In this document: positions 1-32,000 of the stretch, in pieces
How positions within the stretch are numbered: position 1 is the first letter of the stretch
Layout: every line of letters starts with the position of its first letter
Source: Candidatus Methanophagaceae archaeon
Lineage (GTDB): Archaea; Halobacteriota; Syntropharchaeia; Alkanophagales; Methanospirareceae
Length of the DNA: 32,000 nucleotides
Assembly (NCBI GenBank): GCA_003194425.1
Contig: PQXB01000001.1
Coordinates: forward strand, 550,444-582,443
Reading direction: 5' to 3'
Notes under the pieces: model-generated
The model's database searches: none
Told to the model about the DNA's origin: nothing
The model's input: only the letters and a program-made list of their open reading frames with translations
Translations under genes and position numbers: made by a program

Positions 1-13
1 GCTGGAGCGGAAG

Positions 14-817
14 GTGCAGGAAGGGCTCACTGCCGGAATTGACTCCGGCTCGACGACAACGAAAGCCGCGATAATGCAGGAGAATGAGGTCTTGGGCGTT
101 GCGTGGTCGCCGACGCGGGAAGTGGTAAAAACAGGCGAGAAAGTCTTTGCGGAGGCGTTGGAACTCGCGGGCGTAAAACGGGACGAGATTGAGGCGCTGG
201 GAACGACGGGCTACGGCAGGCACGCGTTGGGCGAGCATTTTAAGGCGGACTTGGTGCAGGAGGAGCTGACCGTGAACTCGAAGGCTGCGATGTTTCTTGC
301 GGGCATCGAGAAGGGCGAGGCGATGATAATTGACATCGGCGGAATGGACAACAAGATAATAACCGCGAACGACGGCATTCCCGACAATTTCACGATGGGC
401 GGGATTTGTGCGGGCGCTTCGGGAAGATTTCTTGAAATGATTGCACGCAGGCTTGGAGTGGGCGTGGTCGAAATGGGAAAGCTGGCGTTGGAAGGCGACT
501 ACGAGAGAGTGAAGACCGACAGTTACTGCATCGTCTTCGGGATTCAAGACCTCGTCTCGGCGTTGTCCAGCGGTGCGAGGCGGGAGGATGTTGCGGCTGC
601 CGCCTGCCACTCGGTCGTGGAACAGGTGAAGGAGCAGTTGCTGCAGGAGATTGACCTCAGGCAGCCCGCGATTGAGGTCGGCGGCACTGCGTTAGTGGAG
701 GGCGTGCCGGCGGCGATGAACGATGTTCTGGGCTTTGAGGTGGTCGTGCCGAAATATCCGCAGTACATCGGTGCGGTGGGCGGGGCGCTGCTCTCTTCGT
801 CGTTCAGGCGGAAATGA
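14..817 (+). CDS. BadF/BadG/BcrA/BcrD-type ATPase (2-hydroxyacyl-CoA dehydratase activase-like)
   Basis: [13 protein letters not shown] phosphate-binding motif near the N-terminus. [11 protein letters not shown] and YCIVFG cysteine motifs are typical of HgdC-like activases. GTG start at 14, but the frame is open to the window edge, so the true start may lie upstream. Confidence 0.7.
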
Positions 818-840
818 GGCGTGAAGAGAATAGTAAGATA

Positions 841-886
841 GGAGGAGGAAGAAGAAAGATTGGAGGAGGAAGAAGAAAGATTGGAG
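841..886. repeat. 21-nt tandem duplication ggaggaggaagaagaaagatt x2 plus a partial third copy, in the activase-hemL spacer
   Basis: Read directly: 841-861 and 862-882 are identical. Each unit contains GGAGG. Confidence 0.9.
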
Positions 887-905
887 AAATGGGAAGAAGT
901 AAAAA

Positions 906-2201
906 ATGAAATCCACAAAATTATTTGAACTCGCCTCGAAATATATGCCCGGCGGGGTTAGCAGTCCGGTGCGTGCCTACGCGCCGTACCCTTTCTTTAC
1001 AGCGGGTGCGAAAGGCTCGCGGATTCGCGACGCAGACGGCAGGGAATTCGTTGACTACTGCCTGGCGTACGGACCGCTCGTTCTGGGGCACGCTAACGAG
1101 GAGGTGAAGGAGGCGGTGAAAGAGCAGCTCGAGAAGGGCTGGCTCTACGGCACGCCGCACGAGAGGGAAGTGGCGCTTGCGGAGAGGATTGTAAAGTGCT
1201 GCCCCTCGGTTGAGATGCTCAGGTTTGTCAGCACGGGCAGCGAGGCGACGATGGCTGCACTACGGCTCGCGAGAGGGTTCACGGGGCGAGACAAAATCGT
1301 AAAAATCGAGGGCGGATTTCACGGTGCTCACGACGGCGTCTTAGTTAAAACAGGCTCTGGTGCTGCTACTTTAGGAATTCCAGATTCTGCAGGGGTGCCG
1401 CGGGATTTCGTGAAAAGCACGCTGCAGGTCCCGTTTAACGACGCAGAGGCTCTTAACGAGGTGCTTGAGAAGGAGCAGAAGAAGAACAGTGGAGAAGGAG
1501 AGGTTGCGGCGGTTATAATTGAGCCGGTGCTGGGAAATGTCGGACCGATTCCGCCGGAGGCTGGCTACTTGAGCGAGGTTCGGAAAATAACAGAGGAGCA
1601 GGGGGTTCTGCTTATTTTCGACGAAGTAATTACGGGCTTTCGGTTGGCGTTGGGCGGAGCGCAGGAGTTTTACGGCGTGCGAGCGGACTTGACGACTTTG
1701 GGCAAGATTGTCGGCGGGGGATTTCCAATCGGCGTCTTCGGGGGTAAAAAAGAAATTATGAAACTCGTTGCTCCCTCGGGACCTGTGTACCAGGCAGGGA
1801 CTTTCAGCGGCAACCCGGTTTCTGTTGCTGCGGGTTTAAAGACGGTTGAGATTTTGGAGCGGGAGGGGAGGGGTGAGGGAGTGCTGCGGAGAATAAACGA
1901 GGTTGGCGAGCGGCTGAGAAAGGCGTTAGGCGAGATTTTGACGGATTCCGGCGTTGAAGGCTGCGTCTCGGGTGTAGGCTCGATGTTTAAGATCTTTTTC
2001 AGCGAGGGAGGAAAAAAAGTGAAGAATTATGCAGACGCGTTGAGTTGCGACAAGGAGAAATATTTACGGTTCTTTCATAAAATGCTGGCTTCTGGCGTCT
2101 TCCTGCCGCCCTCGCAGTTTGAGACGAACTTCGTCAGTTCCGCACACACCGAGGAGGATTTAGAGAAGACGGTAGAGGCGTACAAGGAGAATTTGAGATG
2201 A
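906..2201 (+). CDS. hemL: glutamate-1-semialdehyde 2,1-aminomutase
   Basis: 431 aa. N-terminal [13 protein letters not shown], class-III aminotransferase core, and PLP lysine context [12 protein letters not shown]. Confidence 0.92.
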
Positions 2202-3283
2202 GAAATATAAAATTTCACGACAGGGAGAAGGAGATAAAAGAGCTAACAAGCCTGCTTAGCACCGAGCCGACGCTGATTACCTTTGTTTACGGTCCCATCA
2301 ACAGCGGAAAAACTGCTCTGCTTGACTACTTGACCAAGCGTCTGCCGAAGAATTATGTCGTCTTTTACATAAATCTCAGGGGGAAGTTTATCTCGAATTA
2401 CGACGATTTTGTTCGGGCTTTGTTCAAGTTGGAGCGTGAGGAGAAGGAGTACAAAGCGGTCTTAAAAGCGGTCTCCGAGGTTTCGCTAAAGAGTTTGAGA
2501 TTCGCGGGGATTCCGATAACTGAAGGTATTTTAGACTTATTTTTCAAGAAGAAGACTTATGAAGATGTCTTTGAGTTTTTGGAGGATTATTTTAGCGAGA
2601 TAGCGGAGAATAAAGTCCCTGTCTTGATTGTGGACGAGTTGCAGAAGATCGGAGATGTCAAGATTGACAATCATTTAATTTACGAACTTTTCAACTTCTT
2701 TATTCGGCTGACGAAGGAGTTGCACCTGTGCCACGTTTTTGCAATCTCTTCGGATTCGCTTTTTATCGAGCGGGTTTACAGCGAGGCGATGTTGCAGGGG
2801 CGGTGCAGGTTTCTGCTGGTCGACGATTTTGACGAGCAGACGACGAGGGCGTTTCTGGAGGCGCAGGGGCAGGGTTTTACGGAGGCGGAGAAGCAGGAGG
2901 CGTGGGAGTACTGCGGTGGGAAGCCTGTGTGTTTGGTTGAGTTGGCGAATGCGAAGATAAACGGGAAGAGCGTAGAGAGAGAGGCTAAAAAGTTGCTGAA
3001 GATTAGAACGAGCCAAATACTCTCGATATTCGATGAAATAGCGCTTGGAAAGGTTGAATATTCGGAAAAGGCGGTAGCAGAAGAGTTTAAGAACTTTGAG
3101 GCAGAGGAGGTTATAAAATATGAGAGGGAAACTAAAGAGAAATTGTTTCTGGTTGGGAGGAATGTGTTGTTCATTGACCCGACAGAGAGAACAATAAGAC
3201 CGCAGTCGCGGTTGGACTTGCTCGCGATAAGGGTGGTGCTGAAAAACCTTTCTTTACAACCTTTCTTTAAAAAGAAAGTTTGA
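2198..3283 (+). CDS. archaeal P-loop ATPase (Arch_ATPase/DUF234-like)
   Basis: [11 protein letters not shown]...[13 protein letters not shown]alker A and VLIVDELQ Walker B. ATGA start/stop overlap with hemL. Confidence 0.6.
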
Positions 3284-3364
3284 CCAAAGAAAACTTGACA
3301 AAAGAGAAATTATTCTTAAAGAGGAAGGTTATTTAAATAGAATAAAAGGAATAACAATAAGGAG

Positions 3365-3937
3365 ATGCAAATACAGGTAAGAAGAAACGTGAGGGGGTTC
3401 GCGTTTGGTTTAGTGGCAGCGTTGTTAGCGGGCGGAATTCTGGCGGCAGGCGGCGGCGTAGTGCAGGCGGTGCAGGTGGCGGGTAGCGGTGGTGGCGGCA
3501 GCGACGAGGGGCTCGTCGCGGAGTGGCGTTTCGACGAGGGTGCAGGGAGCGTTCTGCACGACAGCTCAGGAAACGGAAACGACGGCGTGATTCACGGCGC
3601 GACTTGGACCGAGGGGAAGTTCGGGAATGCGTTGCGGTTCGATGGTCAGGATGATTTTGTTGAAGTACCTCATAGTAGCTCCTTAAACTTAGGAAAATAT
3701 TTCACAATAACTACGTGGATCAAACCAACGACATTATCAACCGACAACCAATTGATACTTGGTAAAGGAAGTTGGTGTCCTGACGGTGCACCGACATTCA
3801 AGGGATTTTCTTACGCGTTTTTCATAGGTGCAGATTACCAAGGAGCGTATAAGTCTTCAGAAAATGCAAATAAGTTAGCACTCCATATTAACAAAGGTGG
3901 TAATTTTTACCATGAAATTTTGAGAGGGAGGCGATAA
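3365..3937 (+). CDS. secreted LamG/concanavalin-A-like lectin domain protein, probably C-terminally truncated
   Basis: N-terminal hydrophobic signal/anchor, then WRFDEGAGSVLHDSSGNGNDG...ATWTEGKFGNALRFDG..DFVEVP, typical of Laminin_G_3 domains. The ORF stops before the usual end of the domain. Confidence 0.55.
   Translation: MQIQVRRNVRGFAFGLVAALLAGGILAAGGGVVQAVQVAGSGGGGSDEGLVAEWRFDEGAGSVLHDSSGNGNDGVIHGATWTEGKFGNALRFDGQDDFVEVPHSSSLNLGKYFTITTWIKPTTLSTDNQLILGKGSWCPDGAPTFKGFSYAFFIGADYQGAYKSSENANKLALHINKGGNFYHEILRGRR
3926..3931 (+). promoter_or_regulatory. Shine-Dalgarno-like GGGAGG, 8 nt upstream of the TTG start of the RHH gene
   Basis: Sequence gggagg followed by cgataaaa then TTG at 3940. Confidence 0.4.
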
Positions 3938-3939
3938 AA

Positions 3940-4131
3940 TTGGAAATTATACAAGCGAGACTCACTCCAAAACTGCTGGAGGAAGTGGAAAAGATGGTAA
4001 AAGAAGGACTCTATGCAGACAGAGACGAAGCAATTAGAGACACCATCAGAAGGTTAATGCGAGAGATGAGACACTCTAAAGAGGAAGAGAACCTCCTGAA
4101 GGATGCGGAATGGGGGCTTTACGGTAAATGA
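3940..4131 (+). CDS. ribbon-helix-helix (CopG/NikR-N-like) DNA-binding protein
   Basis: 63 aa. IIQARLTPKLLEEVEKMVKEGLYADRDEAIRDTIRRL matches the RHH beta-strand/helix/helix pattern. TTG start with an upstream SD. Confidence 0.55.
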   Translation: MEIIQARLTPKLLEEVEKMVKEGLYADRDEAIRDTIRRLMREMRHSKEEENLLKDAEWGLYGK

Positions 4132-4172
4132 AATGAGCGAAGAGAAGAGAAAAGCGGTTTCATATTCCTAAT

Positions 4173-5150
4173 ATGAAGCAGCAGAAAAACTCGTTCTTAA
4201 AAATCGGCGGGCTTTTTGCGTTCTTCTGCACCGCGTTCTACCTCGCAGTGCGACTGACGCCCAGCACTTTCGCACCGCTGAACCACTACACTGCGACCGC
4301 GTTGGGGTTCTTCCTACGAGCGTTCGGCTTGCAGCCAACCGTGCAGGGCGACTTGGTGGTGGCTGCAGGGGGCGATTTCGGGGTTGAAATTGTGGACGAG
4401 TGCACGGCGATTTTTATGTTCGTTCTCTTCGCCGCGTTCGTGCTGGCTTACTCGACTTCGGTGCGGAAGAAGGCTGTAGGGCTGCTCTTTGGACTTCCGT
4501 TCTTGTTTGCTGCGAACACGGTGCGGCTTGCGACGGTCTTTTTGGCGGGGCTGTGGTGGCCAGCGGGTTTTGAGTACGTTCACGTCTTCCTTTGGCAGAC
4601 GCTAATCTTAATTCTCGTCTTCGTCGCCTGCTTAGCGTGGCTGCACTTTGTGGTGCTGGTTCCTACACTGACAGACAAGCCGCTGCCCTTCTTTGCAAGG
4701 TTCGTAGCCTTTGCGAGCCTGCTCTTCTTGGTGGGGCTCTCTTTTGACGAGAAATATATTTTGGTGACGGCTCGTGTAACTGAATTTCTGCTGCACTGCG
4801 CCGGCCACTCTGTGCAAATTGCACCCGACCCGAACGCGGCGGTCTACCCAGCGACCTTCAACCTCTTGGCGTTTGCCGCACTTATTCTGGCGACGCAGTC
4901 AAAGACAATCGCGAAAAGGACGAAACTGAAGGCGTTGGCGGTTGGTTCTGCGCTAATCTTTGGCGTTGAGGTCGTTCACGAGTTTTTTATGTTTCTTTCT
5001 CCTCTGCCGTTGGAGGTGCCGCACGCGTTCGAGTTTATGGTTGCAGCGCGGATTGCAAATCAGTACTTCCTCCCGTTCGGGCTCTGGCTCGCCTTTGCTT
5101 ACAGCCTTACACCACCTTCACTCGCTGCAGGAGGTCGTCCGAAGGAGTAA
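4173..5150 (+). CDS. exosortase/archaeosortase-family polytopic membrane protein (paralog distinct from ArtA)
   Basis: Multi-TM protein with the family catalytic pattern: Cys in VDECTAIFMF, an N..R motif (AANTVRLATVF) about 40 aa later, and downstream His residues. Confidence 0.6.
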   Translation: MKQQKNSFLKIGGLFAFFCTAFYLAVRLTPSTFAPLNHYTATALGFFLRAFGLQPTVQGDLVVAAGGDFGVEIVDECTAIFMFVLFAAFVLAYSTSVRKKAVGLLFGLPFLFAANTVRLATVFLAGLWWPAGFEYVHVFLWQTLILILVFVACLAWLHFVVLVPTLTDKPLPFFARFVAFASLLFLVGLSFDEKYILVTARVTEFLLHCAGHSVQIAPDPNAAVYPATFNLLAFAALILATQSKTIAKRTKLKALAVGSALIFGVEVVHEFFMFLSPLPLEVPHAFEFMVAARIANQYFLPFGLWLAFAYSLTPPSLAAGGRPKE

Positions 5151-5660
5151 AGATGAGGGTAACTGAGTCGCCGGACTTGAGTTTCTTCTTCAGCACAAGC
5201 ACCAAAACATCTCCCGTCTCAAAACTCGCCCCCGCCCACTTGGTTTTCCAGTCTGCTCTCTGCCCGGTTGTTCCAATAAAAACACCGTTTAATCCAATGT
5301 CTTCTCCGAGACCGCCAGCAGAGAGGTCAAAAATCTTGCCGTTAATTTTTACTTGCAGTGCGTCCCACCCCTGGTAGTCAGCACTTCTTCCGTCCTTGAA
5401 TGCATTTTTTATCGTTTCTCCGCCGTAATGAATCAGTGTTATATTTTTCCCCCTGCTACACAGCCTTCAAGGATCAACGCTGCACGCGGTGTTGTAGTCA
5501 CCACGCTAATCAGACCGTAAGAAATGGCAGCCACGACCACTGCAATTACTACCGTAACTGCGATCATCAGAATAATGCCGATCACTGGCGAGACCGCTCT
5601 CTCTACCTCACTCTCTCTTCTTCTGCTCTTCGCTCTGCCGTAAGTTTCTTTTAGTTTCAC
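5107..5660 (-). pseudogene. archaeal type IV pilin-like protein (class III signal peptide, DUF1628-like) interrupted by a -1 frameshift
   Basis: The N-terminal ORF (5439-5660) encodes RAVSPVIGIILMIAVTVVIAVVV. The -1 frame from 5451 down to 5107 is open and encodes ...NITLIHYGGETIKNAF...FETGDVLVLVLKKKLKSGDSVTLIFTPSDDLL, the typical C-terminal part of this family. That part has no Met and so is absent from the ORF track. GTGA overlap with the atpF stop. Confidence 0.6.
5445..5451 (-). promoter_or_regulatory. candidate -1 frameshift slippery heptamer G GGA AAA (in the 0 frame of the pilin-like gene)
   Basis: The mRNA reads GCA GGG GGA AAA AUA UAA. This fits the X XXY YYZ pattern, with the 0-frame stop two codons downstream. 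It may equally be a homopolymer indel. Confidence 0.3.
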
Positions 5661-6043
5661 TTAACCGCAACACCAACTGCGCGTTTTATCAGCCATCCGA
5701 TTTCGTCAATCTCCTTCGCCAGCGGTCCTTTCTTGTCCGGCACTTCGATGATAATTGGAATTACGCCCTTCTTCCTCGCATTTATCTCTTTTATCTTTTC
5801 CCTCGCCTTCGTCTCGGCTGCAAGTCGCTCTGTTATGACAATAATTCTGAGACCGCCGTTCCCTTCCCCGCCGTCTCTCGCCAGCCTCTCCAAGACACGT
5901 GCGACCTCTTCTCCACCGTCTGAACCCGCTCCCGCTCCCGCTCCCGCTCCCGCTCCCGCTCCCGCAGAACACTCGAAGACTGCTTTTACGCCTGCGAGCC
6001 TGAACCCAGTGGCAGTTTCAGGGTCTCCGATTACCGCGATCAT
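5657..6043 (-). CDS. atpF: A-type (V-type) ATP synthase subunit F
   Basis: MIAVIGDPETATGFRLAGV... and C-terminal IKRAVGV are typical of AtpF. Contains a (GA)n insert. Confidence 0.8.
   Translation of the reverse strand: MIAVIGDPETATGFRLAGVKAVFECSAGAGAGAGAGAGAGSDGGEEVARVLERLARDGGEGNGGLRIIVITERLAAETKAREKIKEINARKKGVIPIIIEVPDKKGPLAKEIDEIGWLIKRAVGVAVK
5925..5965. repeat. hexanucleotide cccgct x6.8 inside atpF (encodes AGAGAGAGAGAGAG)
   Basis: Read directly; perfect copies. Confidence 0.95.
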
Positions 6044-6699
6044 TTTTCCGCAAAAAGAGACTTAACAATCTCCTCTCGCAAGCCGCTGGAGAGACGAGCC
6101 ATTCGCTGCTCAAAGGTGTTGTTCACTTCTACCTTCCCGCCTCTTCCGCTGACCACCACGCCCCCTTCCGATTTTATCCTTTCTCCTGACACTGACAAAC
6201 GAACTTTCACTCCTCCTCTCGTGCTTCTCTCAACCTCTGCAGAGAGTTCTTTCAGCATTTCAGGGGTCACAAACGACGCGTCCTCCTCGCTGAGTCTTAC
6301 TTCTAATTCGCTGCTACTACCCGCACCCGCGGCGACTACGCTCACTGCAGCGTCTTTTATCAAGCCCGCCAAAATCTCGGAGTAGGACCGCCCTTTGAAG
6401 CCGTTCTTTTTTACTTCCTTTAGTGCCTTCGCTGCTTCTTCTAAGACCTCAGCGATTATTTTTTCTTCGGCGTCCCACCTGACCTTCCTCGCGTTCAGCC
6501 GAGCGGCTCTGACTACGCCCTCCTTCTCCTCGCGTGCCTTCTGCTCTGAAGCGGCGACAAAAGACTTCTTTTGCTCTTCTACCTCTGCCCTCGCTTCTGC
6601 GAGCCTCTTCCTTCTGTTCGCCTCTGCGTCGCTAATTATTTTCTCGCATTCCGCCTCTGCCTCTTCCTTTATCTTTCTAACAATCTCCTCTGCACCCAA
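6040..6699 (-). CDS. atpE: A-type ATP synthase subunit E
   Basis: N-terminal coiled-coil (IKEEAEAECEKIISDAEA...) and C-terminal globular part ending GGVVV...VEVNNTFEQRM...LF. TTG start preceded by GGAGG. Confidence 0.8.
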   Translation of the reverse strand: MGAEEIVRKIKEEAEAECEKIISDAEANRRKRLAEARAEVEEQKKSFVAASEQKAREEKEGVVRAARLNARKVRWDAEEKIIAEVLEEAAKALKEVKKNGFKGRSYSEILAGLIKDAAVSVVAAGAGSSSELEVRLSEEDASFVTPEMLKELSAEVERSTRGGVKVRLSVSGERIKSEGGVVVSGRGGKVEVNNTFEQRMARLSSGLREEIVKSLFAEK

Positions 6700-6712
6700 A
6701 CTACTCTCCCCT

Positions 6713-6786
6713 CCTTCCTTCTACCTTCCTTCTACCTTCCTTCTACCTTCCTTCTACCTTCCTTCTACCTTCCTTCTACCTTCTTT
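6713..6786. repeat. 11-nt tandem repeat ctaccttcctt x about 6.5, in the atpH-atpE spacer
   Basis: ctac recurs at 6721, 6732, 6743, 6754, 6765 and 6776. In mRNA sense the unit is AAGGAAGGUAG. Confidence 0.95.
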
Positions 6787-6794
6787 CCTTCCAC

Positions 6795-7112
6795 TTACCT
6801 CAGCCCCAAAGTTTTTTCTAAGACCACGCTCACTGCGGAGTCGCGATTTGACTCGGCGAGAGATTTCCGTTTCTCTGCTTCCGCCGCTGCATTTTTCATT
6901 ATTTCCGCCTTTGCCTGCTCGCCTTCTTTTCTGTATTTCTCTAAAATCTGAGCAGCCAATTTCTTCTCGTCCTCCAGCGCCTTCTCTTTTACCAGCCGCA
7001 CTTCTGCCTCCGCATCTTCTAATATTTTAGCAGCCTTCACCGTCGCCTCTTCTTTCAGCCGCCTGCCTCTCTCCTCGCCCTCTTTTATTAACTTTAGTGC
7101 TTCTACTGCCAT
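6795..7112 (-). CDS. atpH: A-type ATP synthase subunit H (peripheral stalk, G-like)
   Basis: 105-aa all-helical E/K/A-rich protein (LIKEGEERGRRLKEEA...AEAEKRK) located directly upstream of atpE. Confidence 0.65.
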   Translation of the reverse strand: MAVEALKLIKEGEERGRRLKEEATVKAAKILEDAEAEVRLVKEKALEDEKKLAAQILEKYRKEGEQAKAEIMKNAAAEAEKRKSLAESNRDSAVSVVLEKTLGLR

Positions 7113-7158
7113 TATATTTTTTATACGAATTTTCTTTAAAATAATCTTTTCTTATTTT

Positions 7159-7230
7159 CGGTTCGGTTCGGTTCGGTTCGGTTCGGTTCGTTTCGTTTCG
7201 TTTCGTTTCGATTCGGTTCGTTTCGTTTCG
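7159..7230. repeat. pentanucleotide microsatellite (CGGTT)5(CGTTT)4 CGATT CGGTT (CGTTT)2, in the divergent atpH/grpE intergenic region
   Basis: Read directly; about 14.4 units. Confidence 0.95.
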
Positions 7231-7285
7231 AGCTTGAGTCAAATTTATCAAATTATTTTATGCTGGAAAATTATACGAAAAATAT

Positions 7286-7909
7286 ATGAAGAATAATATT
7301 AAAGAGAGGAGAAAAAAGGAGAAAAGAGAGGAGAGGAGTTTGACAAAAGTTCAGAAAAAAGAGCACGGACAAAAGGAAGCAGAGCAAGAAGCAGAGCAAG
7401 AAGCAGAGGTGGAGAGCAGTGAATTAGAGGAGTTGCAGGAGGAATTAGAGGAGAAGAGGAGGTTAGCGGACGATTATTTGTCGCGGCTAAAATATCTGCA
7501 GGCTGAGTTTGAGAACTACAAAAAGATGGTCGCTCGCGAGCGGGAGAGGTACGAGGCGTCTGCGACTGAAGGGCTGGTAAAAAACCTGCTCCCGATTATT
7601 GATTCGCTTGAGAGCGGTCTTGCGACCGCGAATGCAAATGTGAAACGGAGTGAGGGTGAGTCGTCGTTTGTCAAGGGAATTGAGTTGATTTACAAGGATT
7701 TGATGGCGGTGCTCGGTAGAGAAGGGTTGAAGCCGATAAAAGCGGTTGGCGAGCCGTTCGACCCCTACAAGCACGAGGTCGTAACCGCGGTCGTTGACGA
7801 CGGTCTCCCGGAGGACACGGTCGTGGAAGAGCTTGAGAAAGGGTTCTTGCTGGGCTCGAAGGTGATTAGGACCGCGAAGGTGAAGGTCTCTAAAGCAAAA
7901 AAGAAATGA
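7286..7909 (+). CDS. grpE: nucleotide exchange factor GrpE
   Basis: YLRLKYLQAEFENYKKM...LLPIIDSLE...PFDPYKHEVV...GFLLGSKVIRTAKVKV. The N-terminal tail contains a 12-nt x2.75 repeat (7376-7408). Confidence 0.9.
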   Translation: MKNNIKERRKKEKREERSLTKVQKKEHGQKEAEQEAEQEAEVESSELEELQEELEEKRRLADDYLSRLKYLQAEFENYKKMVARERERYEASATEGLVKNLLPIIDSLESGLATANANVKRSEGESSFVKGIELIYKDLMAVLGREGLKPIKAVGEPFDPYKHEVVTAVVDDGLPEDTVVEELEKGFLLGSKVIRTAKVKVSKAKKK

Positions 7910-7922
7910 AAGAGAGAATCCA

Positions 7923-8363
7923 ATGCCAGACAAAGAGACACTCAGGGAATTCCTGCTAAAAGAGGTTGACCTCATTCAAGAAATCGTAAAACGAATGGCT
8001 TTCAACTCGTTTATGATAAAAGGCTGGACTTTAACGCTCGTCGTTGCGTCCTTGCTGTTGCGTGGGACGAAAGGGACAGGGACAGAATCTCAGGTTTGGG
8101 CGGATTTTATCGCGTTTATTCCTCTGCTCGTTTTTTGGTTCTTGGACGCTTACTTCTTGTGGCAGGAACGGATGTACAGGAAGCTGTACGAGTGGGTGGT
8201 GGCGAACAGGCTTGCGACAGACGAGTTTTTGCTTGACCTGAACGCTTACAGGTTTAAAGAAGAGGTTCAGTCGAGGTTCAGGATTATGTTTTCCACGACT
8301 TTGGGTTGGTTCTACGGTGCGATCGCGGTTTTGATAGTAATTTATGCTTTAAGATTATTTTAA
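7923..8363 (+). CDS. hypothetical 3-TM membrane protein inserted between grpE and dnaK
   Basis: 146-aa ORF with an amphipathic N-terminal helix followed by three hydrophobic segments. I do not recognise a family with confidence. Confidence 0.5.
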   Translation: MPDKETLREFLLKEVDLIQEIVKRMAFNSFMIKGWTLTLVVASLLLRGTKGTGTESQVWADFIAFIPLLVFWFLDAYFLWQERMYRKLYEWVVANRLATDEFLLDLNAYRFKEEVQSRFRIMFSTTLGWFYGAIAVLIVIYALRLF

Positions 8364-8410
8364 CCACAAAAGAAAGATAATAACTGAAAAATAAACAAAA
8401 TAAGCAAAAA

Positions 8411-8416
8411 GGAGGT
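8411..8416 (+). promoter_or_regulatory. Shine-Dalgarno GGAGGT upstream of dnaK
   Basis: ggaggt lies 11 nt upstream of the ATG at 8428. Confidence 0.5.
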
Positions 8417-8427
8417 CAAAAGAAAAA

Positions 8428-10329
8428 ATGGCGAAGACAATAGGAATTGATGTAGGGACGAGCAATTCGGCTGCGGCGGCGATGGTCGGCGGGAAGCCAA
8501 CGATAATTCCGAGCTCAGAGGGAACGAGTCTCGGGGGCAAGGCGTTCCCCTCAGTCGTGGCGTTCACGAAGGACGGGCAGATGCTGGTCGGCGAACCCGC
8601 GAAGCGGCAGGCGGTCTCTAACCCCGAAGGCACGATTTTGGCGATCAAGCGTAAAATGGGCACCGACTACAAAGTAAAGGTTCGTGGCAAGGAATACTCG
8701 CCACAGCAAATAACCGCGTTCATTCTACAAAAAATCAAACGCGACGCAGAGGCGTTCCTGGGCGACAAGGTTGACAAGGCGGTCTTGACCGTGCCTGCGT
8801 ACTTCAACGACAACCAGCGGACGGCGACGAAGGACGCGGGTGCGATCGCGGGCTTAGAGGTTGTCCGAATAATCAACGAGCCGACAGCCGCGGCGCTCGC
8901 TTACGGAATTGACAAGACCGAGAAGGAGCAGAAGATTCTGGTCTTCGACTTCGGCGGCGGCACGCTCGATGTAACAATTATGGAGTTCAGCGAGGGCGTC
9001 TTCGAGGTCCTTTCCACGAGCGGCGACACACAACTCGGCGGCACCGACATGGACAAAGCAGTCCTGGATTATGTGGCTGAAGAGTTCAAGGCAGAGACGG
9101 GAATCGACGTGCGGAAAGACAAAATGGCGTTGCAACGGCTCCGAGAGGCGTCGGAGAAGGCGAAGATTGAACTCTCGAGCGTCCTTGAGACCGACCTGAA
9201 CCTGCCGTTCATCACCGCCGACGCCTCGGGTCCGAAGCACCTCGTAACGAAACTCACGCGTGCGAAGTTGGAGGAACTCGTGCGTCCAATCGTGGAGCGG
9301 TGCAAAACTTCAATCGACCGCGCACTGGAGGACGCGAAAATCGCTTCTCGCAGCGAAATTTCCAAAATCATCTTCGTCGGCGGTCCGACGCGAATGCCTT
9401 TTGTCCAGAAGTTCGTCGAGGACTACATCGGCGTCTCGGGTGAGCGGGGCGTTGACCCGATGGAATGCGTTGCGATGGGCGCTGCGATTCAGGCAGGCGT
9501 GCTGACCGGCGAGGTGAAGGACGTGCTGCTCTTGGATGTTACTCCGCTCTCGCTCGGCATCGAGACCCTCGGCGGCGTCACCACCAAACTAATCGAGCGG
9601 AACACCACGATTCCAACGAAGAAGAGCCAAATATTCTCAACCGCCGCGGACAACCAAACGAGCGTCGAGATAAATGTCCTGCAGGGCGAGCGAGAATTTG
9701 CGAGGGACAACACTTCGCTGGGGCGGTTCCACCTGATGAACATTCCGCCAGCGCCGCGGGGCGTCCCACAAATCGAGGTCACCTTCGACATCGACGCCAA
9801 CGGCATCTTAAATGTCACCGCCGAGGACAAGGGCACGGGAAAGCAGCAGGCGATCACAATCACCGCCTCGACCAAACTCTCGCAGAGCGAGATTGACCGA
9901 ATGGTTGAGGAGGCGAAGCGGTTCGAGGAGGAGGACAAGAGGCGACGCGAAATTGTGGAGACCAAGAACCAGGCAGAGAGCCTCATTTACACCACCGAGA
10001 AGGCACTCGCGGATTTGGGCGACAAGGTAACGAGCGAGGAGAAGTCGCGAATTAACGCAATTTCCGAGCGGCTGAAGGAGACGGCAAAGGGCGAGGATAT
10101 TCAGAAGATTCGGGCTGAAATGGAGGAACTGACGCGGGCGTTCCACGAAATTTCTACGCGGGCTTACCAACAAGCCAGCGCGGAAGCCGGCGCAGGAGGA
10201 GCAGGAGCTGGTGCAGGCGGAGCTGGTGCAGGCGGAGCTGGTGCAGGCGGAGCGGGAGCACAGCAGCAACAGCAACGAGAAGGCACAACCGAGGACGCGG
10301 AATACAAAGTGGTGGACGAGGAGGAGTAG
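8428..10329 (+). CDS. dnaK: chaperone DnaK (Hsp70)
   Basis: 633 aa with [18 protein letters not shown] and the full NBD and SBD. The Gly/Ala/Gln-rich C-terminal tail is built from a 15-nt repeat. Confidence 0.97.
10206..10254. repeat. 15-nt tandem repeat agctggtgcaggcgg x3.3 in the dnaK C-terminal tail
   Basis: Read directly; three perfect copies. Confidence 0.95.
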
Positions 10330-10357
10330 GAAAGAAAGCGAAAAATAATGTCAAATA

Positions 10358-11422
10358 ATGCCAAAAAAAGATTACTACGAGACGCTCGGCGTTAGCAGGG
10401 ACGCCACGGAAAAAGACATTAAGCGAGCCTACCGAAGACTGGCAAAGCAGTACCACCCCGACACCTACAAAGGCGACAAGAAAGAGGCAGAAGAGAAGTT
10501 CAAGGAGATTTCAGAGGCTTACGAGGTGCTGGCTGACCGGGAGAAACGAGCGAAGTACGACCAGTTTGGGCAGAGGGTGGCGGAAGAGAATTTTGGACCC
10601 GAGGGCTTCGACTGGAGCCACTTCACGCACTACCGAGATGTAGAGGACATTTTCGGGAGTGCAATTTTTGAGTCGTTCTTCAGACCCGCGGGCAGTCCTG
10701 CCGGCAGCCCTGGCTTTGCGGGTAGCGGCGGGATTTTTGACACGCTCTTTGGGGGCGGGGAGCGACTACAAAGAACCGTTCGCGGTGCTGACGTTCGTTT
10801 AAGGCTGGACATTAGTCTTGAAGAGGCGGCTCGGGGGGCGGAGAAGACGATTGAGGTCCCGATGCAGCGGAGAGGCAAGGTCAAGCGAACGAAAATCCAA
10901 CTCAAAATTAAGAAGGGTGTTGATTCTGGCTACGAGATAAAAATTCCGAGGGCTGGGAGACCGCCACCTCCGACACCTCCAGAGTCTCGAATTGGCGGGG
11001 GCAGGAGAAGAGGTGTGGGCGGAGTGCCGGGCGACTTGTACGTGGTCTTGAATGTTTTACCGCACCCGGTCTTTGAACGGCGTGGAGACGACCTTTTTAT
11101 GCAGACGCGGATAAGTTTCGCAGACGCGGCGTTGGGCGGTGAGGTCACTGTTAGGGGATTAGACGGAAAACAGGTGAGGGTAAAAATCCCGCCGGAAACG
11201 CAGACAAACACCAAATTCCGCTTGCGCGGGCTGGGAATGCCGAGACTCAGTGGCAGTGGCAGTGGCAGTGGTAGTGCTGCTCGTGGCAGTGCTGCTCGTG
11301 GGAGCAGTCGTGGGGATCTTTATGTAGAAGTGGTTGTGGAGACGCCGAGAAATCTCACGACGCAGCAGAAGGAACTCTTGCGGAAGGCGTTCGCTGGTGC
11401 TAAACCTAATTCGCAGAAATAA
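10358..11422 (+). CDS. dnaJ: DnaJ-family co-chaperone lacking the Cys-rich zinc-finger domain
   Basis: J-domain with HPD, a G/F-like region, and C-terminal domains (GDLYVVLNV...FERRGDDL...GGEVTV...[12 protein letters not shown]). The protein has no cysteine at all; the CxxCxGxG x4 segment is replaced by [13 protein letters not shown]. Confidence 0.85.
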
Positions 11423-11424
11423 AG

Positions 11425-13107
11425 ATGCAACGGCGCAGCGAAGAGTGGACCGAAAAATACCGACCAAAGAGGTTAAGAGAGGTTGTTGGGAATGAGAAAG
11501 CGGTAGAAGACTTGAAAGAGTGGGCAGAAGCCTGGGCAGAAGCCTGGACAGGCGGCAGAGACCACAAAGCAAAGCCCAAAAAAGCCGTTCTGCTTCACGG
11601 ACCACCGGGGTGCGGCAAGACCTCGGCAGCCTACGCCCTCGCCTCTGAACGCGAGTGGGAAGTCGTGGAATTGAACGCGTCAGACCAGAGGAACGCAGGC
11701 GTGATAAAACGCATTGTGGCTCCTGCCGTTGCGAGCAAGACCTTCACCGAGGCGACGAGGCTGATTGTTCTTGACGAGGCGGACAACCTGCACGGCAACG
11801 AAGACCGCGGTGGAGCGAGGGCGGTAACAGAAATCGTTAAGAGAAGCACGCAGCCGATAATTCTCATCGCCAACGACAAACACGGGCTGGGTAGAACGCT
11901 GCTTCAGAATTGCAAACAAATTCGGTTCCAAAGGGTAAGAACAGGGACGGTCTTTCGTGTGCTGCGAAAGATAAACGACGAGGAAGGAGAAGGGGGTAGG
12001 GGGGGTGAGGGAATTGAGGATGCGACGCTACTTGCTTTAGCGAAAAACGCTGCTGGCGACTTGCGGTCTGCAGTGAACGACTTGCAGGCTCTCTCGCTCT
12101 CTGCTTCACACTCTGCTTCACACTCTGCTTCACACTCTGCTTCACACTCTGCTTCTCTCTCGACTTCTCCGTCCGCTTCGCTAAAAGAGCGAGAAATAGC
12201 GACGGGCGGGAGGGACGCTGAAGAAGACATTTTTGGTGTCTTGAGCAAGATTTTTGGTGTAGGTGGAGGAGGAGACGGAGGGGAGGGCGGGAGAGGAGGG
12301 GGCTACAAGATGCAGGAGGCTCTTTCGTCGCTTTACAGCCTTGACAAGACGCCCGAGGAGAGCATTCAATGGATTTACAAGAACTTCTCGTCTGAGTTCG
12401 GTGCAAAAGGAGAAGAGAGTTTTTTGCACGGCTTGCACTACCTCGGCAGGGCGGATACTTTTTTGGGGCGGGCACGCAGCCGAGAGAATTTCAAGTTCTG
12501 GCGCTACGCGTCAAGTTTAATGGCTTGCAGCGTGATTTCCGCAGGAGAGGTGCAACGGGAGGAAAGGGGAGAACGGGGAGAACGGGGAGAACGGGGGGGG
12601 AGAAGAGAAGGAGGCTGGCAGAGGAGGTATTTTCGGTCGCCGTGGCAACGAGAGCGTGGGGAAGGGGGCGAAGGTGGCAGGAAATCTGAACCGAGAAGAG
12701 AAGAAGTAGCGAAGAAAATCGCAGACTACTGCAAAGTCCCGCTGAGCTACGCTCGGCTTTTTGTCGTCCCGTTTTTGAAATTTTTCTTCGAGGACGAGGG
12801 AAAGGCGGTTGAGACCACGGCACTACTGCAACTGGACGCTCGGCAAGTGGCTTTTTTGGTGGAGCGAGAAGAGAGAGCGAAGAGAATTTACGAGGCAGCG
12901 GCAGTTGCAAGAGCGGTAAAAAAGGAGAAGGAGGGGGTAAAGGAGGCAGTAGTGAAGGAAGAGGAGGAGGAGAGGGAGGAGGAAGAGAAGGAGGAGAGGG
13001 AGGAGGAAGTGGAGGGGGAGGAGGCGGTTGAGAAAGGCGAGGCTAAAACAGAAGTTGGAGAAGTAAAAAAAGATCAAAAGACTTTGGCAGATTTTTGGGG
13101 GTCGTGA
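11425..13107 (+). CDS. rfcL: replication factor C large subunit
   Basis: WTEKYRPKRLREVVGN, GPPGCGKTS and LIVLDEADNL, with an acidic C-terminal tail. Several low-complexity inserts. Confidence 0.85.
   Translation: MQRRSEEWTEKYRPKRLREVVGNEKAVEDLKEWAEAWAEAWTGGRDHKAKPKKAVLLHGPPGCGKTSAAYALASEREWEVVELNASDQRNAGVIKRIVAPAVASKTFTEATRLIVLDEADNLHGNEDRGGARAVTEIVKRSTQPIILIANDKHGLGRTLLQNCKQIRFQRVRTGTVFRVLRKINDEEGEGGRGGEGIEDATLLALAKNAAGDLRSAVNDLQALSLSASHSASHSASHSASHSASLSTSPSASLKEREIATGGRDAEEDIFGVLSKIFGVGGGGDGGEGGRGGGYKMQEALSSLYSLDKTPEESIQWIYKNFSSEFGAKGEESFLHGLHYLGRADTFLGRARSRENFKFWRYASSLMACSVISAGEVQREERGERGERGERGGRREGGWQRRYFRSPWQRERGEGGEGGRKSEPRREEVAKKIADYCKVPLSYARLFVVPFLKFFFEDEGKAVETTALLQLDARQVAFLVEREERAKRIYEAAAVARAVKKEKEGVKEAVVKEEEEEREEEEKEEREEEVEGEEAVEKGEAKTEVGEVKKDQKTLADFWGS
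12099..12155. repeat. 12-nt tandem repeat ctctgcttcaca x4.75 inside rfcL (encodes SHSA repeats)
   Basis: Read directly; four perfect copies plus a partial one. Confidence 0.95.
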
Positions 13108-13118
13108 GAGAGAAAAAA

Positions 13119-13718
13119 ATGATAATCGCAGTTACAGGGACGCCGGGCACTGGAAAGACGAGCGTCTGCAAAAGCAGGACACTCGGGCGTGAATTTGATT
13201 TTTTGGACTTGAACCGCGTAGTAAAGGAAAAGGGCTTCTACACGGGCGTGGACAACGAGCGGGGTGGCTGTCTTGTCGCAGACCTCGAGAAACTGTGGGA
13301 TTTTGTGCGGTCCGAGGAGAGAGTGGAAGAGGGAGGGAGAGTGGTTCTGATTGAGAGCCACCTCTCGCACTTACTCTCGCCCGAAGTTGCCGTCGTGCTG
13401 CGAGCGAATCCGGCTCTGCTTGCTGAACGGCTGAAGCAGAAGGGGTTTTCAGGACCGAAAATACGCGAGAACCTTGAGGCTGAGGTCTTGGATATTATTT
13501 TGGCGGAGGCGGTGGAGCGGTGCGGAGTTGTCTACGAGGTGGACACGAGCGGGAAGAGCGTTGAGGAAGTTGCTTCTGCAGTGCGGGAAATTGTCTTGAC
13601 TGAGACAGCAGGGAGTCCTGCGAAGGGAAATTTAGTAAAGGCAAAGCAAAAAAGTTTAAAGGAGAGGCACAAGCCGGGGTCAGTAGACTGGAGCAGCTTC
13701 GTAGATTTATTTTTCTAA
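13119..13718 (+). CDS. putative adenylate kinase / NTPase (Fap7/AK6 homolog)
   Basis: MIIAVTGTPGTGKTS P-loop at the ATG at 13119. The longer ORF from 13095 would overlap the rfcL stop. Confidence 0.7.
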   Translation: MIIAVTGTPGTGKTSVCKSRTLGREFDFLDLNRVVKEKGFYTGVDNERGGCLVADLEKLWDFVRSEERVEEGGRVVLIESHLSHLLSPEVAVVLRANPALLAERLKQKGFSGPKIRENLEAEVLDIILAEAVERCGVVYEVDTSGKSVEEVASAVREIVLTETAGSPAKGNLVKAKQKSLKERHKPGSVDWSSFVDLFF

Positions 13719-13736
13719 AAGAGAAAAAGTGTAAAA

Positions 13737-14438
13737 ATGGCTCTTGATTCTCTGCTGCGGGCGTCTCTAAACAAGAGCGAGTTAGTGAGGCGGTTTGCGA
13801 GGTCTCTTGCGGTCGTAGGTGTCTCGCCGAATTTGCTCTCGGTTCTCTCGCTCTTCTTCGCTGCACTCGCAGGCTTGTCCTTCTTCCTCGCGGGTAAGAG
13901 CAGTAGCAGTAGCAGTAGTAGCAGCAGCCCACTCTCTCCTCTACTTCTGCTACTCGGTGCTGGTGTTTTCGTCTGCTTGAACGCGGTTTTAGACGCTTTA
14001 GACGGCGTTTTAGCACGCGAAATCGGGAACGCGAGCAGAAGGGGCGACTTCCTCGACCACGTGCTCGACCGCTACTCGGATGTTTTTATCGTCGGCGGAA
14101 TTGTCCTCGGTGGCTTTGCAGACCCGTGGTGGGAGGTCGGCGTAGTCGCGATTGTTGGCATTCTGCTCTCCTCCTACTTGGGCACGCAGGCGCAAGCAGT
14201 CGGACTAAAGAGAGTCTACGGCGGTTTGGTTGGCAGGGCAGACCGACTTCTGATAATCTTGGCAGCTACTCTTCTCACTCTTCTTTACCCCCACCCAATT
14301 CCCGCGGCGGGGTTGAGACTGCTTAACCTCTCTTCTTCCTTCTCCTTCTCTTTCCTCGGCTGGACTCTCGTCCTCTTCGCAGTTCTCTGCAACGCCACCG
14401 CCTTACAGCGCTTCTTTTACGCGTGGCGACGGCTTTAA
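13737..14438 (+). CDS. CDP-alcohol phosphatidyltransferase family protein (archaeal polar-lipid head-group synthase)
   Basis: Signature DALDGVLAREIGNASRRGDFLDHVLD (D..DG..AR...G...D...D) in a multi-TM protein. Contains a poly-Ser insert (13899-13927). Confidence 0.75.
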   Translation: MALDSLLRASLNKSELVRRFARSLAVVGVSPNLLSVLSLFFAALAGLSFFLAGKSSSSSSSSSSPLSPLLLLLGAGVFVCLNAVLDALDGVLAREIGNASRRGDFLDHVLDRYSDVFIVGGIVLGGFADPWWEVGVVAIVGILLSSYLGTQAQAVGLKRVYGGLVGRADRLLIILAATLLTLLYPHPIPAAGLRLLNLSSSFSFSFLGWTLVLFAVLCNATALQRFFYAWRRL

Positions 14439-14440
14439 AT

Positions 14441-15904
14441 TTATCTTCTTAACAACTCCCCCAAAATAACTCCCTCAACCTCCTCTAACGGCAACGGCAA
14501 TTGACTCGGCGATTTTATCTCCAGCCGCTCTTTTATTTTCCACATTTTACACTCCTCCCTCAACCTCTTGTACCCCCCACCCGTAATGTTCAGCAAAACC
14601 CGCTCCTCTTTCCCGACGAAACCCTCTTCAACCGCTTTAATCAGAGAGGCAACCGCTACTGACGCCGCAGGGTCTAAATCTACCCCCTCCTCGCTCTCAA
14701 ACAACTTTTCCGCTTCTCTACACTCGTCGTTAGTCACTCCGTAGATTTCTCCGTTCGTGTCCTTGAGCATTTCGTACACGCCACCTCTGACAGAATACGG
14801 AGGATTCCTCGTAGAAAGCACATCCGCGTACATTTTTTTTATCGCCTCCTCCGCATTCTTCATATCCTTCTCCGCGATTATTTCTACCCTCCTACCGTCC
14901 TGCCACGCGTAAAACATCGGCGCGAACGGAAGGTTCTGAGAAATAACAATTTTCGGCATTTTCCCGCCGAACCGCCCGTCCCCGAGCAGCCGACTAAAAG
15001 CCTCCCACGCCGCAATCGCACCCGTGCCACTGCCAACCGCTTGGAAATAATAGTCTGGCAGAACTTTCATAAAGAACGCGGCTTCTAGCTCCACCACACC
15101 CATTCCATCCCGCCTCGCCACATTTCTCGCACCTCCTTCTGCGATTAACCCGCCACCGCCTCTTCCTCCTCTCTCCACTCTTCCTCCTCTCTCCACTCTT
15201 CCTCCTCTCTGCACCAAGTCCTTGCCGACTGCAATCGCGTCCGAGTAGTCGCCGTCCACCGAGATTAAGAAAATGTTGTCGTGCTTCTTTGTTTCCGTTT
15301 CCGGTTCTACGGTTGTCCACATTCGGTGAAGGCAACTCTTCGGCACGACCGCGACTACGGGTATTCCTGTCAGAGCGGCGACCTCTGCGAAGGCTCTTGA
15401 AGTGTTCCCTGCAGAAGGCACAACCAAAATCTTCCCTCCGCCTCCTCCTCCACTGTCTCCTCCACCGTCTCCTCCTCCGCCTCCTCCACCGTCTCCTCCT
15501 CCGTCTCCTCCTCCGTCTCCTGCCTTCTCCTTCGCCCGCTGAAAAGTAGGTGCCGCTTCCAACTCCTTGAAGGTGCAGGTCTTCATAAAAGCCCCCTTCT
15601 CAGGCCAGTAACCGTTGAACGCAACGAACAAATTATTCAACCCTAACTCCCTTCCCAGCCCCTCCTCACTCTTGTACGCAACCGGGCTCGAGCCTGCACT
15701 CGCGACAGCGGGCAACGGCAACGCCTCTTCCACAGGCAGCCAGTCCAGGTAGTTGAAGAGTCCTCTTCCCGAGAGTTTCCTTACCTGCTTTCTTTTGTAC
15801 GCAGTTCTTAACAACGCGTCGTGACCCCGCGGGCAGGTGTTCGTGTACCTGTCCAAAATGGGCTTCCCGCACTCCAAACACCTCAACTGATATTTTAAAG
15901 CCAT
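14441..15904 (-). CDS. threonine-synthase-like PLP enzyme, most similar to cysteate synthase (coenzyme M biosynthesis)
   Basis: N-terminal C..C Zn-ribbon-like motif. Blocks FNGYWPEKGAFMKTCTFKELEA, SAGNTSRAFAEV, GGARNVARRDGMG, YFQAVGSGTG and NPPYSV match my recollection of methanogen cysteate synthase. Two large Gly-rich repeat inserts. Confidence 0.65.
   Translation of the reverse strand: MALKYQLRCLECGKPILDRYTNTCPRGHDALLRTAYKRKQVRKLSGRGLFNYLDWLPVEEALPLPAVASAGSSPVAYKSEEGLGRELGLNNLFVAFNGYWPEKGAFMKTCTFKELEAAPTFQRAKEKAGDGGGDGGGDGGGGGGGDGGGDSGGGGGGKILVVPSAGNTSRAFAEVAALTGIPVVAVVPKSCLHRMWTTVEPETETKKHDNIFLISVDGDYSDAIAVGKDLVQRGGRVERGGRVERGGRGGGGLIAEGGARNVARRDGMGVVELEAAFFMKVLPDYYFQAVGSGTGAIAAWEAFSRLLGDGRFGGKMPKIVISQNLPFAPMFYAWQDGRRVEIIAEKDMKNAEEAIKKMYADVLSTRNPPYSVRGGVYEMLKDTNGEIYGVTNDECREAEKLFESEEGVDLDPAASVAVASLIKAVEEGFVGKEERVLLNITGGGYKRLREECKMWKIKERLEIKSPSQLPLPLEEVEGVILGELLRR
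15160..15213. repeat. 18-nt tandem repeat ctcttcctcctctctcca x3 inside the cysteate-synthase-like gene (encodes ERGGRV repeats)
   Basis: Read directly; two perfect copies and one with a single mismatch. Confidence 0.95.
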
Positions 15905-15947
15905 TCTTTTTTCGTTTTTTTAAGTGCTTCTGTTCTTATTATTTTTT

Positions 15948-16988
15948 ATGCACTGGACTTACGCAAAAGCAGGGGTGGACATAAAAAAGGAGCAGAGCGT
16001 CGTAAAAGCCCTCTCTTCTGAAATGCGCGGGCAGGCGGAAAGAGGGTTAAGAGGTTTTAAAGGTTTTTCAGGTCTTTTAGAAGTGCCTTTTGAGGCTGAC
16101 GCACAGCAGCTCCTCGCTATTTCGACCGACGGCGTTGGCTCAAAGGTCTTGGTTGCAGCGGAGTTGGGGAAGTGGGACACAATCGGAATTGACTGCGTTG
16201 CGATGAACGTGAACGACATTTACTGCGTTGGGGCGACGCCGGCGGGTTTTGTAGATTATCTCGCGATGCAGGAGCCGGACGAGCGGGTCGCTGCAGAAGT
16301 CGGGAAAGGGCTGGCGGAAGGAGCGAAAATCGCAGGGATTTCTGTCGTCGGCGGTGAGACCGCGATTCTGCCCGAGGTCGTAAACGGGTTAGACCTCTCT
16401 GGAACTTGCGTTGGCTTTGTACGGAAGGGCTCGGAGGTAAGCGGCGAGAAAGTCCGGGAGGGCGACTTGGTTCTGGGCTTGAAAAGTTCGGGAATTCACA
16501 GCAACGGGCTGACGCTGGCGAGGAAGGTGCTCGAGGCTGCAGGCTTGAGTTTGAGTTTGAGTTACAAAGAGGCAGGGGTAGAGAGGGGCGGAGAGTTAGG
16601 TGGAGAGAGGAGCGTAGGCGAGGAGTTGCTCACGCCGACGAGGATTTACACAGAGGTCTTGGATCTGCTGATGAGGGGGTGCGAGGTGCACGGCTTGGCA
16701 CACATAACTGGGGGTGGCGTCTTGAAGTTGCGGCGAACTCTTGGGACTGAACTTGGGTTTGAGATTTACGAGCCGTTGGAGCCGAACGAGATTTTTCGGT
16801 TTATTCAGGAACTCGGCAGCGTGCCGGATGAGGAAATGTACAAGACTTTTAATATGGGAATGGGTTTTGCGGTTGTAATTCCGGAGAGCGAAGAGCGAGA
16901 GGCAGTTCGTGCGACAGGCGGTAAAATCGTAGGTGCGGTCGTGGAAGCGGAGCGTGGGATTAGAGTTGGCGAGGTGAAGGTGGTTTAG
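15948..16988 (+). CDS. purM: phosphoribosylformylglycinamidine cyclo-ligase (AIR synthase)
   Basis: YAKAGVDI start region, DGVGSK, and AIR-synthase N and C domains. The ATG at 15948 is preferred over the upstream alternative start at 15924. Confidence 0.9.
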   Translation: MHWTYAKAGVDIKKEQSVVKALSSEMRGQAERGLRGFKGFSGLLEVPFEADAQQLLAISTDGVGSKVLVAAELGKWDTIGIDCVAMNVNDIYCVGATPAGFVDYLAMQEPDERVAAEVGKGLAEGAKIAGISVVGGETAILPEVVNGLDLSGTCVGFVRKGSEVSGEKVREGDLVLGLKSSGIHSNGLTLARKVLEAAGLSLSLSYKEAGVERGGELGGERSVGEELLTPTRIYTEVLDLLMRGCEVHGLAHITGGGVLKLRRTLGTELGFEIYEPLEPNEIFRFIQELGSVPDEEMYKTFNMGMGFAVVIPESEEREAVRATGGKIVGAVVEAERGIRVGEVKVV

Positions 16989-17008
16989 GTTAGGAGTTAA
17001 CGGGCAAA

Positions 17009-17473
17009 ATGAAAGACAAAGACAGAGACCGAGATCGAGACCGAGACAAGGCAATTTTTGAAGCGGGCATTAAACTCGGCGCCCTCTACCACCAGTTCCT
17101 CGGCACGCCTGTGAGCACCGAGACCGCGGAGAGTTTGGAGACTGCGATAAAACGAAGCGTCTCGCTTCAGCCCTGGGTCAGTGCGGTGGAGGTGAAAATT
17201 GACCGCGAGAAGGTGCTGCGGGCTCAGGAGAAAGGGAGGGGGACAGAGAGCCCAAAAAAATTCAAATACTGCGAGTTGAGTGGTGAGATGCTGGATGTGA
17301 AAGTGGTTGTTTTGCGTGGGCAAGTGGAGGTGCAGGCGAGGGTGAAATACGAGGAGGAGTTGGCTTACCCGTTGATGCGTCTTGAAAAGGTCGCTTTTAA
17401 AAGCCCGCCCAAAAACCTGAAGAACTCCTCAACCAAGTCTAACGCCTCTGGAAGAACCACGAAGACCGCGTAG
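17009..17473 (+). CDS. mptD: archaeal dihydroneopterin aldolase MptD-like protein
   Basis: The FEAGIKLGALYHQFLGTPVS block is characteristic of the MptD family. It has an N-terminal KDKDRDRDRDRDK repeat, and its 3' tail overlaps artA. Confidence 0.65.
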   Translation: MKDKDRDRDRDRDKAIFEAGIKLGALYHQFLGTPVSTETAESLETAIKRSVSLQPWVSAVEVKIDREKVLRAQEKGRGTESPKKFKYCELSGEMLDVKVVVLRGQVEVQARVKYEEELAYPLMRLEKVAFKSPPKNLKNSSTKSNASGRTTKTA

Positions 17474-18279
17474 GCGACAACGACCAACGCGAGCATCGCA
17501 CCGACCCGCGCAATCACGCCGTGTGCGATGAAAAAACTCTCGTCTGGCGAGCCGCCGAACCACTGCTCGAAATACGCCGCTACTACAAACATATTCCTGA
17601 CGAGGTTCAGCAGATAAATTACAGGCACCGAGACGAGAAAGGCTTTCAACTTCCGACTCAGCGGGGCGTCGACAGCGAAGACCAAGCCGACGAAGAGGAC
17701 AATGCTTTGAATCGCGGTGCAGGGCAGGATTATTTGTATTGGGTTGTAGAGTTCGCGAAAAGAGGCGGAGGAGGAGTAAATGTAAGAAGGAGGCACGAGG
17801 AAGACGCCAACGCCGCCGCTGACGAGGTTCAGCAGCACGGTCGTGAGTTTGGCGGTGGCGAAAATGAGAGCGTCGCCGAGCAGCGAGATTTCAGAGAAAG
17901 GGAAGTAGCAGACCGCGGTCAGGAGTGCCATTTTTGTTATTCTGAAAAGCAACCCCTCGCCCTCTTTTTCTCCTGCCTTTACCAGCGGTTTTGCAAGAAG
18001 GACGGCTAAAAGGAGCGAGAAGCCGAGAAACACGAAATCCACGCCAGCGTCAAAGTACTCGGCTTGAGCCAAATATTCAGCGGCTTCAAGCCAGCAGTAA
18101 AACGCGACGACAGTCCAGCCAAACGCGCCTGCTGCTCTTCCGAGCAGTCTGTTACTGCTGCGGAGCAGTAGAGCCAAGAGGAAGAGCCAGATTGCGACAA
18201 ACGGGAGCACGGATTTTAAAAGCATTCTTGTCAAAGTTAGAAGGCGTTTAAAACATATAAAGCGAAAATATAAAACCAA
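17365..18279 (-). CDS. artA: archaeosortase A-like protein
   Basis: The block ILPCTAIQSIVLFVGLVFAVDAPLSRKLKAFLVSVPVIYLLNLVRNMF (Cys ... AVDAPL.RKL ... N..R), followed by FFIAHG, matches my recollection of Haloferax ArtA. Confidence 0.65.
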   Translation of the reverse strand: MVLYFRFICFKRLLTLTRMLLKSVLPFVAIWLFLLALLLRSSNRLLGRAAGAFGWTVVAFYCWLEAAEYLAQAEYFDAGVDFVFLGFSLLLAVLLAKPLVKAGEKEGEGLLFRITKMALLTAVCYFPFSEISLLGDALIFATAKLTTVLLNLVSGGVGVFLVPPSYIYSSSASFRELYNPIQIILPCTAIQSIVLFVGLVFAVDAPLSRKLKAFLVSVPVIYLLNLVRNMFVVAAYFEQWFGGSPDESFFIAHGVIARVGAMLALVVVAYAVFVVLPEALDLVEEFFRFLGGLLKATFSRRING

Positions 18280-18303
18280 ACAAAACTAAAAATAAAAAGA
18301 AAT

Positions 18304-18546
18304 ATGACAAAAAATGGTGCGTCGGTGTCAGAAGATAGTTTTGTCTTTAATTTGGGCAGGTTATGGGAGGTAGCGATTTTAGAACATTGGGACGACGCTG
18401 TTTATCTCTACGAATTTATACAGAAAATTACCTCACCTGAAATCAAAAAGAGATTCTCAAAAGAACTGAAGGGTTTGTGGACTGAAATAGAGCGGCAAAG
18501 CTGCGAAGGAGTTGATAAAGCACTGGAGAAGATTCTAAAATGGTAA
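18304..18546 (+). CDS. hypothetical small protein (AT-richer than its surroundings)
   Basis: 80-aa ORF with no recognisable motif. It is the only ORF in this gap. Confidence 0.35.
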   Translation: MTKNGASVSEDSFVFNLGRLWEVAILEHWDDAVYLYEFIQKITSPEIKKRFSKELKGLWTEIERQSCEGVDKALEKILKW

Positions 18547-18703
18547 TCCTAAACGCACTGCTGACTTCAATCTGGCGGTTTTCACCAGAACGGAAAAATC
18601 CTCACCCCGCGCCTTTCCCTTTGGCGTTGCCTGTTAGAGGCAAAGAAAAAGAATAAAGGGGAAGAGTTAAGTTTGTTTGATTCGTTTGGAATGCAGACCG
18701 AAA

Positions 18704-20452
18704 ATGGAAGAGGCGAGTGTAAAAGCAGAAATAAGGAAGTACGCACTGCAGAACGCGGTCAGGCACGGGAAGCCACCCAGAGAGGACGCGGTGCTGAAGA
18801 AGATTCTCGGTGAGTGTCCAGAGTTGAGGAAGGACGCAAAACTTCTCGCAGCGCTGGTGAAAGAGGAGGTGAAAAGAATAAAGTCAGTGAGCAGGGAAGA
18901 GAGGGTAGAAGAATTGACCGCGGTGGCTCCGGGGTTGGCAGAGCCGCAGAAACAAAAGCGAGAAGAAAAGCAAGGACTGCCCGAACTGCCTCTTGCTCTT
19001 GCAAACGGCGAGAAAGTTGTGATGCGGTTCGCTCCGAACCCGAACGGTGCTGCGACGCTTGGCAGCGCTCGCGGAATTGTCGTGAACTCGGAGTACGCGA
19101 AGAAGTACGGCGGGAAGTTCATTCTGCGGTTTGACGACACCGACCCGGTCGTGAAGAGACCGCTGCTCGAGGCTTACGACTGGTACCTTGAGGACTGTGC
19201 GTGGCTGGGTGCCGAGCCGGACGAGGTGGTGGTGGCGTCGGAGCGGCTGGAGTTGTACTACAAGAACGCGGAGGAGTTGCTGAAGAGGGGGGTGGCGTAC
19301 GTCTGCTTCTGCCCTGCCGATGTTTTTAAGGCTTACAAAGACCGCAAGCGAGCGTGCCCGCACCGGGCTGCCAGCGTGGAGGAGAACCTTGAGAGTTGGG
19401 GGAAAATGTTAGGGGGAGGTTACGATGAGAAGGAGGCGGTGCTGCGGATAAAGACCGGGATGGAACTTGAAGACCCTGCGTTGAGGGACTGGGTCGCGTT
19501 CCGAATTTTGAAGCGTGAGCACCCGCGTGCGAGTGTCGGCAGGAGGTTCGTGGTGTGGCCGAACTTGGATTTCGAGTCCGCGGTAGAAGACCACCTGCTC
19601 GGCGTGACGCACATAATTCGGGGGAAGGACTTGATGAAATCCGAGAAGCGGCAGCGATTTCTGTACGACCACCTCGGCTGGAACTACCCTGAGACGACGC
19701 ACTGGGGCAGGATAAAAGTGCAAGAGTTCGGTAAGTTCAGCACTTCGGAGTTGAGAAAAAGGATTGAGAGAGGGGAGTACGAGGGCTGGGACGACCCGCG
19801 ACTGCCGACCCTGCGGGCGCTTCGTAGACGCGGTTTTCAGCCCGAAGCGGTTCGCAAGTTTTTCCTCTCTCTCGGCGTCTCTCAAACCGACATCGCAGTG
19901 AGTTTAAAGAACTTGTACGCCGAGAATCGGAAGGCGGTGGACGCACTTGCCTCGCGGTATTTTTTTGTCCGTAACCCAAAGGAAATGCGTCTGAAGGCTG
20001 GGAAAGGGGGTTCTTTCCCACTTGTGGCGAGGGCGTTGAAGCACCCGTCGCGGCGTGCAGACTACCGCGAGATTAGAACCGGCGGCGACGCGGTTCTCAT
20101 TAGCGGCGACGACTTCGCTAAACTGCGGGAAGGGGAAAAAATAAGGCTGAAATTCCTCTGCGATGTAGAAATTGAGAGCGTCAAGCCGCTGATTGCGAAA
20201 GTCGTAGGCTCTGGTTCGTGCACAGAAACGACAGCAAAAGACTTCCAAATTATTCAGTGGGCTCCTACTCCTGCCGCTAACGGCATAAAAGTCGCAGTCA
20301 AGAAGCCCAACGGCTCGGAGGACGAGGGCGTAAGCGAACCTTTGATTTCCGAGGAGCTCGGGAATGTCGTGCAGTTCGAGAGGTACGGGTTCGTCAGAAT
20401 TGACTCGGTTCTGAAAGAGGGAAGAGAGGTAGTGGCATATTTTACGCATTAA
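18704..20452 (+). CDS. gltX: glutamyl-tRNA synthetase, archaeal type, with non-canonical HIGH motif
   Basis: RFAPNPNG..., ILRFDDTDP, WPNLDFESAVEDHLLGVTHIIRGKD, GWDDPRLPTLRALRRRG. The ATG at 18704 (MEEASVKAEIRKYALQNA) is preferred as the start. Confidence 0.88.
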   Translation: MEEASVKAEIRKYALQNAVRHGKPPREDAVLKKILGECPELRKDAKLLAALVKEEVKRIKSVSREERVEELTAVAPGLAEPQKQKREEKQGLPELPLALANGEKVVMRFAPNPNGAATLGSARGIVVNSEYAKKYGGKFILRFDDTDPVVKRPLLEAYDWYLEDCAWLGAEPDEVVVASERLELYYKNAEELLKRGVAYVCFCPADVFKAYKDRKRACPHRAASVEENLESWGKMLGGGYDEKEAVLRIKTGMELEDPALRDWVAFRILKREHPRASVGRRFVVWPNLDFESAVEDHLLGVTHIIRGKDLMKSEKRQRFLYDHLGWNYPETTHWGRIKVQEFGKFSTSELRKRIERGEYEGWDDPRLPTLRALRRRGFQPEAVRKFFLSLGVSQTDIAVSLKNLYAENRKAVDALASRYFFVRNPKEMRLKAGKGGSFPLVARALKHPSRRADYREIRTGGDAVLISGDDFAKLREGEKIRLKFLCDVEIESVKPLIAKVVGSGSCTETTAKDFQIIQWAPTPAANGIKVAVKKPNGSEDEGVSEPLISEELGNVVQFERYGFVRIDSVLKEGREVVAYFTH

Positions 20453-20494
20453 TTCATATTTTCGTATGATTTTGTAAATACGAGGACAACAAAA

Positions 20495-21646
20495 ATGAAA
20501 ACCTGTAAAACAGAGCAAGTAGAACGACTCGGCGAAGTAAGATTAGTTGAAAGAATAACAAAACAATTTTCTGCAAATGCAAATGCGAACGAGCAAGTCG
20601 TAACCGCAGGTGCAGGAGAGGACGACTGTGCTGTGTTGGACTTGGACGAAGCCAAAGCAAAAGCCAACTACAACTCCAAGTACCTCGTCGTCACCACAGA
20701 CACGCTGCAAGAGTCAACGCACTTCCCTGCGGGCATCTCGCCGTTCCAAATCGGCTGGAGTGCGGTTGCAGTGAACTTAAGCGACATCGCCGCGATGGGA
20801 GCGCGCCCGTTTGCTTTTACGCTCGCGTTGGGCGTCCCTGCAGAGACTGAGACCGTGTTTGTGGACGAGGTGGTGCAGGGGGTGAAAAAATGTGCCTCTG
20901 CTTACAACACCGCAGTCGTCGGCGGGGACACAACAAGGAGCAAAGAGGTTGTCTTAACAGGGACCTGTCTCGGATTTGCAGACCGACCCGTGAGGCGGGC
21001 GGGTGCTGAGGTAGGAGACTTGGTCTGTGTTACGGGGTCGCTTGGTAACGCTGCTCTCGGGCAGAAAATAGTAGAGAGGGAAGTAGCGGAGGGGGAGAAG
21101 GGGGGGAAGAAGGAGATGAAGAAGGAGAGGAAGAAGGAGATGAAGAAGGAGAGGAAGAAGGAGGGGGAGGAGGTAGAATTAAAAGTGCCAAAAAAGGTTG
21201 AAGAAGCGGCGAAGAAGGCTCTGTTTCAGCCCGTGCCGAGAGTAAAAGAAGGCGTCGTTCTCGCCGATTCCGGACTGGTAACTTCAATGATTGACATTAG
21301 CGACGGTCTCGCACTTTCTTTAGCCGCACTCGCAAAGAGCAGCAAAGTCGGGTTCGAGATTTACGAGGAGAAAGTGCCAGTGGCAGACCTCCGTCTCCGC
21401 AGAGAACTTGCGTTCTACTACGGCGGCGACTACGAACTGCTGTTCACGCTTCGAGCGTCAGGGGGAGCAGAAGAGGGAAGAGCAGAGGCAGGAGCGCGAG
21501 GGAACGCGGAACTGCTGAGGAGACTGCAGAAGGAGGTAAAAATGAGTGTTGTAGGCAGAGTGTTGCCGGCGGAGGAGGGGCTTTATTTTAAAAGAGAGGA
21601 CGGCACGAAGGAGGAGGTGAAAATAAAAGGCTACCAGCATTTTTAA
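20495..21646 (+). CDS. thiL: thiamine-monophosphate kinase (AIR-synthase-related)
   Basis: LGEVRLVERI, GEDDCAVLDL, VVTTDTLQESTHFP, IGWSAVAVNLSDIAAMGARP. Contains a K/E-rich repeat insert. Confidence 0.75.
   Translation: MKTCKTEQVERLGEVRLVERITKQFSANANANEQVVTAGAGEDDCAVLDLDEAKAKANYNSKYLVVTTDTLQESTHFPAGISPFQIGWSAVAVNLSDIAAMGARPFAFTLALGVPAETETVFVDEVVQGVKKCASAYNTAVVGGDTTRSKEVVLTGTCLGFADRPVRRAGAEVGDLVCVTGSLGNAALGQKIVEREVAEGEKGGKKEMKKERKKEMKKERKKEGEEVELKVPKKVEEAAKKALFQPVPRVKEGVVLADSGLVTSMIDISDGLALSLAALAKSSKVGFEIYEEKVPVADLRLRRELAFYYGGDYELLFTLRASGGAEEGRAEAGARGNAELLRRLQKEVKMSVVGRVLPAEEGLYFKREDGTKEEVKIKGYQHF
21106..21163. repeat. 24-nt tandem repeat gaagaaggagatgaagaaggagag x2.4 inside thiL (encodes KKEMKKER repeats)
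   Basis: Read directly; 21106-21129 and 21130-21153 are identical. Confidence 0.95.
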
Positions 21647-22338
21647 ATATAACTCTCCCTGACCCTCTTCAACAAATCCCTCGAATTCACCTTCATCACT
21701 TTCTTCACCTCCCCCGCGTCCAAGTCCAACCCTGCACCTGCGAGGATTCTCGCTGCCTGCTGCTCTGTAAGAAAATCCTCAGGCGAGTGCAAATCAGAAT
21801 TAAGCAGCAGTTTCGCTCCCGCTTCTCTTGAAACTTTCGCCACGTGCCCGTTTGCCAAGCAGTGCCCCCTCCTCGCGGAAATCTCAAGAAAGACCCCGTT
21901 CTCCTTCGCGAGTTCCGCCTCCTCTGCACTGACAAGCCCCGGGTGTGCGAGAATGTCCACTGCTGGGTTGGTTACTGCTGCTCTGTTAGTGCCTCGTTCT
22001 ACAGGCTCCACCAGTGTTTCTCCGTGCACGACCACCAGCTCCGCGCCTAACGCCCTCGCCTTTTTTACCACTTTCCCGATTTTCACCGCCGGAACGTGCG
22101 TTAGTTCAACACCCCTTAGCACTTCTATTTTTTCCCCTCCCCCCTCCTTTGTCTCCTCTCCCTTCCCCTCCCAAAGCTCCAACCTCTTCAACCCTGCCAG
22201 CACGTGCTCCATATTAGTAAAATCCACGTGGTCGGTTATTCCAACTGCTTCGTAGCCGTTCACCACCGCCCTTCTCACCAATTCGCTCGGCAGCAGTTCG
22301 CCGTCGCTGAACAAAGAATGCGTGTGAAAATCGAACAT
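21643..22338 (-). CDS. PHP-domain metal-dependent phosphoesterase
   Basis: FDFHTHSLFSDGELLP...GITDHVD... and later His motifs. Its stop overlaps the thiL stop within the palindrome TTTAAA. Confidence 0.7.
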   Translation of the reverse strand: MFDFHTHSLFSDGELLPSELVRRAVVNGYEAVGITDHVDFTNMEHVLAGLKRLELWEGKGEETKEGGGEKIEVLRGVELTHVPAVKIGKVVKKARALGAELVVVHGETLVEPVERGTNRAAVTNPAVDILAHPGLVSAEEAELAKENGVFLEISARRGHCLANGHVAKVSREAGAKLLLNSDLHSPEDFLTEQQAARILAGAGLDLDAGEVKKVMKVNSRDLLKRVRESYI

Positions 22339-22387
22339 TTTCCTCTTCTCCTCTTTCTCCCTCCCTCTTCCTTTTTACCCATTCTCT

Positions 22388-22705
22388 TCACCCCTTTTTA
22401 GACCGCTCTCGCATCTCTTTTATCCCCTTCGCAATCTCTTTCACAATCTCGCCTTTCGTTCGCCCTCCCTCTTTTTTCACCACCACTCTCCCGCTTTTGT
22501 CCCAGTGCGTCTTCGGGTACGCCTTCCCTTCCTCCACCTCCAGCTCCAACTTCAAATCCACGCCTAAGTCCAGCACCCTCGCAGCCTTCTCCATTTCCTC
22601 TAACCTCGGAGATTTCACCGCAGTCCTTCTCGATATTTTCCTACCTTCCCCTCTTGTTCTGCCCGCGGTTAAATACGCAGGCCAAATGACCATCTTTTTT
22701 GCCAT
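22388..22705 (-). CDS. srp19: signal recognition particle protein SRP19
   Basis: VIWPAYL...R.EGRKI...P.LEEMEKAA..L...YPKTHW...GRV.V.K, with size and motif order typical of archaeal SRP19. Confidence 0.85.
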   Translation of the reverse strand: MAKKMVIWPAYLTAGRTRGEGRKISRRTAVKSPRLEEMEKAARVLDLGVDLKLELEVEEGKAYPKTHWDKSGRVVVKKEGGRTKGEIVKEIAKGIKEMRERSKKG

Positions 22706-22721
22706 TTTACGTTTATCATTT

Positions 22722-24140
22722 TCAAAAAATAAGCGCTCTCAACCCCTCCCAAATCTCCTGCACATTTATTCCCAACTCGTGCCCCACGACACCAATTCCG
22801 ATGAAAGTCCCTGCAATGCTTCCTAAGTTCGCAAGTGCAGCCACAAGAATGGTCTTAAACAGCCGATTTCTCGCCAACTCCCGCAACGACTCAACACTCA
22901 GCATTCCCTTTGCGTCCTCCACTCTCGGCTTTCGGAAGTGTGCTTCTGCCAAGCCCGCAAACCAGCCCACGGCTAAAAACGGGTTCAGAGAAGTGAGCCA
23001 AGCCACCGAGAAGGCGGTAACCGCAGAGAGCGGGTGCCCCCGCGCGACGACGACGCCCGACGCGGACAAGACGCCGTTTATCAGCACCCAGTAAAGAAAC
23101 GCTCTGAGAAGAGTGTCAAGCGAGAAACCCGAGAAGAAGACCGCAAGGAGAATAATTACGAGAGCCACGCCCATTCCGACGCCCAGCAGATGTTTTATGC
23201 TGAACCGCCCACTGAACCGCTTCTTCGGGAGCGAGACCAGTTCCGACCTCGGCGGAATCAACTCCGGGTGAGCAAGAAGCCTCTTTATCCCCGCAACATG
23301 CCCCGCACCGACGACCGCAACGATTTTCCTCCCCTCTCCCTCTTTATTAGTACATTCTTTAGTAAGTGAGTGCTCTTCCCCCTTCTTAGTGCAGGTTCTT
23401 TCTTTAGAACGAAAGTGCAGGTTGAGCAAATTTCCAGCGATGTAAGCGTCCCGTTCGTCCAGCAGAGCCTTCGCAGCACCCGGCGAGAACGCCCTCAACT
23501 CCTCCATTAACTCCGAGACCACATCCTCGTCTGTCAGACTGTCCAAGTCGATTTCTCTCACCCCTTCTCGTCCTGCTTCTCGCCCTGCTTCCCGTCCTGC
23601 ACCCGCGCCCCGCCCAATTTTGAAGTTTTCAATTTTAAAACTTCCAATGTTCCCGATCGCGAGAACGACTGAGAAAATCATCTTCACCTTCTCCAAAAAC
23701 TTCATCTTCCTCCAGAACCGCTGCATCGTCACTTGAATCGGGCGGTCAACGAGTGCGACCTCACAGCCACGCTCCTCCGCCTTTTTTATCGCCGCCATCA
23801 TATCCGCACCAGGCTCAACCCCTAACTCTGACCCCATTTTCCGCTGCACGTACGCAAGCAGCCAGTGCATCAGCAGTAAAAACGGACTGCTACCAGTTTC
23901 ACTTCCACCTCTCCTGCCTCGTCCCCCGCCCAAGACATCTTTCACCGAAAACTCGCCTACCTCGTCGTCGCCGCCGTCGCCGCCGCCCACATTCCCTTTC
24001 AACGCCTCGTACCGCCCCTTGCACAACTCAACCGCAACCACCTCCGGCTCTTCTCGCTCAATTGTCTCCTCCACCTCCCGCACGCTTTTCTCCAAAATGT
24101 GCCCCGTCCCCACCAAAATTATGCTATTTTTATCTTCCAT
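22722..24140 (-). CDS. TraB/PrgY-family protein with C-terminal membrane domain
   Basis: IILVGTGHILEKSVREVEETI...PEVVAVELC..R, then a multi-TM C-terminus. The ATG at 24140 forms a TGATG junction with the upstream ORF. Contains EAGR repeats. Confidence 0.8.
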   Translation of the reverse strand: MEDKNSIILVGTGHILEKSVREVEETIEREEPEVVAVELCKGRYEALKGNVGGGDGGDDEVGEFSVKDVLGGGRGRRGGSETGSSPFLLLMHWLLAYVQRKMGSELGVEPGADMMAAIKKAEERGCEVALVDRPIQVTMQRFWRKMKFLEKVKMIFSVVLAIGNIGSFKIENFKIGRGAGAGREAGREAGREGVREIDLDSLTDEDVVSELMEELRAFSPGAAKALLDERDAYIAGNLLNLHFRSKERTCTKKGEEHSLTKECTNKEGEGRKIVAVVGAGHVAGIKRLLAHPELIPPRSELVSLPKKRFSGRFSIKHLLGVGMGVALVIILLAVFFSGFSLDTLLRAFLYWVLINGVLSASGVVVARGHPLSAVTAFSVAWLTSLNPFLAVGWFAGLAEAHFRKPRVEDAKGMLSVESLRELARNRLFKTILVAALANLGSIAGTFIGIGVVGHELGINVQEIWEGLRALIF

Positions 24141-24442
24141 CACTTTTCAACAACGCTCACAAGCTCCCTCACCGAGCCAACCCTCTCCTTCACCTCCTCA
24201 ATCTCCAGCCTCGCCTCGTGAAACCCCTCAACGTGCAGGAACCAGGCTTGAGCCTCCTTGCTTTTGGAGAGCTCAAATCTGAACGCCAATTCCTTAACCG
24301 CCTCCTCTGCGGCTTTGTACAACTTCTCGCTCGCCTGCACCGCGTCCTCCCTCGCAACGCACTTCCCGGCTTCAGCAAGCTTCCCGGCTTCAGCAAGCTT
24401 CCTTGACAGGAGTTCGAGCCTCCTCTCGTCTTTTGCCCTCAT
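24140..24442 (-). CDS. small helical protein, PaREP1-like
   Basis: AVQASEKLYKAAEEAVKELA...FHEARLE resembles the PaREP1 core. The ATG at 24442 has an upstream GAGGGG. Contains an 18-nt x2 duplication (24362-24397, KLAEAG KLAEAG). Confidence 0.45.
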   Translation of the reverse strand: MRAKDERRLELLSRKLAEAGKLAEAGKCVAREDAVQASEKLYKAAEEAVKELAFRFELSKSKEAQAWFLHVEGFHEARLEIEEVKERVGSVRELVSVVEK

Positions 24443-24452
24443 TCTTTTCCCC

Positions 24453-25613
24453 TCATTTTGTTCCGTACCGTGTTCCGTACCGCAGCAAAGCGGCAACGCC
24501 ACCAAACGCACGCTTCAACTGCGTACCCTCCTCAAAATCCGTCGAGACAACCTCCACCTCCGCCCCTGTCTCCTCTGCCTTCGCCACCAAATCCTGCATT
24601 AGTTCAGCACCAATCCCCTCGGAGAACAGGAGCGTGCCAACCGCACCCAGCTCCAACTTCCGCCGCACCTCCTCCTCGCCGTAGGCAACCCTGCTCGCGT
24701 CGTTCGCCAGCAGTTTCATAAACCGCTCCATCAGCCGCTTCTCGCTCATCAAATCCAGCCCTTCCAAAGCCCCTTCCGCCTTGTCCACAAGTTCAGAGAG
24801 CCCGGATTCGTCCGTGTAGGCGACATCAAAAATCCCGAGAATCTTGCCCTGCAACTCGTACTGCAGGTACGACCCTTTCAGAAACTCTTCCTTCGTCGGG
24901 CTCGGTCCACCGATTAGAATGCCCTTGAGCTCGCGGCTCATTGGCAGGAAAATCCGCGTTGCGTGCTCCCCGATTCGCTTGTAAAAGTCGTCGGTCGCGA
25001 TTTCCCGCAGCCTCTGAAATCGCAGTGCCGACTGCCCTCCTTTTCGTATTTTCCCGGGAACCGACGAGGTCAGGTGCTTCATCGCCTCCACCACCTTGCC
25101 CGTGAGCGTGCCGATCGTCGCCTCTCGCTTGTCAAGCACGACCAAGCCGTACTTCTCCTTCTCGCTCACCATTTCCTCCAACGGCTCGAGCAGGAACGAC
25201 GAGTCGCAGTGGTAAATGTAAGACTGCACCCTCTCCGGCGGTTCCACGATGAAAGCCTCGATGTCGGTCTTGTCCCCGCCCTTCGCGACCGCACCGCAGA
25301 AAATCACCACCCCGTTCTCACTTGCTCCTGCTACTCCTTCTCCTGCTGCACCTACTGTTCCCACTGCTCCTCCTTTTACACCGACATATTTTAGTTTGGA
25401 CAAAATGGAGTCCAGCGAGCTTTGAACGTTGGTTCGGGTGGACTTGCTTTTTATGTTCTTCGCCTGTCCGTACTCCTCGCGGAGGTGCGAAGTAACGTCC
25501 GAGATTTGCTTGTCAGGCGGAATGTAGACCGAGACGAGTTCTGTGCCTCTGCCTGCTTTCTGCCTCAGCTCTTCCAAGACCTTGCGGAATTCGTATCTTT
25601 TTATCTTGTTCAT
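24453..25613 (-). CDS. prf1: peptide chain release factor aRF1
   Basis: NIKS (AKNIKSKSTR), YIYHCDSSF and GGQ (RKGGQSALRF) motifs. The C-terminal RYGTRYGTK comes from a 12-nt x2 perfect repeat (24459-24482). Confidence 0.9.
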   Translation of the reverse strand: MNKIKRYEFRKVLEELRQKAGRGTELVSVYIPPDKQISDVTSHLREEYGQAKNIKSKSTRTNVQSSLDSILSKLKYVGVKGGAVGTVGAAGEGVAGASENGVVIFCGAVAKGGDKTDIEAFIVEPPERVQSYIYHCDSSFLLEPLEEMVSEKEKYGLVVLDKREATIGTLTGKVVEAMKHLTSSVPGKIRKGGQSALRFQRLREIATDDFYKRIGEHATRIFLPMSRELKGILIGGPSPTKEEFLKGSYLQYELQGKILGIFDVAYTDESGLSELVDKAEGALEGLDLMSEKRLMERFMKLLANDASRVAYGEEEVRRKLELGAVGTLLFSEGIGAELMQDLVAKAEETGAEVEVVSTDFEEGTQLKRAFGGVAALLRYGTRYGTK

Positions 25614-25634
25614 ATTTCAAAATTTTCCAAAGTT

Positions 25635-25640
25635 AAAAAA
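25635..25640 (-). terminator. T6 run 8 nt downstream of the tRNA 3' end (possible archaeal terminator and/or TATA-like element for leaderless aRF1)
   Basis: The minus strand reads tacaaacTTTTTTaa immediately after the discriminator base. Confidence 0.3.
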
Positions 25641-25647
25641 GTTTGTA

Positions 25648-25832
25648 TGCGGCAACCGGGGCTCGAACCCGGGTTACAGGCTGTTTCCCTCCCTTTTTTC
25701 TCTTTCCTTTTTTGATCAACCTTTTCCTATCTTTCCTTTTTTGATCAACCTTTTCCTATCTTTCCTTTTTTGATCAACCTTTTCCTAAAAGGTTGTTGGG
25801 AAGCCCGTGTCCTTCCGCTAGACTATTGCCGC
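25648..25832 (-). tRNA. tRNA-Gly(CCC) with a 114-nt intron at the canonical 37/38 position
   Basis: Hand-folded.
- Acceptor stem: GCGGCAA/TTGCCGC, 7 perfect bp.
- D arm: GTCT-AGCGGAA-GGAC.
- Anticodon stem: CGGGC/GCCTG.
- Anticodon loop: TTCCCAA.
- T arm: CCGGG-TTCGAGC-CCCGG.
- Discriminator: A. CCA is not encoded.
- Exons: 25797-25832 and 25648-25682. Confidence 0.85.
25683..25796 (-). other. tRNA intron composed largely of a 29-nt tandem repeat (AAAAGGUUGAUCAAAAAAGGAAAGAUAGG x about 2.9; repeats at 25700-25783)
   Basis: GATC recurs at 25714, 25743 and 25772 (period 29). Intron 3' GGAA pairs with loop UUCC, giving a 4-bp central helix flanked by 3-nt bulges (BHB-like). Confidence 0.75.
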
Positions 25833-26129
25833 TTTTTTGTAGAGTCTCGCAAACTCCTCGAACTCCGACGCCAACGAGGCAGCCGCCGACTTCACCGCCT
25901 CCACCGCGTCCCCGCTCTCCTTCCCCTCTCGCATTTTCACGAACAAAACCGGGTTGCTCACCAGCGTGTGTTTAATGCTGTAGCTCGCGATTTCAACCCC
26001 TTCGTTCTCCAACAACTTCGAGGTCAGCGGTGCCAAAAGCGTGTGGTCCTCGCCTTCTACCTCTAACTTCACCGCTCTCCCCTTCCTCTCCAGCACCTTC
26101 ACCTTCCTACTCTCCCTCTGCCCTTCCAT
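25818..26129 (-). CDS. rpoL: DNA-directed RNA polymerase subunit L (Rpo11)
   Basis: KVKVLERKGRAVKLEVEGEDHTLLAPLTSKLL...VEIASYSIKHTLVSNPVLFVK matches the Rpo11 pattern. The last 4 codons plus the stop overlap the tRNA 5' end. Confidence 0.8.
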   Translation of the reverse strand: MEGQRESRKVKVLERKGRAVKLEVEGEDHTLLAPLTSKLLENEGVEIASYSIKHTLVSNPVLFVKMREGKESGDAVEAVKSAAASLASEFEEFARLYKKAAIV

Positions 26130-26132
26130 TTT

Positions 26133-26216
26133 CTAAACCTCTACCCTAAACCTCTACCCTAAACCTCTAAACTAAACCTCCACAAACTAAACCTCCAAAC
26201 TAAACCTCCAAAACCC
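26133..26216. repeat. degenerate tandem array with core ctaaacctc x6 (13-nt unit ctaaacctctacc x2, then ctaaacctcc variants), in the csl4-rpoL spacer
   Basis: Read directly. In mRNA sense the units are (G/A)GAGGUUUAG. The csl4 terminus GUGGUUUAG resembles the unit. Confidence 0.9.
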
Positions 26217-26786
26217 CTAAACCACACCCTTTCCATAATCGTAAGATATTTTTCTCGTCTCCTCCCTCCTGCACCGCTCACACACCAGTACATTTCCCTT
26301 CCTCTTCAGCTCGCTTTTGCATTTCCCGCACATTGCTTTTATCACGCCCAAGTCCCGCTCTTCGGTGCTGAGCCTCAGCGCCTTCGCGTCGATCACCTTC
26401 GCCTTCACCAGATCAAGAACGCCAAACTCCTGCTGCAATTCATTTACATACCCAGTTTTTACATTTGAGATGTGAATAACGGCTTGCGTGGGCGCAACGA
26501 TTTCCCGCTGCTCCTTCCCCACAACGCACGCAAGGCTCACAACAGCGACCATTTCCTTTAAGTCCTCTACTCTGCCCACTACCACTGTGCCCTCTTTAAT
26601 CACCGGCGGCGTCTCAACCGCAGGCAGAACGCTTATTTCCCTCTGCTCATTTACGCTGACCTCCCCAATCTGCAGGGCAAACAAGTTCCCCTCTTCCGCG
26701 CAGACCCCATTTCCTGCCGTAAACTCCTCGGAAGTCCCCACGAAATCCCCTGGAATTACGATTGTTTCATTCTTATTTTTTTCCAT
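26217..26786 (-). CDS. csl4: exosome complex RNA-binding protein Csl4
   Basis: N-terminal VIPGD..G, an S1 domain (GTVVVGRVEDL...IHISNV), and a C-terminal Zn-ribbon CGKCKSEL...CERCRREE. The position next to rpoL is a conserved archaeal arrangement. Confidence 0.8.
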   Translation of the reverse strand: MEKNKNETIVIPGDFVGTSEEFTAGNGVCAEEGNLFALQIGEVSVNEQREISVLPAVETPPVIKEGTVVVGRVEDLKEMVAVVSLACVVGKEQREIVAPTQAVIHISNVKTGYVNELQQEFGVLDLVKAKVIDAKALRLSTEERDLGVIKAMCGKCKSELKRKGNVLVCERCRREETRKISYDYGKGVV

Positions 26787-26847
26787 CTTCTTCTCTCCCT
26801 TTTGTTATTCCTCTCTCTTCTCCTTCTCTTTCCCTTTTCTTTTTATA

Positions 26848-27117
26848 TTAAATTCCATCCTTAAATCTCAAATCAGCGCCATCTCTTTTCGCACTCGCAG
26901 GGAAAGTCCCCGCACTTAATTCCACAAGCACTTGAAAATCCGTAAGCGATTTCCCCGTATTCTCCTCTACCTCCTTGTAGGAGCTCCTGTCGTAGTAGCT
27001 CCAGTCTCCACTGCCTGCGTTTGATAACGCCGACACCTTTCCTATCTTTCCTATCCCTCCCGCCAGCAACACCAGCAGGGTTCCTAATGCGATTTTTTTA
27101 TTCTGCATTTCTATCAT
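26848..27117 (-). pseudogene. N-terminal remnant of a secreted DUF2341-like surface protein
   Basis: Signal peptide followed by W.YY...DFQVLVEL...GADLRFKDG, which resembles the start of a DUF2341 domain. The ORF stops right there (89 aa). Confidence 0.4.
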
Positions 27118-27194
27118 TTTTCTTTTTATTCTACTTAATTCTTTTTATTCTACTTAAATATTTAATCAAACTTTTCCTAAGAATTTGTTGTTCA

Positions 27195-27655
27195 GCACCT
27201 CTGAAGACAGAGTCGGAAGTCGCCACGAACACGTGCCACAGGTGCAACTCCTTCGTCAGCCGCACGAAGAAGTTGAAGAGTTTGTAAATTATAAAATCGT
27301 CCACTTTCGTCCACTTTCAAGTCCTCAATCACCCGCAACTCGTCCAGCACCAGCACAGGCGGGCTGGGTGTGGAGGCGGGGACGGCCTCACGCCCTCTTT
27401 CGTAAAACGCTCTGAGAACGGTTTCGATGTAAACGAACGCGTCTTCTACCTCTTTCTCTGTAAATAACCACAGAAAAATGTCCTTTGGTATCGGAATTCC
27501 GCAGTATCTCTCGGGCAGAACTTTCACTATCGGCTTGAGAAACTCTTTTATCCTCTCTTACCTCGCCTCGTGCTCCTCATCAAAGAGGATTTTTTGAAAT
27601 CGTCGTAATCCCAGATGAACCTGCCCCGCAGATTTTTGTAATTTATCAGAGACTC
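27195..27655 (-). pseudogene. degraded paralog of the Arch_ATPase gene at 2198-3283 (frameshifts, in-frame stop, both termini missing)
   Basis: Three minus-strand frames together read YKNLRGRFIWDYDDF / RYCGIPIPKDIFLWLF...PPVLVLDELRVIEDLKVD / [30 protein letters not shown]. The intact gene reads [15 protein letters not shown]...[16 protein letters not shown]...[48 protein letters not shown]. Confidence 0.65.
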
Positions 27656-27719
27656 ATTTCAACCTCTCTTTAGAAGAGACCAAAGAGACTTTAAATTTGC
27701 ATTTAAAAATTACCCGAAA

Positions 27720-28490
27720 TTACCCAAACCGTCCCGTAATATATTCTTCAGTCCGCTTGTCGCTCGGCTTCTCGAATATTCGCGTGGTCTCGCCGAATTC
27801 TATCAACTCGCCGAGCAGGAAGAACGCGGTAAAGTCAGAGACACGAGCCGCCTGCTGCATATTGTGCGTGACAATCACGATCGTGTAGTCCCGCTTCAAC
27901 TCCCGCAGCAGCTCTTCCACCCGCGCCGTCGAGACAGGGTCCAACGCCGAACAGGGCTCGTCAAAGAGAATAATTTCAGGGTTCACCGCCAACGCCCTTG
28001 CAATGCACAACCGCTGCTGCTGCCCACCAGAGAACTTCAACGCGCTCTCCCCCAGCCGATCCTTCACCTCGGGCCACAACGCCGCTCTCCTCAAACTCTC
28101 CTCCACTACCCTGTCCAGCCTTCTCTTCAACTTCCCGTTCCCCCACCCGCGAGCGTGAACCCGCGGACCGTAGGCGACGTTCTCGTAAATGCTCATCGGG
28201 AACGGGTTCGGCTGCTGAAAGACCATTCCTACACGCTTCCTTAACTGAATAACATCCGTTCCGCCGTTGTAAATGTCCTCTCCGTCCACAAGAACCTCGC
28301 CTTCCGTCTTCGCACCCACAAGGTCGTTCATTCTGTTCAGCGACCTGAGAAAAGTCGACTTTCCACAGCCCGAAGGTCCAATCAACGCCGTTACCTTCTT
28401 CGCTTCTATTTTTATGCTCACCTCTTTCAACGCCTGCACTGTTCCACGCCCGTAAAAGACGCTCAACCCCGTGACTTCGATTTTACTCAT
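27720..28490 (-). CDS. pstB: phosphate ABC transporter ATP-binding protein
   Basis: [32 protein letters not shown], and the PstB-specific N- and C-terminal blocks. Confidence 0.95.
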
Positions 28491-28499
28491 TTTTCTTTT

Positions 28500-29360
28500 T
28501 CACCATATTTTTCTTCGCTTCCGCCTGACGAATCTGTTCCGAAGCAGCAACGCAAAGAGGCTGCTCAGCAAAAACATCGCAATTAGCACGAGCGAGGCGC
28601 CGAAGGCACGAGAAGAAGCTGCGGAAGTGTGCCCTTGCGTCGCGAGCATAAAAATATAAACCGGCAACGACCCAACAGGGTCAGAGAGTGACCGCGGCAG
28701 AAACGATTCCAAACCCGAACCCGCGGTTAAAAGAACAACAGCCGTCTCTCCTACCGCCTTTCCCATTCCAAGCAAGACCCCAGTAATTATGCCAGGGGCA
28801 GCGTTCCTCAGCACCACGCCACGAATCGTCTGCCACTTGGAAACGCCTAAAGCAAGCGACGCCTCCCGGTAAGAGTAGGGAACCGTTTTAATCGCCTCTT
28901 CGCTCGCCCTAACTGTCCAAGGCAGAATCATAAAACCGAGAGCCAAACCGCCAGAGAGCAGGGAAACGCCGAACCCCAAAAAATAGACGAGGAAAACGAG
29001 CCCGAACAAGCCGATCACTACCGACGGAATCCCTGCCAAGCACTCCACAAAGAACCGCACACTTCGTGTCACCAAATTATCGGCTGCATATTCTGCGAGA
29101 TAAATCGCAGTCGCAAGACCCAGAGGAACCGCGAAAAGCAGACAGACCGCAACCAAAAAAAATGTCCCCACAACCTGCGGAAATATTCCGCCGTGCTCGA
29201 ACCTGTAAGGAGACTCGAGCAGGAACGCTGGATTTATCGCTCCTGCACCGTTGAAAAATATGTAGCCAACTAAAACGAGCAGCACCGCAACCGAGACGAG
29301 TGCCGCCGCGCACAAGCCCAGTTTTACGACCTCTTCACGCACTCTAACACACACACTCAC
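28500..29360 (-). CDS. pstA: phosphate ABC transporter permease PstA
   Basis: 6-TM BPD-type permease with ASLALG..KWQT in the EAA loop; second permease of the operon. The exact GTG start is uncertain because the 5' end lies in a repeat. Confidence 0.88.
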   Translation of the reverse strand: MSVCVRVREEVVKLGLCAAALVSVAVLLVLVGYIFFNGAGAINPAFLLESPYRFEHGGIFPQVVGTFFLVAVCLLFAVPLGLATAIYLAEYAADNLVTRSVRFFVECLAGIPSVVIGLFGLVFLVYFLGFGVSLLSGGLALGFMILPWTVRASEEAIKTVPYSYREASLALGVSKWQTIRGVVLRNAAPGIITGVLLGMGKAVGETAVVLLTAGSGLESFLPRSLSDPVGSLPVYIFMLATQGHTSAASSRAFGASLVLIAMFLLSSLFALLLRNRFVRRKRRKIW

Positions 29361-29449
29361 TCACCTCTCTCTCACTCACCTCTCTCTCACTTCTCACTCA
29401 CACTCACTCACTCTCACACACACTCTCACACTCTCACATTCTCTCATTT
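29356..29449. repeat. 15-nt tandem unit ctcactcacctctct x2 followed by degenerate CT/CA-rich repeats, in the pstC-pstA spacer
   Basis: 29356-29370 and 29371-29385 are identical. In mRNA sense the unit is AGAGAGGUGAGUGAG and includes GAGGUGA. Confidence 0.9.
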
Positions 29450-30316
29450 TCAATCTCTCCCCCATCCTCCTTTTCCTCTTCTTATCACGGCAGTGGTTAC
29501 CGCGTTGAGAACCGCGACCACCGCGAACAGTACCACGCCGAGAGCGAACAACGCGTGCTGGTGCATCGAACCCCAGACCGCGTAACTTATCTCAATCACG
29601 ATCGTGGAAGTGAGCACGCGGACTGGCTCCAACGCAGAGTGAGGGATCCAAGGAATGTTCGGGTTCCCGACGACCATCAAAACCGCCATCGTCTCTCCTA
29701 CCGCGTTTCCCATTCCCAGAACCAGCGACGCCAAAATCCCAGACCTTGCGTTCGGCAAAATCACCTTTCGGACAGTCTGCAGTTGCGTGGCACCGAGAGC
29801 GAGCGACGCCTCTTTGTAGCCATTTGGAACCGCTCTGATAGAATCTTCTGAGATGCTGACGACGTGCGGCAAGGTCATAATCGCGAGAATTACCCAGCCC
29901 GCGAGCACACACTCGCCCCAACCCCCGAACGCGTCCCTCACGAAGACGACGAGCACCGTCAGCCCGAAGAGCCCGAGCACGACCGACGGAAACCCGACCA
30001 GCATCTCCACAGAGGGCTTAACGAGGTTGCGAAGCCAGTCTGGCGAGAATTCCGCCAAATAAATCGCTGCAGGGATGCCTACGGCTGCTGCGAGCACCAA
30101 CGCACCGATTCCCACCACGAAAGTGCTCACAACAATCGGGAAAATGCCGAACTGGTCGTGAGAAGGGTGCCAGGTCATTCCAAAGAAAAACTCCCGCCAG
30201 CCCAGCGTTAACGCAGGAAAGCCCTCTTTCAGCAGGAATGCGAGGATAAAAAAAACGATAAAAATGGACGAGAGGGCAGAGACGAACAACGCCCACTCTA
30301 CTATTTTTTCTCCCAC
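29450..30316 (-). CDS. pstC: phosphate ABC transporter permease PstC
   Basis: 6-TM permease with ASLALGATQLQT in the EAA loop; first permease after pstS. GTG start overlaps the upstream gene by 16 nt. Confidence 0.88.
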   Translation of the reverse strand: MGEKIVEWALFVSALSSIFIVFFILAFLLKEGFPALTLGWREFFFGMTWHPSHDQFGIFPIVVSTFVVGIGALVLAAAVGIPAAIYLAEFSPDWLRNLVKPSVEMLVGFPSVVLGLFGLTVLVVFVRDAFGGWGECVLAGWVILAIMTLPHVVSISEDSIRAVPNGYKEASLALGATQLQTVRKVILPNARSGILASLVLGMGNAVGETMAVLMVVGNPNIPWIPHSALEPVRVLTSTIVIEISYAVWGSMHQHALFALGVVLFAVVAVLNAVTTAVIRRGKGGWGRD

Positions 30317-31119
30317 ACTAACTCCTGCCCCCCTTTTGAATACATTCTAAATATTTTCATCCCCCATTCTTCTTTTCCTGCTTCTCTTCCTGCTTCTTTT
30401 CCTGCTTCTTTTCCTGCTTCTCTTCCTGCTTCTCTTCTTCCCTCGTCCCCCTCGCCCGCCTCGCAGATTTCAATCAGGTTGAACGACGGCGGAATGTTCC
30501 ACTTCACCTTGCTACTGCACGCCGTCCCCGCGTTCACTACTGCCGTCCCGTTCAAGTTCCAGACCCACGGCACGTGTTTGTGTCCACAGAGCACGAGGTC
30601 GGTCCCGCACCGAAGAAGCAGTTCAAGAACATCTCCTGCGTCTGTCAGAATGTTCCGCTCTCGCCCTGTCTTTGGAACCGAAATTAAATGGTGGTGGAGA
30701 GCGACGACCTTAAAACTGTCCGTCCAGTCAGTCGTAAGGCAGCGCTCAATCCACTCATATTTCTCTCTCCCCACGTGCCCCTCGTCCAGGTCAGGCTGTG
30801 TAGAATCCACGCCGACAACTGTCACTCCCTTGTGCTGCAGAATCTTCGACCTCGCTCCGAAAATCTCCTCAAAGCAAAGGTCGCCCACGTTCCTCGCGTC
30901 GTGATTTCCCGGAACCACCACCTTCACCTCACACTCGATTCTCTCGATGTAACTCTTCGCTCGCACAAACTCTGAATAACTGCCCTCGTTGGTTAAATCG
31001 CCTGTAACTACCACAATCTCTGGCTTTACCTCGTTTATCCTTTTTATCACTTTCTCTGCCAACTCTGGCAGGAAATGCGATTTCCCTGTGTGAATATCCG
31101 AAATGTGCACGATTTTCAT
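30301..31119 (-). CDS. calcineurin-like metallophosphoesterase
   Basis: Motifs SDIH, TGDL, GNHD, HHH and CGHKH in canonical order. The C-terminal EAG(R/K) repeat tail comes from a 12-nt x5 array. Confidence 0.8.
   Translation of the reverse strand: MKIVHISDIHTGKSHFLPELAEKVIKRINEVKPEIVVVTGDLTNEGSYSEFVRAKSYIERIECEVKVVVPGNHDARNVGDLCFEEIFGARSKILQHKGVTVVGVDSTQPDLDEGHVGREKYEWIERCLTTDWTDSFKVVALHHHLISVPKTGRERNILTDAGDVLELLLRCGTDLVLCGHKHVPWVWNLNGTAVVNAGTACSSKVKWNIPPSFNLIEICEAGEGDEGRREAGREAGKEAGKEAGREAGKEEWGMKIFRMYSKGGQELVWEKK
30373..30432. repeat. 12-nt tandem repeat t(t/c)ttcctgcttc x5 inside the phosphoesterase gene
   Basis: cctg recurs at 30377, 30389, 30401, 30413 and 30425. Confidence 0.95.
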
Positions 31120-31143
31120 TTCCTTTTCCTCTTTTCTTCCTCT

Positions 31144-32000
31144 TCACTTCCTCCTTTTCTCCCTCCCTCTGCGCACCGCGCAGGCTACTCCCGCTACCGC
31201 CAACAAACCTGCAACTCCAAATACCGCGTCAAATCCAGGTTGCGTTGGTGTCGTCGTTGGTGTTTCCGTTGCAGTTGGTCTCGGCGTCGTCTTGGGAGTC
31301 AGTTCAGGTGTTAGCGTCTCCTCAAGCGTCTCCTCAAGCGTCTCCTCAAGCGTCTCCTCAACAGGCAGTTTTATGTAGCCCATTTCGTCCACCACTTCCT
31401 GCCCCTCCTCGCTCAGCACGAAGTCAATGAACGCCGCCTCAAGTTCGCTCGGCGCCCCGTTCGTCACGAGGTACAAGTTCCGCGAGATTGGGTAAGCCCC
31501 AGAGAGCACGTTCTCCTCGGTCGCTGCCACGCCGTCTATTTTGACCGCTTTTACGGACGCGTCAAGGTAGCCGAGAGAGAGGTAGCCAATGCTCCTCTCG
31601 TCGCTACTGACCGTTGCTCTCACTTCGCCGTTCGAGGATTTTACCGCCGCGTTGGCAGCGATTTCCTTCCCAAACGGTTTCAGTACCGCCGTCTCAAAGC
31701 AGTCCCTCGTTCCAGACCCTTCTTCGCGCGTTACTACCCGAATCGCCTCGTCTCGTCCGCCCAGTTCCTTCCAGTTCGTTATTTCGCCTGCGAAGATTTT
31801 CGCTGCCTCTTCCAACTCCAGCCCTTGCCCTTGTCCCTGCCCCTGTTCGCTCACTGGATTGCTCGGATGCAGAACAATCGCCACGCTGTCCTTCCCTACG
31901 ACCACTGGCTTCAAGTTCGGAAACGCCTCCAGCTCTTTCACTTTTACATCCCGCGAGGCTGCGCCGATGTCAATTTCGCCTGCGCCCACTGCTTTTACGC
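31144..32000 (-). CDS. pstS: phosphate-binding protein PstS with PGF-CTERM sorting signal (5' end beyond the window)
   Basis: PBP-type core (IDIGAASRD, GSGTRD). A Thr/Pro-rich linker is followed by PGFDAVFGVAGLLAVAGVACAVRRGREKRRK. The frame stays open upstream of 31989 to the window edge. Confidence 0.85.
   Translation of the reverse strand, partial: VKAVGAGEIDIGAASRDVKVKELEAFPNLKPVVVGKDSVAIVLHPSNPVSEQGQGQGQGLELEEAAKIFAGEITNWKELGGRDEAIRVVTREEGSGTRDCFETAVLKPFGKEIAANAAVKSSNGEVRATVSSDERSIGYLSLGYLDASVKAVKIDGVAATEENVLSGAYPISRNLYLVTNGAPSELEAAFIDFVLSEEGQEVVDEMGYIKLPVEETLEETLEETLEETLTPELTPKTTPRPTATETPTTTPTQPGFDAVFGVAGLLAVAGVACAVRRGREKRRK
31314..31361. repeat. 12-nt tandem repeat gcgtctcctcaa x4 inside pstS (encodes ETLE repeats)
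   Basis: Read directly; four perfect copies. Confidence 0.95.

Follow-up and report, generated by a model that had tools for sequence, protein, structure and literature searches.

Frame-preserving tandem repeats at high density on the chromosome of a Methanophagales (ANME-1) lineage

The 32,000-nt stretch of DNA analysed here (the window) comes from the chromosome of a methane-oxidising archaeon of the Methanophagales (ANME-1), and it carries short tandem repeats (TRs) at a density restricted to its lineage. Proteins identical to those of the window are recorded under the names 'Ca. Methanospirareceae', 'Methanophagales archaeon' and 'ANME-1 ex4572_4'. The arrays lie between genes and inside conserved housekeeping genes, where nearly all units are multiples of three nucleotides (3n); they expand and contract by whole units between closely related strains, and those in RfcL, ThiL and cysteate synthase encode inserts missing from orthologs or solved structures. 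Most probably, tandem duplication and slippage act locally, mainly in sequence that is purine-rich on the sense strand, at a very high rate peculiar to this lineage, with selection purging frameshifts. Our literature search found no published description of such Borg-like TRs on a cellular chromosome.

Perfect arrays were defined as units of 4-40 nt in at least 2 copies spanning at least 18 nt. Our perfect-repeat finder located 30 of them in the window, 1105 nt in total (3.45%). Mean counts in shuffled controls were 0.40 (Markov-3), 0.64 (Markov-5), 0.72 (triplet shuffle, 300-nt blocks) and 2.5 (triplet shuffle, 60-nt blocks), and the highest count in any single shuffle was 6; the excess is confirmed as real and far above chance. 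Using TRF and our own finder, all arrays of the preliminary description were recovered at, or only a few bases from, the positions given there. Slightly shifted are the arrays of dnaK (10204-10253 instead of 10206-10254) and traB (23564-23600 instead of about 23575-23610); that of the phosphoesterase, described as five copies, spans 30369-30437 with 5.8 copies at 94% identity. Further arrays, absent from that list, occur in cysteate synthase (15435-15521), rfcL (12940-13024 and 11521-11551) and the adenylate-kinase-like gene (13316-13341), at 17020-17047 and 31821-31842, and between genes at 29354-29459.

Array length ranges from 18 to 106 nt, and the majority finish with a partial unit of 1-15 nt. 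Unit sequences are locus-specific, the sole exception being the near-identical traB and phosphoesterase units, which match at 11/12 positions and could point to non-local copying. The host gene labels hold, according to Pfam on window proteins (ATP-synt_F, TraB, PBP_like_2 with PGF-CTERM in PstS, PaREP1, DHNA, AAA_18), precomputed Pfam on sister contigs (HSP70, DnaJ, GrpE, eRF1, AIRS, PALP, CDP-OH_P_transf, Metallophos) and PDB matches to thiamine-monophosphate kinase (ThiL) and cysteate synthase.

Table 1. Tandem-repeat arrays of the window and their length differences (nt) in sister strains (L numbers).
Location	Coordinates	Strand	Unit and content	Sister strains
Upstream of hemL	841..886	+	21 nt x2.2 (GGAGGAGGAAGAAGAAAGATT); repeats Shine-Dalgarno-like GGAGG; 20 nt before ATG	L211 unchanged
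atpF (A-type ATPase subunit F)	5925..5965	-	6 nt x6.8, (GA)n; Pfam ATP-synt_F	L211, L213 -6 each
atpH-atpE spacer	6713..6787	-	11 nt x6.8; sense strand (GTAGAAGGAAG)n; most of 95-nt spacer	L212 +22, L213 -44; whole units, not 3n
atpH/grpE, divergent intergenic	7157..7230	.	5 nt x14.8 (TTCGG/TTCGT)	L212 -30, L213 -20
grpE, N-terminal	7376..7408	+	12 nt x2.75, EAEQEAEQEAE	L211 +36 (3 units)
dnaK, C-terminal tail	10204..10260	+	15 nt x3.3, (GAGAG)n	L143, L211 +30 (2 units); L212 -3
dnaJ, near C-terminus	11248..11301	+	6 nt x4.8 overlapping 15 nt x2.3; encodes 18 residues	L143 -12, L211 -6
rfcL insert 1	11521..11551	+	12 nt x2.6, WAEAWAEAW; not in 19 orthologs	L143, L211 constant
rfcL insert 3	12099..12179	+	12 nt x4.75 perfect plus degenerate copies, (SASH)n; not in orthologs	L143 +12, L211 +24
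rfcL (ERG)n insert	12554..12596	+	9 nt x4.8 (3.4 perfect)	L211 +18
rfcL, C-terminal E/K-rich	12940..13024	+	imperfect; periods 9, 12 and 24 (TRF)	L143 +18, L211 +24
Adenylate-kinase-like (AAA_18)	13316..13341	+	imperfect, 10-12 nt	L143 +12
CDP-alcohol phosphatidyltransferase, Ser-codon run	13899..13928	+	(AGCAGT)n, S10	L211 -6
Cysteate synthase (GGRVER)n	15160..15214	-	18 nt x3; unaligned insert vs PDB 9k3c	L211 -36 (2 units)
Cysteate synthase (DGGG)n	15435..15521	-	12 nt x6.4, 90% identity; ~28-aa insert vs 9k3c	L211 +15
purM	16545..16563	+	6 nt x3.2, LSLSLS	
Dihydroneopterin aldolase (DHNA), N-terminal	17020..17047	+	6 nt x4.7, (DR)n; Pfam DHNA	
thiL, interdomain linker	21078..21168	+	24 nt x2.5 perfect inside 12-nt-period array, KKEMKKERKKEMKKERKKE	five strains -27, sequence different
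srp19/PHP-domain gene spacer	22341..22360	-	9 nt x2.3 (TRF)	5/6 strains +17
traB (GREA)n	23564..23600	-	12 nt x3.1, 88% identity; Pfam TraB	three strains +12, L206 +36
traB, N-terminal	23963..23987	-	9/12-nt unit, GGDGGD	L206 -3
PaREP1-family ORF	24362..24402	-	18 nt x2.3, (KLAEAG)n; Pfam PaREP1	L209 -18
aRF1, last codons	24459..24482	-	12 nt x2.0, RYGTRYGT-K-stop; overlaps PaREP1 ORF 5' end	no change among six strains
rpoL-aRF1 spacer	25701..25787	-	29 nt x3.0 perfect	two copies in five strains, one in L206
csl4-rpoL spacer	26133..26214	-	13 nt x6; sense strand (GGAGGTTTAGTTT)n; entire 87-nt spacer	0 to -41
Intergenic	27037..27055	-	9 nt x2.1	one copy in all six; duplicated only in window strain
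Intergenic	27120..27157	-	19 nt x2.0	L210 one copy; adjacent 10-nt gains in L206, L208
pstC-pstA spacer	29354..29459	-	imperfect 8-20-nt units; sense strand (GTGAGAGTGT...)n; fills spacer	+29, -40, -32; N gaps in L205, L209
Metallophosphoesterase, C-terminal	30369..30437	-	12 nt x5.8, 94% identity, (EAGR/K)n	all six -12
pstS linker, PBP domain to PGF-CTERM anchor	31313..31361	-	12 nt x4.1, (EETL)n	L206 +36, three strains -12
pstS, N-terminal	31821..31842	-	6 nt x3.7, (GQ)n	L205, L208 +12

TR density was 9.4 per 10 kb in the window and 10.2 in the sister strains, compared with 0.74 in other Methanophagales (325 kb) and 1.14 in 203 other archaeal loci (2.1 Mb). The suspicion that the density is unusual among related archaea is thereby borne out, and the high density is restricted to one Methanophagales lineage. 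High-GC relatives L016 (57% GC) and L017 Alkanophaga (54% GC) contained zero TRs; GC content is therefore not the cause. Extrapolating from ~41 kb of one region (the window and sister-strain flanks), the high-TR state may extend genome-wide.

Unit length obeyed a frame rule confined to genes: 18/19 genic arrays had 3n units versus 3/11 intergenic ones (Fisher's test, p = 2e-4; genic excess against 1/3, binomial, p = 3e-8). The earlier statement that every genic unit is a multiple of three thus stands for all but one array (10 nt x2.2), which lies in an unannotated 111-aa ORF and is constant in length across strains. By arithmetic from the counts, the 9% non-coding fraction holds ~38 TRs per 10 kb versus ~6.5 per 10 kb in genes. 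Together with the difference in unit lengths, this agrees with a process that ignores reading frame and whose products selection then filters. Sister-strain ORFs remain open at altered lengths, as in RfcL (560/570/581 aa), DnaK (632/633/643 aa) and TraB (473/476/483 aa).

Strain comparison drew on ten collinear contigs, 98-99% identical to the window, from independent assemblies (NCBI, ENA, JGI). The arrays recur at the same loci in all ten. In the first comparison (L143, L205-L210), length varied in 18 of 26 comparable arrays versus 7 of 275 control segments, and adding L211-L213 revealed seven more variable arrays; most arrays differ in length between strains. Genic differences lay between -36 and +36 nt; every one was 3n and most were whole units. 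Between genes, most differences were whole units (5, 11 or 29 nt) but not 3n. Births from a single copy to two were also observed, for example at 27037. Across six strain pairs there were 116 indels and 502 SNPs, and 90 of the 116 indels fell inside TR arrays covering 8.9% of the window, an enrichment of ~35-fold by arithmetic on pairwise counts that are not independent, the strains sharing ancestry. The window and L143 differ by 28 SNPs and 6 indels, every indel being 3n; five lie in TRF-listed arrays and the sixth is 3 nt in a GGA run not listed by TRF.

The six RfcL inserts are missing from 19/19 aligned orthologs, the closest at 63-70% identity, and the solved homologs of ThiL (PDB 5cc8) and cysteate synthase (9k3c) lack the inserts found in those two proteins; relative to 5cc8, the thiL array is placed between AIRS and AIRS_C. 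In the AlphaFold model, RfcL inserts, including (SASH)n, lie in segments with pLDDT below 50. The whole C-terminal half is modelled poorly (mean pLDDT 63.6), and low pLDDT at the inserts is therefore weak evidence for disorder. The insert peptides are probably disordered. The DnaK array lies 25 residues before the C-terminus, a position expected to be unstructured in Hsp70s generally; in many organisms the C-terminal tail of DnaK is rich in G and A and lacks structure.

Sense-strand purine content was 78% in arrays versus 58% elsewhere, with 30 of 33 arrays above background and (SASH)n among the three pyrimidine-rich ones. Such strong richness suggests homopurine/homopyrimidine sequence as the preferred substrate. 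The purine richness of genic arrays could partly reflect tolerated peptides (E, K, G, R codons) rather than mutational preference; intergenic arrays are likewise purine-rich on the sense strand.

We infer a slippage mechanism with a role for purine tracts; its raised rate could stem from a polymerase or repair defect, or from physiology. A duplication would be born by slipped-strand or template-switch mispairing, often via a few bases of microhomology, and preferentially in homopurine/homopyrimidine sequence, where polymerase stalling, triplex or R-loop formation may occur. Once two copies are present, whole units could be gained or lost by out-of-register realignment in replication or repair. 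The process would be frame-blind, purifying selection then clearing from coding sequence both non-3n arrays and in-frame arrays at structurally intolerant positions. Genic survivors would be in-frame, G/E/A/R/S-rich, probably disordered peptides, placed in otherwise conserved housekeeping proteins at tails, linkers and surface loops; between genes every unit length would persist, leaving some operon spacers almost wholly arrays.

An alternative, which we consider unlikely, is that the arrays are mainly adaptive, their variability being kept by selection as evolvability or 'contingency' devices and not just reflecting a raised mutation rate. Genic arrays would then tune protein interactions via disordered regions, and GGAGG-like spacer arrays would tune translation or operon coupling. 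The atpH-atpE, csl4-rpoL and pstC-pstA spacers and the region upstream of hemL do consist nearly entirely of arrays of Shine-Dalgarno-like motifs with varying copy number, several genic arrays lie in linkers or tails where length could matter (the PstS stalk, the ThiL linker), and regulatory and IDR functions have been suggested for analogous Borg repeats (PMC9879509). However, the hosts are unrelated cytoplasmic housekeeping enzymes (PurM, cysteate synthase, aRF1, RfcL, DHNA), with no preference for surface or defence genes. On/off switching is impossible for any genic array because all but one unit are 3n and the exception is constant between strains, and the coding versus non-coding density contrast is a prediction of frame-blind mutation plus purifying selection.

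That the arrays and their length differences are artefacts of short-read metagenome assembly, with repeats mis-collapsed or mis-expanded, is barely credible and largely refuted. Assembly defects do occur at arrays, namely a Nextera adapter within the ThiL array of L206 and N gaps at pstC-pstA and other arrays in two NCBI MAGs (L205, L209), and some of the length differences seen between assemblies may be errors of this kind. Nevertheless, identical loci carry arrays in ten assemblies from varied pipelines and samples, most arrays, all below ~110 nt, are in our judgement spannable by one short read, and wherever cleanly measurable, allele lengths agree across several independent assemblies (ThiL 64 nt, phosphoesterase 57 nt). 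Nor would an artefact be expected to produce a 3n rule confined to genes. It is also highly improbable that the inserts are old low-complexity regions from a distant ancestor. Other ANME-1 already vary in the ThiL linker, which in L081 is also long but of different sequence, and the DnaK array sits close to the C-terminus. Against an ancient origin stand array units perfect at the nucleotide level, the absence of the RfcL, cysteate synthase and ThiL arrays from the orthologs and solved homologs, and copy number differing at 98-99% strain identity; the strain comparison led us to reject it for RfcL, cysteate synthase and most arrays.

Local duplication and slippage under purifying selection would operate on a cellular chromosome; until now, this TR pattern has been reported mainly for giant Borg elements. 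We think it very unlikely that the window itself is part of an extrachromosomal element, Borg-like or other, with captured housekeeping genes. Perfect TRs are pervasive in Borgs, which also carry some housekeeping genes resembling those of hosts (PMC9879509; 10.64898/2026.05.22.727314), and synteny with other ANME-1 is poor near purM and rfcL. However, both strands of the window are coding, with ordinary operons (grpE-dnaK-dnaJ, pstSCAB, atpH-E-F) and no element hallmark genes; its GC content is 53%, compared with ~35% reported for a Borg-type element; and aRF1, RfcL, PurM, GlxRS, RpoL, Csl4 and SRP19 match Methanophagales orthologs best. Sister contigs measure 363 kb, and an identical PstB is encoded on a 1.19 Mb contig. 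The analogy drawn in the preliminary description holds for the repeats: as in Borgs, the units are perfect, those inside genes follow the 3n rule, arrays vary across the population and the encoded peptides are of low complexity. It does not make the window a Borg. Borg-like TR biology here sits on a cellular chromosome, inside essential genes too.

TRF returned 95 rows for the 32-kb window. A strict finder (zero mismatches, unit of 4–40 nt, at least 2 copies and at least 18 nt) yielded 30 non-redundant perfect tandem repeat (TR) arrays, totalling 1105 nt or 3.45% of the window. Together the two methods recovered every array named in the preliminary description, exactly or within a few bases, along with several that it had overlooked. 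Its central finding, perfect in-frame TRs pervading housekeeping genes, is real, and the Borg-like interpretation is supported by the results below. Third-order and fifth-order Markov shuffles of the window gave 0.40 and 0.64 arrays, respectively, and triplet shuffles gave 0.72 (300-nt blocks) and 2.5 (60-nt blocks). The highest count in any single shuffle was 6, versus 30 in the window; therefore, the excess does not derive from base, codon or local composition.

Most arrays are short (2–7 copies) and all run head-to-tail. A CRISPR array was rejected as a candidate, given the absence of unique spacers between units and of any Rfam match; Rfam and tRNA scans also revealed no known RNAs in the intergenic arrays. 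The final unit of most arrays is incomplete (1–15 nt), which gives fractional copy numbers and fits the expectation for duplications that start between short direct repeats.

Positions of additional arrays and other features in the window
Feature	Position	Strand	Remark
GC dip	2001-4000		GC ~0.46
ATPase_2/AAA gene	2198-3283	+	within the GC dip
A-type ATPase genes (H, E, F subunits)	5657-7112 (- strand) and 4173-5150		grouped together
Site of extra gene in sister contig L211	~8370		L211 positions 8203-9148
rfcL array	11521-11551		previously overlooked
rfcL array	12940-13024		previously overlooked
Array	13316-13341		previously overlooked
Cysteate synthase array	15435-15521		previously overlooked
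Array	17020-17047		previously overlooked
Adapter site of sister contig L206	~21094-21104		in thiL repeat
traB array	23564-23600		unit CTTCTCGTCCTG
tRNA-half-like sequence	25648-25673	-	rpoL-aRF1 spacer
9-nt duplication	27037		unique to the window strain
pstC-pstA spacer array	29354-29459		previously overlooked
Phosphoesterase array	30369-30437		unit CTTCTCTTCCTG
Array	31821-31842		previously overlooked

On the sense strand, array bases were 78% purine (A 34%, G 44%) versus 58% elsewhere, and purine content exceeded the background in 30 of 33 orientable arrays, intra-operon intergenic ones included. The encoded residues were mainly G (23%), E (19%), A (13%), R (10%) and S (10%), with F, P, N, C, I and L nearly missing. 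Units are locus-specific with one exception: the traB and phosphoesterase arrays, 7 kb apart, have units identical at 11 of 12 positions, and both encode (E/R)AG(R/K). This sharing could reflect composition-driven convergence or non-local copying.

The window is 91% coding. Unit length was a multiple of 3 (3n) in 18 of 19 perfect genic arrays versus 3 of 11 outside genes (Fisher p = 2e-4), and host ORFs remain open in the window, as first described, and in the sister strains. The sole non-3n genic array is a 10-nt unit in 2.2 copies within an unannotated 111-aa ORF, with the same length across strains. By our arithmetic, array density reached ~38 per 10 kb in the 9% non-coding fraction versus ~6.5 per 10 kb in genes, a ~6-fold difference of the kind predicted by a frame-blind process followed by purifying selection.

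According to Pfam searches of the window, the host genes include ATP-synt_F, TraB, a PstS-type PBP with PGF-CTERM, PaREP1, DHNA and AAA_18. Precomputed Pfam annotation of sister contigs added GrpE, HSP70, DnaJ, CDP-OH_P_transf, PALP, AIRS, tRNA-synt_1c, SRP19, eRF1, RNA_pol_L_2, ECR1_N, ABC_tran, BPD_transp_1 and Metallophos, and PDB sequence matches identified thiamine-monophosphate kinase and cysteate synthase (9k3c). Three operon-internal spacers (atpH-atpE, csl4-rpoL and pstC-pstA) and the region upstream of hemL consist almost entirely of arrays, with GGAGG-like motifs recurring in their units when read along the sense strand. The rpoL-aRF1 spacer contains a sequence resembling a tRNA T-arm and 3' acceptor half, CCCGGGTTCGAGCCCCGGTTGCCGCA; neither ARAGORN nor Rfam detected a tRNA in the window, and the sequence could be what remains of an integration (att) site, or a tRNA that has decayed or been split. 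Of the A-type ATPase genes, just those for subunits H, E and F occur together here. In a sister contig, genes for a pilin-like protein and an exosortase/archaeosortase-family membrane protein come next, in place of the remaining ATPase operon.

The decisive result is the turnover of these arrays between strains. Ten collinear sister-strain contigs from independent assemblies, 98–99% identical to the window, were compared. One of them, a 7.4-kb JGI contig (L143) collinear with window positions 7983–15329, was among the matches listed in a degenerate motif scan of metagenomes. It differs from the window by 28 SNPs (0.38%) and six indels, all multiples of 3: +30 nt in dnaK (2 units), −12 nt in dnaJ (2 units), +12 nt (1 unit), −3 nt and +18 nt (tail) in rfcL, and +12 nt in an adenylate-kinase-like gene. 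Five of the six lie in TRF-listed arrays, and the −3-nt indel lies in a short GGA run outside the TRF list. Nine more contigs, which jointly span the window, were obtained from NCBI MAGs, ENA assemblies and a JGI metagenome through exact-protein matches to PstB and AtpH. Two of the NCBI MAG contigs (L205 and L209) contain N runs totalling 600 and 800 nt, at least some of them at arrays such as those of the pstC-pstA spacer and pstS linker; in an ENA contig (L206), a Nextera adapter (CTGTCTCTTATACACATCT...) lies inside the ThiL repeat, and the gene call is split in two.

Array lengths were measured between conserved flanks, and indels were called by pairwise BLAST. In the first comparison, length varied in 18 of 26 comparable arrays versus 7 of 275 control 50-nt segments; with three further contigs (L211–L213) added, the atpF, grpE, atpH-atpE spacer and 5-nt arrays, a third array in rfcL, the Ser run and the two arrays of cysteate synthase proved variable too. 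Genic length differences ranged from −36 to +36 nt, every one of them 3n and mostly whole units. Intergenic differences were also mostly whole units, free of the 3n limit: ±11, 22 or 44 nt for the 11-nt-unit spacer array, 20 or 30 nt for the 5-nt-unit array, and 29 or 58 nt for the 29-nt-unit array. Births from one copy to two were seen as well, such as the 9-nt duplication unique to the window strain. Sister-contig genes are open with shifted lengths (RfcL 581 aa, DnaK 643, DnaJ 352, cysteate synthase 480, TraB 476–483, ThiL 374–382). The expansion and contraction raised in the preliminary description is ongoing. Across six strain pairs, we counted 116 indels and 502 SNPs, which are not independent events; 90 of the 116 indels fell in TRF arrays, which make up 8.9% of the sequence, an enrichment of ~35-fold by our arithmetic with the same non-independent counts. 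Array indels were about one fifth as numerous as all SNPs in these pairs.

The strains also differ in gene content. Between grpE/orf146 and dnaK, L211 carries an extra gene of ~500 nt that encodes a ThsB_TIR (Thoeris-type) domain; the gene is missing from the window, a small defence-gene presence/absence polymorphism. In exact look-ups and a large homolog search, sister-strain RfcL, PurM and HemL were missed, probably owing to differences in these proteins between strains (of repeat number in RfcL), and the invariant PstB, AtpH, RpoL and ATPase_2 were found at once. The best match in the RfcL homolog search was 63%, and sister-strain proteins were not among the matches. Changes in repeat number, in RfcL at least, may help proteins of this lineage to escape identity-based indexing.

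RfcL has 560 aa in the window versus 454–527 aa in 19 aligned orthologs. Six insertions lie at or beside its repeat sites (WAEAWAEAW, EGGRGG, (SASH)n, GGGGDGGEGGRGG, (ERG)n and an enlarged acidic tail), and the alignment contains them in none of the 19 orthologs. In an AlphaFold model built from the ortholog alignment, the first insert forms a helix extension and most of the inserts have pLDDT <50; this is weak support, because the whole C-terminal half is poorly modelled. Array peptides are rich in G, E, A, R and S and probably disordered. Relative to PDB 9k3c, cysteate synthase contains two inserts that do not align, precisely where the (DGGG)n and (GGRVER)n arrays lie. In PstS, the (EETL)n array is part of the stalk that joins the binding domain to the PGF-CTERM anchor; the aRF1 and DnaK arrays fall in the final 10 and 45 residues, respectively. 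ThiL carries a ~40-residue insert between AIRS and AIRS_C relative to 5cc8. In another ANME-1 this linker is also long but unrelated in sequence, and at this spot the sister strains differ in sequence from the window; the linker is therefore a long-standing hot spot. An ancient origin of the inserts, for which the long ThiL linker would speak, is contradicted by several results.

The window belongs to Methanospirareceae, a family within the order Methanophagales that has been described as a thermophilic, deep-branching ANME-1 clade (PMC9894754). Among species-representative genomes, the closest relatives of PurM are Methanophagales (ANME-1) MAGs at 66–73% identity, and RfcL is at most 63% identical to Methanophagales proteins. 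Synteny comparison with relatives showed no conservation of gene order around purM and rfcL beyond the species; host proteins were compared with RfcL homologs, PDB homologs and two orthologs met by chance. One strict finder, applied to every locus fetched, gave 9.4 perfect TRs per 10 kb in the window (32 kb) and 10.2 in the ten sister-strain loci (160 kb), versus 0.74 in 21 loci from other Methanophagales-type genomes (325 kb) and 1.14 in 203 other archaeal loci (2.1 Mb). The density is therefore as unusual among related archaea as was first suspected, and it is restricted to this lineage within the Methanophagales-type genomes compared. It stays high (3–11 per 10 kb) in sister-contig flanks past both window ends.

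A density of 5–10 perfect TRs per 10 kb was also observed in the unrelated archaea Methanolapillus ohkumae (L048, NZ_CP131061.1), Methanimicrococcus sp. (L056) and M. hongohii (L044), and likewise in three metagenome loci (L141, L196 and L148). The TR-rich loci of Methanolapillus and Methanimicrococcus were rejected as equivalents of the window, since most of their arrays are AT-rich and fall outside long ORFs. The ATPase_2 protein is 100% identical to a copy on a 363-kb sister contig, and its next-best relatives (60–70%) belong mostly to ANME-2c 'Methanogaster' and other Methanosarcinales, not to ANME-1. A search for paralogs elsewhere in the genome gave only the identical protein and the ANME-2c relatives. 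The non-ANME-1 relatives and low GC suggest that this gene was horizontally acquired.

The TRs are best explained by local tandem duplication and slippage, at a very high rate that is specific to this lineage. Such a process would favour homopurine/homopyrimidine sequence, and selection would then purge frameshifting and structurally harmful arrays; triplexes, R-loops or polymerase stalling at purine tracts may play a role. We infer both the slippage mechanism and a genome-wide extent from a genomic sample of ~41 kb, covered by assemblies of about ten strains. A high GC content or thermophile-type composition could be held responsible instead; it is not the cause, because two high-GC relatives, one of 57% GC and Alkanophaga with 54%, have zero arrays. 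Assembly artefacts as the source of the arrays are contradicted by several results, and the sister contigs are independent assemblies. On an adaptive reading, the arrays would serve as tunable linkers and as tunable spacers with repeated ribosome-binding-like motifs. This may apply to some loci but fails to explain the indiscriminate spread over housekeeping enzymes.

Pervasive perfect, frame-respecting TRs have been described as a signature of Borgs, the giant extrachromosomal elements of Methanoperedens, and as 'virtually absent' from host chromosomes (PMC9879509). With a GC content of 52.9%, ordinary operons on both strands and a core cellular gene set, the window is chromosomal and not a Borg-like element, and an extrachromosomal element is contradicted by several results. 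Carriage on a Borg was rejected given the both-strand genes, the GC content, the Methanophagales core genes and the 363-kb sister contigs; proteins identical to the window PstB and RpoL, assigned in their records to 'Candidatus Methanospirareceae', 'Methanophagales archaeon' and 'ANME-1 cluster archaeon ex4572_4', sit on contigs of up to 1.19 Mb, PstB on the longest. Whether the element or the host machinery makes TRs is an open question in the Borg literature (PMC9879509). We consider it improbable that duplication and slippage here stem from a discrete trait inherited within this ANME-1 lineage, brought about by the alteration or loss of some replication or repair function or by acquisition of a factor, and operating by the same mechanism as in Borgs. 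If true, Borg-style repeat genesis would be a cellular mutator-like mode acting on a whole archaeal chromosome and not element-specific, new disordered segments would be made continuously in essential proteins, and the mechanism would be tractable through comparison of TR-rich and TR-poor ANME-1 genomes.

A TR-rich lineage beside many TR-poor sister lineages provides a comparative handle on mechanism, with array turnover demonstrable between strains ~1% apart in SNPs. It is also a natural experiment in the birth and tolerance of low-complexity, probably disordered segments in conserved proteins. In practical terms, arrays disrupt short-read assemblies and split gene calls, and they may let orthologs slip past look-ups by exact match or at 90% identity.

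Full-text searches for tandem repeats with ANME-1, Methanospirare and Methanimicrococcus found no description of this phenomenon. Prokaryotic VNTRs or minisatellites, which are used in MLVA strain typing, differ in copy number between close strains, with replication slippage blamed, and a typical genome has tens of such loci. The arrays described here are likewise short-unit and polymorphic between strains; unlike VNTRs elsewhere, they occur about once per kb, an order of magnitude above other archaeal loci, and many lie in conserved enzymes. Phase-variable contingency loci of host-adapted bacteria such as Neisseria, Haemophilus and Campylobacter are simple-sequence repeats whose non-3n genic units (1, 2, 4, 5 or 7 nt) toggle the frame of surface or restriction-modification genes; others are found in promoters or spacers and can affect expression through their length. 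Hypermutability and copy number shifting by slippage are common to both, but the variable genic arrays here lie in housekeeping genes and change only by multiples of 3, so they cannot switch genes off and lack the frame switching that defines this class.

The closest counterpart is the TRs and amino-acid TRs (aaTRs) of Borgs (Schoelmerich et al. 2023, PLoS Biol, PMC9879509). Counting perfect arrays of at least 50 nt and at least 3 units, TRs occupy 0.62% of Borg bases and at most 0.01% of Methanoperedens chromosomes (PMC9879509); at this threshold, the window has 4 arrays and 0.83% of bases. The Borg analogy drawn at the outset extends to six repeat features. In both systems, perfect head-to-tail units are dense within and between genes (30 arrays per 32 kb in the window), genic units are 3n with intact ORFs and intergenic ones mostly not, and units are essentially locus-unique in arrays flanked by or ending in partial units. 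Both show a coding-strand purine bias, of A alone in Borgs and of G+A in the window, and both encode low-complexity peptides; Borg aaTRs are described as intrinsically disordered regions, which the window peptides may resemble, given their disorder-type composition. Unit number varies within the population in Borgs, and in the window between near-identical strains. Unlike Borgs, which are giant and linear with long terminal inverted repeats and one coding strand per replichore, the window has genes on both strands, a GC content of ~53% versus ~35%, and peptides rich in G/E/A/R/S versus P/T/E/K. It is also part of a cellular chromosome, from another order of methanotrophs (Methanophagales/ANME-1), and its hosts are essential cytoplasmic genes. 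A Borg-like syndrome is thus found on a cellular chromosome of another methane-oxidising lineage, inside essential genes and at equal or higher density.

What the first reader, a model, noticed from the sequence alone, without database searches (positions are those of the whole stretch)
25648..25832. tRNA-Gly(CCC) interrupted by a 114-nt intron built from a 29-nt tandem repeat
Hand folding gives a clean 71-nt tRNA with a perfect acceptor stem, a TTCGAGC T-loop and A73. The two exons are separated at position 37/38 by 114 nt.

A bulge-helix-bulge core can be drawn. Loop nucleotides UUCC pair with intron GGAA, which lies 2 nt before the 3' splice site. This leaves the 3-nt bulges CA|A and AC|A.

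Most of the intron is AAAAGGUUGAUCAAAAAAGGAAAGAUAGG repeated about 2.9 times. The intron 5' end, CAACCUUUU, is complementary to the AAAAGGUUG that starts every repeat unit, so several alternative inner helices are possible.

Archaeal tRNA introns are usually short and unique in sequence. I have not seen an intron expanded by tandem duplication, and it raises the question of how much repeat expansion the splicing endonuclease tolerates.
Basis: partly seen in the sequence, partly recalled or inferred. Interest (0 to 1): 0.75.

Follow-up and report, generated by a model that had tools for sequence, protein, structure and literature searches.

The report
Variable-copy repeat inside an archaeal tRNA intron
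This is a real tRNA-Gly(CCC) gene of a methane-oxidising ANME-1 archaeon, split by an ordinary archaeal intron whose dispensable middle has grown by tandem duplication and varies from one to three copies between natural strains; it is a neat case, not a new mechanism.

Summary
A 71-nt tRNA-Gly(CCC) lies on the minus strand at 25648-25832, split at 37/38 by a 114-nt intron (25683-25796). The intron holds a perfect 29-nt x 3.0 tandem array (25701-25787).

ARAGORN in intron mode and the Rfam tRNA model (35.3 bits, threshold 29) both call the gene.

The host is an ANME-1 (Methanophagales) archaeon. The same tRNA sits between rpoL and aRF1 throughout ANME-1. It is intronless in some lineages and carries homologous introns of 31-111 nt in others.

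All 19 distinct junction variants keep the 4-bp central helix (100% paired). A closing inner helix is 75% paired, with compensatory changes.

Within the window's own species (about 98-99% identity), independent assemblies carry 1 (56 nt), 2 (85 or 84 nt) or 3 (114 nt) units, so the array is a polymorphic minisatellite.

This genome has about 8 times more tandem arrays than other ANME-1 loci, and most other strain indels I examined also lie at called tandem arrays. The repeats lie inside the loop closed by the inner helix and are most likely neutral slippage products. Splicing endonucleases already excise kilobase inserts from rRNA precursors, so tolerance of length is not an open question.

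The parts
25648..25832 (-). tRNA-Gly(CCC) gene including intron; the mature product is 71 nt with A73
   Evidence: ARAGORN in intron mode; Rfam RF00005 at 35.3 bits
25797..25832 (-). 5' exon (36 nt, standard positions 1-37)
   Evidence: identical or nearly identical to the 5' part of intronless orthologues
25683..25796 (-). Intron of 114 nt at the canonical 37/38 position
   Evidence: alleles of 56, 84 and 85 nt in conspecific assemblies
25648..25682 (-). 3' exon (35 nt, positions 38-73)
25799..25802 (-). 5' strand of the BHB central helix: U32 U33 C34 C35
   Evidence: Paired in 100% of cells across 19 distinct junction variants. The register matches the published rule that the first two anticodon bases pair with the intron (PMC4090602).
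25685..25688 (-). 3' strand of the BHB central helix: intron GGAA (positions -6..-3)
   Evidence: every intron variant ends GGGAAAY or GGGGAAU/A
25796..25798 (-). 5' bulge C36 A37 | a+1, holding the 5' splice site
   Evidence: Read from the sequence, with the splice position from ARAGORN
25682..25684 (-). 3' bulge a-2 c-1 | A38, holding the 3' splice site
   Evidence: Read from the sequence
25787..25795 (-). 5' arm of the inner helix: CAACCUUUU (intron +2..+10)
25689..25697 (-). Distal 3' arm AAAAGGGAG (intron -15..-7). It forms the canonical closing helix h': c2:g-7, a 2x2 AA/AG loop, then 6 bp.
   Evidence: The register is conserved across the family: 74.7% of cells paired and 6 of 10 pairs with changes on both sides
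25701..25787 (-). Perfect tandem array, 29 nt x 3.0. Each unit consists of two diverged subrepeats of about 14 nt, each starting AAAAGG. The array varies from 1 to 3 units in the population.
   Evidence: TRF; subrepeats; alleles
25775..25783 (-). Proximal arm 1: AAAAGGUUG. It pairs 9 bp with the 5' arm and is the thermodynamically favoured hairpin.
   Evidence: RNAfold MFE and pair probability of 0.96
25746..25754 (-). Proximal arm 2: AAAAGGUUG. Its UUGAUCAA palindrome can pair with that of arm 3.
25717..25725 (-). Proximal arm 3: AAAAGGUUG
25818..26129 (-). rpoL (RNA polymerase subunit L). Its last 5 codons and TAG stop overlap tRNA nt 1-15.
   Evidence: Pfam RNA_pol_L_2; the overlap (..AAIV*) is conserved in most ANME-1 loci
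24453..25613 (-). aRF1 (release factor), 35 nt downstream of the tRNA; used as the synteny anchor
   Evidence: Pfam eRF1_1/2/3; homologues
25635..25640 (-). T6 run 8 nt after A73, a likely tRNA terminator
   Evidence: Read from the sequence; the function is inferred

Best explanation
This is the single syntenic tRNA-Gly(CCC) gene of an ANME-1 (Methanophagales) archaeon. It is interrupted at 37/38 by a standard archaeal protein-spliced intron.

**Inferred splicing pathway.** In the precursor, anticodon-loop bases U32-C35 pair with intron GGAA (-6..-3). This gives a 4-bp helix flanked by two 3-nt bulges (CA|a and ac|A), with the anticodon stem outside and an intron helix inside. The splicing endonuclease EndA cuts in both bulges. 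The ligase RtcB joins the exons, and the intron is released, probably as a circle.

**The repeat.** The intron interior is unconstrained A/G-rich sequence that evolves by replication slippage.
- An old duplication with a period of about 13-14 nt copied the 3' arm (AAAAGG...).
- In this species a 29-nt unit (two subrepeats) duplicated recently and now segregates as 1, 2 or 3 copies.
- The window carries the longest allele seen.

The repeats lie within the loop closed by the inner helix, so they are passengers and not functional parts. They are one instance of a genome-wide excess of unstable minisatellites.

**Shown:** gene, intron position, BHB-compatible pairing and its conservation, repeat structure, and copy-number polymorphism.
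**Inferred:** actual splicing, which inner helix forms in vivo, and neutrality of the repeats.
For: **Gene and orthology**
- Gene and intron are called by ARAGORN and Rfam.
- Neighbouring genes are archaeal (RpoL, Csl4, aRF1, RNase P p30, GluRS). aRF1 homologues are named ANME-1/Methanophagales.
- The orthologous tRNA lies upstream of aRF1 in 22 of 23 ANME-1/Alkanophaga loci (L011-L033). Twelve are intronless and ten carry introns of 47-111 nt. The metagenome scan adds introns of 31-49 nt.
- Exons stay nearly identical to the intronless orthologues.

**Structure**
- On 19 distinct junctions, the hBHBh' model has 86.7% of cells paired, against 58-62% when slid by one column.
- The central helix is 100% paired. 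The inner helix h' is 74.7% paired, with 6 pairs changed on both sides.
- The register agrees with the published BHB definition (PMC4090602; PMC7714728).

**Polymorphism**
- 1 unit: L140/L143 and L146.
- 2 units: L001-L004, L006-L008, L126, L129, L139, L141, L142.
- 2 units minus 1 nt: L144.
- 3 units: the window, L118, L133/L145.
- These contigs are about 98-99% identical.
- The 3-unit allele occurs on both aRF1 variants (386 and 388 aa), so copy number has changed recurrently.

**Slippage context**
- Most of the short indels between conspecific contigs fall at tandem arrays that TRF calls.
- The window has 6.9 arrays per 10 kb, against 0.86 in other ANME-1 loci and 0.25 in outgroups.
- The unit occurs nowhere else in the window or the fetched loci.
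- The modelled cost of the canonical BHB register (about 4-5 kcal/mol) is the same for 0-6 units.
Against: - There are no RNA data, so splicing is inferred only.
- In this species the canonical closing helix is imperfect: one C:G pair, a 2x2 AA/AG loop, then 6 bp. The published definition of hBHBh' asks for at least two Watson-Crick pairs next to the bulge.
- The nearest-neighbour model strongly prefers the proximal hairpin (P about 0.96 for 1 and 3 units) over the closing helix.
- The proximal hairpin also covaries (AACC/GGUU to AAAC/GUUU, and to AAGC/GCUU in L115). It may therefore be selected and not a mere by-product.
- The EndA type of this lineage was not determined.
- A second, intronless tRNA-Gly(CCC) elsewhere in the genome cannot be excluded from a 32-kb window.
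- Copy numbers in small-k assemblies may be collapsed. I take Logan to be one such assembly, from my own knowledge of it and not from a tool result. Two Logan contigs (L010, L147) begin inside the array.
Confidence: 0.85

Rival explanations
1. The repeated 3' arms are functional. Each AAAAGG(UUG) arm competes with the distal arm for the single 5' arm. Copy number would then set the fraction of precursor that folds into a cleavable hBHBh', tuning the tRNA-Gly(CCC) supply. In that reading the minisatellite is a contingency locus or splicing rheostat.
For: - Seven AAAAGG sites are complementary to the single CCUUUU.
- The model predicts that the proximal arm captures the 5' arm at P about 0.96 with 1, 3 or 5 units, and 0.28-0.43 with 2, 4 or 6 units. 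The closing helix reaches only 0.003-0.15.
- Arm duplications recur across the family (L097, L011, L024).
- The proximal hairpin shows compensatory changes.
- Copy number has changed recurrently on different haplotypes.
Against: - The genome is full of unstable minisatellites with no obvious role, so slippage alone explains the array.
- Related lineages do well with no intron at all.
- The modelled cost of the BHB core does not depend on copy number.
- There are no expression data.
Confidence: 0.07
2. The intron encodes a functional RNA. This could be a modification guide like the box C/D RNA in the tRNA-Trp intron, or a stable circular RNA with repeated binding sites. Duplication would multiply that function.
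For: - There is precedent: the Haloferax tRNA-Trp intron guides 2'-O-methylation of C34 and U39 (PMC4090602).
- The motif UUGAUCAAAAA is conserved in many ANME-1 variants, and a near-identical core (27 of 32 nt) occurs in L115, a contig that looks like Aenigmarchaeota.
- UUGAUCAA is an 8-nt palindrome that could pair between units or between molecules.
Against: - There is no C box (UGAUGA) or D box (CUGA); UGAUCA lacks the required GA.
- Rfam finds nothing but the tRNA, even at E<=10.
- The interior is replaced by unrelated sequence in sister lineages (the 36-, 58-, 66- and 108-111-nt types) and is lost entirely in others.
- The conserved motif is explained by common descent from an arm duplication.
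Confidence: 0.04
3. The feature is an artefact or a dead gene. Either the three-copy array is an assembly error, or the tRNA is a pseudogene disrupted by an insertion.
For: - Tandem repeats are prone to mis-assembly.
- Some short contigs (L010, L147) begin inside the array.
- Default tRNA finders miss the gene.
Against: - The 3-unit allele appears in three non-identical assemblies (the window, L118, L133) and is only 87 nt long. I expect single reads and large k-mers to span it; that is my judgement, not a test on reads.
- The exons are intact and match the intronless orthologues.
- Intron boundaries preserve a BHB across lineages whose aRF1 is only 70-80% identical.
- The insertion point is exactly 37/38.
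Confidence: 0.03

Closest known systems
Canonical archaeal pre-tRNA introns at 37/38 with an hBHBh' motif, spliced by EndA and RtcB (e.g. Haloferax volcanii tRNA-Trp 103 nt, tRNA-Met 75 nt, tRNA-Gln 31 nt)
   Same: - The position is the same: one nucleotide 3' of the anticodon.
- There is a 4-bp central helix that uses the first two anticodon bases.
- There are two 3-nt bulges, with the anticodon stem as the outer helix.
- The length of 114 nt is close to the 103-nt Haloferax intron.
   Different: - The host tRNA is Gly(CCC).
- The interior is a perfect 29-nt x 3 tandem array that is polymorphic (1-3 units) within a species.
- The closing helix is imperfect, and up to three perfect alternative arms compete with it.
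- No box C/D guide is present.
Thermoproteales tRNA introns that spread by transposition (Fujishima et al. 2010, as summarised in PMC4090602)
   Same: - Intron sequences are related across genes or lineages.
- L115, a contig that looks like Aenigmarchaeota, has a tRNA-Gly(CCC) intron whose first 32 nt match the ANME-1 core at 27 positions.
- Its other introns start with similar AACC(C)UUUU arms.
   Different: - In ANME-1 only this one syntenic gene was seen with the intron.
- Change is by internal duplication, deletion and precise loss. I found no evidence of spread to new sites.
- The repeat unit is not dispersed.
Prokaryotic minisatellites (VNTR loci) generated by replication slippage
   Same: - The units are perfect and head-to-tail.
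- Copy-number alleles of 1, 2 and 3 occur among near-identical strains.
- There are many other such loci in the same genome.
   Different: It sits inside a tRNA intron, so every allele must keep the flanking splice structure. I found no report of this location in the searched literature.

Membership tests
Archaeal BHB (protein-spliced) tRNA intron | It interrupts an otherwise complete tRNA whose spliced product folds as a cloverleaf | tested here: met
   ARAGORN folds the 71-nt spliced product as tRNA-Gly(ccc). Rfam tRNA scores 35.3 bits over the split gene. It differs by 1 nt from the intronless orthologue L028, which scores 66.4 bits.
Archaeal BHB (protein-spliced) tRNA intron | Central 4-bp helix flanked by two 3-nt bulges that carry the splice sites, with the first two anticodon bases in the helix | tested here: met
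   U32 U33 C34 C35 pair with g-6 g-5 a-4 a-3, and the bulges are CA|a and ac|A. The helix is 100% paired in 19 distinct variants, against 58-62% paired for the whole structure when slid by one column. Definition from PMC4090602. A nearest-neighbour model prefers a register shifted by one, at a cost of about 4-5 kcal/mol, so the enzyme-bound form is inferred.
Archaeal BHB (protein-spliced) tRNA intron | Outer helix h with at least 2 Watson-Crick pairs on the exon side | tested here: met
   The anticodon stem C27-C31 with G39-G43 is 100% paired, with CG/UA covariation at 27:43.
Archaeal BHB (protein-spliced) tRNA intron | Inner helix h' with at least 2 Watson-Crick pairs closing the bulge on the intron side (strict hBHBh') | tested here: inconclusive
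   In the window, c2:g-7 is followed by an AA/AG 2x2 loop and then 6 bp. Relatives such as L097, L121, L132 and L137 have 9-10 perfect pairs. Family-wide, 74.7% of cells are paired. A proximal 9-bp hairpin is thermodynamically preferred.
Archaeal BHB (protein-spliced) tRNA intron | The host encodes the splicing endonuclease EndA and the ligase RtcB | not tested
   I did not scan the window's ORFs for them and had no query sequence. I expect them from general knowledge that all archaea encode EndA. The enzyme type (alpha4, alpha'2, (alpha-beta)2 or epsilon2) is unknown.
Archaeal BHB (protein-spliced) tRNA intron | The intron is actually excised and the exons are ligated | not testable with these tools
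   No transcript data are available.
Intron-encoded box C/D guide RNA (tRNA-Trp type) | C box (RUGAUGA) and D box (CUGA) forming a K-turn, plus a guide complementary to the tRNA | tested here: not met
   No CUGA is present, and UGAUCA lacks the second GA (read from the sequence). There is no Rfam match at E<=10 other than tRNA.
Minisatellite / VNTR | Head-to-tail units whose copy number differs among conspecific genomes | tested here: met
   TRF reports 29 nt x 3.0 at 100%. Alleles of 56, 84, 85 and 114 nt occur in contigs about 98-99% identical.

The most novel reading that the evidence does not exclude
The minisatellite may be a tuning device and not junk. Each extra AAAAGGUUG arm would sequester the single 5' arm away from the distal closing arm. 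Slippage between 1, 2 and 3 (or more) units would then reversibly change how much precursor adopts the cleavable hBHBh' fold, and so the supply of tRNA-Gly(CCC) for GGG codons. That would be a contingency locus acting through tRNA splicing. The predicted odd/even alternation in arm capture would be its signature.
Probability: 0.06. Interest if true: 0.7.

Novelty: new member of a known kind. Interest (0 to 1): 0.35.

Why it matters
**Value.** This locus gives a clean natural allelic series (56, 85 and 114 nt), plus a family of homologous introns from 31 to 111 nt and several intronless orthologues, all at one syntenic tRNA gene.
- It shows directly that the interior of an archaeal tRNA intron evolves by slippage while the junction pairing is held fixed.
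- It shows that introns can be lost precisely and repeatedly.
- It provides ready-made substrates for testing how competing inner helices affect EndA cleavage.

**Practical point.** Default tRNA finders miss this gene. Such genomes would be scored as lacking tRNA-Gly(CCC).

**Limit.** It does not reveal a new mechanism. Long inserts in BHB substrates are already known.

Tried and rejected
- **Default detectors.** Default ARAGORN and Rfam at gathering threshold returned nothing. Intron mode and lax filters were needed.
- **Box C/D or other known RNA in the intron.** No boxes are present, and only chance-level Rfam hits appeared (IMES-5, RsmY, NPPA-AS1; E 0.3-5).
- **Mobile or dispersed element.** The unit is found only in the intron.
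- **Assembly artefact.** Rejected, because each allele recurs in independent assemblies. A caveat remains for small-k contigs.
- **Literature.** Searches for ANME-1 tRNA introns, and for tandem repeats or length polymorphism in archaeal tRNA introns, found nothing relevant.
- **L115 organism.** The first ORF search gave no hits. A second protein pointed to Aenigmarchaeota.

Full report
**1. What is there**

On the minus strand, 25832-25648 reads as three parts:
- a 36-nt 5' exon (GCGGCAAUAGUCUAGCGGAAGGACACGGGCUUCCCA);
- a 114-nt intron;
- a 35-nt 3' exon (AGCCUGUAACCCGGGUUCGAGCCCCGGUUGCCGCA).

The tool's default ARAGORN run and Rfam at gathering threshold report nothing. With introns allowed, ARAGORN reports tRNA-Gly(ccc) c[25648,25832] i(37,114) and folds the spliced 71-mer as a clean cloverleaf. 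With lax filters, the Rfam tRNA model spans the whole gene at 35.3 bits (gathering 29, E=7e-6), with a 117-nt insertion in the anticodon loop.

TRF finds a 29-nt unit at 25701-25787 with 3.0 copies, 100% identity and score 174. This is the top array of the window. A 20-mer of the unit occurs three times against 0.01 expected, and nowhere else in the window or in 138 fetched loci.

**2. Host and context**

The neighbouring genes are archaeal:
- csl4 (26217-26786);
- rpoL (25818-26129);
- aRF1 (24453-25613);
- RNase P p30, GluRS and an ABC transporter.

aRF1 homologues at 65-80% identity are named ANME-1, Methanophagales or Methanospirareceae. Coding is dense and the coding strands are purine-rich.

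**3. Orthologues**

I fetched loci around aRF1 relatives from GTDB species genomes and scanned them with ARAGORN. A tRNA-Gly(CCC) lies immediately upstream of aRF1 in 22 of the 23 ANME-1 and Alkanophaga loci (L011-L033). No tRNA was found in the Syntrophoarchaeum, Methanosarcinales and other outgroup loci.
- Twelve orthologues are intronless (for example L016, L022, L028 and L030-L033).
- Ten have an intron at the same 37/38 site, with lengths of 47, 48, 52, 58, 60, 66, 108 and 111 nt.
- A metagenome scan for the 5' exon-intron junction added lengths of 31, 36, 42, 43, 48 and 49 nt.
- Exons are nearly invariant. L028 differs from the window's spliced product by one D-loop base and scores 66.4 bits.

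On an aRF1 neighbour-joining tree, the intron is absent from the outgroup branch (Alkanophaga L031/L033 with L030/L032). Within core ANME-1 it is patchy, and close pairs differ in presence: L017/L019, L023/L024 and L016/L091. The intron types share a core (ACAACCUUUUU ... AAAAAGGUUG ... GGGAAAC). A single gain followed by several precise losses is therefore the simplest history. This is inference.

**4. Splice structure**

The published definition is a 4-bp helix flanked by two 3-nt bulges, with the first two anticodon bases in the helix (PMC4090602; PMC7714728). The window fits it:
- U32 U33 C34 C35 (25802-25799) pair with g-6 g-5 a-4 a-3 (25688-25685).
- The bulges are C36 A37|a1 and a-2 c-1|A38.
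- The outer helix is the anticodon stem.

I built 48-nt junction mini-substrates from 19 distinct variants and counted pairs.
- Overall, 86.7% of cells pair, against 58.2% and 62.3% when the partner is slid by -1 or +1.
- None of 500 shuffles reaches the observed pairing or covariation score.
- The central helix and the anticodon stem are 100% paired, with CG/UA covariation at 27:43.
- The closing inner helix (+2:-7 to +11:-16) is 74.7% paired, and 6 of its 10 pairs change on both sides.

In the window's species the closing helix is c2:g-7, then an AA/AG 2x2 loop, then CCUUUU:AAAAGG. This is weaker than the 9-10 perfect pairs of L097, L121, L132 and L137.

**5. Anatomy of the repeat**

The intron consists of a 5' arm (ACAACCUUUUAGG) followed by seven subrepeats of 14-15 nt. 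Each subrepeat starts with AAAAGG, which is complementary to CCUUUU of the 5' arm. The 29-nt unit is a pair of diverged subrepeats (AAAAGGUUGAUCAA + AAAAGGAAAGAUAGG). The last subrepeat (AAAAGGGAGGGAAAC) supplies both the closing arm and the GGAA of the central helix.

Relatives show the same habit:
- L097 has two perfect copies of the 3' arm, 13 nt apart.
- L011 has a duplicated 5' arm and nested helices.
- L019 has a duplicated ACAA.

The array (intron positions 10-96) lies inside the loop closed by h' (+2..+10 with -15..-7).

**6. Polymorphism**

Contigs from independent assemblies carry identical or 99%-identical aRF1 and identical RpoL. They carry the same tRNA with different intron lengths.

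| Units | Intron length | Contigs |
|---|---|---|
| 1 | 56 nt | L140/L143 (36.7-kb contig NODE_1148), L146 |
| 2 | 85 nt | L001-L004, L006-L008, L126, L129, L139, L141, L142 |
| 2, minus 1 nt | 84 nt | L144 |
| 3 | 114 nt | window, L118, L133/L145 |

- These contigs are about 98-99% identical to the window.
- The 3-unit allele occurs with both aRF1 variants. The two variants differ by a GA dipeptide and one substitution. Copy number has therefore changed more than once, or alleles have recombined.
- Caveat: I take Logan to be a small-k assembly, from my own knowledge of it and not from a tool result, so its copy numbers may be collapsed. Two Logan contigs (L010, L147) begin inside the array.
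- Each state also appears outside Logan, in ENA or JGI contigs whose names suggest SPAdes or large-k MEGAHIT assembly.

**7. Why a repeat here**

Most of the short indels between the window and conspecific contigs fall at tandem arrays that TRF calls:
- 9 nt at 27047-27055;
- 12 or 24 nt at 23564;
- 7 nt at 27145-27151;
- 17 nt at 22356;
- a 93-nt indel that spans the 18-nt array at 24362-24402.

A 102-nt indel at 24255 and a 17-nt indel at 27655 are not at a called array.

The window holds 22 arrays with TRF score of at least 60 (6.9 per 10 kb). Other ANME-1 loci hold 0.86 per 10 kb and outgroups 0.25. The intron array is thus one product of a genome-wide tendency to slippage, landing in a place where length is free to vary.

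**8. Folding**

RNAfold keeps the cloverleaf and a helix between the anticodon loop and the intron 3' end (P about 0.9) for 0-6 units. Forcing the exact canonical register costs about 4-5 kcal/mol whatever the copy number.

The 5' arm is predicted to pair with the first proximal arm (P about 0.96 for 1 or 3 units, 0.28-0.43 for even numbers) and not with the distal arm (0.003-0.15). Which inner helix forms on the enzyme cannot be decided by computation. Both helices show compensatory changes in relatives.

**9. Comparison and novelty**

This is a member of the canonical archaeal BHB tRNA introns. Its length is just above the 103-nt Haloferax tRNA-Trp intron. [quoted passage not shown] Insert length as such is therefore not an open issue.

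The unusual points are:
- the perfect, polymorphic minisatellite inside the intron;
- the family-wide history of arm duplication;
- the host tRNA, Gly(CCC).

I found no report of any of these in three literature searches. There is no box C/D element or other known RNA in the intron.

**10. Verdict**

The gene is real, the intron is real and the repeat is real.

The most likely explanation (0.85) is an ordinary spliced intron carrying a neutral, unstable minisatellite. A functional role for arm copy number in tuning splicing is possible but unsupported (about 0.06).

Interest is moderate. The locus is a good natural system for studying intron micro-evolution and EndA substrates, and it is not a new kind of element.

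Noticed in passing
whole window (e.g. 6713-6787, 7157-7230, 12099-12179, 15435-15521, 21078-21168, 26133-26214, 30369-30437, 31313-31361): The genome is unusually rich in perfect or near-perfect tandem repeats, in both coding and intergenic DNA. There are 22 arrays with TRF score of at least 60 in 32 kb (6.9 per 10 kb). Other ANME-1 loci have 0.86 per 10 kb and outgroup loci 0.25. Several arrays differ in copy number between conspecific assemblies. The cause is unknown; a repair defect or the replication machinery are possibilities.
   Followed up: partly
window 25818-25832 (minus strand): The last five codons and the TAG stop of rpoL (..A A I V *) lie inside tRNA nucleotides 1-15. The overlap, with the same AAIV/AAVV/AAMV ending, is kept in most ANME-1 loci. 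RNase P cleavage at the tRNA 5' end would remove the rpoL stop codon from a shared transcript. No TATA-like box lies at the usual distance upstream of the tRNA.
   Followed up: partly
window about 25320-25380 (aRF1 residues about 79-99): The aRF1 of this species carries an insert of about 20 residues rich in Gly, Ala and Val (KGGAVGTVGAAGEGVAGA..) that is absent from relatives (362-367 aa against 386). A GA-dipeptide indel is polymorphic between strains.
   Followed up: partly
L115 1-420 (Ga0315294_10082206); its proteins resemble Aenigmarchaeota: This contig has a tRNA-Gly(CCC) with a different acceptor stem and two introns: 64 nt at 37/38 and about 105 nt in the T-loop. The first 32 nt of the 37/38 intron match the ANME-1 core at 27 positions, with a compensatory C:G to G:C change in the hairpin. 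The adjacent tRNA-Val(UAC)-like gene also has an intron starting CAACCCUUUU. This could reflect an old shared intron, transfer between lineages, or convergence. ARAGORN misses both genes.
   Followed up: partly
L012, L013, L015, L105, L112, L125, L127 (orthologous tRNA): A sister ANME-1 clade has 108-111-nt introns with the same ends (ACAUG...GGAUGGGAAAU). The interior is unrelated and G/U-rich, forms a long hairpin and carries its own short repeats (CAGGUGU). This suggests replacement of the intron interior.
   Followed up: no
window 24255-24402 (ORF 24140-24511, minus strand, downstream of aRF1; its counterpart in L001-L004 is annotated PaREP1): Strains differ by 93-nt and 102-nt indels here, next to an 18-nt x 2.3 perfect repeat. 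The called product is 103 aa in some assemblies and 134 aa in others.
   Followed up: partly
window 26133-26214: A 28-nt (13+15) tandem array, CTAAACCTC..., x 3 lies in the intergenic gap between csl4 and rpoL. A 2-nt indel separates strains here.
   Followed up: no
window 25614-25647: The 35-nt spacer between the tRNA and the aRF1 ATG holds TTTTTTAA about 20-28 nt before the ATG. It may act both as the tRNA terminator and as a TATA-like element for a nearly leaderless aRF1 mRNA. This is read from the sequence only.
   Followed up: no
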